From the NCBI RefSeq assembly GCF_036365525.1, contig NC_090392.1, positions 74,602,345-74,666,344 of the forward strand: 64,000 nucleotides of DNA. Direction: 5' to 3'. The DNA comes from Heterodontus francisci (Eukaryota). Under the pieces are notes generated by a model. The model saw only the letters and a list, made by a program, of their open reading frames with translations, had not been told where the DNA came from and searched no databases. Numbering within the stretch: position 1 is the stretch's first letter; each line of letters opens with the position of its first letter. This document shows positions 1 to 64,000 of the stretch, in pieces. Made by a program: the position numbers and the translations under genes.

Positions 1-315
1 AGATAAGGCAGCTTTTCTGTATCAAACATCTAAGAGCTGATTCATCAATAGATCTATTTTTCTTGATTATTGGTTGAAGGAGGAAATATTGGCCAAAAGA
101 ATGAGCTGCTTCCCTCAAATAGTTTTATAGAATTTTCGGAACAAGCAGATGGAACCTTGGTTAATTCTCTCACTCGAAGGACAACACTTCCAATAATAGC
201 AGTCGCTCAGTACTGGCTGGAGTATCAACCCTCTGTCTATACTCAGGTCCTCAAGTGGGGCTTGTACCTATACTTACTTCACTAAGGTCAGCATGCTATC
301 AACTGAGCCAAGCTG
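1..315 (-). mobile_element. Degenerate Deu-domain tRNA-SINE (SacSINE1/AmnSINE1-like) fragment
   Basis: Similar to the better copies at 5040-5446 and 6190-6585 (aatattggcca, gcagatgg, cagtactg, ctcaagtggggcttg). Confidence 0.5.
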
Positions 316-1617
316 ACATAAGAAAACTTAAATTATACATTCAAATCCTGACTTCTCTTCATCACCTTGTTTTTCTACCTCTTTCCTTTAGCTCCTCACA
401 TTTTTCTTTCATTTGTTTCCAACTCACTTTCATTTCTAACTCCTGCAGTGATTATCAATACAGCAGCATGAACTGTCAAAAAAAAAAACTGACTGTGCTT
501 AAAAATAGACTCGTTATAAATATTGCAATATCTCAGGAGTTAAATGTGCTGGTGTATTTCACAAGTGCAAAACTGAAGGTGGCCAAATATAATTTTAAGC
601 ATAATTATAAGGATCAATTTTAGACCAGGGATTTTGCTGACGTTTGCAAATGTGAAGTTACTGCTTCAGTTAAGCATTTATTTGGCCCCTGATCACTACT
701 TCGTATCTTTCATCTTTCTATATTTTAATGCCAGGATAAAACTCTTCTCATATTTCTCCTCATTCCCTGGTTTTCACGAGCTGTACACCAACTGCAGCTG
801 AGAGGGCAAGAGATGACTTAGCCCCAAGTCACGATTAATGCCACATTGAACTTGTTGGTCAGGAGTGTGTTGGAACAGAGGATGGCTTGAAATAGGAAAA
901 CACTTCCCAATTCATCATGTGTACTCCTTTAACATTCCATGCATAACAACCTCAATCAAGGATTTCTCATCTACTGCAGCCCAAGATCTCTATACACGCT
1001 TTCTAAAATCAAAATGAATCAAACAGATCTATTGATATCACTATAACCTTCATTCCTTCTTCTGGATAGGGACTTGGGAATGTGATTTTCTTTTCCTCCA
1101 TGTAGGCAAGAGCCTGGTATGTGTTTGGTCTTTTCTGACAGTGGCGTGATAGAAATAAGAACATTGACACATTTGTATTTTATCGTAATTTCAGTTTTCA
1201 AGTAGTCACAGTTAAAAAAAAATGCATAACACATTTAAGTCTCTCAGGAACATTAGAAAGCACTTTCCATACAGTGCATTACTTTGAAGAATGTGTTTCC
1301 AAAGGCCTTCCCTTATAGATGGAATTAAGTTGAATGGAGGAGAGAAGCTGTAGCTGGACAGTTAATACAGTCAGCAAAGATAGAGACGATCCATCAGGTA
1401 TTACAGCCTGATTGGATTAGAATAGACAGTTTTTCCAGAATGTTTAGTGTTGAGGGTAATCTAGATGTATGAAATCTCCCTCAGGTGTTCTTTATTTTTT
1501 TATTCTCCATTAAATTACTTTCACCCACAAGTTGGTGGATCTGCTAATGCCACTCTTGAACCGGTTGCTGGAGGAAATAGCATGCGCCTCATGTTCCTTC
1601 CCTCTCTGTCACTTATA

Positions 1618-2313
1618 GGCTAGAATTTTCCGCCAACCCGACAAGTGGGATGGTGGCGTAAAATGGAGCGGGAGTCACCGGGAGACTTTCCCAACCCACT
1701 CCCGCCTCCACTTTACACAGGGCGGCGGTGGCGAAAAACAGCCCGCCCGCCCCATGCCAATCAAGGCCCTTAAGTGGCCACTTAACTCTAACCCTAACCC
1801 ACCTCCACGCAGATTTTACGCGTGGCAAGCGGGCATCCTGGAGCCGGGAGAAGCACCTAACAAAAGCAGGCGGCTTCCGAGCATCACAGGGTGACCCTCA
1901 TGGTCAAGCACCCAGTGCCCGATGGAAGACCGCCACCCCCCCCCCCCCCCCGTCCCCCCAATCGACCACCCTTGCCTCGCTGGGGCCCGCCGGATTACCC
2001 CCGGCGAGGCAACCAAAACTTACCTTCCCTCCCAGATCCGAGGCATTTTGTCTTCATGCTGGGCTGCAGTCCCAGCAGTGGCCACCGCTCCCAATGGCGC
2101 TGCTGGGATTCAGAGCTGCCAGCCCGCTGATTGGCTGGCAGCTCTATTAGGCGGGACTTCCTACCTCAAGCAGGTGGAAGTCCCGCCTCACACCAACTGA
2201 AGCCTGGGGACCCGCCAAACACAGGTTGGATCCCCAGGCGAGGCAGAAGCGGGTTCACCACCGACGTTTCAGTCAGTGGCCGGCTCCCGTCCGCCTACTG
2301 TAAAATTCTAGCC
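1618..2313. mobile_element. PIF/Harbinger-type non-autonomous element (MITE)
   Basis: 12-bp TIRs GGCTAGAATTTT (1618) and AAAATTCTAGCC (ends 2313); 3-bp TSD ATA on both sides; GC-rich body homologous to 56960-57693. Confidence 0.8.
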
Positions 2314-2524
2314 ATAGTCTTGCTCAATGGCAAAATGCAGAAATAATATGGTAGCAAGTCAACTAATCCAGAAACATACAGAATACAGAATCCCTGAGAT
2401 GCTACTTGTAGTGCTGATATGTCTGGCCCAGATGGACAGAAATACAATGAGCTTGCGAATCTCCTTGCAATCCTTTGAGTTCCCTAAGATCCACAGAACT
2501 CAGTTTGAAATCCGAAGAAAGAAA

Positions 2525-2830
2525 GATGTAGCATTTATATACCACCTTTAGCACCTTTCACGACCTGAGGATATCCAAAGCACTGTGCAGTCAATGAAGT
2601 TACTTTTGAAGTGTAGTTAATGTTGTAAGTTGGAAACATGGCAGCTAATCTGCACGTAGCAAATTCCTACTAAGAGTAATTAAATAAATGACCAAGTCAT
2701 GTATTTTTTTGGTGTTGGTTGACAGATATATATTGGCCAGGACTCTGGGAGAAATCCCCTGCTCTTCTTTGAATGATACTGTGGGATCTGAGAGAGCAGA
2801 CTGGTCCTCAGTTTAACGTCTCATCTGAAA
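2525..2830 (-). mobile_element. Deu-domain SINE fragment
   Basis: gcatttatat...ccaaagcact...caatgaagttacttttgaagtgtag...gctcttctttgaat signature, repeated across the window. Confidence 0.7.
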
Positions 2831-4274
2831 TAAAGTAGCCATTTTGCAAACAGCAAGATCCCACAAACAACGATGAGATAAATCACAGTTTCCTCTATTT
2901 TTGGTGGTATTGGAAGAATACTGATCAAGTCACAAGGAGGAGGCTCTGCTTTCTTTTAACAGATTACTTAAAATCTATCTGAACTATCCAAACAGCACAC
3001 AGGGCCACGGTTTTTTATTATTTATTTTCAATCTACCTAGTGCATCAGGGCAGATTAGAGTTAACAAAATTTTAATAAATTATCTCTTTTGACGATACCT
3101 TAATCATCTTTTATTTATGGAGATGCAAGAGACAGATGGGATGTGGGATCTTTCATTTGTTCTGTGGGTCATGTTGCCTTGTTTAAAGAAGCACGGTAAT
3201 CAATAAATCAGCTTCATTTGTTAGCTGGTTAATGAGAGAAGTGGGTGGTAATTTCACTAACACATGGGGTCTCATGGCCTATATACAGAGAGCAGCTGAG
3301 CAACCTTTTCTTTTCCCATAAGGGCTTCTAAGTGGTGGGGCCCCATCAGCCTACTGAATTTCAACACCACTTTTTCTTTCAATGGAACGTTTATTACAGT
3401 GCACAGTAAATATTATAAGTAATGCACACAAGGAAGAAAATGCAATTTATTCACGCACTTTATGTGAATCTATTTTTTTCCCAGCCCGTGCTGAGTTCCG
3501 GGTCCTTGTTCTGGATGCAGTAACAGCATTGCAACTGGCCTCGGTGCCCCTGGATTCAGAAAGGCGAATTTTTTTTTTTAAACTTTCCATGATTCTGGCT
3601 CTTATTCCTTTTACCAATCCAATGTCCACTCAGGGAAAGGTTATGAGTGTATGTTTCTGTCTGCTGGTTTGTGGATGTTGGGTCACGATGGAATCAGGCT
3701 TGGTGATCATTCCCTTATGGTTAGATAGCTGAGAGACTAACAGTCTAGGCTCGCACAGAAAGAACAGCCATACAGGCAAAATACTGGATGACAGATGGTG
3801 CATGTGAAAAATGTATCTCAGTGTTAGACAGCACCTTAATGCGTGCAGGGAACAAAACTAAAAGGAAAAACAGTAGCAACAATATTATTATACGTGTAAA
3901 AAGTCATGATTTTATCACATTTATAGCTTTGCTACTGACATATCTTACTGCTTGTAAATCAGTGCACACAGACATTTCCTCTATTAAAGTATCCAATTCA
4001 GTATTAATGGTGCATATGAAAAAAATATTGATGCTTGAAAGTTCTAGGCTCAGGAGAGTGGGGAATAATTCACTAATTCATTGACCATACCTCAAAATTA
4101 AACACCACTAACACATTGCATTAGATATAAGTGGAAGCAAGTTCTGAATTGCCAGAACACCATGTCAAAGCAGAAAGGGCATGTAATGACCTCTAGTCTG
4201 TGATGGCCACAGAAGATCCGATAATGTGTCTTGAACATAAAAAAGCATACTTTAAGCAGCTGTAAAAAAAAGAT

Positions 4275-4599
4275 GGGCGGCACAGTGGCGCAGTGGCAAG
4301 CACAGCAGCCTCACAGCTCCAGCAACCTGGGTTCAATTCTGGGTACTGCCTGCGTGGAGTTTGCAAGTTCTCCCTGTGACTGTGTGGGTTTTCGCTGGGT
4401 GCTCTGGTTTCCTCCCACAGCCAAAGACTTGCAGGTTGATAGATAAATTGGCCATTATAAATTGTCCCTAGTATAGGCGTGGGGATGTGTAGGAATATGG
4501 GATTAATGTAGGATTAGTATAAATGGGTGGTTGATGGTCAGCAGACTTGGTGGGCCAAAGGGCCTGTTTCAGTGCTGTATCTCTAAATATAAAAAATAA
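4275..4599 (+). mobile_element. HE1-like tRNA-derived SINE (V-SINE) with CR1-type tail
   Basis: Head GGCGGCACAGTGGCGCAGTGG, B-box-like GGGTTCAATTC, core ggtttcctcccacagccaaagac, tail gggcctgtttcagtgctgtatctctaaa. Confidence 0.85.
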
Positions 4600-5039
4600 G
4601 ATGGACTTTGAGGCAACTTTTTAAAAGTGGGGAATGAATTAGAAGTGGAGGGGTTTAGAAAGGGTCTTCCAAAAAGCAGGGTCAAAATGGCAGAGGACCC
4701 TGCTGTTCATAGTGGCAGAGTTAGAGGACTGAAAGGCCATGATGGGAACATGAGGGTGAAGCCATGGAGGATTTGTAAATGAGGGCGAGTATTTCAAGCT
4801 TGATGAATTGGGGGACAGGAAGAAAATGGAGGTTGTCAAGAATAGAAGTGATGGCCTGGATGGACCAGAGGGTCTCTTCCTGTCTGTTAACATTCCAAAG
4901 TGAAACTTAATCCAGGACAACATGCATGGGGGCAGAGTTTTGGACCAGTTGGAGTTGGTAAAAGTTAGAGCTCGGAGGGTTTAAGAGGGGTGCATTGGAG
5001 AAGTCTAGTCAAAGTGTTATAACAGCGATGAAAGCAAGA

Positions 5040-5446
5040 AGACAACTTGCATTTATATAGCACTTTTTATGACCTCAGGACATCCCAAAGCACTTTACAG
5101 TCAATGAAGTCCTCTTAAGTGAAGTGTAGTTACATTGTAATGTAGGAATGCAGCAGCCAATTCGTGCACAGAAAGCTCCCGCAAACAAGCAACGTGATGA
5201 TGACCAGACTTTTTTTAAGGGATGAATATTGGCCAGGACACTGGGCATAACTCCCCTGCTCTTCTTCAAAGTGGTACCATGGCATCTTTTATGTCCACCC
5301 GAGAGAGCAGATGGGGCTTCAGTGTAACGTCTCATCAAAAAGACAGCACCTCTGACAGTGCAGTGCTTCCTCAGTACTGCGCTGGAGTGTCAGTCTAGAT
5401 CTTTGTGCTTAAAGTCTCTGGAGTGGGACTTGAACCCACAACCTTT
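5040..5446 (-). mobile_element. Deu-domain tRNA-SINE (SacSINE1/AmnSINE1-like)
   Basis: aacttgcatttatatagcac...catcccaaagcactttaca...gacagcacctctgacagtgcag...gggacttgaacccaca. Confidence 0.8.
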
Positions 5447-6189
5447 GTAAATTAAAAAGAGTGCCAGTAACTGCACCACAGCTGATTATCTAAATGGCCA
5501 CTTAAGCAAGGTACTGGAGGAATTCTAATGCTGGTGGAGCTGTGTCCAATATGAATCACCCCCATCAGGAGATGAAGGGAGAAAATTGTTGGAACTGGAG
5601 AGATTCTGGACGTCACCGGTATTGTACAAACTGAACAGATCAAAAATAATTTAATTGAACAGGTCCATTTACCAATCTAGCTATGCTGAAATGAGTTTAT
5701 GGTCAACAGGGATTAAAGAACAAAGGCAAAGAGCAGTGGGGTTTCTTCAGTATATTCTCAACAGCAAAGGAAGCTGTGAGAAGGAGAAGGATAACTAGCT
5801 GGAGTACAAAATAAACAAAGCTGTGGCACTAATTGCAGAATCTAAACATTGCAACAAAACATTCCGTAAGCTCCAAAGAAATATGATTTTGATTTTTACC
5901 AGCAATTCTAATCAAAACCGAATTAGCTGAAAGCCTCAATACTGTTGGGATAAATGCTATTGAGCTGTGATACTGTGGTGAGTCAGTGTGTCCGTGCCCT
6001 ATTGCTAAGAGGGGGCTGATATCAGTTGGTGCCCGACTGTCCAAGTGCTGCATCGCCACTCCATGGAGAGGGGGATGACAGTCCGGAACCAAATCTTCCA
6101 ACCACACAGTAACATGGGCAGGTGTTTGCAGAAGTGGACACTGCCCATTCTCTTGGCCATCACCAGATTGCCAGTCTTTGAGTGAAAAG

Positions 6190-6585
6190 AGACTTGCATT
6201 TATATAGCACCCTTCAGAACCTCAGGACATCCCAAAGCACATAACAGTCATACCTTTGACGTGTGGTCACTGTTGTAATGTAGGAAACAAGGAAACCAAT
6301 TTGAGCACAACAAGCTCCCACAAACAGCAATGTGATAATGACCACAACATCTGTTTGTGTCATATTGGTTGAGGGATAAATATTGGACAGGACACCAGGG
6401 ATAACTCCCCTGCTCTTCGAAATAGCACCAGGGGATCTTTTATGTCCACCAGGCAGGGCATCAGTTTAATGTCACATCAGAAAGACCGTACAGCACTCCC
6501 TCAGTACTGCACTGATCAGGTCTCGGAAGTGGAGCTGAACTCACAACCTTCTGACTCAGAGGTGAGAATGCTACCCACTGAGGCA
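6190..6585 (-). mobile_element. Deu-domain tRNA-SINE
   Basis: Colinear with 5040-5446. Confidence 0.8.
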
Positions 6586-7276
6586 GGGCTGGCAATATAT
6601 ATAGAAAAGACTGTCCAGAAATTTCTAAATACAAAGCAAAGCCAGACATCTCTTTAAAAAAAAAGGATTAAGTTCATCAAACTCAATATGATTTTCATCA
6701 GCAAAATGAACATAACCACAGCTTTTGCCTCAACATCTCACACTTCACACACCCCCTGCGCCCCTTCCCTTACACTCTGGACCTGCTTCTGGGTAAAAGG
6801 CAATGGGAGGAAGAGAAAGAAAAATACATTCAAAATGGAACAAAACACAGAGGATATAAAATGAGATTTACTGATGTTCTGAAGAGGAGGGATTTGGTCG
6901 AAGGCAGCTGGAAATGACAATAATTAATCAATGCATGTGTTTGAAGAACACAGCGTTGTATGTGGGTCGAAGTTGACTTTAATTGCGTTACGATGCGCTC
7001 ACTGAAACAATTGCTGATATGAGCTCTGTCTACGTTCCTCCATCTGCAGTTTCGGAATTCGCTGCAGACTCCGAGGTTACTCTCGGTCAAAAAACTCTGA
7101 GGTTACTCTCGGTCACAAGCCATTAATGGTCTGCAACCTGAAATCCCCAGCGGAAAGCGGCTCAATAAATAGGCGTTTGGGTGGGAAAGAAGGAACAGTA
7201 AATGCAATAATAAAATGTAATTAAAGTATTACTTTCTTCTTTTAAATCTATGCAATCAGCACAATAAGGGATTGAT

Positions 7277-7306
7277 TATATATATATATATATACACACA
7301 CACACA
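7277..7306. repeat. (TA)n(CA)n compound microsatellite
   Basis: tatatatatatatatatacacacacacaca read directly. Confidence 0.9.
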
Positions 7307-8114
7307 AACATGTTAAATATTGGAGAGTAATTCAACTGGAACACAACAAATAGATCTATTTGGCATAGATTATCTCAATGTTTATATGCATTGCATGTTA
7401 TAAACACTTAATTCCCATTATAAACCATTTAAATGAAGGTTAATACATACATGTTATTCGAATACATTTGCGATTTTTGGGGAAAAAATGCAACATTCAA
7501 ATCAGACGACCTCACCGGCCTCTGCAGCTAAAATGCACAACAAGATAACAATATACTGCACCTTTCTGTTCGGTGATAAAGCAGAGATGAAACAAGACGA
7601 TGCCATGTAGCTTACTCTACTCTACAGACAGATCCCCGAGCTCTTGTACTTCTGCTTCTGTCGCTTTGGTTTTGCGATACAAAGGGTTTTTTTTTTAAAT
7701 CACCCACGAAATCTTTGCTTTTAATTTCCCAGAGTTTTGATACAAGCATCACACGCGTACTGATGTTTCTTAATTGAGCTTTCAAGAACGCGATTTGCAG
7801 TCCCCTCTTGCACAACAAGCAACGCGCGCGTCTTCCCTTCGTGTCTCTTTGCAGGTGTAACCCAGCTGTACCGTTCCTCCAGTTGTCTTCCTTCTTCCAC
7901 TGCAAGGCGTTGACTTGTGCTGAGAACAATTGCACAGCCCCCTGGTACTTCACGGCTATTTGACTGCAGATTGCATCACGTTCAAGCCTGTCCCTCACCT
8001 CATATCTCCACCTGCATACTTTCCAGAGGCAGTTATATAGAGCTCACAATGGCCTCCAGAATATACAGCACATGCGGATATGGTAGCCAATGGCCATGGA
8101 CTGGGCCAGTAATC

Positions 8115-9597
8115 TTGCTTCCAATTTCCACCCTTCTCTCACCTTTACATGGTCCATCTCTGACACTTCCCTTCCCTTCCTCGACTTCTCTGTCTCCATC
8201 TCTGGGGATAGCTTGTCTACCAATATCCATTATAAGCGCACTGACTCTCACAGCTACCTCGACTACACTTCTTCACACCCTACCTCCTGTAAGGACTCCA
8301 TTCCATTCTCCCAGTTTCTCCGTCTCCGACGCATCTGCTCTGATGATGCTACCTTCCATGACGGTGCTTCTGATATGACCTCCTTTTTCCTCAACCGAGG
8401 ATTTCCCCCCACTGTGGTTGACAGGGCCCTCAACCGTGTCCAACCCATTCCCCGCACCTCTACCCTCACCCCTTCCCCTCCCTCCCAGAACCGTGACAGG
8501 GTTCCCCTTGTCCTCACTTTTCATCCCACCAGCCTCCATATCCAAAGGATCATCCTCCGCCATTTTCGCAACCTCCAGCGTGATACCACTACCAGTCGCA
8601 TCTTCCCCTCCCTTCCCCTGTCAGCATTCCGAAGGGATCGTTCCCTCCGCGACACCCTGGTCCACTACTCCATTACCCCCACCACCTTGTCCCCGTCCCA
8701 GGGCACCTTCCCCTGCAATCACAGGAGGTGTAATACCTGCCCATTTACCTCCTCTCTCCTCACTATCCCAGGCCCCAAACACTCCTTTCAGGTGAAGCAG
8801 CGATTTACTTGCACTTCTTTCAATGTAGTATACTGTATTCGCTGCTCACAGTGTGGTCTCCTCTACATTGGGGAGACCAAGCGCAGACTGGGTGACCGCT
8901 TTGCGGAACATTTCCGCTCAGTCCGCAAGCAGGACCCTGAGCTTCCGGTTGCTTGCCATTTCAACACTCCCCCCTGCTCTCATGCTCACATCTCTGTCCT
9001 GGGATTGCTGCAGTGTTCCAGTGAACATCAACGCAAGCTCGAGGAACAGCATCTCATCTACCGATTAGGCACACTACAGCCTGCTGGACTGAACATTGAG
9101 TTCAATAATTTCAGAGCATGACAGCCCCCCATTTTACTTTCATTTTTAGTTATTTTTTCTTCCTTTTTTTTTACATTGCTTTTTACATTTTTTACAATCT
9201 TTTTTTGCATTTATTTCATTTCATCTTAGTTTGTTCAGTTTGCTTACCCACTGTTTTTTTCAGGTTGTTTTTCTTCAGGTTTGCACTTGCTGCTGTTCAA
9301 TATTCAGTGTATTCACACCTAATCTGTACTAATGCTTTGTCTTTCAACACACCATTAACATATTGTTTGCCTTTGCTCCGTGACCTTTTGGTCAGCTATG
9401 TGGCCTGGTCCAATCTGCACCTTCTCCTTTGTTATCTCTTGCCCCCCCCCCACCTCACTTGTTTATAATCTGTGACTTTTCTAATATTTGTCAGTTCCGA
9501 AGAAGGGTCACTGACCCGAAACGTTAACTCTGCTTCTCTTTCCACAGATGCTGCCAGACCTGCTGAGTGATTCCAGCATTTCTTGTTTTTGTTTCAG
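8115..9597 (+). mobile_element. 5'-truncated Penelope-like retroelement (RT C-terminus, GIY-YIG endonuclease, 3' tail)
   Basis: ORF 8090-9121 has PFLDFSV/IHYKRTDSHSYL (RT), C-x3-C-x2-C and VVYCIRC...YIGETKRRLGDRFAEH...GLN (GIY-YIG). Homology to 31320+ begins at about 8115. Confidence 0.9.
9492..9529 (+). ncRNA. Minimal type I hammerhead ribozyme motif in PLE tail (core variant CCGAAGA)
   Basis: cAGTT-CCGAAGA-aGGGTC act GACCC-GAAAC-GTT-AACT: stem I AGTT/AACT, stem II GGGTC/GACCC, palindromic ACGT. Confidence 0.6.
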
Positions 9598-9663
9598 TAA
9601 TCTGGTAGACCTGACTTTGTTAATCCAGAGAATGTGAGTTCAAATCCCACCATAGTACTTTCA

Positions 9664-9745
9664 GAAATAAAAACAAGAAATGCTGGAACCACTCAGCAGG
9701 TTTGGCAACATCAGTGAAAAGAGAAGCAGAGTTAACATTTCGGTT
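9664..9745 (-). repeat. Inverted partial copy of PLE 3' tail
   Basis: gaaataaaaacaagaaatgctggaaccactcagcagg...gcagagttaacatttcgg is the reverse complement of about 9515-9596. Confidence 0.8.
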
Positions 9746-9789
9746 CAGTTTGTATGTTTGGTATTTGTAAACGTGACGATGAAACTGTT

Positions 9790-12700
9790 AGAAGATTTAT
9801 AGGTTCCCTTTTATGTTAACTGTCATTCTATTTTCATACTCTCCCTTTTGCAGTCTTATTTTCCTCTTCACATCCCCTCTCAACTTACTGTATTTGTCCT
9901 GGTTCTCATTTGAAGAATTCACCTGACATGCATCATACACCCTCTTTTTTTTGTTTCATCATATTCTCTATCTCCGCCATCATCCAAGGAGCCCCGGCTT
10001 TGGTTTCCTTACCTTTTGCCCTTGTTGGAATGTACCTAGCCAATACTTGACATATCTCCTTAAAGAGCATCCGTTGTTCTGTTACAATTTTTCCTGTCAA
10101 TCTTTGGTTCCATTTTACCCTGACTGGATCACCTCTCATCCTATTAAAGTTAGTCGTCTTCCAATTTAGAAGTTCTACTTTAGATCGTTCCTTGCTTTTC
10201 TCCATGACTAATCTTAACCTTATGATCACTCTAATCCAAGTGTTCTCCCACAGACTGTTGGTCCACTTGGCCCACCTCACCCCCAGCACCAGATCCAACG
10301 ATGCCTTCTTCCGGGTTGGCCTGAGAATATACTAGTAAAGGAAGTTCTCCTGAACACATTGCAGAAAATTGTCCCCCTCCTTGTCCTTTACTCTAACATT
10401 ATCCCAATCAATATTTGGGTAATTAAGTTCCCCCAATATGGTGACTCCATAGTTCTTGCCTATCTCTTTATTTGTTTCATGGGATATGGGCGTCGCTGGC
10501 TAGGCCAGCATTTATTGCCCATCCCTAATTGTCCATGAGAAGGTGGTGGCGAGCTTCCTGCTTGAACTACTGCAGTCCATGTGAGGTAGGTACACCCACA
10601 ATGCTGTTAGGAAGGGAGTTCCAGGATTTTGACTGGTGACAGTGAAGGAACAGCGATATAGTTCCAAGTCAGGATGGTGTGTGACTTGGAGGGGAACTTG
10701 CAGGTGGTGGTGTTCCCATAGATTTGCTGCCCTTGTCCTTCTAGGTGGCAGAGGTCGTGGGTTTGGAAGGTGCTGCCTGAGTAGCCTTGGTGCATTGCTG
10801 CAGTGCATCTTGTAGATGGTACACACTGCTACCACTGTGCGTCGGTGGTGGAGGGAGTGAAAGCTTGTGGATGGCATGCCAATCAAGCGGACTGTTTTAT
10901 CCTGGTTGCTGTCGAGCTTCTTGAGTGTTGTTAGAGCTGCACCCATCCAGGCATGTGGAGAGTATTCCATCACACTCCTGACTTGTGCCTTGTAGATGGT
11001 GGACAGGCTTTGGGAAATCAGGAGGTGAGTTACTCCCTGCAGGATTCCTAGCTTCTGACCTGCTCTTGTAGCCACGCTATTTATATGGCTACTGCAGTTC
11101 AGTTTCTGGTCAATGGTAACCCCTAGGACGTGGATAGTGGGGGATTCTGCAATTGTAATGCCATTGAATGTCAAGGGGAGATTGGTTAGATTCTCTCTTG
11201 TTGGAGATGGTCATGCCTGGCATGAATGTAACTTGCCATTTATCAGCCCAAGCCTGGATATTGTCCAAGTCTTGCTGCATTTCTTTACAGACTGCTTCAG
11301 TATCTGAGGAGTCGCAAATGGTGCTGAACATTGTGCAATCATCAGCGAACATCCCCACTTTTGACCTTATGATTGAAGGAAGATCATTGATGAAGCAGCT
11401 GAAGATGGTTGGGCCTAGGACACTACCCTGAGGAACTCCTGCAGTGATGTCCTGGAGCTCAGATGATTGACCTCCAACAACCACAACCATCTTCCTTTGT
11501 GCTAGGTATGACTCCAGCCAGCGGAGGGTTTTCCCCCTGATTCCCATTGACCTCAGTTTTGCTAGGGCTCCTTGATGCCATACTCGGTCAAATTCTGCCT
11601 TGATGTCAAGGGCAGTCACTCTCACCTCACCTTTGAGTTCAGCTCCTTTGTCCATGTTTGAACCAAGGCTGTAATGAGATTAGGAACCCAAACTGACTGT
11701 CAGTGAGCAGGTTATTGCTTCGCAAGTGCCGCTTGATAGCACTGTCGATGACACCTTCCATCACTTTACTGATGATTGAGAGTAGACTGATGTGGCTGTA
11801 ATTGGCCGGTTTGGATTTGTCCTGCTTTTTGTGTACAGGACATACCTAGGCAATTTTCCACATTGCCAGGTAGATGTCAGTGTTGTAGCTGTACTGGAAC
11901 AGCTTGGCTAGGGGTGCGGCAAGTTCTGGAGCACAGGTCTTCAGTACTATTGCCGGAATGTTGTCAGTGTCCATAGCCTTTGCAGTATCCAATGCCTTCA
12001 GTTGTTTCTTGATATCACGTGGAGTGAATCGAATTGGCTGAAGTCTGGCATCTGTGTTGCTGGGGACTTCAGGAGGAGGCCAAGGTGGATCACCCACTTG
12101 GCACTTCTGGCTGAAGATTGTTGCAAATGCTTCAGCCTTGTCTCTTGCACTGGGCTCCCTCATCATTGAGGATGGGAATATTTGTGGAGCCACCTCCTCC
12201 TTGCTAGTTGTTTAATTGTCCACCATCATTCACGAATGGACTACAGGAGCTTAGATCTGATCCATTGGTTATGGGATCGCCTAGCTCTGCCTATCACAGG
12301 CTACTTACGCTGTTTGGCATGCAAGTAGTCCTGGGTTGTAGCTTCACCAGGTTGACACCTCATTTTGAGGAATGCCTGGTGCTGCTCCTGGCATGCCCTC
12401 CTGCACTCTTCATTGAACCAGGGTTGATCCCCTAGCTTGATGTTAATGGTAGAGTTGGGGTTATGCCGGGCCATGAGGTTACAGATTGTGGTTGAGTACA
12501 ATTCTGCTGCTGCTGATGGCCCACAGCACCTCATGGATGCCCAGTTTTGCATTGCTAAATTTGTACAAAATCTATCCCATTTAGCACGGTGACAGTGCCA
12601 CACAACACGATGGAGGGTATCCTCAATGTGAAGGCGGGACTTTGTCTCCACAAGGACTGTGCGGTGATCACTCCTACCAATACTGTCATGGACAGATGCA

Positions 12701-15075
12701 TCTGTGGCAGTCCGATTGGTGAGAATGAGGTCAAGTATGTTTTTCTCTCTTGTTGGTTCCCTCAGTACCTGCCACAGACCCTGTCTAGCAGCAATGTCCT
12801 TTAGGACTTGGCCTGCTCAGTCAGTAGTGGTGCTACTGAGCCACTCTTGGTGATGGACATTGAAGTCCCCCACCGAGAGTATATTCTGTGCCCTTGCCAC
12901 CCTCAGTGTTTCTTCCATGTGCTGTTCAACATGGAGGAGTACTGATTCTTCAGCTGAGGCGGGTGGTGGGTAGTAATCAGCAGGAGGTTTCCTTGCCCAT
13001 GTTTGACCTGATGCCATGAGACTTCATGGGGCCTGGAGTTGATGTTGAGGACTCTCAGGGTAACTCCCTCCCTCCACCTCTGTCCTGCCGGTGGGACAAG
13101 ACATACCTGGGGATGGCCGTGTCTGGGACATTGTCTATAAGGTATGATTCAGTGAATATTACTATGTCAGGCTGTTGCTTGACTAGTCTCTGGGACAGCT
13201 CTCCCAACTTTGGCACAAGCTCCCAGATGTTAGTAAGGAGGACTTTGCAGAGTCGACCGGGCTGGGTTTGCCACTGTCGTTTCTGGTGCCTCGGTCGATG
13301 CCAGGTGGTCTGTCCGGTTTCATTCCTTATTGACTTTTTAGCAGTTAGGTACAAATGAGTGGTTTGCTAGGCCATTTCAGAGGGCATTTTAAGAGACAAC
13401 CACGTTGATGTGGGTCTGGAGTCACATGTAGGCCAGACCAGGTAAGGAAGGCAGATTTCCTTCCCTAAAGGACATGAGTGAACCAGATGGGTTTTTGCGA
13501 AAACCGACAATGGTTTCATGGCCATCATTAGACTAGCTTTTTAATTCCAAATTTTTTTTATTAATTGAATTCAAATTCCACCTTCTGCCATGAGTCTCTG
13601 TGTTACTAGTCCAGTGACAATACCACGACACCACCGCCTCCCGACAGATTGGTTCCTCTATCTTTCTCTCTCACTATTTTGAGGCCAATAGAATACCTGC
13701 AGTAGTGCGATGATACCCTTTTTTCTTCTCAACTCTAACTAAATGGATTCTGTCTTTACCCCCTCAAGGACATCCTCCCTTTCTACCACTACAATGACCA
13801 GCACTGCCAAACCACCACCCTTTTATCCTTCCCTATCCTTTCTGAACACTTTGCATCCTTGAATATTAAACACACAATCCTCACCATTTCTATGCCATGT
13901 TTCCATTATTGCCACTAAATATATTCCCACATGTCTATTTGTGCGTGTAGCTCACCAACCTTATTCAGTTTACTTGGTAGGTTTACATACATGCATTATA
14001 AACCTGCCTTTGTATTCCTCATAGTTCGTCTTAGTCTGCCCCTATCTAATATGGTACTACATCCTTCTCTAGTATTATCCAACACTCTAACTCCTTTATG
14101 CACCTTATTCCTCTTTCCTACTTCCATATGCTGGTGCACATCCCCCTGCTTATTTAGTTTAAACCCTCCCCAACCAAACTAATGAACCTTCGTGCGAGGA
14201 CATTGGCCCGAGTCCTGTTGAGGTGCAACCCTTCCCTTTCGAATAGGTGCCTGCTGCCCCAGAACTGATCCCAATGTCCCAAGAATCTGAAGCTCTCCCT
14301 CCTGCACCATGCCTCAAGCCATGGATTGATCCTCCCTATCTTCCTATTTCTAGTCTTGTTTGTGTGTGGCACTGGGAGTAATTCAGAGATTACTACCTTT
14401 GAGATACTACTTTTTAACTTCCACTCTAGCTCCTGAAAATCTAACCCTGGGACCTCAATACCTACTCTCTCTATGTCATTGGTACCAACATATACCACAA
14501 CTTCTAGTTCACTCCCTTCCCCCTGCAGAATATTCTGCACCCTTTCCATAGTGTCCTTTACCCTGGCACCAGGGAGGCAACACACATGCAGGACTCACAA
14601 TGATGTTTACAGAAATGCCTGTCTGTCTCCCTAATTAGGGAATCTTCTATAACGACTGCACTTCTACTCTCTGCTGTTCCTTCCTGTGCAGTCCCTTTCC
14701 CATTGGTGCCACGGTCTGTACTGCAGTCCTTTAAGGTGTCGTCACTCCTACCAGTCTCCAATGCTGAGTACTGGTTTGAGAGTGGCACACACCACAAAGA
14801 CTCCTGCACCTCTTGCCGTTTCCTATTCTTCCAGATAGTCACCCATCTACTATCCTGAACTCTCACTGCCTGTGGGGTGACCACCTCCTGGAATGTATGA
14901 TCCAGAAAACTCTCATCCTCCTTGATGCTCCGCAGTGACTCCAGCTGCCTCTCAAGCTTGGAAATCCTGAGCTTGAGCTCAAACAGCTGGAGACACTTCC
15001 TATACATGAAGTGTCCTGAAGTTCCCATATGGTGCAGGAATTGCAAGCAACAGGTCTCAGCTGCCCATCCATGAT
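9790..15075 (-). mobile_element. Degenerate CR1 (HER1-like) LINE, ORF1 plus 5' part of ORF2, split by another LINE
   Basis: ORF1 fragments MDGQLRPVACNSC, CCLPGARVKD, VVVYVGTND match 45440-46283; ORF2 fragment LLNWKTTNF...PWM at 9933-10298. Confidence 0.85.
10469..13642 (-). mobile_element. Near full-length degenerate LINE of a second family (CR1/L2 supergroup, Zenon-like), nested in CR1
   Basis: Endonuclease fragments (DIVIFTESYL, VGDFNVHH), RT (ALDIKAEFDRVWH, VPQGSVLGP, FADD), C-terminal IYKAQVRSVMEY, tail gatgggcaataaatgctggcc. Confidence 0.85.
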
Positions 15076-15385
15076 CTAAGAAAGAAATCTCTATTCCCTC
15101 TTTTAGAATCTAGTTAATGCCTTTAAAAGCTATTTATTTTAATCAATGTCTCTAGACCTGCTCTGTGCTAATACTCTTAATGCGAATTCCCTTAGTGTTA
15201 TATTTACCCTGATTGAACTGTTATTATGTAGTTTCACTCGTTAAGCTATAAATTTAATACAGTATTTTATAGTTTCCTCATCATAGTTTAAACAGCCACC
15301 CTATTTTTAAAATAAAACCTAATACTCACCAACAAATCACTGACCTGCTGCCCTCTGATGTCACTCCTTGCTTTTTTGGAAATAC

Positions 15386-15870
15386 ACCGATCATATCCGC
15401 ACTGTCCCCCACTCTCTCTCTCTCTCTCTGTTTCATCTTCTGCCACCACTGCTGGTGTTCCGATCAGGTCTGCACTGTCCCCCACTCTCTTTCTTTGTTT
15501 CATCCTCTGCCGCCACTGCTGGTGTCTCGATCAAGTTTGCACTGTTCCCCCACTCTCTTTCTTTGTTTCATCCTCTGCTGCCACTGCTGGTGTCTCGATC
15601 AGGTCTGCACTGTTCTCCCACTCTCTTTCTTTGTTTCATCCTCTGCCGCCACTGCTGGTGTCTCGATCAGGTCTGCACTGTCCCCTACTTTCTTTCTTTG
15701 TTTCATCCTCTGCCACCACTGCTGGTGTCCCGATCAGGTCTGCACTGTCCCCTACTTTCTTTCTTTGTTTCATCCTCTGTCACCACTGCTGGTGTCTCGA
15801 TCAGGTCTGCACTGTTACCCCACTCTCTCTCTTATCCTCTGCCACTGCTGCTCGTATTTCTGATCAAGTC
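15386..15870. repeat. Minisatellite, 67-68 bp unit, about 7 copies
   Basis: Unit tttcatcctctgccgccactgctggtgtctcgatcaggtctgcactgtccccactctctttctttg starts at 15431, 15498, 15566, 15634, 15701 and 15768. Confidence 0.95.
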
Positions 15871-17110
15871 CCTTAGAGAAAGATACCTGCTATCCTTACC
15901 TGGTGATTCCACTCTCACACTAATGTGTTTGACTCTTAGTTGTCCTCTGAAGTGACTTGGCATGCCACTCCATTTTGCCCAATTTAGGGCAAGTAGGGAT
16001 GAGCAATAAATGCCAGCCTTGCTAGTGACTGAAGAGCTGAGAATAATGTCTCAACATTTAATGCAGTTTCAAAGTTCCTATAATCTAAATTTCTCCCATC
16101 TAAGAAAATCTTTTTGTGTTTTTGGACGATCTGTCAGGTTTGCATCTCTCTTGTGCTATGTAGCCCAATGGTGCAATCACATGAGGTGTCACAAGGAAAG
16201 TGAGACCAGGATTATAGCTAAGCCTTACCAGATTAGGAGGAGAGGATATAACATAGAAGTTCGAGAGACCCACCTCTTCCACCTCAAGTGGGAAGAATGA
16301 GCTATGGCTACTTTCCTTCCCAATTTTAAACAGTTCCCATTTAGAGTGATTGCAGGGAGGGAATATATTTCATTAAGCTTTGTATAGCTAACTCTAACAT
16401 TATCCAATGGAAGCTACATGCTGCAAAGGATAAATCTGTGTAAAATAACCTCCCTGCTGCAACCTTCTTGAGCCTCCTCATTTTATCGATACAAATATGC
16501 TCAGAGTTAGTAACATAGGAAGATAGGAATATGGGTTGGCCATTCAGCCCCTTGAGCTGGTTCCATCATTCAATGAGATCATGAGTGATCTGTAACCTGA
16601 CTCTATACCCTTGGCCCATATCCCTTAATAGCATCAGTTAATGAAAAGAAACATTCCTCTTTTACTTCTCCTATCGTCCAGATACCTGTAGGAAGTGCTC
16701 TGCCCCTTCCCCCCATCATCACTGTTTTGATATTAAGACTCATTGCACTGTCTTCCACTATAACATTCTTTCCCAGGACCTCAAACTATGCAGCTCTTCT
16801 CTTCCCTCACTTTCCTCTTCCCCCCTATAATATATTGGCTTTTAAAACCCCAAAGCTTGACTTCAACAAACCGCAACTTATTGATTTATCTCCTCTCTTT
16901 TATTATTTCCAATCTTGACAGTGTCCTGTAGTTTAGGCCTCGGCATTTCACCCAGTTCCTTAATGTAAAAAAACATGCTGAGGAATCACAAATAAGATGT
17001 AATTCACTAGAATTTCTCTCTCAGGTCACTGGGTGAGAGCTAAATGGTTTTGGCTGTCCAAAGAATTAGAATTCTCTGAGTTTCGCTGGATCAACATTCT
17101 GACTCCAGGA

Positions 17111-17452
17111 TAAAGCCTGGCTACCCAACCTGAACCCGACTAGACCTAACTGCATGTCTCGGGTTGGGGTCGGGTCAGGTCTATAGTCAGAGTCCAGCAT
17201 TCAGGCTCGGGTCGTGCTGGACAGTGCTGCTTCCGGGAAGTCACGGGATCAGGCTTACCCATGATTCCTCACAACTCCATCTACAGGAATAGCCTGCTGC
17301 TGGAACGGATGAACGATATTCATGTCGGGTCGGGTCGGGTCGGGTCAGGCACGAAAAGAATTTAAGGGACTCAGGCCCGGGTTGGGTTGGGGTTGGCTGT
17401 GGTTGGGTTGGGCCTGGGTCGGGTTTCAATTTTATACCCGAGTAGGCCTTTA
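17111..17452. mobile_element. hAT-type MITE
   Basis: Perfect 8-bp TSD CTCCAGGA (17103-17110 and 17453-17460), TA(A/G)AG-type termini, subterminal CCCGA/TCGGG repeats. Confidence 0.85.
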
Positions 17453-19418
17453 CTCCAGGATGCTTTGCTTCCACTGATAGAACTTCACTGCATGTGAAAC
17501 TGAGGACCTCTGGTGGAGCAGTAGCATATGGCAACACACCACATTTCCTTATTCTCCCTTCACCACCTCCTAAGTCATGTTGTTTGTTGGAATCTCAGTA
17601 TCGCTCAGATATATAATAGAGGTATTGAAAATTATGAGGAGTTTTCATACAGTAGATAAGGATAAACTGTTTCCACAAGGCACAAGAGGATACCGAACCA
17701 GAGGACAGAGGAGAAGAATTATTTTTACCAGTGAACTGTTATGATCTGGAATGTGCTGTTCGAAAGGGTGATGGAAACAGATTCAATTGTAACTTTATAA
17801 AGGAATTGGATAAATAGTTGAAAAGGGAAATTTTATCAGCTTGTGAGGAAAGAGCAGGGCTATGGGCGTGTGACTAATTGGATAGCTTTTACAAAAAGCC
17901 AGCACAGTTATGATGGGCCAAATGGTCTCCTTCTGTGCTGTATGTCTCTTCTATGACTCACTTACACCCTCCGTTCCTCATTGCTCGTGATAACACGTTG
18001 TAAGATTACTGGAATTATATGCAGAGTCTGTATAGGCTGAATAAACCATGTTAGAAGACGACATAGCATCGGACTCTTTAATTGTTTCAAGCACCCTTTT
18101 CTATTTCAGCATTTTGTGAGTAATGCCCATTCCACATTAAAGATCATTTAAAGCAGTACCACGCAGCAGAGATGTTTACCTAATTGTACTTCTGAGTTGC
18201 AGAATTGCTTTATTTAATTTAATATATACTGTATTATTTTTCACAGGCCCTGGTGCTCGACAGAAATAAAAATACATGTCCATGATAGTGCCTGCCATGT
18301 GCTGCACTTTGCACATCCTGCACTGTGACCTTCAAAGCATTAATTGATTCATACTGCTGTCTGTTCTGCAAACAATTTGGCATTAAATTCACACTGCTCC
18401 AATCTTACTCTTGCAGGGTCTGAGAGGAAGAAAAACAGGTGCCATGCAACTATGACATCAAATAGTTTGGTTCTATGTAAATCTCTTGCTGTATTTGTCC
18501 TTTGGTGATTAGATCCAGTAGCAATTATGAAAGTGGCTTCTCAACACTTGGAACATGGAGCAGGAGTTGACCATTCAACACTTCCAGCCTGTTCCACCAT
18601 TCAATTAGATCATATCTTTAGCTACCTGCCTTGGTTTTGTAACCTTTAATGCTCTTGGCTACCAAAAGTCTATCAGTCTCAGTTTTGAAATTTCCCAATT
18701 ACGAACATACGAATTAGGAGCAGAATTGGCCATTCAGCCCCTCAAGCCTGCTCCACCATTCAATAAGATCATGGCTGATCTGTTTGTGTTTCGAATTCCA
18801 CACTCCCATCTACCCCCGATAACCTTTGATTCCTTTGCGTCAAAAGAATCTATCTACCTCCATCTTAAAAATATTCAATAACCCCACCTCCACCACCTTC
18901 TGAGGCAGAGAGTTCCAAAGTCGCACAACCCTTTGAGAGAAAAAATTTCTCCTCATCTCTGTCCTAAAAGGGCAACCCCTAATTTTAAAACAGTGCCCCC
19001 TAGTTCTGGACTCACCCACAAGAGGAAATATCCTTTCCACATCCACCTGGTTTAGAGGAGATTTGAGGAAAAAACATTTTTCACCCGGAGGGTGGTTGGA
19101 ATCTGGAACGCACTGCCTGAAGAGGTGGTAGAGGTAGGAACCCTCACTGCATTTAAGAAGTATTTAGCTGAGCACTTGAAATGCTTTAGCAGACAAGGCT
19201 ACGGGCCAGGTGATGGAAAATGGGATTAGAACAGTTAGGTGCTTGATGGTCAAGCTAACAGGTCGATAACCTTCTCCATGAGAGCTGTCAGGCTAACTGG
19301 TCTACAGTTACCTGTTTTCTGCATCCCATCCTTCTTGAATAGAGGGGTTATATTTGCTACTTTCCAGTCTGATGGAACCTTTACAGAATCTAGCGAATTT
19401 TGAAAAATTAACACCAAC

Positions 19419-19721
19419 TAGAGCCTGGCTCGGGTGTAAAATTAAAACCCGACTCGGGCCCAGCCCGATAACAGCCAACCTGAACCCGACCTGGGCCCAA
19501 GTCCTTAAATTTTTTCTCATGCCCGACCTGAACTGAATATATCAAACATATTATTGAAACATAGAAGATTGTAGATTAAAAAGAAAACAATACAAAACAA
19601 AACTGTATAGTCCAGCCTGAACTGAGCCCGAATGCTGGACAGAGAATATAGACCCGACCCAACCCGAACCCGACGCACGTAGTCGGGTTTGGTCGGGTTC
19701 AGGTTGGGTACCCAGGCTTTA
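19419..19721. mobile_element. hAT-type MITE, same family as 17111-17452, opposite orientation
   Basis: Perfect 8-bp TSD ACACCAAC (19411-19418 and 19722-19729); TIRs TAGAGCCTGG and CCAGGCTTTA; acccga repeats. Confidence 0.9.
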
Positions 19722-19803
19722 ACACCAACGCATCTACTACCTCATTCGCCGCATCTTTGAGGACCTTAGATGAAGTCCATTAGGACCCGAGGCCTTGTCA
19801 TCC

Positions 19804-20145
19804 GGCACAGTGGCGCAATGGTTAGCACCGCAGCCTCACAGCTCCAGCGACCCGGGTTCAATTCTGGATACTGCCTGTGCGGAGTTTGCAAGTTCTCCCT
19901 GTGACTGTGTGGGTTTTTGCCGGGTGCTCCGGTTTCCTCCCACGGCCAAAGATTTGCAGGTTGATAGGTAAATTGGCCATTATAAATTGCCCCTAGTATA
20001 GGTAGGTGGTAGGGAAATATAGGGACAGGTGGGGATGTGGTAGGAATGTGGGATTAGTGTAGGATCGGTATAAATGGGTGGTTGATGGTTGGCACAGACT
20101 CGATGGGCCGAAGGGCCTGTTTCACTGCTGTATCTCTAAATAAAA
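19804..20145 (+). mobile_element. HE1-like SINE
   Basis: Colinear with 4275-4599. Confidence 0.85.
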
Positions 20146-21230
20146 GCTCCATCAGTTTGCTCAGTACCGCTTCCCTGGTGATTGTAATTTCAGCAAGTTC
20201 CTCCCTCCCTTCCACTTCCTGAATTACAGCTATTATTGGAATGTTTTTTGTATCCTCTATCGTGAAGACAGAAGCAAAATATTTGTTCATTTCATCTACC
20301 ATTTCCTTATTATCTACTATTAACTCCCCATTCTCACTCTCTAGAGGACCAACACTCACTTTACTTACTCTTGTCCTTTTTAAATACCGGTAGAAACCTT
20401 TTACATTTCTAGCTAGCTTCCTCTCATACTCTAATTTCTTTCTCCTGATTAACCTTTTTAGTCATTCTCTGCCATTCTTTATATTCTGGCCAATCATCTG
20501 ACCTGCCACTCATCTTTGTGCAATTGTATGCTTTTTCCTTAAGTTTGCTGCTTTTGTTAACTTCTTTAGTTAACCATGGATCCTTCCCTTAGAATTTTTC
20601 TTTATAGTAGGAATATACTTATTCTGAGTATTCTGAAATATCCTCTGAAATGTCTACACTGCTTCTCAATTGATCTATTTCCTAGTCTAATAACCCAGTT
20701 CACTTCAGCTAGCTCAGCTTTCATGCCCACATAGTTGCCCTTATTTAAGTTTAAAATACTAGTCTTATACCCACTCTCTCTCTTTCAAACTGGATGTAAA
20801 ATTCAATCATATTGTGCTCACTGCTACCTAGGGGTGCCTTTACTCTGAGGTCATTAATTAATCCTGTCATATTACACAATACTAAGTCTAATATAAACTG
20901 CTCTCTAGTTGGTTCCAGAATGTGCTGCTCTAAGAAACTATCTTGAAAGCATTCTATGAACTCCTCATCCAGGCTACTGTTTCCAATCTGATTTTTCCAG
21001 TTTATATGTAGATTAAAACCACCCATGATTATTGCCGTTCCTTTATCACAAGCACCCAATATTTCCTTTTGTATACTTCGTCCTACATTGTGATTACTGT
21101 TAAGGGGCCTGTTGACCACTCCCACTAGTGACTTCTTTCCCCTACTAATCTTCATCTCCACCCAAACTGATTATACACCCTGATCTCCTGAACCAAGGTC
21201 ATCTCTAACTATTGCACCAATGCCATCCTT

Positions 21231-22140
21231 CAATCATAAGGTCAGAAGTGGGGATGATCGCTGATGATTGCACAATGTTCAGCACCATTTGTGACTCCTC
21301 AGATACTGAAGCAGTCCGTAGAAGTGCAGCAAGACTTGGACAATATCCAGGCTTGGACTGATAAGTGGCAAGTAACATTCGCGCCACACAAGTGCCAGGC
21401 AATGACCATCTCCAACAAGAGAGAATCTAACCATCTCCTCTTGACATTATCATCACTGAATCCCCCACTATCAACATCCTAGGGGCTACCATTGACCAGA
21501 AACTGAACTGGAATAGCCATATAAATACCGTGGCTAAAAAAGCAGGTCAAAGGCTAGGAATCCTGCGGCGAGTAACTCACCTCCTGACTCCCCAAAGCCT
21601 GTCCACCATCTACAAGGCACAAGTCAGGAGTGTGATGGAATACTCTCCACTTGCCTGGATGGGAGCAGCTCTAACAACACTCAAGAAGCTCGACACCACC
21701 CAGGACAAAGCAGTCAGCTTGATTGGCACCTCATCTACAAACATTCACTCCCTCCACCACCGATGCACAGTGGCAGCAGTGTGTACCATCTACAAGATGC
21801 ACTGCAGCAACGCACCAAGGCTCCTTAGACAGCACCTTCCAAGCCCGCTACCTCTACCAACTAGAAGGACAAGGGCAGCAAATGCATGGGAACAGCACCA
21901 CCTGCAAGTTCCCCTCCAAGTCACACACCATCCTGACTTGGAACTATATCGCCGTTCCTTCTCTGTCGCTGGGTCAAAATCCTGGAACTCCCTAACAGCA
22001 CTGTGGGTGTACCTACCCCACATGGACTGCACTGGTTCAAGAAGACAGCTCACCACCACCTTCTCAAGGGCAATTAGGGATGGGCAATAAATGCTGTTCT
22101 TGCCAGCGACGCCCACATCCCATGTATGAATAAAAAAAAA
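21231..22140 (+). mobile_element. 5'-truncated Zenon-like LINE inserted in CR1
   Basis: RT C-terminal ORF 21530-22090, tail catgtatgaataaaaaaaaa, flanking TCCTT duplicated at 21226-21230 and 22141-22145. Confidence 0.85.
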
Positions 22141-23699
22141 TCCTTGATTAACAGTGCTACCCCTCCACCTTTACCTAGCTTCCTATTCTTCTTGAATGTC
22201 ATATACCCCTCAATGTTCAATTGTCCCCTCCCCAACCTCAATGGCTTTTTGGGGAAGTAATCCTTAGTTTTTCACTACCCTTTATGTGAAGAAGTCCTTC
22301 TTGGCATCACCCCCAAATGGCCTTGTTCTAATTTTATTTTCATGCCTCCTTGTTCCAAGTACAATATCTGGGAATAAAACTAGAAAATGCTGGAAAAAAC
22401 AGGCATTTCCACATCTGAAAAGAAGAAAGTTAGACAAATGTTTCAGAGACCAAGACTGTTGATGACACTATTCAAATTGATAACCTATCTGTTCTATCAT
22501 TGACCTGCAGTGAATTTCCCGTATTTTCTGCTTTTATTTCAGATTTCCAGTGTTCGCATTTTGAAGAACATTTATAACTCTACGGGCATGTGAGGTAGAT
22601 TCGATTTTGAAACTGCCATCATTGAAAAGCAAATCTGAACTTCCAACACACAATCAATTCCTTCTCTAAACAGAACAAAGCAGCTCAATTATCCCCTAAT
22701 TGATTCAAGTGGAGTAACAGCCGCCTGCATTATTTACAAATCTGTGTTTACTTGGGAAGTGACAAATACAGAGGACAAGAGAATGCAATTAACTAAAAGG
22801 CCACAACATATTGCAACAAAAACAACTTGCATTTAAAAAATCACCTTTAACATAGAAAACAAATCACAAAGCACTTCACAGAGATGCAGTTAAAAGTGAA
22901 AGCAGAGCCATAGAAGGAGGTGGCCAATAGCTTGGTTAAAGAGGTGGGTTTTTGAGGAGGAGAGGGAGATGATCCATAGAAATCAACAATCACTGCACCA
23001 AATTAAAAGTCTAAGGAGGATCTAGATGGCCCATTTCATATTTTATTGATATTATGGAGCTGCTATCAGAGGCAGGGAACTTTAGTGAACAGAAAGGCAT
23101 CAAAGCTTTATCTGGTTACCATGTTGAGCTTTCCATTCTGGGTTTTTGGCTGGCTAATAAACACCCTTGAATATAGATTATCAACCAAACAAAGCCGTTA
23201 TCTTTGGAAATTGCTCTCACCTCCAAAATGAGCAGTAGGAAGCAGGAGGGAGAATAATAAAGATTTTAGGTTATTTTAACGTTAAAAAATAAAGTTCAGA
23301 AAGAGATTAGATTGGATGGGGAAAGAGTCAAAATCAAGTAAGGGCAGAAAGAGAGTATTTGTTTTTATTTGTTCCTGGGATGTGGACATCACTGGCAAGG
23401 CCAGCATTTATGGCCCATCCCTATTGCCCTTGAGAAAATGGTACTAGGTGCTACCTTCCTGAACAGCTGCAGTCCTTCTGGTACGTCTAGAGTGCTGTTA
23501 GGGAGGGAGTTCCAGGATTTTGACCCAGCAACAGTGAAGGGACAGCGATATAGTTCCAAGTCAGGATGAAGTGTGACTTGGAGGGGAACTTTCAGACGAG
23601 ATGCGAGACTGAGGCTCTGTTTGCTCTCTCAGGTAGATGTAAGAGATCCTATGACACTACTTCAAAGAAGAGCAGAACAGTTCTCCCTGCTGCCCTAGC

Positions 23700-24740
23700 A
23701 TAAGAATATAAGAACATAAGAAATAGGAGCAGGAGTAGGCCATTGGGCCTCTTGAGCTTGCTCCACCATTCAATAAGATCATGGCTGATCTGATTGTGGT
23801 CTTAACTCCACTTTCCTGCCTTCTCATAACCCTTAGCTCCCTTGTAGATCAAAAGTCTGTCTAACTCAGCCTTGAATATATTCAATAACCCAGCCTCCAC
23901 TGCTCTCTGCGGATGACAATTCCATAGATTAACAACCCTCTGAGAGGGTCTTAAAAAGGAGACGCCTTATTTTGAAATTGTCCCCCTAGTTCTATATTCC
24001 CCCATGAGGGGAAACATCCTCTCAGCATTTACCCTGTCAAGCCCCCTTAGAATCTTATATGTTTCAATAAGTTCACCTCTCATTCTTCTAAACTCGAATG
24101 AGTATAGGCCCAACCTGGTCAACCTTTCCTTATAAGATAACCCCTTCATCCCAAGAATCAACCTAGTGAACCTTCTCTGAACTGCATCCAATGCAAATAT
24201 ATCCCTCCATAAGTAAGGATGCCAAAACTATATGCAGTACTCTCGGTGCCCTGTACAGTTGTAGCAAGACTTCCCTACTTTTATACTTCAATCCACTTGC
24301 AATAAATGCCAACATTCCATTTACTTTCTTGCTGTACCTGCATGCTAACTTTTTTTGATTCATATTCGAGAACACCCAGAATCCTCTGCACCACCGCTTT
24401 CTGCAGTCTCTCTCCATTTAAATAATATTCTGTTTCTGTTCTGCCCACCAAAGTAGCCAGTCTCACATTTTCCCACATTATACTCCAACTGTCAAATTTT
24501 TGCCCACTCACTTAACCTACAGATGCTTTATGTCCTCCTCACGCTTGCTTTCCTACCTATCTTTGTATTGTCAGCAAATTGGTCAGTTCCTTCATCCGAG
24601 TCATTAATATAGATTGTAAATAGTTGAGGCCCCAGCACTGATCCCTGTGTCACTCCACTAGTTAGTTTGCCAACCTGAAAATGATCCATTTATCCCGACT
24701 GTCTGGTTCCTGTTAGTTAGGTAATCCTCTATCCGTGCTA
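23700..24740 (-). mobile_element. CR1 LINE 3' fragment
   Basis: VQRRFTRLILGMKGLSYKERL; (taagaa)n-type tail near 23700. Confidence 0.85.
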
Positions 24741-24754
24741 ATATATCATCCCCA

Positions 24755-24962
24755 ATATTTATCCCACAACCGATATCACTAAAACGGATTATCTGGTTAT
24801 TATCACATTGCTGTTTATGGGAGCTTGCTGTGCACAAATTGGTTGCTGTGTTTCCTACATGACTACAGTGATTATACTTCAAAAGTACTTCATTGGCTAT
24901 AAAGTGCTTTTGGAATGACCTGAGGTTGTGAACGGTGCTATATAAATTCAAATCTTTCTTTC
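24755..24962 (+). mobile_element. Deu-domain SINE 3' half
   Basis: attatctggttattatcacattgctgtt...aaagtacttcattggcta...gctatataaat. Confidence 0.75.
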
Positions 24963-25256
24963 TAAATGATTTCATAACCTGCTAAAGTCGGTATCTGGTA
25001 AAGGCACCCACACAGACAGTGGGCATCAGATGCAGGAACTGGAAGGATGTGGCTCACAGACCCTCTATGTACCCTATCCAGGAAATGGTGTTTGAAAAGT
25101 AGGATCACCGTTCTGGTTATGATAATTCAAGGGCAAATTCGAGCATCATCTGAACGCTGCAAAAAAAGGAAGAAAATGATAGTGATTTGAGAGATTTGGA
25201 AAACAATTCAAAATTAGCAGCATTCACCAAAAATTCCGTGGTTTTGGCCATTTGAA

Positions 25257-25623
25257 GACTTCCCCTTCACAGAACCGAAAGTAAATGGTAAGTTGAAAAG
25301 TTGGTTTCGATTTCCGTGACTGAAAACTGTCGGGAGCAAGAGGCAGATAGGAGGTGATGAGTCTTAATTCTGACTTTTGGAAAGAACTTTGCGGTGTAGT
25401 TAATTTCATCGATGAATTTCGCGATTATTGGAAAGATGATAAATGTCACTTTCATACACTGAGCGGCAAATCGATCCGTTTAAAGGTTGGCAGCAGAAAG
25501 AACTTTTCAATCATTTGATTTCTTGTACATAACAGGTTTTTTTAAAAACGGGTGGTGGTGGAGAGAAGGGAGAGGGGTCTACGCAGCCCTGGAACTGTGA
25601 ATTGGAGGTAGAAACCGGTAAGA
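25257..25623 (+). promoter_or_regulatory. Candidate interferon-responsive promoter and non-coding exon 1 of Gig2 copy 1
   Basis: ISRE GGTTTCGATTTCC (25303-25315; reverse GGAAATCGAAACC), AGAACCGAAAGT (25271), TCACTTTCA (25446), donor CCG|GTAAGA (GT at 25618). Unique, relatively CpG-rich sequence. Confidence 0.55.
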
Positions 25624-26504
25624 AATGTTTTATGTGATTGTTGCAAAGGGGCACCAGACAGCAAAAGGGCGCCTATTCAATTGGGACCATAATTCATATA
25701 TATTTAATGTGTTAAACATGGAATAACAGAGACTGAACATGGGATAAAGATGTCACACAGATCTTTTGCTGCATTATCGCCTTTAAACAAGCATCCTTGA
25801 AGCAGACTTTGGGTGCCCCACTGGTCATCTGGCTCCGGCTACCTCACCATAAAAAAGGTCCTTGGGTATGTGACCATCTTCCATCCTGCGGACGTGTCCG
25901 ATCCACCAAAGCCGCCTGTGTTTGGTCAGTGCCAACACGCTTGGGATCTGTCTTTGAGAGGACTCCCACATTTATGATTTTGTCCTGTCAGGCCATACCC
26001 ATAATGCACCGCAGACAGTGAAGGTGGCCCATGTTTCACAGACATACAGCAAGCTGCTGAGATCGCGAATGACACTGGGGCTAAAGGGGTCAAATCAAGA
26101 GAATAGGTTGTATAGTCTAGATTTATATTTCCAGGTGTATGGAAGATTAAGGGGTGATCTAATTGAGATCTTAAGACAATTAAAGGATTTGATAGGGTAG
26201 ATAGAGAGAAACTATTTCTCTGGCAGCGAGAGTTCAAACAAGCGGGCATAAATACATACCCATCTAGGCACTTCCAGGCATTAACACCTAGCATCAGCAG
26301 AGGCCATCTAGTAAGGGTCAGACCCAATCCAGTTATTGCCTCATTTAATCTTAATGGACTATCCCCAAAAAAACAGGTCATGTCAACCTAATGGACCTCA
26401 ATAAACTATTACTCATACCGAAAGCCCAGTTGGTGTGAACACAGCCAGTTGGTCTCTGAGAAGGGCTACTTTGGAATAATGCAATGCATAGCTGGGTTAC
26501 TTCT

Positions 26505-26858
26505 TAATAGTGTCAGCCTTGGCTCTAAACCACAGGGTAGAAGGTTGTAAAGCCCCACTTCAGAGACTTGAGCACACAACCTAGGGTGACACTCCACTGC
26601 AGTACTGAAGGAATGCTGCACTGTCAGAGGTGCTGTCTTCTGGATAAGACATTAAACTGAGACCTGTCTGCCCTTGTAGACAGGATGTGAAAGCTCCCAA
26701 GGGAGTATTTCGATGATGAACAAAGAAACTCTCCCCGAGCTTGGCTGTTCTTACATTACAAAAGTGAGAATACTTCAAAAGTACTTCATTGGCTGTAAAA
26801 CACTTTGGGATGTCCTGAAATCATGAAAGACGCTATATAATTGCAAGTTTTTCTTTCT
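26505..26858 (+). mobile_element. Deu-domain tRNA-SINE in the putative intron
   Basis: Reverse complement of the 5040-5446 family. Confidence 0.75.
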
Positions 26859-27186
26859 AATTGAACTTGATTTTAACCCTGAACATACTGAAATGAGAAG
26901 ACAGAATTTAAAAAAGTAGGAGAAAAATTTCACATTTTGTCACGTTAGAAAATGAATACACAAAGTACAGACAATGTAAACATATAAACCTAACCCAGAT
27001 ATTTTAAAGGGTTTTTACTCTGTCTTTCTGGAGAAGTCTAAATATACCAATTCTTCATTTTACAGTCTCTCACTAGTTTTCTCATGAAAGTATACTTCAG
27101 GCTGTGGGTGAGACCTTAGCAATAAATGTTTCCTCTTACAGGTCTCATGTGACAACAGAAGAAGAAGGTAAACACCGGTCAGAAAA

Positions 27187-27831
27187 ATGTCTGTTGAGTT
27201 TTATGGGTGGCAGGTCATCTACGAGGATAAAGGGCACCTGAAATCGGGACAGGAGCTTCAAAGTGGCAGTGGCTATACTATGTACCATGGGACCCACAAA
27301 AACAATGCTGCAAATATAATATGTTCAGGGTTTGTACCATCCAAGGATGGGCTCCTGGGTCCTGGCGTGTACATTAGCAGAGATATGAATAAAGCAAGGG
27401 CATACCCAAAACAAATAGCAGCCCAGGATAGAGTGGTCTTCAAGCTGAAAGTTAGAGTTGGAAAAGTGAAGAAAATAGATATGGATAATCATCCCCTTCA
27501 AACAACCTGGCATCAGAATGGCTACGACTCTGCCTGGATCCCACCGAAATGTGGGATGATGTGCATTCCTAGTGGAAAAGAAGAAGACTGCGTCTGGGAT
27601 CCCAAACGGATTACGGTGGTGGATATCGCCTATGCAGATGACCAGGTCAAGAAGGATCTGAGGAAGCTGATACGCCAACAGACGATGGCCAAGAAAGAGA
27701 AGGTCAAGGGTCAGTGTGACATCTGTGGCTTTCAGAAATATTCGTCTCATTTAACTCAGAGATGCTGGGGGTGTGAGAAGGTCATCTGCCCTTTTATGAG
27801 CAAACATGTTTGTAAACAAAGAAGGAAATAG
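27187..27831 (+). CDS. gig2: Gig2-like PARP-like ADP-ribosyltransferase with C-terminal Cys/His finger (214 aa), copy 1
   Basis: Intact ORF with YTMYHGT, GLLGPGVYISRD, LKVRVGKVKKID, HPLQTTW, GYDSAWIPP and EEDCVWDP, typical of the Gig2 family; acceptor tttcctcttacag ends at 27141. Confidence 0.9.
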   Translation: MSVEFYGWQVIYEDKGHLKSGQELQSGSGYTMYHGTHKNNAANIICSGFVPSKDGLLGPGVYISRDMNKARAYPKQIAAQDRVVFKLKVRVGKVKKIDMDNHPLQTTWHQNGYDSAWIPPKCGMMCIPSGKEEDCVWDPKRITVVDIAYADDQVKKDLRKLIRQQTMAKKEKVKGQCDICGFQKYSSHLTQRCWGCEKVICPFMSKHVCKQRRK

Positions 27832-29427
27832 GGAGATTTTGCTGGTGGTTGCTTTTAAACCATTGTCTGTTTTTGAATGAGCTAATTTTTCTCTTCAGTC
27901 CTGCTCCTTCCCTTCACTATTAATATTAAGAATATCAGGAATAAGGAAAGGTCTTTAGATCCAACAAGCTGTTTCCCCAGTTGCCTGCTTCTCACCATAT
28001 CCATCAATTCTATCTCCTTCCAGAAACACATATGATTGTGTCGCAAGCCCATTTATACATCGAAATGGCCAATGACATAGACACCATATTCTGCTTTGGG
28101 CAAATAAGCTTTGTGACATTCCTTCTCAGCCCAAATTTCCAAATGTTTCATTAACTCCTCCTTCACATGCTTCTCTGAAGCTGGAAGGCAGTTGATTGGC
28201 CCTCCAGCTTCAAGAGCCTATTCGTCACCCTTAATTGGACAGGCAACTTATCTCCATGCCAATTAAGGGGGTGTCCTGGTCAAAATTCCAATCCCGGGAG
28301 TGGGCTCGGGACTCGGAAACAGTGTTGGCTCCCATTTTCCGCCCTGAGGCAAAAGTTCAGCCACATAAATCTAACACTCATACAAGCATCAGGAGTCCTC
28401 CCCTAGAAAGCTTAGAGAGTGAATACACCACTCCACGTGTTACTGAGTCATACATTGTAGGAGTGTTCCAGGCTCAAATCTCCATGTTGAGTTGGGAGAT
28501 TTCAGATGGAGTAGCAGTTTGGGTGCTGCTATTTGCTTGATCTGTCTTGGGGTAAGCAAGAGAAAAATCAGCCAGGGCACCTGTTCATGATCACCATCCA
28601 GCCCAATCCATTCAGCCGTGCATGAGCAGTTTCAGGCAAGGAATGGATTGGACTTAGCTGTGATGCCATCTGTGGTTAAATAGCTTGCCCTGACTATTTA
28701 AATGAACACATAATAAATGACCAATGGATGACTAGCCACACATATGGAGGTGTACGCCAAGGAGGAGGAGAGTAGATCAAAGCACACAAAGGCCTGGGCT
28801 ATTGTGGTAACCACTTTGTAAGGATCATGTTTCTGTATCATGATACAGAGATACAAGGTGTGGAAGTCCTTTCTTATTACAGTAACATTGTACAATATAC
28901 AATATCAAGTTTACAGTTTCAACTAAACTGCCTTCTTTCATTACATTGTTGTCAGAAACAGAAGTAACACTAATTAGATTTTGCAGTAAGTGGGTATAAT
29001 ATTGACTTCAGGGGATATCATGCTCTATAATAGTGTAATATTTAGTTTTCCATTGTCCTTACCTATTTAAAATAACAGTTAAACTGTTCACAAAGGTGTT
29101 TCACATGTATGAATTAACTTATGTGCTACCAAAGGAAATTAACCCCTGGGGTTTTGAGGAGATAAACTTTGCACTAAACTCATATGGGCAATACTCTTAA
29201 TAGTCTGTGGTGTTTCCTGCTTACTTTTAAAAATGTACCACTTTCTACAATGATTTACTTTTTCTATTGTGAATTAGCACAGCCTGCATTGTAAAACTGC
29301 ATAAAAAATATGTCAAAGGAAGTTGGATATGAATCATCTTGTAGTGAACATTATCACAGCTCAGTACTGGTAAAGGAACACAGCTTTGGCAGAAAATGTT
29401 TATGTCTAAACTTTTTCCATTTGTTTA

Positions 29428-29433
29428 AATAAA
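29428..29433 (+). terminator. Candidate polyadenylation signal of Gig2 copy 1
   Basis: AATAAA at the end of an AT-rich unique tract about 1.6 kb downstream of the stop codon. Confidence 0.3.
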
Positions 29434-29569
29434 GAGCCTGTGAATAATTTTGGAATCCTCATGTAACTTACACTTGAGACATCTGTGTCTAAAAATGGTG
29501 GAGTGATTCTTTGGCAAAGGGAAAAACTCCTTTTGATAAAACAGCCTTGAAGATAAAGGTGCTTTTTAA

Positions 29570-29955
29570 ATTCATTCTTGGGACGTGAGCATTGCTGGCA
29601 AGGCCAGCATTTATTGCCCGCCCCTCTCATGGCCCATGAGAAGGTGGTGGTGGTGAACTGAGTGGCTTGCTAGGCCATTTCAGAGTCAACTACATTGCTG
29701 TGGGTCTGGAGCCACATGTAGGCCAGACTGGGTAAGTTTGGCAGATTTTCTCCTCTGGAAGACTTTAGTGAACCAGATGCTTTTTTTTTACAACAATCCA
29801 GTAGTTTCATAAGCATTATTATTGAGACGAGTATTTCATTCCAGATTTATTAATTGATTGAATTTAAATTCCCCCAGCTGCTGTGGTGGGATTTAAGTTC
29901 ATGTTGCCGGAGCATTATTCCAGGCCTCTGGATTACTAGTCCAATAACATTACCA
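29570..29955 (-). mobile_element. Bipartite tRNA-headed SINE sharing head and tail with the Zenon-like LINE
   Basis: Tail ggccagcatttattgccc joined to gagtggcttgctaggccatttcagag...gattactagtcca. Confidence 0.75.
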
Positions 29956-30227
29956 TTCTGTACCTTTTTCATTCTTGGTCACCAACTCCAAGTGTGAGGG
30001 CAAGCGAGCAATCAACGTTTGCGCTTCTGCCTGTGCTGCTGTGTGACTGGGGATGAGGGAGGCTGGTGCAAAGTGACTCTCCCTGCCAAACTCTCCTCCT
30101 CTCTGTCCATGCATAAGCACATGGATAGTATCAGAATACTTTCCCCAATGGCTTAGAACGTGAGCATCTGCACCCAACAGACTAGGACTGTCCAACAATT
30201 GATTTTTGCAGGAAAAATGAAGAAAGA

Positions 30228-30625
30228 CTGGCATTTATAAAGTACTTTTCACAATTTTATGATATCTAAAAGTGAATAACTGTCAATGAAATGCTTTTTA
30301 TTTTCAAGTGTTGTAATGGAGGGAGCCCGGGAAGTTAAATTGCAACAACAGTGTAATAGTGAGCAGATAATATGCTTTTTAGTGATTTGTTGAGGGATAT
30401 ATATTAACCAGGACAGTGGGGAGAACTCCCCCACTCTTCTTTGAATAGTGTCATTGAATCTTTTACATCCACTTGAGAGGGGAGACATCTGAAAGATGGC
30501 ACCTCTGACAGTGCAGTACTCCGTTGCAGTATCAGCTAAGTTTCTGTGCCCAAGACGTTAGAGTGGGACTTAAATCCACAGCCTTCAGATGCAGAGGCAG
30601 GCAATCTCCCCACTGAACCACAACT
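30228..30625 (-). mobile_element. Degenerate Deu-domain SINE
   Basis: Similar to 5040-5446. Confidence 0.6.
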
Positions 30626-32243
30626 CACACAGTTTAGGCCCATTGTAATTCCCCTAACAGGAGTGGTATGAGGGGTATTACAGTTGGCCTGAGCACCCTT
30701 TAGGCTAAAGAGGGAAAACTGGCCAGGGATACTATTCATAACCACCATACAGCGATCTCCACTGGAAGTTCAACAGCTGGTACAAGGATGAGAATCTTTA
30801 GATATAAGTAGCAATTCCCATTGGAACAGAAAATGTTAAGAGATTTGACAGTGAGATTCCAAATTGATGAGCTTTGATAAGGTAAAGGAGGTAAAAGACT
30901 CTTCTGATGCCCTACGTCATTTTGACAATTTCCAGTTTCCTGGCCCTAACCGCCTCCTCTTCACTATAGACTTCCAATCTCTCTACACCTCCATCCCCCA
31001 CCAAGATGGTTTGAGGGCTCTCCGCTTCTTCCTTGAACAGAGGCCCAACTACTCCCATTCACCACCACCCTCCTCCGCCAGACTGAACTTGTTCTCACTT
31101 TGAACAACTTCTCCTTCAACTCCACTCACTTCCTTCAAGTAAGAGGTGTTGCGAATAGGTACCCGCATGGGTCCTAGTTATGCCTGTCTTTTTGAGGGAT
31201 ATGTCGAACATTCCTTGTTCCAGTCCTACTCTGGCCCCCTCCACCAACTCTTTTTCCGGTACGTTGATGACTGTATTGGTGCCGTTTCCTGCTCCCGCCC
31301 CGAACTGGAAAACTTTTTCAACTTTGCTTCCAATTTCCACCCTTCTCTCACCTGACATGGTCCATCTCTGACATTCTCTATCTCCATCTCTGGGGATAGG
31401 CTGTCTACTAATATTCATTATAAGCCCACTGACTCACATGGCTACCTTGACTACACTTCCTCACACCCTGTCCCCTGTAAGGACTCCATTCCATTCTCCC
31501 AGTTTCTCAGACTCTAATGCATCTGCTCTGATGATGCAACCTTCCACAACAGCTCTTCTGAGATGTCTCCCTTTTTCCACAACCAAGGATTTCCCCCCCC
31601 CCCACTATGGTTGAAAGGGCCCTCAACCGTGTCCAGCCCATTTTGCACACCTCTGCCCTCACCCCTTCCCCTCCCTCCCAGAACCACAACTGGGTTCCCC
31701 TTGTCCTCACTTTCCACCCTACCAGCCTCCGCATCCTCTGCCATTTCTGCCACCTCCAGCGTGATGCTGCTAACAAACGCATCTTCCCCTCCCCTGTCAG
31801 AATTCCAAAGGGATCATTCCCTCTGCGACCCCTGATCCTCTCCTGCATTACCCCCAACACCTCGGCCCCTTCTCACAGCACCTTCCCATGCAACTGCAGG
31901 AGGTGTAATACCTGCCCATTTACCTCCTCTCTCCTTGCTAACCAAGATCCCAAACACTCCTTTCAGGTGAAGCAGCGATTTACTTGTTCTTCTTTCAATT
32001 TAGTATACTGTATTCACTGCTCACAATGCAGTCTCCTTGTTTGGCGACCACACGCAGACTGGGTGACCGCTTTGCAGAACACCTCCGCTCAGTCCATAAC
32101 CATGACCCCGAGCATCCTGTCGCTTGCCATTTCAACACTCCCCCCTGCACTCATGCCCACATCTCTATTCTGGGCTTACTGCAGTGTTCCAGTGAACATC
32201 AACACAAGCTCAAGGAACAGCACCTCATTTACCGATTAGGCAC

Positions 32244-32936
32244 TGTTGACCCTTTCTCTCTCTGGGGTGTCAACTGACGTGATGGACAAAGATACACTGA
32301 AACCACAGTCTCATATAACTTCACTTTATTAATACTTAAATCACTTAAAGCATACAAGTGCTTAATTACTTCTTCAACTTTGCGTCAAACTCACTATTCT
32401 CGGTTATTACTGCTTACAATAGGTCGCAAGACTCACGACTTGAACTTAAATACTACCTGTGAGAGGCAAACTGGCCAGGCTCCCTCCGCGTGGGTTGTAG
32501 TCTTCTCTGAGTGCCGAATTCAGGGTCTTCCTTTGCGATGGTTGGTCCCAGGTTGTCGCTGCCGAAGCTTCGAATCCCTCCTGCTTTTATATGTTTTCTT
32601 CTGGTTTCCAGAATGTTAGAGACGGTTACATCATCTAGGACCCTCATGATTCTAAAGTCACCTGTCCAAGGGTCTCGTAAACAGGCCACATCTGCTCCAT
32701 TGTTCTCTTATCCATTCTTAATATAGCATCCTTGATAACCGCAAGACTAACGACTCTTGATGCCTAGGATCTGCTCAGTCAGTAGTCTAGTTTTGTTTCT
32801 TCTTCCTTCATAACAGATTGACCGTCACAAAACCACAACCTCAGCTCTTCTTTCGCAGATCTGGTGTTTGTGTGAGCTTGGCCTTTTTTCCCATCATGCT
32901 TTGTAGAGACTTGACATTAGCATCTTGCTGTCTACA
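32244..32936 (-). mobile_element. Solo LTR (693 bp)
   Basis: TGT...ACA termini, 4-bp TSD GCAC (32240-32243 and 32937-32940); minus-strand TATAAAA (about 32585-32591) and AATAAA (32325-32330). Confidence 0.85.
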
Positions 32937-33328
32937 GCACGCTACAGCCTACCGGACTGAACATTGAGTTCATCAGAGCATGATTGGCCCACATTTTTTA
33001 TTTTCAGTTTCACTTTTTATTTTTATTTCATTTTATTATAGTTTGTTTCATCATTCAATTTTTTTTATCATGTGCTTGCCCACTGTTTTCTTTTCATGTT
33101 TGTGCATTTGGCTAGGGCTTTCATTATTCTGTCATATAACACCCTCTCTGCACTAACGCTTTGTAGTTCATCACACCATTAACACACTCTATGCCTTTGC
33201 CTTTGCCCCATGACATCCTTGTCAGTTATTCTCTGTGACCCTATGGCCTATCAACATGTTCTCTTTTGTTCTCTTTGGCCCCACCCCCACTTTATTTCCT
33301 TAAAACCTATTACATTTTTAACCATTGC

Positions 33329-33366
33329 CAGTTCTGATGAAAGGTCACTGACCTGAAACGTTAATT
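33329..33366 (+). ncRNA. Minimal type I hammerhead ribozyme with intact catalytic core
   Basis: cAGTT-CTGATGA-aAGGTC act GACCT-GAAAC-GTT-AATT. Confidence 0.7.
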
Positions 33367-33471
33367 TTGCGTCTCTGTCCACAGATGCTGCCAGATCTGC
33401 TGAGTATTTTCTGGCACTTTTTGTTTTTGTTTTTATTAAAGGAGGAACAATAGTTGATAAGTGAATAACTC

Positions 33472-35232
33472 ACGAAATCAATAAAAGAGAATGAAACCGT
33501 ACTGACCACCCGGCATCGACTTAGGCACCTGAAACAACAATGGCAAACACAGCCCTGTCGACCCTGCAAAGTCCTCCTTACTAACATCTGGGGGCGTGTG
33601 ACAAAGTTGGGAGAGCTGTCCCACAGACTAGTCAAGCAACAGCCTGACATAATCATAGTCATGGAATCATACCTTACAGACAATGTCCCAGACACTGCCA
33701 TCACTATCCCCGGGTATGCCCTGTCCCACCGGCAGGACAGACCCAGCAGAGGTGGCGGCACAGTGGCATACAGTCGGGAGAGAGTTGCCCTGGGAGACTT
33801 CAACATCGCCTCTGGACCCCATGAAGTCTCATGACATCAGGTCAAACATGGGCAAGGAAACCTCCTGCTGATTACCACCTACCGCATTCCCTCGGCTGAT
33901 GAATCAGTACGCCTCCATGTTGATCACCACTTGGAGGAAGCACTGAGGGTGGCAAGGACACAGAATATACTCTCAGTAGGGGACTTCAATGTCCATCACC
34001 AAGAGTGGCTCGATAGCACCACTACTAACCGAGCTGGCCAAGTCCTAAAGGACATAGCTGCTAGACTGGGTCTGCGACAGGTGGTGAGGGTACCAACATG
34101 AGGGAAAAACATACTTGATCTTATCCTCACCAATCTGCCTGCCACAAATGCATCTGTCCATAACAGTATTGGTAGGAGTGACCATCGCACAGTCCTAGTC
34201 GAGACGAAGTCCCGTCTTCACATTGAGGATACCCTCCATCGTGTTGTGTGGCACTACCACTGTGCTAAATAGGATAGATTTCGTACAAATCTAGCAATGC
34301 AAAACTGGGCATCCATGAAATGCTGTGGGCCATCAGCAGCAGCTGAATTGTTCTCATCCACCATCTGTAACCTCATGGCCCGGCATAATCCATGTAGAAA
34401 TGCAGCAAGACCTGGACAAACCCAGGCTTGGGCTGATAAGTGGCAAATAACATTCGCGCCACAGAAGTGCCAGTCAATGGCAATCTTCAACAAGAGAGAA
34501 TCTAACCATCTCCCCTTGACATTCAGCGGCATTACGATTGCCGAATCCCCCACTATCAACATCCTCGGGGTTACCATTGACCAGAAACTGAACTGGAGCA
34601 GCCACATAAATACCGTGGCTACAAGAGCAGGTCAGAGGCTAGGAATTTTGTGGCGAGTAACTCCCCTCCTGACTCCCCAAAGCCTGTCCACCATCTACAA
34701 GGCACAAGTCAGGAGTGTGATGAAATACTCTCCACTTGCCTGGATGGGTGCAGCTCCAACAACACTCAAGAAGCTCGACACCATCCAGGACAAAGCAGCC
34801 CGCTTGATTGGCACCCCATCTACGAACCTTCACTCCCTCCACCACCGACGCACAGTGGCAGCAGTGTGTACCATCTACAAGATGCGCTGCAGTAATGCAC
34901 CAAGGCTCCTTAGGCAGCACCTTCCAAACCCACGACCTCTACCACCTGGAAAGACAAGGGCAGCAAATGCATGGGAACACCACCACCTGTAGGTTCCCCT
35001 CCAAGTCACACACCATCCTGACTTGGAACTATACTGCCGTTCCTTCACTGTCGCTGGGTCAAAATCCTGGAACTCCCTTCTTAACAGCACTGTGGGTGTA
35101 CCTACCTCACATGGACTGCAGCGGTTCAAGAAGGCAGCTCACCACCACCTTCTCAAGGGCAATTAGGGATGGGCAATAAATACTGGCCTAGCCAGCGACG
35201 CCCACATCCCATGAATGAATAAAAAGAAAAAA
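33472..35232 (+). mobile_element. Zenon-like LINE with a large internal deletion
   Basis: Endonuclease region (DIIIVMESYL, GDFN) joins late RT directly at about 34392; tail catgaatgaataaaaa. Confidence 0.85.
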
Positions 35233-35835
35233 TAAAGGCTTATTTCTAAGATTCTCACCAAAAGAATCAAGATAGAGGTTAGGAAAAGGTTTTAAAAATT
35301 AAACGGGCGAGTATTTGAAGAATAGAAAAGGGAATGGTGAAAGGGCAGGTGAATGGCACTAAATGGATAGCTCTTCAGAGAGCTGGCACAGGGGCAATGG
35401 GCCAAATGGCCTTCTTCTGTGCTGTAATGTTCAACAATTCTATGTGTAGGATTAGTTTGTCTTTGATGTCGTTTCCCCCAGTCAGAGAACTCATCAACAT
35501 TTAGGTCAAGCCATGGGTGGGAATAAAAGCCACTTGAACAATGTATCACAGGGCTATCAGGGCCTGTAGGCCAGTACTCCAGCAGTTAACAGCACCTTCA
35601 GCAGAAGAGGGATAAAATTAGTAAGCAGAAAAATTAAGAAATACTCTCTGCATATTAGGAGGGGTAGTGATGCCTTCGGAGTTTGAGGGAAAATAAACAG
35701 CAAGATGTCAGGATTTGGATCCAGGATTATCATTAGTGGCTCTGCCGCTCCCACTTAGCTCCAGGCTGTTTAAGTAGTTTATCTGTGTTCTGGGCCCTTT
35801 AAATAGTGACATAATTAACAAGGCAGCCTGTTTTT

Positions 35836-35985
35836 TTTCTATTTCAGGATATTGAAATTGAAAGTTAAATATTGCCGAGGAGTGTGAATTTTAAGCTGCT
35901 CTCAAACTTCGGAAGGAATCTACTTTTACAGCTTAAACTTTTCATCCACTGACTCAATTCAGATCAGTTGATCAAGTTGGTGAGT
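35836..35985 (+). promoter_or_regulatory. Candidate ISRE pair and upstream non-coding exon of Gig2 copy 2
   Basis: TTTCTATTTCA (35836-35846), GAAATTGAAAGT (35854-35865), donor TTG|GTGAGT (GT at 35980). Confidence 0.4.
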
Positions 35986-37053
35986 TAGTTGTTATGTTAT
36001 ATATTGAGTATTTTGGACTGTTTATCGGATGTCTAAAAGACATGACCACTACAGACATTTTATATATGACTCCTTCCTGATTGTTTCTCTCATTGTAACT
36101 GTTTGAAGTATATGTTTTACCACTCTGTACGTGAGACCCATTTTGGGTTTTGAATTCTAAATGTAGCACACTTGCTGGTTGAGTGGATAAATGTCCTCTG
36201 CATGAGCTTTACAAACCAGGAAGTATCAGTCATAATTCCCAACGTGTCTAACTGGGGTGGGGCTACAATCAGCCTCAGTGCCCTGACCAGAGAAGGAAAA
36301 AAAAATCAGGCTTCCTGCTCCTGATTTCTCTCCTGAGAACTTTCCTGAAAAAATGCGGTTATCAGGTGAGGACAGGACTTGACTTCACAGCGATGCTCTC
36401 CATGGTTGAATATCCTACTGGTATTCATTGACCAGTTATTAGGTGGGGGGAGGGGGGTTTGACACCCATGAAATAGTATCCTGGCTTCAATCAACAACTT
36501 CAGGAACAGCTCGGGGAAAATGGAGAGCGACTTATGTCACTGATTAGTTGATATTGTTTCTATTGTTCTTAGGGCTAATGGGATCAAGGGATAGGGGGAG
36601 AAAGCGGGAACAGCTTACTGAGTTTGGATGATCAGCCATGATCGTATAGAATGGCGGAGCAGGCTCGAAAGGCCAAATGGCCTGCTCCTGCTCCTATTTT
36701 TCTATGTTTCTATAACCCAGTGATATAAATATTGTTGAAGAATCATGGAATCGTGCTGCAGAGAAGAAGACCCTTCGGCCGAGTGTGCCTGTGCCAGATC
36801 TTTGAAAGAACTATCCAAGTCCCAGTCCCCATCTTTTCCCACAGCCCTTGAAAGTTTCCTTTTCAAGTGTATATCCAATTCCCTTTTAAAAGTTATTATT
36901 GAATCTCTTTCCACTACCCTTTCAGGCAGCGCATTCCAGATCATAACAACTCACTGAATAATAAAGAATTCTCTTCATTTCCCCTCCGACGCTTTTGACA
37001 ATTATCTTAAATCTGCAACCTTTGTTTACTGACCCTCCTCCAGTGATATCAGT

Positions 37054-37778
37054 GGGCAAAATTTTCCAGGCCCTGTGGGGACAGGCTGGGAGAAGGGAAG
37101 GCTGGCAAACGCTGTGGGAAGGCATCAGGGGGTAGCTTCCTGCTGCCATTCCTTTGTGCCAGTGGTGGGAAGTTGTCCGCCCACTGGGAGACCAATTGAG
37201 CTACTTAAGTGGCCAATTAAGGGCCACTTCCCACCTCTATGGGCATTTTGCCCACATCGGGGGGACTCGCCACTGTGTGGGGAGACTGTCCAGTGAAACC
37301 TGGCAGCCTTCCAGTGGGTTCTGGGGGGTTGGGGGAGGGGAAGCTACTTTATGGGCACACCATGGCTCATGGAGGGATCCACAGGTGGCAATGGTCGCCC
37401 CCTGGGCAATAGCACCATGGAACTCAGCAAACCACCCCCCTCCCCCCCCCCCCCACAAATGCAGGCTCCACCTACCCCCAATCCAACTTACCTGTCTCAG
37501 AGGGCATCCGGCCTTTGAGGCGCCCTCTCGAGGCAACTGCAGCCTCAGTAATGGCCACCACTAGTGATGGTGCTGCTGAGTTGCTGGCCCTCTGATTAGG
37601 CCAGCAGTTCTTGGGGCTGGGCTGCCATCCTCAATTGAATGGCAGCCGTGGCAACGGCCACTTAATTGGCCGCCACCCGCAAAATGCAGCCCTAGGTCCT
37701 GCCGCCCACTGAAGTTGTGTTGGCTCCCATTTTTGACACCGGAGGCGGGACTTCTGCCATCTCAGGAAAATTCAGCCC
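37054..37778. mobile_element. Harbinger-type MITE, related family
   Basis: Termini GGGCAAAATTTTCC and GGAAAATTCAGCCC; GC-rich body with cttaagtggccaattaa. Confidence 0.7.
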
Positions 37779-38952
37779 GATATTTCCTCATTTAATCTAT
37801 CAAAAACCCTCATAATTTGAATGTCTGTATTAAATCTCCCCTTAATCTTCTAAGGAGAATAGTTCCAGTTTAGCTAGTCTCTCCACAATGTTCTGCAGAC
37901 CCATGATGGAATTAGTGTGGTCACACCCAAACTAATGGCCATAAATATAAGATAATCACTAATAAATCTAACAGGGAATTCAGGAGAAGCTCCTTTACTC
38001 AGGCAGTGGTCAGAATGTGGAACTTGCTACCACAAGGAGTCGTTGAGGTGAATAGCATGGAGGACTTTAATGATAAGCTAGATAAACACATAAGAGAGAA
38101 AGGATTAGAAGGATATGCTTATGGGATTAGATGAAGAGGGATAGGGATAGGATCATGTAGAGCATAAACACTGGCATGGACCTATTGGGCCGAATGGCCT
38201 GTTTCTGTGCTGTAACTTTATAGTCTGTTTAGGAATCCATTGGACATTGCTTTTTTTAAATTCAGGTGCAGGAATTTTACACAGGGGGTGTGTGAGCTTA
38301 GCCCTGGTCTATTAGTATTCACACACCACTTGCAGATGTGCAGATTGGAAATCTTACAAAATTGCATTTTGGCAGTAATATACATAATAGGGTCAAAGTC
38401 CTTCCTTGTTAGGTGGCTAAAACTCGGAACAAAGAAGGAAAGTAGGTGATATAGGGTATTGGTGCGTATGATATCTGATAGCATGTGTGCTGTAGGCCAT
38501 AGGCAGTTTGGGAAGCAAAGTGATTTTCCACATTGTAGAACTTAAACAAGCAATAGTTCCTTTCGGGAATGTTGTTACCCATCATTGCTGCAACGTGTCA
38601 TGGTAGATAATTGGCCTGAAAGAGATTAAATGCCCGAAGGAACAAATCTGTAAGTTGACTCAGGCTTCAGTCAATCAAGGGGTGGAGCAGTAGGTCCTGA
38701 AGTCAAATTCGCAGAAACAAAAAGTAAGTGATGAATGATCCATTAAATGCTCATCTTACTGATAGGGTTATCTTAATACTAAAAGTATAATTAAGGAAAG
38801 TCAAGACAATAGGCACAAACAATCATCTCAAGCTACAAAAAAATTGAAATCAGCATGGATAGAATACATTCTGAGTCCCCACCCAATTGTGTGATGAAAG
38901 TTATTAGCAGTGGATTTATCTGGAAATGGTACGGATATTGCATCTGTAATAT

Positions 38953-39730
38953 TCGCAAGTAACATTCGCGCCACACAAGTGCCAGGCAATGACCATCTCC
39001 AACAAGAGAGAATCTAACCATCTCCCCTTGACATTCAATGGCATTACTATCACTGAATCCCCCACTATCAACATCCTAGGGGCTACCATTGACCAGAAAC
39101 TGAACTGGAGTAGCCATATAAATACTGTGGCCACAAGAGCAGGTCAGAGGCTAGGAATCCTGAGGTGAGTAACTCCCCTCCTGACTCCCCAAAGCCTGTC
39201 CACCATCTACAAGGCACAAGTCAGGAATACTCCTTACTTGCCTGGATGGGTGCAACTCCAACAACACTCAAGAAGCTCGACACCATCCAGAACAAAGCAG
39301 CCCACTTGATTGGCACCCCATCCACAAACATTCACTCCTTCCACCACCGTCGCACAGTGGCAGCAGTGTGTACCATCTACCAGATGCACTGCAGCAACAC
39401 ACCCAGGCTCCTTAGACAGCACCTTCCAAACCCCGACCTCCACCAACTAGAAGGACAAGGGCAGCAAATGCATGGAAACACCACCGCCTGCAAGTTCCCC
39501 TTCAAGTCACACACCATCCTGACTTGGAATTATATCACCATTCCTTCACTATCGCTGGGTCAAAATCCTGGAACTCCCTTCCTAGCAGCACTGTGGGTGT
39601 ACCTACCCCACATGGACTGCAGCGGTTCAAGAAGGCAGCTCACCACCACCTTCCCAAGGGCAATTAGGGATGGGCAATAAATGCTGGCCTAGCCAGTGAC
39701 ACCCACATCCCATGAATGAGTAAAAAAAAA
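38953..39730 (+). mobile_element. 5'-truncated Zenon-like LINE
   Basis: Near-identical to 21370-22140. Confidence 0.85.
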
Positions 39731-39736
39731 TATGCT

Positions 39737-40044
39737 GGGCAGCACAGTGGCGCAGTGGTTACCACCACAGCCTCACAGCTCCAGGGACCTGGGTTCGGTT
39801 CTGGGTACTGTATGTGCGGAGTTTGCAAGTTCTCCCTGGGGCCGTTTGGGTTTTCGCCGGGTGCTCTGGTTTCCTCCCACAGCCAAAGACTTGCAGGTGA
39901 TAGGTAAATTGCCCCTAGTGTAGGTAGGTGGTAGGAAATATGGAATTACTGTAGGGTTAGTATAAATGGGTGGTTGTTGGTCGGCACAGACTCGGTGGGC
40001 CGAAGGGCCTGTTTCAGTGCTGTATCTCTAAAATAAATAAAAAA
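39737..40044 (+). mobile_element. HE1-like SINE
   Basis: Colinear with 4275-4599; lies directly after the LINE poly-A. Confidence 0.85.
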
Positions 40045-40750
40045 GTGCTGGACACCGGTTCATGCTAACATGTTTAAAAGGTGTGTGTGAGCTGGATTAA
40101 CGTGCTCTGAAATCCAAAGCTTGGATTTTTTTGATAGCCATCAGTCAGCTCACAGATGTCTCAGCTTTTGGTGTGATGTTGGCTGATAGCTAATTCTGCT
40201 GTAGGTGTGCATGCACACTGACTCACACTCGCACATAGCAGATGGCTTTGACATTGTCGCCCACACAGGTCATAGAAATAATAGAAAATTTCAGACACAG
40301 AAGGAGGTTATTTGGCCCATTGACACAAGTTTGCCATCAATACAGTCACATGCATGATCACTCAAACATTTTTAATATGTAATTTCACTATCACATACAT
40401 TCATGCACACACATATACATAGAATCATGGAATTATACAGCACAGAAGGAGGTCATTCACCCACTGTGCCTCTGCTGGGCATGTGCTAATTCACACAGAC
40501 GTTCACACATAGACAAACACAGAGACACACTCACAACTGTTCGGTATTCACAGCCTCACACATAAAAATGCTATCACATACGCATGCACACTTCCCTATT
40601 TGAGCGGGTTGTAACCGAATTAAATTAATGCAAGACAAAGCAATCTTCAAGGAGATACATCCGTTCTATTTACATTGCAATTTATTTTTGTTGTTTGTTT
40701 GCAGAGCAGCACTTCTCCGTGTGATTGAGCAGCTTGGAGTCAGTGGCGTG

Positions 40751-41404
40751 ATGGCGTTGACGTTTTTTGGATGGGAGACTATTTATGACAATCATCATCA
40801 TTTGCAGTCAAATCAGGAACCAGTGAGTGGGAGAGAATATACCATGTACCATGGAACCTCAGTCAGCAATGCAAAGTCTATAATACAATCAGGCTTCAAG
40901 CAATCAAGCAAGGGGATGCTCGGCCCTGGAGTTTATGTTAGCAGAGACAAAGAGAAAGCTCGGAGGTATCCAATCAACAGTCCGAATGATAGAGTTATCT
41001 TAATGCTAAAAGTACGAGTAGGGAAAGTCAAGAAAATAGACAGAGAAAATCATCCCATGGCAACAACTTGGAATCAACAGGGATACGATACAGCTTGGGT
41101 CCCTCCCAACTGTGGAATGAAAAATGTTCCCAGTGGATTGGAGGAAGACTGTGTTTGGGATCCACAAAGGATCCGAGTGATTGATGTAATAGGTGCCCCT
41201 GATCCCATAACAACACAGCAGTTGAAAGATTTGCTTCAAGCAAGTTTGAACAGCAAACCTGCGTCCAGACTGGAATCAGCTGAGCCCTGTGGGGTCTGTA
41301 AAAACAACATGGTACCTTCTCATCAGTTACAGCTCTGCTGGGGTTGTGGACAGACTATCTGTCCTTTTATGGGGAAACACTTCTGCAACAGCAGTAGAAA
41401 GTGA
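40751..41404 (+). CDS. gig2: Gig2-like PARP-like ADP-ribosyltransferase with C-terminal Cys/His finger (217 aa), copy 2
   Basis: MALTFFGWE aligns with MSVEFYGWQ of copy 1; YTMYHGT, GMLGPGVYVSRD and EEDCVWDP present; acceptor ttgtttgtttgcag ends at 40704. Confidence 0.9.
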   Translation: MALTFFGWETIYDNHHHLQSNQEPVSGREYTMYHGTSVSNAKSIIQSGFKQSSKGMLGPGVYVSRDKEKARRYPINSPNDRVILMLKVRVGKVKKIDRENHPMATTWNQQGYDTAWVPPNCGMKNVPSGLEEDCVWDPQRIRVIDVIGAPDPITTQQLKDLLQASLNSKPASRLESAEPCGVCKNNMVPSHQLQLCWGCGQTICPFMGKHFCNSSRK

Positions 41405-43089
41405 AACCTGATGGGACTTGGCACCTTCATTTTTTTCTGTCTTTTTCTTCAAGACTTTGACACTGCCTGGTTAATGAAATGCTGCTCTGAATCCAGGGTT
41501 GCAGGATGTGTTGGCACATTGGCCTTTCTCCTCTGTGAGGCCCGGGTTCAAATCTAGCCCAGGCTGATGTATTGAAAGTCTAGATGAAATGAGTTTATAG
41601 GTCATAGGCCCAAAGTCTGAAACCACTCCAAATTTGGTAGTAAACTGGCAGCCTTATTTAGAAGGACCATAAAAGCTGGTGTGGAAAATGGAAGAATGTT
41701 ATAAGTATGTAGAATGAACAGCACAGAAACAGGCCATTGGGCCACAGTAGCCTCTTCCCACCACTCTTCATCTCACCCCTATCAGAACCTTCTATTCCTT
41801 TCTCCCTCATGTGTTTACCAGGAGTAGGTCGGGGTTGTATTATGAAGTAGGCTGTGCATTCACCTCACATGTACTTACTTAATGCTTCCACTATGTGGTT
41901 GATGTGGAAAATTCAATTTCCAAACTCTTTCATCTTCCCATTTTCTGCTTCATAAATCTTGGTATCCAATTGCTCAATCTCCATTCCTCGACTTTTTAAG
42001 TGGTTGGACACTGCAGCCTCTCCACGCTCGCTGAGTAAGTCACCTTCCCCAAAAGTGCACAAAAAATTGGCGAATTCTTTCTCACTGCTAGCACTTGTAA
42101 TTTTGGAGTTTTGGGAAGGAACTTGCATATTACACACCACCACTGATATAATAATCCACCTTATAACACTAGCTTCCCTAGAGACTGATAAAAATATTAA
42201 TGCTGATGTTGATCAGCGACAATTAAAATGGGCTGAATGGCCTCTTTCTGTGCTGTCTGATTCTATGGCATCTGAACCTTGATCTTCCTTAAACATGGAA
42301 AATTTAGAATGGGAATGGTAATAAATCAAGTGTTCTTTGGGAGGGCTAGCATTACTGTGATGAGTCAAATGCCTCTTTCTGTGCTGTAAAACTGTTATGG
42401 CTTTATGACAGTGAATTTCTGTGGCCATTCGCTGTGAATAATTCACCCCTTTAAGCCAGTACCTCAGAATACCAGCACCTAGTGTGCTAAGTAAAAGTCA
42501 TTCAATAATGGCACATTAGTGTTTTGAGACCTAGCACGATACTCTAATTTATGTTAAATTATTACCCTTCTTATTGTTGTAATTTTCTGCTGCAAAAAGA
42601 AACAAAATCCTTTGGAAAAGCCACGTATTCCATCACTACTACAGCGAGTTATCTCAGTCTTGAACTGAGGTCTTTGGAATACGAGACACCTGAGGAAATT
42701 CAACCATCTCTGGAACATGATACGACGCAGTCAATTTATTAAGCCTGGTGCTTTCAATTCATAAAACTTCCCTTTGTTGCCAGCTTGCAGCATGGAAAAA
42801 CTTTTTTTTAGAAAAAGATTTCCCACTTTCAAACTGAATGGGAGGGTAAGTCAGAGAAAAAAAGTGAAAGGTTTAAAACATAACTTTTAGGGACAACATA
42901 TTTGGAAAGGTAGATGAGTTAGATTAGATAGAAAAATAGTCCAAGTTAAATCAGGAGAGTCGGCCAGAGCAAGCAGGGAGGAAAAAAGGGTAGAACGAGG
43001 AAGGAATGGCAGGAAGAACAGGTGCAGCGCTTATCTTTCTGTTTTTCATATGGATTTTCATAGTTTAGCATTAATATTCCAACATAAAT

Positions 43090-43381
43090 ATCTGTCCTCT
43101 CAGGTGGACGGAAAAGATTCCACAGCATTACTTCAAAGTAGAGTCGGGGAGCTCCCGAGTGTCATGGACAATATTTATCCCTCAAACAACATTACTTAAT
43201 ATAGGTTAACTTGCCATTTATTTCATTGTTATTGTGGGAGCTTGCTATATGAAAATTGGCCACTATATTTCCTATATTACGACAGTGGCTGTACTTTGAA
43301 AGTACTTCATTGGTTGTAAAGCACTTTGGTATGTTCTGAGGTGGGTGAAAGATATATCTATATAAAGGCAAATCTGTCTTT
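43090..43381 (+). mobile_element. Deu-domain SINE
   Basis: aatatttatccctca...aagtacttcattggttgtaaagcactttgg. Confidence 0.7.
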
Positions 43382-43764
43382 ATATAAAAGAAAGGTGAAA
43401 ATGAGTGTAAAATGTACACCTTATCCATTAGGTGGTGCAGTTCTGTGCTCTGCCACCCGATGACTAGTTTGCAACCTTCGCATCCTATTTGGCCCTGAGC
43501 TGAATTTCTGACCCCACACCCACAAACACCGCCTGCTTCCACTCTGTAATGTTGACAGTTCCAGTTATTATTTCCCAAGGTAAACCAGTCACTGGACTCA
43601 GTTTGCGTGTCATTTCCTGACCAGTGCTTAGACAATTACTCCTCTTCAGACCCTGATGCCCCCCCCCCACCCCCGCACCCCCCTGCCCAGATCCTCACAG
43701 TACGCTGAAGTGGTTGCAGCGGTTCGCGATTTTCAATCTGCAACTAGAAGATCCCATTGTTTGA

Positions 43765-44135
43765 ACCTTTATAAAGCTCTGCTTAGGCCCCAACTAGAGT
43801 ATTACATCCTGTTCTGGACTTTAGGAAGGATGTGAGTTTCCTTGAGAGGGTGCAGGGAAGATTTACCAAAATGGATCCAGGGATGGGTGATTTTAGATAT
43901 AAGGTTAGGTTGTAAAAGCTGGGGTTGTTCTCCCTGGAGCAAAGGAGATTGAGGGGAGATTTGATAGAGGTGTATAAGATTATGACAGGTTGAGATAAGG
44001 TAGACAAGGAAAAACTGTTCCCACTAACTGATGGTACAAGGACTAGAGGACAGAGATTGAAGGTTTTGGGCAAGAGGTGCAGGGTGAATGTGAGGAAGAA
44101 CATTTTTTATGCAGCGAATGGTAATGACCTGGAGC
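43765..44135 (+). mobile_element. CR1 LINE 3' fragment
   Basis: gagagggtgcag...gaggggagatttgatagaggtg...gactagaggacaga. Confidence 0.75.
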
Positions 44136-44719
44136 TAGACTGTAATCCATTATATTATTTAGATTATTTTTGTATTTTAATAAACCTAAAATTGAAAGGT
44201 GGCAAAAAAGGGCTGACTTTATATTTGCATCAAGGGCAATTATAACATTCCCTAAGCTTAGCTGAAAAATAGTTACCTTTACATTCACTTTATCACCTCC
44301 AAATGGAGACCTGGTTCTATTCGAAGGCCTTTCTAACCAAAACATCGACACTCTATGTGCAACTTTGGGACCAGGCCAAGGACTTTTGGATATGGATGGG
44401 ACTGAATGCAGACTCCATCCTAAGCCTATGGATTGGCACCACTTAGAAACAATACAAATGAACTTAGATCATAATCACAAGAGGGAAGAGATTGGAATAA
44501 GTAAGCTGAGTTGGGCTGCTCTAAGGGATTCTTTTTTATGACACACCCCATGTAACCTCGAATGTTGGTCGTGAATATTTGTAACTTCTAATCCCTAATA
44601 AATCTGCAAGCCTTTTGACTTGGTGTTTGAATACATTATTAATATAGACACAGGACTGGAACCTTCTTTGTCTAAATACTGAAACAGAATTCAGATTCCT
44701 AACAGTAGCATCACCCAGC

Positions 44720-45132
44720 TCAACCACTACCTCAGCCTATCTGCTGCTTAAATTCTCATTCAGACTCATCCAGACTCACCTGTTCCAATGCTCTCCAACT
44801 GGCCTATCATTCTTCACTCTCCATGAACTGCACACCATCCAAAACTCTGCCAGTAGATCCTATCCTGTGCACCCATCACCTAATCCTCATGGATCCATAT
44901 TGGCTCCCATACACCCCCGCCCACAAAAGTCTCAAATTTAAAATTCTCATCCATTCTTGATAAACTCACCAAATTCTTCCATGGCTTCACCCCTCCTTAT
45001 CTCTACAAGCTCCTTCAGCCCTCCAATGCCCTTCAACTCTCTGTACCTCCAAGGCTGGCCTCCGTGCATTCGCCCTCACTTCAACCCACCATTGGCGGTT
45101 TGTGCCTTCATGCTCGGAAATTTCCTCCTTAA
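44720..45132 (+). mobile_element. Old L2-like LINE 3' fragment
   Basis: ccatccaaaactctgcc...cccatcacc...tggctccc...tttaaaattctcatcc...ccattggcgg, resembling a vertebrate L2 ORF2 end. Confidence 0.55.
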
Positions 45133-45445
45133 ACTCATCTTGGCAGACCGAAGGAGGTCGTTGACTCTCTTTCTGTACTGGACCCATGTCTGGGGAGTGA
45201 TCCGACAGCTGCTTACCTCCTCTCCGATCGCCGTCCAGGCTTGCCATCCCTGGGAAGGAGGACCTCCCACCTTTCCCTTGCAGCCTGGAGGAGAAAATGA
45301 AGGGAGGCATCGCTAAATTGTGGGGCCACCCAGTGTCTTGCCTAAGACAGGGCCCCAGGTCGATCAGGCTATGTTCCAACAACTAAAAGTCCTGGCGCAG
45401 CGGGGTCCAGGAGTTGCAGTCACAGGAATCAGCAACTACAGTTGT

Positions 45446-48400
45446 GTTGCTGATGTCCCTGACTCCTTCACGTGCTGGAAGTGTGTCCAGCTGCAGCTCT
45501 TGTTAGACCGCATGACGGCTCTGGAGCTGCAGATGGACTCACTTTGGAGCATCCGCGATGCTGAGGAGGTCGTGGATGGCACGTTTAGCGAATTGGTCAC
45601 ACCGCAGATTAGGATTGCTGAGGGAGAAAGGGAATGGGTGACCAAAAGGCAGAGAAAGAGCAGGAAGGCAGTGCAGGTGTCCCCTGCGGTCATCTCCCTC
45701 CAAAACAGGTATACCATTTTGGATACTGTTGAGGAAGATGGCTCACCAGGGGAAGGCAGCAGAAGCCAGGTTCATGGCACCGTGGCTGGCTCTGCTGTTC
45801 GGAAGGACGGGAAAAAGAGTGGAAGGGCTATAGTCATAGGGGTTTCGATTGTAAGGGGAGTAGATAGGCGGTTCTGTGGTCGAAAATGAGACTCCCGAAT
45901 GGTATGTTGCCTCCCAGGTGCATGGGTCAGGGATGTCTCAGATCGGCTGCAGAACATTCTGAAAGGGGAGGGTGAACAGCCAGTTGTCGTTGTGCACATA
46001 GGCACCAATGATATAGGTAAAAAACGGGATGAGGTCCTACAAGCAGAATTTAGGGAGTTAGGAGCCAAGTTAAAAAGTAGGACCTCAGAGGTAGTAATCT
46101 CAGGATTGCTACCAGTGCCACGTCAGGATGAATGTGTGGCTTGAGAGATGGTGCAGGAGGGAGGGGTTCAGATTTTTGGGACATTGGGACCGGTTCTGGG
46201 GGAGGTGGGACTATTACAAATTGGACGGTCTACACCTGGGCCGGACTGGAACCAATGTCCTTGGGGGTGCTTTTGCTAACGCTGTTGGGGAGGGTTTAAA
46301 CTAATGTGGCAGGGGGATGGGAACCAAATGAGGAGGTCAGTGGACAGTAAGGAGGTAGTAACTAAAGCCTGTAAGGAACTAGATAATGAAGTCAGCGTGA
46401 CTAAGGGAAAGAGTAGACAGGGAGCAGATGATGAACGTAAAGGGACTGGTGGTCTGAGGTGTATTTGTTTTAATGCAAGAAGTGTAGTAGGTAAGGCAGA
46501 TGAACTTAGGGCTTGGATTAGTACCTGGGAGTATGATGTTATTGCTATTACTGAGACTTGGTTGAGGGAAGGGCATGATTGGCCACTAAATATCCCAGGA
46601 TATCGATGCTTCAGGTGGGATAGAGAGGGAGGTAAAAGGGGTGGAGGAGTTGCATTACTGGTCAAAGAGGATATCACAGCTGTGCTGAAGGAGGGCACTA
46701 TGGAGGACTCGAGCAGTGAGGCAATATGGGCAGAACTCAGAAATAGGAAGGGTGCGGTAACAATGTTGGGGCTGTACTACAGGCCTCCCAACAGCGAGCG
46801 TGAGATAGAGGTACAAATATGTAAACAGATTATGGAAAGATGTAGGAGCAACAGGGTGGTGGTGATAGGAGATTTTAATTTTCCCAACATTGACTGGGAT
46901 TCACTTAACGTTAGAGGTCTAGATGGAGCAGAATTTGTAAGGAGCATCCAGGAGGGTTTTCTAGAGCAGTATGTAAATAGTCCAACTCGGGAAGGGGCCA
47001 TACTGGACCTGGTGTTGGGGAATGAGCCCGGCCAGGTGGTTGAAGTTTCAGTAGGGGACTACTTTGGGAATAGTGATCACAATTCCGTAAGTTTTAGAAT
47101 ACTCATGGACAAAGACGAGAGTGGTCCTAAAGGAAGAGTGCTAAATTGGGGGAAGGCCAACTATACCAAAATTCAGCAGGAGCTGGGGAATGTAGATTGG
47201 GAGCAGCTGTTTGAAGGTAAATCCACATTTGATATGTGGGAGGCTTTTAAAGAGAGGTTGATTAGCGTGCAGGAGAGACATGTTCCTGTGAAAATGAGGG
47301 ATAGAAATGGCAAGATTAGGGAACCATGGATGACAGGTGAAATTGTGAGAGTAGCTAAGAGGAAAAAGGAAGCATACATAAGGTCTAGGAGGCTGAAGAA
47401 AGACGAAGCTTTGAAAGAATATCGGGAATGTAGGACCAATCTGAAACGAGGAATTAAGAGGGCTAAAAGGGGTCATGAAATATCTTTAGCAAACAGGGTT
47501 AAGGAAAATCCCAAAGCCTTTTATTCATATATAAGGAGCAAGAGGGTAACTGGAGAAAGGATTGGCCCACTCAAGGACAAAGGAGGAAAGTTATGCGTGG
47601 AGTCAGAGAAAATGGGTGAGATTCTAAACGAGTACTTTGCATCGGTATTCACCGAGGAGAGGGACATGACGGATGTTGAGGTTAGGGACAGATGTTTGAT
47701 TACTCTAGGTCAAGTCGGCATAAGGAGAGAGGAAGTGTTGGGTATTCTAAAAGGCATTAAGGTGGACAAGTCCCCAGGTCCGGATGGGATCTATCCCAGG
47801 TTACTGAGGGAAGCGAGAGAGGAAATAGCTGGGGCCTTAACAGATATCTTTGCAGCATCCTTAAACACGGGCGAGGTCCCGGAGGACTGGAGAATTGCTA
47901 ATGTTGTCCCCTTGTTTAAGAAGGGTAGCAGGGATAATCCAGGTAATTATAGACCGGTGAGCCTGACGTCAGTGGTAGGGAAGCTGCTGGAGAAGATACT
48001 GAGGGATAGGATCTATTCCCATTTGGAAGAAAATGGGCTTATCAGTGATAGGCAACATGGTTTTGTGCAGGGAAGGTCATGTCTTACCAAATTAATAGAA
48101 TTCTTTGAGGAAGTGACAAAGTTGATTGATGAGGGAAGGGCTGTAGATGTCATATACATGGACTTCAGTAAGGCGTTTGATAAGGTTCCCCATGGTAGGC
48201 TGATGGAGAAAGTGAAGGCGCATGGGGTCCATGGTGTACTAGCTAGATGGATAAAGAACTGGCTGGGCAACAGGAGACAGAGAGTAGCAGTGGAAGGGAG
48301 TTTCTCAAAATGGAGATGTGTGACCAGTGGTGTTCCACAGGGATCCGTGCTGGGACCACTGTTGTTTGTGATATACATAAATGATTTGGAGGAAAGTATA

Positions 48401-49331
48401 GGTGGTCTAATTAGCAAGTTTGCAGACGACACTAAGATTGGTGGAGTAGCAGATAGTGAAGGGGACTGTCAGAGAATACAGCAGAATATAAATAGATTGG
48501 AGAGTTGGGCAGAGAAATGGCAGATGGAGTTCAATCAGGGCAAATGCGAGGTGATGCATTTTGGAAGATCCAATTCAAGAGTGAACTATACAGTAAATGG
48601 AAAAGTCCTGGGGAAAATTGATGTACAGAGAGATTTGGGTGTTCAGGTCCATTGTTCCCTGAAGGTGGCAACGCAGGTCAATAGAGTGGTCGAGAAGGCA
48701 TACGGCATGCTTTCCTTCATCGGACGGGGTATTGAGTAGGTCATGTTACAGTTGTATAAGACTTTGGTTCGGCCACATTTGGAATACTGCGTGCAGTTCT
48801 GGTCGCCACATTACCAAAAGGATGTGGATGCTTTGGAGAGGGTGCAGAGGAGGTTCACCAGGATGTTGCCTGGTATGGAGGGTGCTAGCTATGAAGAGAG
48901 GTTGAGTAGATTAGGATTATTTTCATTAGAAAGGCGGATGTTGAGGGGGAACCTGATTGAGGTGCACAAAATCATGAGAGGTATAGACAGGGTGGATAGC
49001 AAGAAGCTTTTTCCCAGAGTGGGGGATTCAATTACTAGGGGTCACGAGTTCAAAGTGAGAGGGAAAAAGTTTAGGGGGGATATGCGTGGAAAGTTCTTTA
49101 CGCAGAGGGTGGTGGGTGCCTGGAACGCGTTGCCAGCGGAGGTGGTAGACGCGGGCACGATAGCGTCTTTTAAGATGTATCTGGACAGATATATGAATGG
49201 GCAGGAAGCAAAGAGATACAGACCCTTAGAAAATAGGCCACATGTTTAGATAGAGGATCTGGATTGGCGCAGGCTTGGAGGGCCGAAGGGCCTGTTCCTG
49301 TGCTGTAATTTTCTTTGTTCTTTGTTCTTTG
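45446..49331 (+). mobile_element. Near-intact CR1 (HER1-like) LINE
   Basis: ORF1 (CWKC, SGNH-like VVVHIGTND) with a TGA at 45887 and a short deletion; 811-aa ORF2 (NARS, ITETWL, GDFN, SDH, GVPQGSVLGP, FADD); (TTCTTTG)3 tail. Confidence 0.95.
46304..49249 (+). pseudogene. CR1 ORF2 (APE endonuclease + reverse transcriptase), broken once near 48737
   Basis: Open for 811 codons, then a stop at 48737-48739 (probably created by a short deletion); the same frame resumes as MLQLYKTLVRPHLEYCVQFW. Confidence 0.9.
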
Positions 49332-52300
49332 TTGCAGGGGAGTCCAGCAGTTCAAAGTACCATCAAAGGTTCCAAGTTCACTGCCTCACTGAAAGGCAAC
49401 AATACAAGCAGGGCTGACAGTGCTTTAAATATGGCGCCAGCTGTTGCTGAGGGGTCAGCTGATGATGTAATCTGCGCCTCAGAGCCCACCCCCGCCATGT
49501 AATTGGACGGGCCCCACTGTTCCATTATTGTAGTTGGCCACCCGATGTGTGATTACAATGGGACATGTGCAGACGGTGCCCACTTCCGGGTCTGCCGACG
49601 GAACCCACGAAAGGGTCACTAAATTCAGCCCAAAATTTGCAATAATTAACAGAATCAACTGTTAGCTAAAATCCGTCCTTCTCTGGTCCATGACACGCCT
49701 CAATTAAGCAAGACATGCTGTACGGTAGAGTATATGGACAGACTTTATTTATAAACACAGGTGATCGGCCTAACTGGACAGGGAGAGTAGCTTTTCAGAT
49801 TCTGTATCTTCCAAGCTCTCCAGATAACTGTTCAAAACTATGCTTCTTTAATCACCTTAGTTTGCCTGCATCAAAGGTGCATGTTACAGATACAACCTCC
49901 CGATGTATCTGTTCTTCAACCCTATGTAAACAATCTGTTTCCATAAGCAGTCATAATTGTTTACTCCAAAGAAGCTTCTTTCAAACAAGACTCCACGATC
50001 AATCTTTTCTCGAATCCTTTGAGTAGTTTTATTAACTGCTTATCTTCCAAACACCCTTCCTCTATTATAGTTAATAGTTAAACTGCCTTTGTTTAGTAGC
50101 CTAGCCAATAAAGTTATATTTTAATCACTCTGTTGCACAAGCAATTCTCAAATATCATACTCGAATATTTCATAGAATCATAGCATGATACACGAAGGAG
50201 ATAATGTGGCTTGTTGTGCCTGTGCTGGAACAGAAGCTGAGGCCATGCTCTCTTAAAGCTACCTTGTTTATCTTGGACATCCTGTTGCTCCAGCATACAA
50301 GGAAGTTTGATTATGAACCCTTAACTCCCCAAGGTGACCAACCTACCACTCTCCAGCAATGAACGTACAATGCAAACCTTTGGCTACATCAAAAGAATTC
50401 ATTTTCAAAACATCAAACAAAATGTGCTTAAATATAATGTCGACTGATTATAGAGTAACGTACAATGTGGTGTTTGGACCAAATTATTTTAATAAAATCA
50501 GCCAACTTAAACCATGCTTATTTGTTGCATTGTTACTAAAGCGCCCAGGTATAAGAACAGGAGTGGCCATTTGGCCCATCGAGCTTGGTCCATCATTTGC
50601 TTCGCCATGACAGCTCTTTTTAACCCAATTCCCCTCCGTTTCTTCCTTTCCCTTTATACCCTTACTTTCTATCTGTATTTTAAATGCTCCATTCATTCTG
50701 AATTTATGACCTTCTATTGTGATCTATATTCCTTTATCTCCTAACACTTTGTGTAAAGAAGTTTTGCCTAGATTCCATTTTAATGGGTTTAGGTCTGATT
50801 TTAAGATTCTTTTCCTGTTTCCTTGAATCCCTACAAGTCGGAAGTGCTACTCCCTATTCCCTACTCTCAGATATAAATGATAGCAAATTACACTAATATT
50901 CAGAAGGCCAGTGAAGTTTTAAACAATAACACTTCCACAAGGCTGGAAGGGTTTTAAGCCAAGCCTTTGTCCACTTACATACTTTTGATATCGCAGTCAA
51001 GGAAATGCATGGCAAAGTTTGTGTGTTTTCTAAAGGAGGAGGAACTTATTAGATTTTATATATAAGTAACAAAAAATTATAATGGTGAACATAATGAGAC
51101 TGATCAGCCATAATCTAATTAAACAGCAGAACAGGCTGAATGGCCTACACCTGTGTTCCTAAAAGATCACGTGAAAATATCAGACAATTAACAATCAGAG
51201 TCGCAGAATTACTGAGAAACTATATGAACATACAAACATATGAATCAGGAACAGGAGTAGGCCACAACTTAAATATTTTAATGAGATTCACATCCTCCAA
51301 TTTAACCTTGGTGGCTGGGTTTCCGAGGCCTTAGAAAATCTGGCAGCTGAGGTGAGGTGAGGACAGGTTCAGGGAAAAGGCAAGTGCCTCCAAGGCTCTG
51401 CTTGCTGACCAGGAGGAGCAGGAGTATTTACGCCTGACCCCCACAAGCATCCCTCCATCAGACCCTCCCCCCTACACAACGGTCCCAGGGTCAGGGATTG
51501 GATGCACCAGCCCCCAACCCCCGCTTTGGGATCAGACACCCGCCTGGGGGTTGTGGATTGGACTTTCCTAGTCCTGTGGCCTGCTCAGGGGTTCTCCCTC
51601 CCTGACTGCAAGCCAAGCCTGACAAACAGGTTGACTTCCGAACGGGGGAGCTCGTAAAGACCAAAGGATGCATGCTGTGGAGTTGAATCTCCACAGCTTG
51701 TGGGGAAACCCGGACTTCCGGGTTTTCTATGAGAAACTCCAACTCCCAGCCCATGTAATCTGCTCCCATTTATATCAAGACCATAGTTTCCAAGACCTGG
51801 TGGGGAGTATTCCATCTGTAATAACACTGACCAGCAGTGTTGTAACTCAGCTTGTCCAGATTATATCCATTCTCCACTTTGTTAATATTTCATCTTAATT
51901 GACTGCCACCAGAGCAGATAATAATATCAATAATTAAATATAGGCAACTCAAAAAGAGCAGATAGAAATCTTAATACTACATAAATCTCTTGGTTTACTG
52001 AGCTTCAAACATTACTATGTTAATACACATGATCTTTATAGAATCAGTATCTGGGAGAACTTGGGCCCTTCCTCCCAGAATTGACCACCAACTATTCTGT
52101 CCATTTTCTGGGATTCTCTGTTCACAATGTTCCAGACTATTACTGGATTCTCTTTTCTGACGACAGTAATTTTACTGAGGCTCCTCAGGCTTTAATAATG
52201 CATAAAGACATTTTTCTTTCTTCATAGACTCATAGAATGATACAGCACAGAAGGAGGCCATTCGGCCCATCATGCCTGTGCCGACTCTTCAACAAAGCTA

Positions 52301-53589
52301 TCCAGTTGGTGCCACACCCCTGTTCTTTCCCCACAGCCCCACAGCTCTGCAATTTTTCCCCTTCAAGTATTTCTCCAATTCCCTTTTGAAAGTTACTATT
52401 GAATCTCCTCTCACCACCCTTTCAGGCAGCGCGTTCCACATCATAACAACTCGTTGCATAAAAATGTTTTTCCTCATGTCACCTCTGGTTCTTTTTCCAG
52501 TTATTTTTACACTTTGCTCTTATGCTCACCATGAGAATGATCTCCTTTATGATTTATGCATATTGAAGTATTAAATATATTCTATAGAAATGCTTTTATG
52601 ATTGTGATATAGTGTACCCTGCCAGCTTTTCACTGCATCCAGGTGGGCAGGGTGGAAAATAGTCTACCTTATGCACTCTGATACACCTCTGCCTCTGTGC
52701 ACCTCCCCCTCCCCATTTCCCAGTGGTGAGACCCGGCGGTGCCAAATGCACTTGTCCATATGTGGGTAAGCCTCTTTGAATTTGTAAACCAACGTCAAGG
52801 TCACTTTGTTTCTTATTGTTCCTGAGGGCAGTTATTTACAGTCTCATTATCACAGTTCCAACATAGGACTCAATTTAACCCAGACACTGGGGAGTGATCC
52901 ATCTCTCCTCCTTGCTAGTCTTTCTCAAGGTTCCTCTAATTGAACCTATGACTTTGTCTGTGATAATCAAGTTTCTTTCTCAAGGTTTCTTCTAAAAACT
53001 CATTAGGACTGTGAGTGGAATTTCATCTGACAGTCCAAAGATACCATTCATATTTATCGTGGAATAGCACAAAGGCATCTCATTACAAATAATCGAACAC
53101 AGAATTCAAGCAGTCTATCGGACAGTTCACAACTACCACTAAGTAATACATTTATTTTAAACAAATACAATTACAAAGCATGACACAAAACAGAATTATA
53201 CATAATAATGCAACAGAAACAGACTATGAAACTTGTCACGCTGCAACAACATTCTTCCTTTACAAGGGCATATATTTTGAAATTGGCAGATCTATTTAAC
53301 CCTTTCCACGGAGTTCAATTTTACAAAAAGCTTAATTTTAGTTAATAGAGCACAAAGATTTTAACAAACACATGTATGTCATGAGATACAATGGAATGTA
53401 AAGAGGAAATTGGTGCTGTTTCTAGAGGAGAATTCTGGTGCAGGTTTTAACTAGGCATAGTTGAGGCGGTAACTATTAACGTCGCGAAGTTTTGCACCAC
53501 AGAATTTTCCTAAAAGTGGGGAGTAAATTGAAGTCCTTTACATGTCCTCTGTGTGAAGAGGATCTTTCAGACAAGCCTTTATTGCAAGG

Positions 53590-54200
53590 CAGTCGTAAGT
53601 ATAAGAGTAAGGATGTCTTGCTGCCATTATATTGGGTTTGGCTGAGGACACACCTGGAGTACTGTGTACAGTTTTGATATTCTTACTTATGGAAGGATCT
53701 ACTTGTTTCAGTGGGGGCAATGAAGGTTCATTAGATTGATTCCTGGGATGAGAGGGTTGTCCTATGAGGAGAGATTGGGTAAAATGGGCCTTTCTTCTCT
53801 GGCATTTGGGAAAATGCGAGGTAATCTCATTGTAATATATAAAATTCTTAGAAAGCTTGACAGGGTAAATGTTGAGAGGCTGTTTCCCCTAGCTGAAGAG
53901 TTTAGAACTATGGGCCATAGTCTCAAGATAAGGGGGCGATCATTTAGAACTGAGATGAGGAGAAATTTCTTCATTCAGAGGGTTGTGAATCTTTGGAATT
54001 CTCTACTCCAGAGGGCTGTGGATGGTCAGTTGTTGAGTATATTCAAGACTGGAATTGATAGATGTTTGGGTACTAAAGGAATCAAGGGATATGGGGATTG
54101 GGCAGGAAAGTTGAGTTGATGCAGAAAATCAGCCTTGATCTTACTGAATGGCTGAGCAGGCTCAAGGGGCTGTATGGCCTACTCTTTATGTTCTTATGTT
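53590..54200 (+). mobile_element. CR1 LINE 3' fragment
   Basis: HLEYCVQF, GLSYEERL, QRVVNLWNSL; (ttatgttc)n tail. Confidence 0.85.
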
Positions 54201-54676
54201 CCTGTTGTCGATCCAATATTTACCTTTTACTAGTTTAAACCTATGTCCCCTTGTCCTTCTCTTAGCCAGGTTTACCTATTCCAGTTTGTTTACTATCTTG
54301 AATGCCTCTATAAGGTCATCTCTCAAACTCCTCCTTTCAAGGATGAAATGCCCAAGTTTTTCCACTTTTTCTTCACAACCGAGACCTCCATCGCAAATAG
54401 CCACAGCCTCGTGTCCATAAAGTAAACTGACAGCAAAGTGCACCGCTGAAGGGATTCTGCATTGTAGGAGGTGCTGGCTTTTGGATGCGACACGAAAGAA
54501 ATGACCAGTCACGAAGGATGAGATGTTTCAGGGAGGCAAAAGACTGGAGCAGGAAGGATAACACTGAGTCGTTGCATGCAAGGTGCTCAAGTACCTGAAA
54601 AGTAAGCAATCTGGTGAAGTAATTTCACATTCATTATAACACAAAAATTTCAATGATGCAAAATAAAAGATTTAAA

Positions 54677-54985
54677 TATTTATTTATAGATACAGCACTG
54701 AAAGAGGCCCTTTGGCCCACTGAGTCTGTGCTGACCATCAGCTACCCATTTATACTAATCCTACATTAATCCCATTACCCTCACCTTCCCTACCACCTAC
54801 CTATACTAGGGGCAATTTATAATGGCCAATTTACCTATCAACCTATAAGTCTTCAGATGTAGGATTAAACCGGAGCACCCAGTGAAAACCCACATGGTCA
54901 TAGGGAGAACTTGCAAACTCCGCACAGGCAGCACCCAGAATCGAACCCAGGTCGCTGGAGCTGTGAAGCTGCAGTCATAACCACT
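54677..54985 (-). mobile_element. HE1-like SINE
   Basis: Reverse complement of the 4275-4599 family. Confidence 0.85.
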
Positions 54986-55103
54986 AAATGTCTATACCAT
55001 GTTTTATAGAATAAAGTCAAAATACAATTAAAATCATCAAATAAGACCTTAATACTATAGTGTGAGTGCTTGTGTGCAGCTGTTAACTTAAGAAGTAAAC
55101 TAT

Positions 55104-55362
55104 TTTTTATTTATTTTATTTTATTTATTATTTTTATTTAGAGATACAGCACTGGAACAGGCCCTTCGGCCCACCGAGTCTGTGTCGACCAACAACCACC
55201 CATTTATACTAACCCTACAGTAATCCCATATTCCCTATCACCTCCCTACACTAGGGGCAATTTACAACGGCCAATTTACCTATCACCTGCAAGTCTTTGG
55301 ATGTGGGAGGAAACCGGAGCACCCGGCGAAAACCCACGCAGACACAGGGAGAACTTGCAAAT
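55104..55362 (-). mobile_element. 5'-truncated HE1-like SINE with (TTTTA)n tail
   Basis: Reverse complement of the 4275-4599 family. Confidence 0.85.
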
Positions 55363-56599
55363 ACTTGACTAGAAAATATTTGCAGTTCCTTCAGGCACTT
55401 GGTGGGGTTTCTTTTCCCTTGATGGCAAAGTTTCACTTTCAATTCAGCAAAAAAGCATCACAGTATCTGTTCCGAGATGACGGTATTTCATGTCAGTCGA
55501 TGTGAATTCATTTGATTTTCGGTAAATTGATAACAGGAAACGCCTGCTTTTGAAAACGTATGTCTATGTGCAATTTTTGCCTGCAGATTTTTGTTGCTTG
55601 CTGTCCTCTCATGGGTTATGGCTGTTTATTATTACCCAGGTGATGCTATCACACAGATACTTTGCCCAAGGGACCAGTCATCATTTGTGAGCCTGCACAA
55701 GTGCCAGCTGACAGTAGTGTGTGATTTAGTGCAACCCCTGAGACTCATCTGACAGGCACAAGCACACACTTCCCGACATGAAGCGCTGGCTAATGATCAG
55801 GGTTGAGAATCGTGGTAGATTCTGCCCTTTCTTAGCCCTGGCACATTGAGGCTGTGTGTTGTATCCCAACCACCAAATCCCATTGATTGACCTGTTACAT
55901 GCGTGCTGCAGTTTCTGCTTTTGTTTCCATATCAAATCAGTAAAAGTTATGTTATTTTGACTTAATGTTTCTAACTTGGACATCCCATGAATAAATGCAT
56001 TTTTAGAACTGGAGATGGGTAACATTAGAATATGCAGCATTTTATTGCTCAACACTAGTTGTCATGAGGTCATTAATGGGCAACTGCATAATGTGAGACT
56101 GGAGTGACATGTGGCTAGATGAGGCAGGAATAGCAAGTTTCATTCGCTGAGGGCATCACTGAATCAGTTGGGTTTTTGTGGCAATAGAATCATAGAATGA
56201 TACAGCACAGTCGCACAAACAATTTAAAGGGGCTGTGCACGCAACTCGTCTGCTCACTCCAAAAGAAAATTAGAGGAAACATTGATATGGTGTAAAAGAC
56301 TGGAAATGAATTTGATGTGCTGATCAGTCATGCTGTAATTAAATGGCAGGGAACTGAATGGCCTACTCAGTCCCTAATGTTACTCTGTTACCTCAAATAA
56401 ATCACATTCAGCCGTATAAACTCACGGGAATGTAAGAAATGTTTATACGACTTGTCCTAACGATTTAAGCTGTCGTATCATTCTGGTGAACCTACACTGT
56501 ACCCCTCCAAAACCAATGTACCTTTGCTGTGATTTTGTGCCCTAATCTTAATGCAGTACTCCAGATGGTGTTTGACCAAGGCTCTGTACAAAGCCAAAA

Positions 56600-57777
56600 A
56601 AGGTTTGCATTTATATAGCATCTTTCATGACCTCAAGCCACCCCAAAGCACTTTGCAGCCAATGAAGTACTTTTGAAAAGTGGTTAATATTATAATGTAG
56701 GAAACACGGAAGCCAATTTGTGAAGAGCAAGCACCCACAAACTACAATGTAATAATGACTGGATAATCTGTTTTCGCGATTTTTTCTGAGGGATAAATAT
56801 TGACCAGGACAATAAGAAGATTCCCCTGCTCTTCTTCGAAATAGGGCTATGGGATCTTTTACATCCAGCTTCGAGGGCCTCGGATTAATGTTTCATCCAA
56901 AAGTTATCACCTCTAACAGTGTAGCACTCTGTCAGTATTGCACTGGAGTATCAGTCTAGGGGCTGAATTCTACACCCCCCAAAGAGCAGGATGGTGGCCG
57001 GGGGTGGGGGGGGGTGGCATAAAATGGAACGGGAGGCTCCGGGAGCCCTTCCTGACCCGTTCCTGCCTCCGTCGCCCCTTTATGCAGGGCAGCGGCGGCG
57101 ATGAACAGCCTGTCCACCCCAGGCCAATCATTGCCCTCAAATAGTCACTTAACGGCCACTTAAGGTTCTTAGCCCACCTGCACGGGGATTTTACCCCTGG
57201 CAAGTTGTGCGGCCGAGGCCAGAGAGAAGCTGCCTGACAAAAGCCGGCAGCTCTCTGATGGCCCGGGGGAGGCCCTCATGATCGGGCACCCTGTGCCCCA
57301 TGCAGGGCCGCTCCTGCTGCCCCAACAACACCCAACACACACCCATATCCCTCCAATCGACCACCCTTGCCTCACCAGGGTCCGTCCAATCACTCCCACG
57401 ATGCAGCGAAATCTTTCCTTTGTTCCGGGCTCCCCGACATCATCTTCTTCAAGCTGGGCTGTACTCCACTCCCCGTGGCGCTGCTGGGTAGTTAGCTGCC
57501 AGCACGCCGATTGGCCGGCAGCTCTATTAGGTGGGACCTCCTACCTCAAGCGGGTGGAAGTCCCGCCTCACACCAATTAAAGCCCGGCGACCTGCAAAGT
57601 AGGGGTTGGATCCCCAGGCGAGGCGAAAGCGGGTTTGCCACAGATTTTTCAGTCAGTGGCCGGCTCCTGCCCACCCAGGGTTACATCCTGGCCCAGATTT
57701 TCAGCTCAAATCTCTGGAGGGGGACTTGAATCCTCAAACTTCTGACTCTGGGGTAAGAGTGCTACCACTGAGCCACA
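56600..57777 (-). mobile_element. Deu-domain SINE interrupted by a Harbinger MITE
   Basis: SINE sequence stops at tcagtctag (56959) and resumes at agattttcagctcaaatctctggag (57695). Confidence 0.75.
56960..57693. mobile_element. Harbinger-type MITE, paralog of 1618-2313
   Basis: Left end GGGCTGAATT; shared blocks such as ggcagctctattagg, ggtggaagtcccgcctcacacca and tggatccccaggcgaggc. Confidence 0.8.
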
Positions 57778-58267
57778 ATCAATAGCAATTACAGCTGATG
57801 CATCAATGCCTCAATGCCAATGATTGGATTCCAATCCCCTTCAGATAAAGGCCAATATTCCACGAGCCCCTTTGATTCCTTTTTGTACCTGTGAATTAGC
57901 TTTTAGTGATTTGGGTACATAAATATCACCTCTCAGATGAATGTAAAACATCCCATGACACTATTTGAAGATGAGCCGGGGTGGGGGGGGGGGGGTGGGG
58001 GGAGGGGGGTGCGGTTGTGTGTGGTGGGGACTTCCTGCTGGTCCGACCAACATTTATCCCTCAACCAACACCAAAAATAGAAGGGAGGTGAAATTGATCT
58101 GGAAAGACAGCACAAAAAGAGCGATTACAAATCGGCGGCCGATATTGCTCTCCGCCCAATTTAATTTTCTATTTACTTCAATGAGAAAGAAAATGGAAAG
58201 AGTGTAAAAACAACTGCAGCTGTGCTATGGCCCGTTCTTGCACTAATGCACAAGACCAATTTTTTAT

Positions 58268-58620
58268 CTTTCATTCATGGGATGGTGGGCGTCCCTGGCT
58301 AGGCTAGCATTTATTGCCCATCCCTAATTGCCTTGAACTGAGTGGCTTGCTAGGCCATTTCAGAGGGCATTTAAGAGTCAACCACATTGCCGTGGATCTG
58401 GAGTCACATGTAGGCCAGACCAGATAAGGACAGCAGATTTCCTTCCCAAAAGGACATTAGTGAACCAGATGAGCTTTTATAACAATTGACAACGGTTTCA
58501 TGTCACCATTAGACTAGCTTTTAAATTCCAGATTTATTGCACCATCTGCCGTGGTGGGATTCAAACCCATGTTCCCAGAGCCTGGGCTTCTGGATTACTA
58601 GTCCAGTGACAATTCCACCC
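58268..58620 (-). mobile_element. Bipartite tRNA-headed SINE sharing head and tail with the Zenon-like LINE
   Basis: Tail matches 10475-10530; head matches 13357-13640; minus-strand B-box GGTTTGAATCCC. Confidence 0.8.
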
Positions 58621-59171
58621 CCACAATCTTGTCACTTATTGCCACAACTATTTGCTGTACACTAATTGTCTACTGCATTCCCTACATTAGAACAGTGACT
58701 ACATCATTGGCTGTAAAGGTCTTGACGTCGCTATATAAATACAAGTTCCTTTATTTTCCCCTTGACCCACACTATTCCACAGCTCTGCTCTTGGGTTACA
58801 AATCATGTCACAGCTCCTCATTATGTTTACTCCAGTCTACTATGGATAACCTCTGGCTAAAAGACCAGGGGTAATAATTGACATAATTTGTTGTTTAATC
58901 CCAATCTCTGATTGTTTAAGGATTGCAACTAAATTGATCAAATGCAATGAAAATTATTAGCAATCAATGGGAAAACATGAATGCTGCAAATCTGAAGGAA
59001 AAAGATTTTGATGTATTTTTGGGAGGTGCGGGCAATTGAGGGGGTGGTGGTGGTGGAGGAGTCCGTAACTGACAATAAACTGTAAAATAGATTCAGGGTG
59101 TTGGCTTGATTTGAGATACCTTGATTAAATCTTCTCTCAACCACTGACACGCAAGGATATCGTTGTTTGGA

Positions 59172-59263
59172 GGAAATGAAACTGAAACTTTGAGAAGTTG
59201 TTTATAAAGTCCAGATGTGTGCTCGCCCGACTGCAGAGTTCCTGTCCTAGTGAAGAGGTGAGT
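59172..59263 (+). promoter_or_regulatory. ISRE-TATA promoter and short non-coding exon 1 of Gig2 copy 3
   Basis: GGAAATGAAACTGAAACT (59172-59189), TTTATAAAG (59201-59209), donor GAG|GTGAGT (GT at 59258). Confidence 0.75.
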
Positions 59264-59824
59264 GCCAAAAAACTGTCTACAGTTCAGTTCACACTAAGAA
59301 CTAGAAGGAATATGGAGAGAACATTTCTTTACGAAGTGAGTTGTTAAGATCTGGAAAGCACTGCCTGAAGGGATGGTGAAAGCAGATTCAACGGTAACTT
59401 TTAAAAGGGAATTTGGGCATAAACATGAAACGGAAAAGAATGCATGACTATCGGGAAAGAGCAGGGGAGTGGGTCTAATTGGATAGCTTTTTTAAAGGGC
59501 CAGCACAAGCAGGAAAGGGCCAAAGAGGCTCATTCTGCACTGTAAATTCTTTGATTCTATGACAAAATTATGATATGAGACAAACCCAATCTAGAGTAGT
59601 GTTTGGTGTTTTGTTAACTTAGTAATGATGACAGAATACAGAGGAGAACAACAAAAATAATTCTGTCCCTTGGGGTTTTAACAGTTCAGAAATTTTAAGA
59701 TTCTCAGTCTTGTTTTCTTGGGGAAGGAGACTTCGTGCTAAGAGAATTGAAGCCTTCAATTCATGAAATCGCTTGACAAAGTTTATGTCGGTAAATTGTT
59801 AAGTATGTTGAAGGATCACAAGTT

Positions 59825-61354
59825 TAAAATAAGAAAGTTCAGAGGATGAAATGAACTTGGTGCCATTTTTTCAGACCGAGGATGGTAGGAGTTGTGAGAT
59901 CAGTTACCAGGCAAGGCACTGAAAGCAGGAGAGAGAGGTAATGGTAAGATGGGGTTAAAAGGTTGGTAGGAGGGTTTAATCCCTGAGAAAGCATTTATCT
60001 ATCAGGGCTAATGGTCTTTTCCTGAAACATATTTGCTATTACAGACTTGCAGCCAGTGTTCCCCCTAATTTTCCTCCATTGTGCGTGGCCTGTTCGTTGT
60101 ACTGCGCGGTATGTCTTGACTGTTGGGTTGCTGCGCACGCATGCATCTTAAACAGAACGCTGGTTGTACGTGGCCTGTTTGCTCCACTGTGTGGTACGTT
60201 CCAGATTACTGCACAGCCAAGGATGTGCACAGTTTAGGAGCACTGCCCGCAGTACTGAACTCAGATTTCTTTTGGAAAAGATGTTGAAGTTATATTTTGA
60301 CTTGTATATTTTGAAGTTATGTCATGTCATGCTATTAAACTTTACTTGATATATATTTCTTGTGTTTCCTAATTTGACCAATAGAATAGAGACAAGTATA
60401 AAGTAGGTTTTACAATGAGTCAAGTGTCTCACAAACTTGGTGTAATTATTACTAATTACAGATACTGAGAAGTTGGCTAGCCTTCAATCTTGGCCGAACT
60501 GTAAATCACAGTGACTCACGACTTGTAGGTAATGTCAGTGTAAGAATCCGTTCACTTCTTACCATTTGTTTTTCACTTTCTAATTCATTCTTTTGCCCCA
60601 CCTTGTGAAGCGATCAGTACTAAATTCATCCTTTGAGGCTTGCTTTCAAGATTTGTGCAGACATCAATGCAAACATCTTCTCAGTCAGTTCAAAGGAATG
60701 TCCAGTTGATCTGAGCAATACTTTCTTTCTCATGTTTTCTCATTGATGTCAGTAGATTAGGGATTGAAGTTTTACATAACAAAATTTATCAGCCATGTAG
60801 AAAATGTCAACCTTTTCCTTACCTGTTCCATGGAAAACTATTTCTCAGAATTCTCTGCAACTTCCTTAAATACCAGAGCTCTGTCTAACTTGTTGGTGCA
60901 ACTACATTTCGAGTGCTGTGTAAAATTTGGGGCATTATTAGTGAATTGTAATGAGGGACAAGGATGAATTTTAATGAAAAATAAGAAGACACCAGTTTTT
61001 CACCTGCAAATAGTAACTGAACAATTGGAAAATCAAGTTTCAAATCCATGATTTCATTGTGTAGAAGAAGAAGCAAATCGCCTATTCATTGCTGCAGGAG
61101 GATTTCACCTCCAATGTTACAGAAACAAACTTATTCCCTGCAGAGAAAGGAGACTGCGATTGCTGGCTATAATATACCCATAATTCATCCAATTTTCTTT
61201 TCAACAATGTACCACAAGCCTAAAATAAGAAAGTGCAGAGGATGATATGAATTGGTGCCATTTTTTCAGACCGAGGATGGTAGGAGTTGTGAGATCAGTT
61301 ACCAGGGAAGGCACTGAAAGCAGGAGAGAGGGGTAATGGTAAGATGGGGTTAAA
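59825..61354 (+). repeat. About 134-bp direct repeat pair (59825-59959 and 61221-61354)
   Basis: taaaataagaaag...ggtgccattttttcagaccgaggatggtaggagttgtgagatcagttaccagg...gatggggttaaa occurs twice with few differences. Confidence 0.9.
60054..60245. mobile_element. Short hAT-like MITE
   Basis: TIRs CAGTGTTCC and GGAGCACTG; decayed 8-bp TSD cttgcagc/cccgcagt. Confidence 0.55.
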
Positions 61355-61619
61355 GCACAATATAAAACACTTACTCAGATGACCTGCTGTGTTGTGCCGG
61401 TGATGGTGAGGGAAGTATCACGATGCCTTGTACAGCACCTCAATGCTTTTCAAGATCACCATTTCATTTATTTCCCCTCGATTGTGCCCACTTCTGTGGT
61501 GCTGGCATGCTTCAATGTCCTCGCCCGAGTGACGATTCTTTATGTGTGAGCGTTGACAGTAGACATCGGGCAGGATATTCTGCTGCTGGGGCATCACAGT
61601 CAAACTAAAATAAGTAGTA

Positions 61620-61997
61620 TTTCCAGCATTTTTTGTTTTTATTTCAGAACTTCAGAGCATGACTGGCCTTTTTTATATTTTATTTTATTTTTAACCGTGT
61701 GCCTGCGTTTCTTGTAGTCAGAGATGCTCATTATTCTCAATGTTCACTCTCTCTGGACTAATGCTTTGTCTTTCACCACAAGCATTAACGCACTCTTTGC
61801 CTTTGTCCCAGGACAACTTTGTTATTTAATCTCTCCTGCCCTCTGCCCTATCAAACACCTTCCCCTTTGTTCTCTTCCCCACTCCCTCCCCATCACTTGC
61901 TTAAAACCTAATTCTTTTCTAAACTTTGCCAGTTCTGCTTCTCTCTCCACAGATGCTGCCAGACCCTCTGAGTATTTCCACCACTTTCTGTTTTTAT
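61620..61997 (+). mobile_element. Penelope-like 3' tail fragment lacking the hammerhead
   Basis: ttcagagcatgac...ctaatgctttgtctttc...ccacagatgctgccagacc. Confidence 0.75.
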
Positions 61998-62180
61998 AAC
62001 AGTCAAACTAAAACCTGACCTTACCGGACATCCATGGGGTGCAAACAGGTGTAAACAAACAGTGATCAAAAGCAGAAAGCTCAGCAGTTTTTTGCCTTAT
62101 CCAGTGCAATGAGCACCCCAAAAGTGGAGGTCAGCTAGTTAACTCCGCACAGTTTTGGGATCAAACCCATGTTCTTTCAT

Positions 62181-63270
62181 AAAATAAAAACAAGAAATGC
62201 TGGAAATACTCAGCAGGTCTGGCAGCATCTGTGGAGAGAGAAGCAGAGTTAACGTTTTGGGTCAATGACCCTTCATCAAAATTGGCAGACCCAGAAATAT
62301 AATAGCTTTTAAACAAGTAATGTGGGGTGGGGCAAGAGACAACAAAAGAGAAGGTGTTGATAGGACAAGGTCACAGAGAATAACTGACCAGAAGGTCATG
62401 GAGAAAAGGTAAATGGTATGTTAATGGTGTGGTGAAAGACAAAGCGTTAGTACAGAGAGGGTGTTAATTGACAGAAAACTGAACAGCCCGGCCCGAAGCA
62501 CAAATATGAAAAAACAGTTGGTAGGCACATTAGAAACAAACTAAACAAACTAAAACAAAATAAACACATAAAAAAGAAAAAAGAACTAAAAATAAAAATA
62601 AAACGTGGGGTCCGTCATGCTCTGAAATTATTGAACTCAATGTTCAGTCCAGCAGGCTGTAGCGTGCCTAATCGGTAAATGAGATGCTATTCCTCAAGTT
62701 TGCGTTGATGTTCACTGGAACACTGTAGTGATCCCAGGAGAGAGATGTGGGCATGAGAGCTGGGGGGAGTGTTGAAATGGCCAGCAACTGGATGCTTAGG
62801 GTCATGCTTTCGGACTGAGCGGAGCACTTCCGCAAATCAGTCACCCAGTCTGCGTTTGGTCCCCCATTGTAGAGGAGACCACATTGTGAGCAGCGAATAC
62901 AGTGTACTAAATTGAAAGAAGTACAATTAAATCACTGCTTCACCTGAAATGAGTGCTTGGGGGCTCGGATAGTGAGGAGATAGGAGGTAAATGGGCAGGT
63001 ATTATACCTCCTGTGATTGCAGGGGAAGGTGACATGGGAAGGGGACGAGGTGGTGGGGGTAATGGAAGAGGGACCAGGGTGTCGCAGAGAGAACAATCCC
63101 TTCGGAATGCTGACAGGGGAGGGCAGGGGAAAATGTGTTTGGTAGTGGTATCACGCTGGAGGTGGCGGAAATGGCGGAGGATGATACTTTGGATATGGAG
63201 GCTGGTTGGGTGGAAAGTGAGGACAAGGGGAATCCTGTCGCAGTTCTGGGAAGGAGGGGAAAGTGTGAAG
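62181..63270 (-). mobile_element. Degenerate 5'-truncated Penelope-like element
   Basis: Reverse complement of about 8470-9597; hammerhead remnant with mutated core at 62247-62286. Confidence 0.9.
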
Positions 63271-63569
63271 GTAGTACCGGAGACTCTGCTCCTGGCATGG
63301 AGACTTTCAAGCCAGGGGCACGAATCAGAGTATTGTTCACTGAGACCATGCTCTTTCCTGCTCTATGTAGATGCATTTTTAAGTGTAAGTGCCAGGCAGT
63401 GCATGGACACAATGAGCCATAAGAGGAGTTCACCAGTGAGGACTAACAGCATGAGAGAAATTTGATCTGATATTGCTGAAGGACTCAGTATAGAATTCAT
63501 ATGTCTTCTTCTGCATTTATTTTTCCTTGCTTTTGTCAAAGGTCAAGTTGACAAGTTCACCTGATTACC

Positions 63570-64000
63570 ATGGCATACGCATACAGAGGTATTTGGGCTG
63601 AAGAGGATGCACCTGGTTTTATTCCAGCATGTCTTCAAAGCTGTGCAACACCAGAGGACTGCAGGATCTATGTGATGTACCATGGAACCAGTGCCCAAAA
63701 TGCAAGATCCATTTGTAATCCAAGAATTGGTTTCAAACAATCTGAGTGTGGTATGCTGGGCCCTGGAGTCTATGTCAGTAGGGACATTCAGAAAGCCAGC
63801 AGATATCCAGTGGAATTGCCTGAAAGCGAGAGGGTTGTGCTTAAATTAAGAGTTAATGTGGGAAAGGTCATAAGGATAGATTACCAAGGGCACCCACTCC
63901 AGAAGACATGGCATTCTCGTGGGTTTGACACTGCCTGGTGTCCTCCAAACTGTGGGATGGTACGAAGTGGTCTGGAGGAGGATTGTGTCTGGGATCCCAA
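63570..64000 (+). CDS. gig2: Gig2-like PARP-like ADP-ribosyltransferase, copy 3 (runs off the window)
   Basis: Manual translation MAYAYRGIWAEEDAPGFIPACLQSCATPEDCRIYVMYHGTSAQNARSICNPRIGFKQSECGMLGPGVYVSRDIQKASRYPVELPESERVVLKLRVNVGKVIRIDYQGHPLQKTWHSRGFDTAWCPPNCGMVRSGLEEDCVWDP; Kozak accATGg; acceptor ttccttgcttttgtcaaag ends at 63541. Confidence 0.9.
   Translation, partial: MAYAYRGIWAEEDAPGFIPACLQSCATPEDCRIYVMYHGTSAQNARSICNPRIGFKQSECGMLGPGVYVSRDIQKASRYPVELPESERVVLKLRVNVGKVIRIDYQGHPLQKTWHSRGFDTAWCPPNCGMVRSGLEEDCVWDP

Follow-up and report, generated by a model that had tools for sequence, protein, structure and literature searches.

Gig2 genes are common markers of the fish antiviral response, and one of them, zebrafish DreI/Gig2I, encodes a cytoplasmic antiviral protein whose gene depends on an essential ISRE at -48 to -39, with a 70-nt non-coding exon and an intron in the 5' UTR (PMC3296712). 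The family is arranged in tandem clusters with pseudogenes, and its genes, as flounder shows, have a single coding exon after a non-coding one. Gig2 had already been reported in sharks, rays, lampreys and amphibians, with the shark and ray members known from ESTs (Zhang et al. 2013, PMC3617106), and the age of the family, before the shark-bony fish split, is an inference already published in that study and not new here. The same study traced the two main clades in fish to the genome duplication of teleosts, and stressed lineage-specific expansion. In the literature we found no enzyme assay, substrate or mechanism for any Gig2 protein.

We analysed a 64-kb stretch of Heterodontus francisci DNA (the window), which carries a Gig2 cluster organized as in the described fish: three genes on the + strand, g1, g2 and g3, and a fourth, decayed copy. 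Based on motifs, each of the three genes is predicted to have an ISRE, a non-coding first exon and a single coding exon. The features are as follows.

25272..25315, + strand: g1 5' regulatory region, with an IRF-type motif at 25272-25282 and a full ISRE at 25303-25315 on the minus strand
25288..25359, + strand: g1 non-coding exon 1 with candidate donors, a strong consensus at 25288 and an alternative at 25354
27142..27831, + strand: g1 coding exon; CDS 27187-27831, 214 aa, o/n lineage, predicted ART domain and Cys/His tail
35836..35985, + strand: g2 5' region, with an ISRE-like motif at 35836-35845 (minus strand), an ISRE at 35853-35865, the non-coding exon end at 35979 and a donor at 35980
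38660..38916, + strand: decayed, g2-like copy of Gig2 that carries frameshifts and stops and lies within the presumed intron of g2
40705..41404, + strand: g2 coding exon; CDS 40751-41404, 217 aa, p-like lineage
59172..59263, + strand: g3 5' region, with a tandem ISRE at 59172-59189, the non-coding exon end at 59257 and a donor at 59258
63542..64000, + strand: g3 coding exon; CDS from 63570, short lineage, with 143 codons before the window ends

The initial annotation described three intact, co-oriented and diverged paralogs with splice acceptors 28-46 nt before the ATG. Orientation and divergence held, with 53-62% pairwise protein identity, as did the acceptors, which lie 45 (g1), 46 (g2) and 28 nt (g3) before the ATG. 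The word intact overstated the case, since g1 and g2 are complete but g3 leaves the window, and the count of three missed the fourth copy. This copy is detected by tblastn (E=4e-6) and by blastn, with 185/261 identities to g2 (71%, E=2e-26), and its three-frame translation is a frameshifted remnant with stops. Along the window the order is o/n-type (g1), p-like (g2) and short-type (g3), the decayed copy being p-like; no tRNA or Rfam match was found anywhere in the 64 kb.

The g1 donor is ambiguous between 25288 and 25354. An N-terminal extension in a Chiloscyllium g1 gene model aligns with the segment 25301-25336 at 8/12 residues (E=0.12, weak alone), and the register of that model favours 25354. 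The H. francisci RefSeq isoform in the protein cluster of g1 is identical to g1 over its first 175 residues; an internal donor after 27709 fits this 176-aa isoform without the tail, and an acceptor at 35847| fits its last exon. For g2, a 258-aa ORF from an in-frame ATG at 40628 was rejected as the product, because this ATG precedes the acceptor and the protein collection has only the 217-aa form. A donor-like site at 38724 was likewise rejected as part of the g2 first exon; it sits within the decayed copy, and 35836-35985 is the better fit. A second possible acceptor for g3 lies at 63555|; short-type relatives of g3 are ~160-165 aa long, and g3 probably lacks the Cys/His tail. The layout of g3 resembles that of DreI, which belongs to the same lineage, and g1 and g2 differ from DreI in carrying the tail.

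The ISRE consensus, as quoted in PMC3296712, has 10 matches at 8 sites in the window, compared to a mean of 3.3 and a maximum of 6 in 40 Markov simulations. A G|GTRAGT donor is found within -30..+150 nt at 3 of the 8 sites (background 2.3%, P=6e-4), an interval that was picked after the data were seen; with an interval of 0..+150 the number is 2/8 (P=0.009). The three donor-linked sites lie one upstream of each of g1, g2 and g3, and thus the IRF-type motif beside an upstream donor, claimed from the start for all three genes, is found at the level of motifs. Because the other five sites have no strong donor nearby, the ISRE motif alone is not diagnostic. The term 'interferon-wired' is therefore to be read for the shark genes as a prediction from motifs. 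In salmon, 8 gig genes carry ISREs without a response, so ISRE presence and induction are partly uncoupled there, and Gig2 paralogs differ in induction among teleosts.

The family assignment is borne out by matches to named Gig2 proteins. The best named matches of the window proteins are gig2o, gig2p, DreN, DreL and CauGig2 proteins, and named members of the o, p, n and short types share 50-68% identity with them, with E far below 1e-40. All three proteins also pass the cut-off of the Pfam PARP profile PF00644 (30.7, 40.8 and 27.5 bits; cut-off 26.7). In trees, g1, g2 and g3 are each placed inside groups of named Gig2 members, as separate lineages (o/n, p-like and short) shared with bony vertebrates, and other sharks have these lineages in the same gene order. 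The three lineages split before the shark-bony fish divergence, in agreement with the age that the initial annotation proposed for the locus. This placement of shark paralogs in separate clades, common with bony vertebrates, contradicts the origin by teleost duplication (PMC3617106) and moves the main Gig2 lineages back before the split. The position of g2 varies, grouping with bony-fish gig2p in one tree (96/39) and sister to o/n in the other (82/40), and strict orthology to gig2p is not established. No amniote name occurs among the named, higher-ranked matches listed (the best 120 of 181, 967 and 990 matches). Prokaryotic relatives, which might have hinted at a substrate, were sought in two scans of genome contigs; of the 4 and 21 pattern matches, none could be confirmed. 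Phage and plasmid records gave no tblastn match at E 0.01.

While PMC3617106 described a weak N-terminal PARP-like stretch followed by a novel C-terminal part, the AlphaFold model (mean pLDDT 86) has residues 13-153 as one predicted ART domain. The best structural matches are PARPs that modify proteins, namely tankyrase-2 (Z 10.9; VIA; rmsd 3.1, 121 aligned), PARP2 (10.5) and PARP1 (10.2; Foldseek E ~2e-6), which supports the PARP-like fold proposed at the outset; weaker matches are RES-type toxins (7.2-7.6), RhsP2 (6.6), and DarT and Tpt1 (5.7-5.9). These Z-scores are moderate, and a fold similarity predicted in this way would not fix the substrate. The likeness to the H-Y-E PARP/ARTD enzymes (tankyrase, PARP1-4) lies in the fold (Z 9.5-10.9) and in the positions of His, Tyr, Lys and Glu; identity is ~20% or less, and the shark domain, ~150 aa, stands alone without their helical, WGR, ankyrin and SAM domains and with a shorter N-terminal acceptor region. 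Bacterial ARTs of the diphtheria-toxin/exotoxin A type have the same fold class (Z 7-8.4), but Gig2 is without their delivery domains. Diphtheria-type ARTs, PARPs and Gig2 have been grouped as protein-modifying ARTs (PMC5512222).

The predicted active site of g2 consists of H34, Y62, K69, Y73 and E132. PARP3 can be aligned directly at His, Tyr and Lys, with K69 on K421, the equivalent of PARP1 K903. The alignments of the model end at 152 = TNKS2 1158, 153 = TNKS1 1312 and 153 = PARP4 568, and, provided that no gap falls in the last stretch, these end points place E132 on TNKS2 1138, TNKS1 1291 and PARP4 547. These three residues are named as catalytic glutamates (PMC4980433, PMC10711553), and because the end register meets the cited Glu in three chains, E132 is the predicted catalytic Glu. 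Among 450 domains from 341 proteins, His is conserved in 436/442, Tyr in 443/443, Lys in 443/443 and E132 in 433/441, and W107 (443/445) and W116 (443/444) are near-invariant. His-Tyr-Glu is present in all three window proteins. Of the name ADP-ribosyltransferase, the PARP-like fold and the residues in register thus stand, and the activity itself is a well-supported prediction. Since the catalytic residues can be named, the mechanism can be tested with one point mutant.

The H-Y-E motif does not distinguish mono from poly enzymes. In PARP1 the acceptor-site loop lies in the segment before His, and the mono enzymes PARP3 and PARP4 are without it. From the aligned ranges, the model has only 21 residues before His, compared to ~50 in PARP1, and for this reason mono transfer is favoured. 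Polymer-forming PARPs (PARP1/2, tankyrase) have an acceptor site with both the K903 and the H826 equivalents; in the model the Lys is present, and by the same ranges the region of the H826 loop looks shortened. In most interferon-linked mono-PARPs, Ile, Leu or Tyr stands in place of the Glu, whereas Gig2 retains it.

The tail of g1 and g2 contains eight conserved Cys/His ligands (180-212 in g2), with a putatively AN1-like spacing, and probably forms a two-zinc module. In a comparison with known zinc-finger families (AN1, FYVE, B-box), Pfam on 105 members gave only scattered weak matches for the tail (FYVE in 3/105, best E 0.04), an Atlas search with the tail gave no match, and a single-sequence fold of it (pLDDT 54) was too poor for Foldseek and yielded no usable family; these negatives do not speak for a new fold. 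Neither zinc nor cysteine is mentioned in the main text of PMC3617106, nor is zinc in the salmon preprint (bioRxiv 2025.07.01.662619). The lineage ages, the predicted His/Tyr/Lys/Glu site and this unstudied Cys/His domain are what is new here.

On balance we consider it somewhat probable that the shark Gig2 proteins are interferon-induced, cytoplasmic, protein-directed mono-ADP-ribosyltransferases with an antiviral role. Gene anatomy, family, phylogeny, residue conservation and predicted fold come from this analysis; induction, cytoplasmic location and antiviral effect come from teleost papers, DreI having been assayed for induction and antiviral effect while the shark genes are known here from sequence; catalysis, protein substrate, mono rather than poly transfer, zinc binding and induction in the shark we infer. 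Virus sensing and interferon would activate IRF/ISGF3 factors that bind the ISREs; in the small cytoplasmic proteins, His and Tyr would hold NAD+, and Glu132 would serve to transfer ADP-ribose, probably one unit at a time, to proteins of the virus or the host, a modification that would restrict replication. The Cys/His tail of g1 and g2 would most likely select target or location, and the short type would act without it.

The enzymes might instead act on nucleic acid, attaching ADP-ribose to the ends or bases of viral RNA or DNA, like DarT, Tpt1 and RhsP2, with the tail binding nucleic acid. The minimal single domain, the basic charge (pI 9.4 for g1 and 9.0 for g2, compatible with such a substrate), the near-invariant tryptophans, the restriction of one RNA and one DNA virus by DreI and weak Pfam matches to Tpt1/KptA in 6/105 members all point this way, but the nucleic-acid ARTs score far below the PARPs (Z 5.7-6.6 versus 10-11) and the fusions seen in relatives, with the PAR-binding domain PBZ, with IBR and with ubiquitin-like domains, lead to ubiquitin and PAR signalling; we regard this reading as unlikely. 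The PBZ fusions also suit a role mainly in NAD+ hydrolysis, or in making poly(ADP-ribose), free or attached to the protein itself, as a signal in place of one marked target, as do the missing autoinhibitory helical domain, the strict inducibility in teleosts, the retained Lys and elongation-required Glu, and the RES-type toxin matches. We think this quite unlikely, given that the N-terminal region, from which PARP1 builds its acceptor site, looks much shorter here and that the best structural matches are transferases.

A division of labour, in which the long forms g1 and g2 are constitutive or non-immune, or act without catalysis, and g3 is the sole interferon effector, seems very unlikely to us. 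In ZFL cells, poly(I:C) did not induce the zebrafish genes n, o, p and q, which are related to g1 and g2, and the best tandem ISRE belongs to g3, but IFNphi1 induced gig2o and gig2p in a separate study, a consensus ISRE lies by a donor at both g1 and g2, and the catalytic residues are kept in all lineages.

A broader proposal, which we hold to be speculative and rather doubtful, is that the jawed-vertebrate ancestor possessed an interferon-controlled cluster of Gig2 enzymes in three lineages, all catalytically complete, which amniotes later lost. These would have acted against viruses through ADP-ribosylated viral nucleic acid, or through proteins marked for ubiquitin-linked destruction, with targeting by an undescribed two-zinc tail in the long forms or by conjugatable ubiquitin-like tails in the lamprey forms. 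If true, vertebrates had an antiviral ADP-ribosylation chemistry apart from the mammalian PARPs.

Shark gene models of 672 and 759 aa were considered as polyproteins but are taken instead to reflect read-through or annotation that joins neighbouring genes; in halibut, a comparable joined model is at odds with transcripts.

The cluster on the forward strand is genuine and well formed, and it belongs to a known family that is already recorded in sharks. The DNA is vertebrate-type and rich in repeats, and it holds four copies, of which g1, g2 and g3 are named in window order:

27187-27831, + strand: g1 ORF, 214 aa
40751-41404, + strand: g2 ORF, 217 aa
63570 onward, + strand: g3 ORF, 143 codons, frame open at the window end
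38660-38916: fourth, decayed Gig2 copy, 185 of 261 bases identical to g2, with frameshifts and stops

The initial annotation had described three intact, co-oriented and diverged paralogs with a PARP-like domain, each with a splice acceptor 28-46 nt before the ATG. Indeed, the three proteins are 53-62% identical in pairs, all exceed the Pfam PARP cut-off, and the acceptor precedes the ATG by 45 nt in g1, 46 nt in g2 and 28 nt in g3; g1 and g2 are complete, but g3 runs past the window end and the decayed copy had been overlooked. Both g1 and g2 have exact full matches in the protein collection, and a Heterodontus francisci RefSeq isoform falls in the same protein cluster as g1.

The main inference of the initial annotation, an antiviral Gig2 locus older than the shark-bony fish split, is already in print: PMC3617106 reports Gig2 in sharks, rays and lampreys as well as its weak PARP likeness and, with PMC3296712, its interferon induction and antiviral activity. 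Gig2 has been placed among protein-modifying ADP-ribosyltransferases (ARTs) (PMC5512222) and termed an ADP-ribosyltransferase family (bioRxiv 693333). In the literature covered, mainly non-subscription and mostly titles and abstract openings, we found no study of Gig2 enzymology, substrate or a shark locus, and no description of the C-terminal Cys/His stretch (tail) of g1 and g2. New here are the deep origin of three lineages, a mapped predicted active site and a Cys/His tail with no assigned family, additions that render the substrate question testable.

Among named proteins, the best matches are Gig2 members from sharks, bony fish, coelacanth, lungfish, amphibians and lamprey. In a tree of 86 catalytic units, picked by name and taxon from 341 family proteins and aligned over only 149 columns (one lungfish row, unmatched by the cutting pattern, was lost), g1 groups with bony-vertebrate proteins in the o/n clade (100/99) and g3 with zebrafish l, i and h in the short clade (98/96), while g2 falls outside the g1 clade and groups with p (96/39). 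A second tree, of 44 rows and covering the tail as well, again places g1 with o/n (100/99) and has g3 among the short forms (100/97); g2, however, shifts to beside o/n (82/40), and we therefore call g2 only 'p-like'. Like-named proteins of other species stand in for zebrafish DreN and DreO, which are absent from both trees. AU tests, run on taxonomic groups after inspection of the tree, rejected monophyly both for the 17 cartilaginous-fish rows (p=4e-112) and for the 41 teleost rows (p=2.5e-6). Scyliorhinus torazame and Mustelus asterias have joined gene models in which the units follow the same order, and in Chiloscyllium and S. canicula the locus numbers of the g1 and g2 orthologs are consecutive. 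Placement, AU tests and shared order together indicate that both duplications behind the three lineages predate the shark-bony fish split, in agreement with the age first proposed for the locus. This phylogeny may overlap with work by An et al. (2025), Clark et al. (2023) and Sun et al. (2013, 2014). By contrast with our older split, PMC3617106 derives the clades of chromosomes 21 and 5 from the teleost genome duplication; a salmon preprint (bioRxiv 2025.07.01.662619) has three clades of pre-teleost-duplication origin, but it uses gar as outgroup and does not mention sharks.

A model of g2 built from a 105-sequence alignment (pLDDT 86) has PARP catalytic domains as its closest structural matches, which again bears out the PARP-like assignment. 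In printed alignments H34, Y62, K69 and Y73 of g2 are in register with PARP3, K69 corresponding after chain offset to PARP3 K421, the equivalent of PARP1 K903. If the final 20 residues of the structural alignments are gapless, their end points put E132 on TNKS2 1138, TNKS1 1291 and PARP4 547, which are published catalytic glutamates (PMC4980433, PMC10711553). These residues are kept in 98-100% of aligned positions across 450 domains; given this conservation and register, the family looks like an active His-Tyr-Glu (H-Y-E) enzyme rather than a pseudo-enzyme.

The triad is not decisive between mono and poly transfer, and the apparently short N-terminal region would favour mono-ADP-ribosylation. 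We regard protein as the likeliest acceptor, since PARPs match the model 4-5 Z units above nucleic-acid ARTs and since relatives carry PBZ, IBR and ubiquitin-like domains as fusions; on these grounds we lean slightly towards transfer of ADP-ribose to protein. The same two observations count against a nucleic-acid acceptor, which we consider unlikely. It is rather improbable that the enzyme acts as an NADase or makes a polymer signal, and very doubtful that the long forms are non-immune or non-catalytic.

The C-termini of g1 and g2 read C-x2-C, a variable spacer, then H-x4-C-x2-C-x4-C-x5-H-x-C, with eight possible metal ligands. A pattern of this kind occurs in 126 of the 341 family proteins, among them 98 of the 99 g1 matches at ranks P0022-P0120; because the rows of alignment A1 were picked by the motif, its invariance there is circular. 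Pfam on 105 members, an Atlas search and a single-sequence model with Foldseek gave no match by which the tail could be assigned to a family or fold. The short lineage is without it, and a 176-aa g1 isoform (a gene model) loses it by splicing.

The ISRE consensus quoted in PMC3296712 had 10 matches at 8 sites in the window (40 simulations: mean 3.3, maximum 6). A strong donor lies within -30..+150 nt at three of these sites, each upstream of a different gene (P=6e-4, for an interval picked after the data were seen), and within 0..+150 at two of the eight (P=0.009). These three sites, all outside repeats, agree with the IRF-type motifs originally noted beside upstream donors. DreI, zebrafish Gig2I of the g3 lineage, has the same ISRE/exon layout and requires its ISRE (PMC3296712). 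Caution is warranted because the other five sites have no strong donor nearby, eight ISRE-bearing salmon gig genes are unresponsive (bioRxiv 2025.07.01.662619), and in ZFL cells poly(I:C) did not induce zebrafish n, o, p or q (PMC3617106), although o and p respond to IFNphi1 (bioRxiv 693333). The C-terminal end of the 176-aa isoform fits a splice from 27709 to 35848 or 47800; the candidate acceptor at 35848 has a long pyrimidine tract and belongs to the ISRE-bearing exon upstream of g2, and this fit suggests that the exon may be in use.

A consensus ISRE pair in unique sequence (55406-55445), with no strong donor or Gig2 remnant nearby, is possibly a distal enhancer or alternative g3 start. 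At 41396-41408 a full ISRE runs across the stop codon of g2, perhaps by chance. Downstream of the g2 first exon, 8 of 9 residues encoded at 36100-36126 match the linker in the joined model of S. torazame, and would represent either a minor exon or intronic sequence that is conserved.

A Lethenteron reissneri protein (P0349; Lampetra is in the same cluster) joins Gig2 units to tandem ubiquitin-like domains with a Gly-Gly end. This layout is ISG15-like and could permit conjugation of the enzyme. Gig2 domains also occur beyond vertebrates, in Picozoa, Togula and others (P0463, P0407, P0438, P0430, P0453, P0473), fused to PBZ, IBR, TPR/SRCR/Sushi and ricin-B lectin domains. With 203 clusters at 50% identity reaching E 1e-30, sequence matches indicate a family that extends further than the 2013 report of two algae. 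Other models (P0435, P0386, P0382, P0353, P0364) combine Gig2 with caspase, kinase/2-5A ribonuclease, CARD, PXA/PX or Bud13 domains; part of these may be annotation joins with adjacent genes.

In the CpG-rich segment 7044-7115, 17 of 18 translated residues match the beginning of the g1 gene model of Chiloscyllium, and two identical direct-repeat-4 elements, the sole pair in the window, lie at 7074 and 7100; these resemble LXR response elements, and the segment is probably a conserved regulatory region of a nearby gene. A young-looking LINE (46304-49249) has an 811-aa ORF (endonuclease and reverse transcriptase), one stop, then 168 aa. A 343-aa repeat ORF (8090-9121), whose match to GIY-YIG is weak (21.7 bits, below cut-off), has copies near 31324-32243 and 62182-63274, about 82% identical, and is probably Penelope-like. 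A tandem repeat with a 67-bp unit occupies 15418-15833 (6.2 copies, 92% matches).
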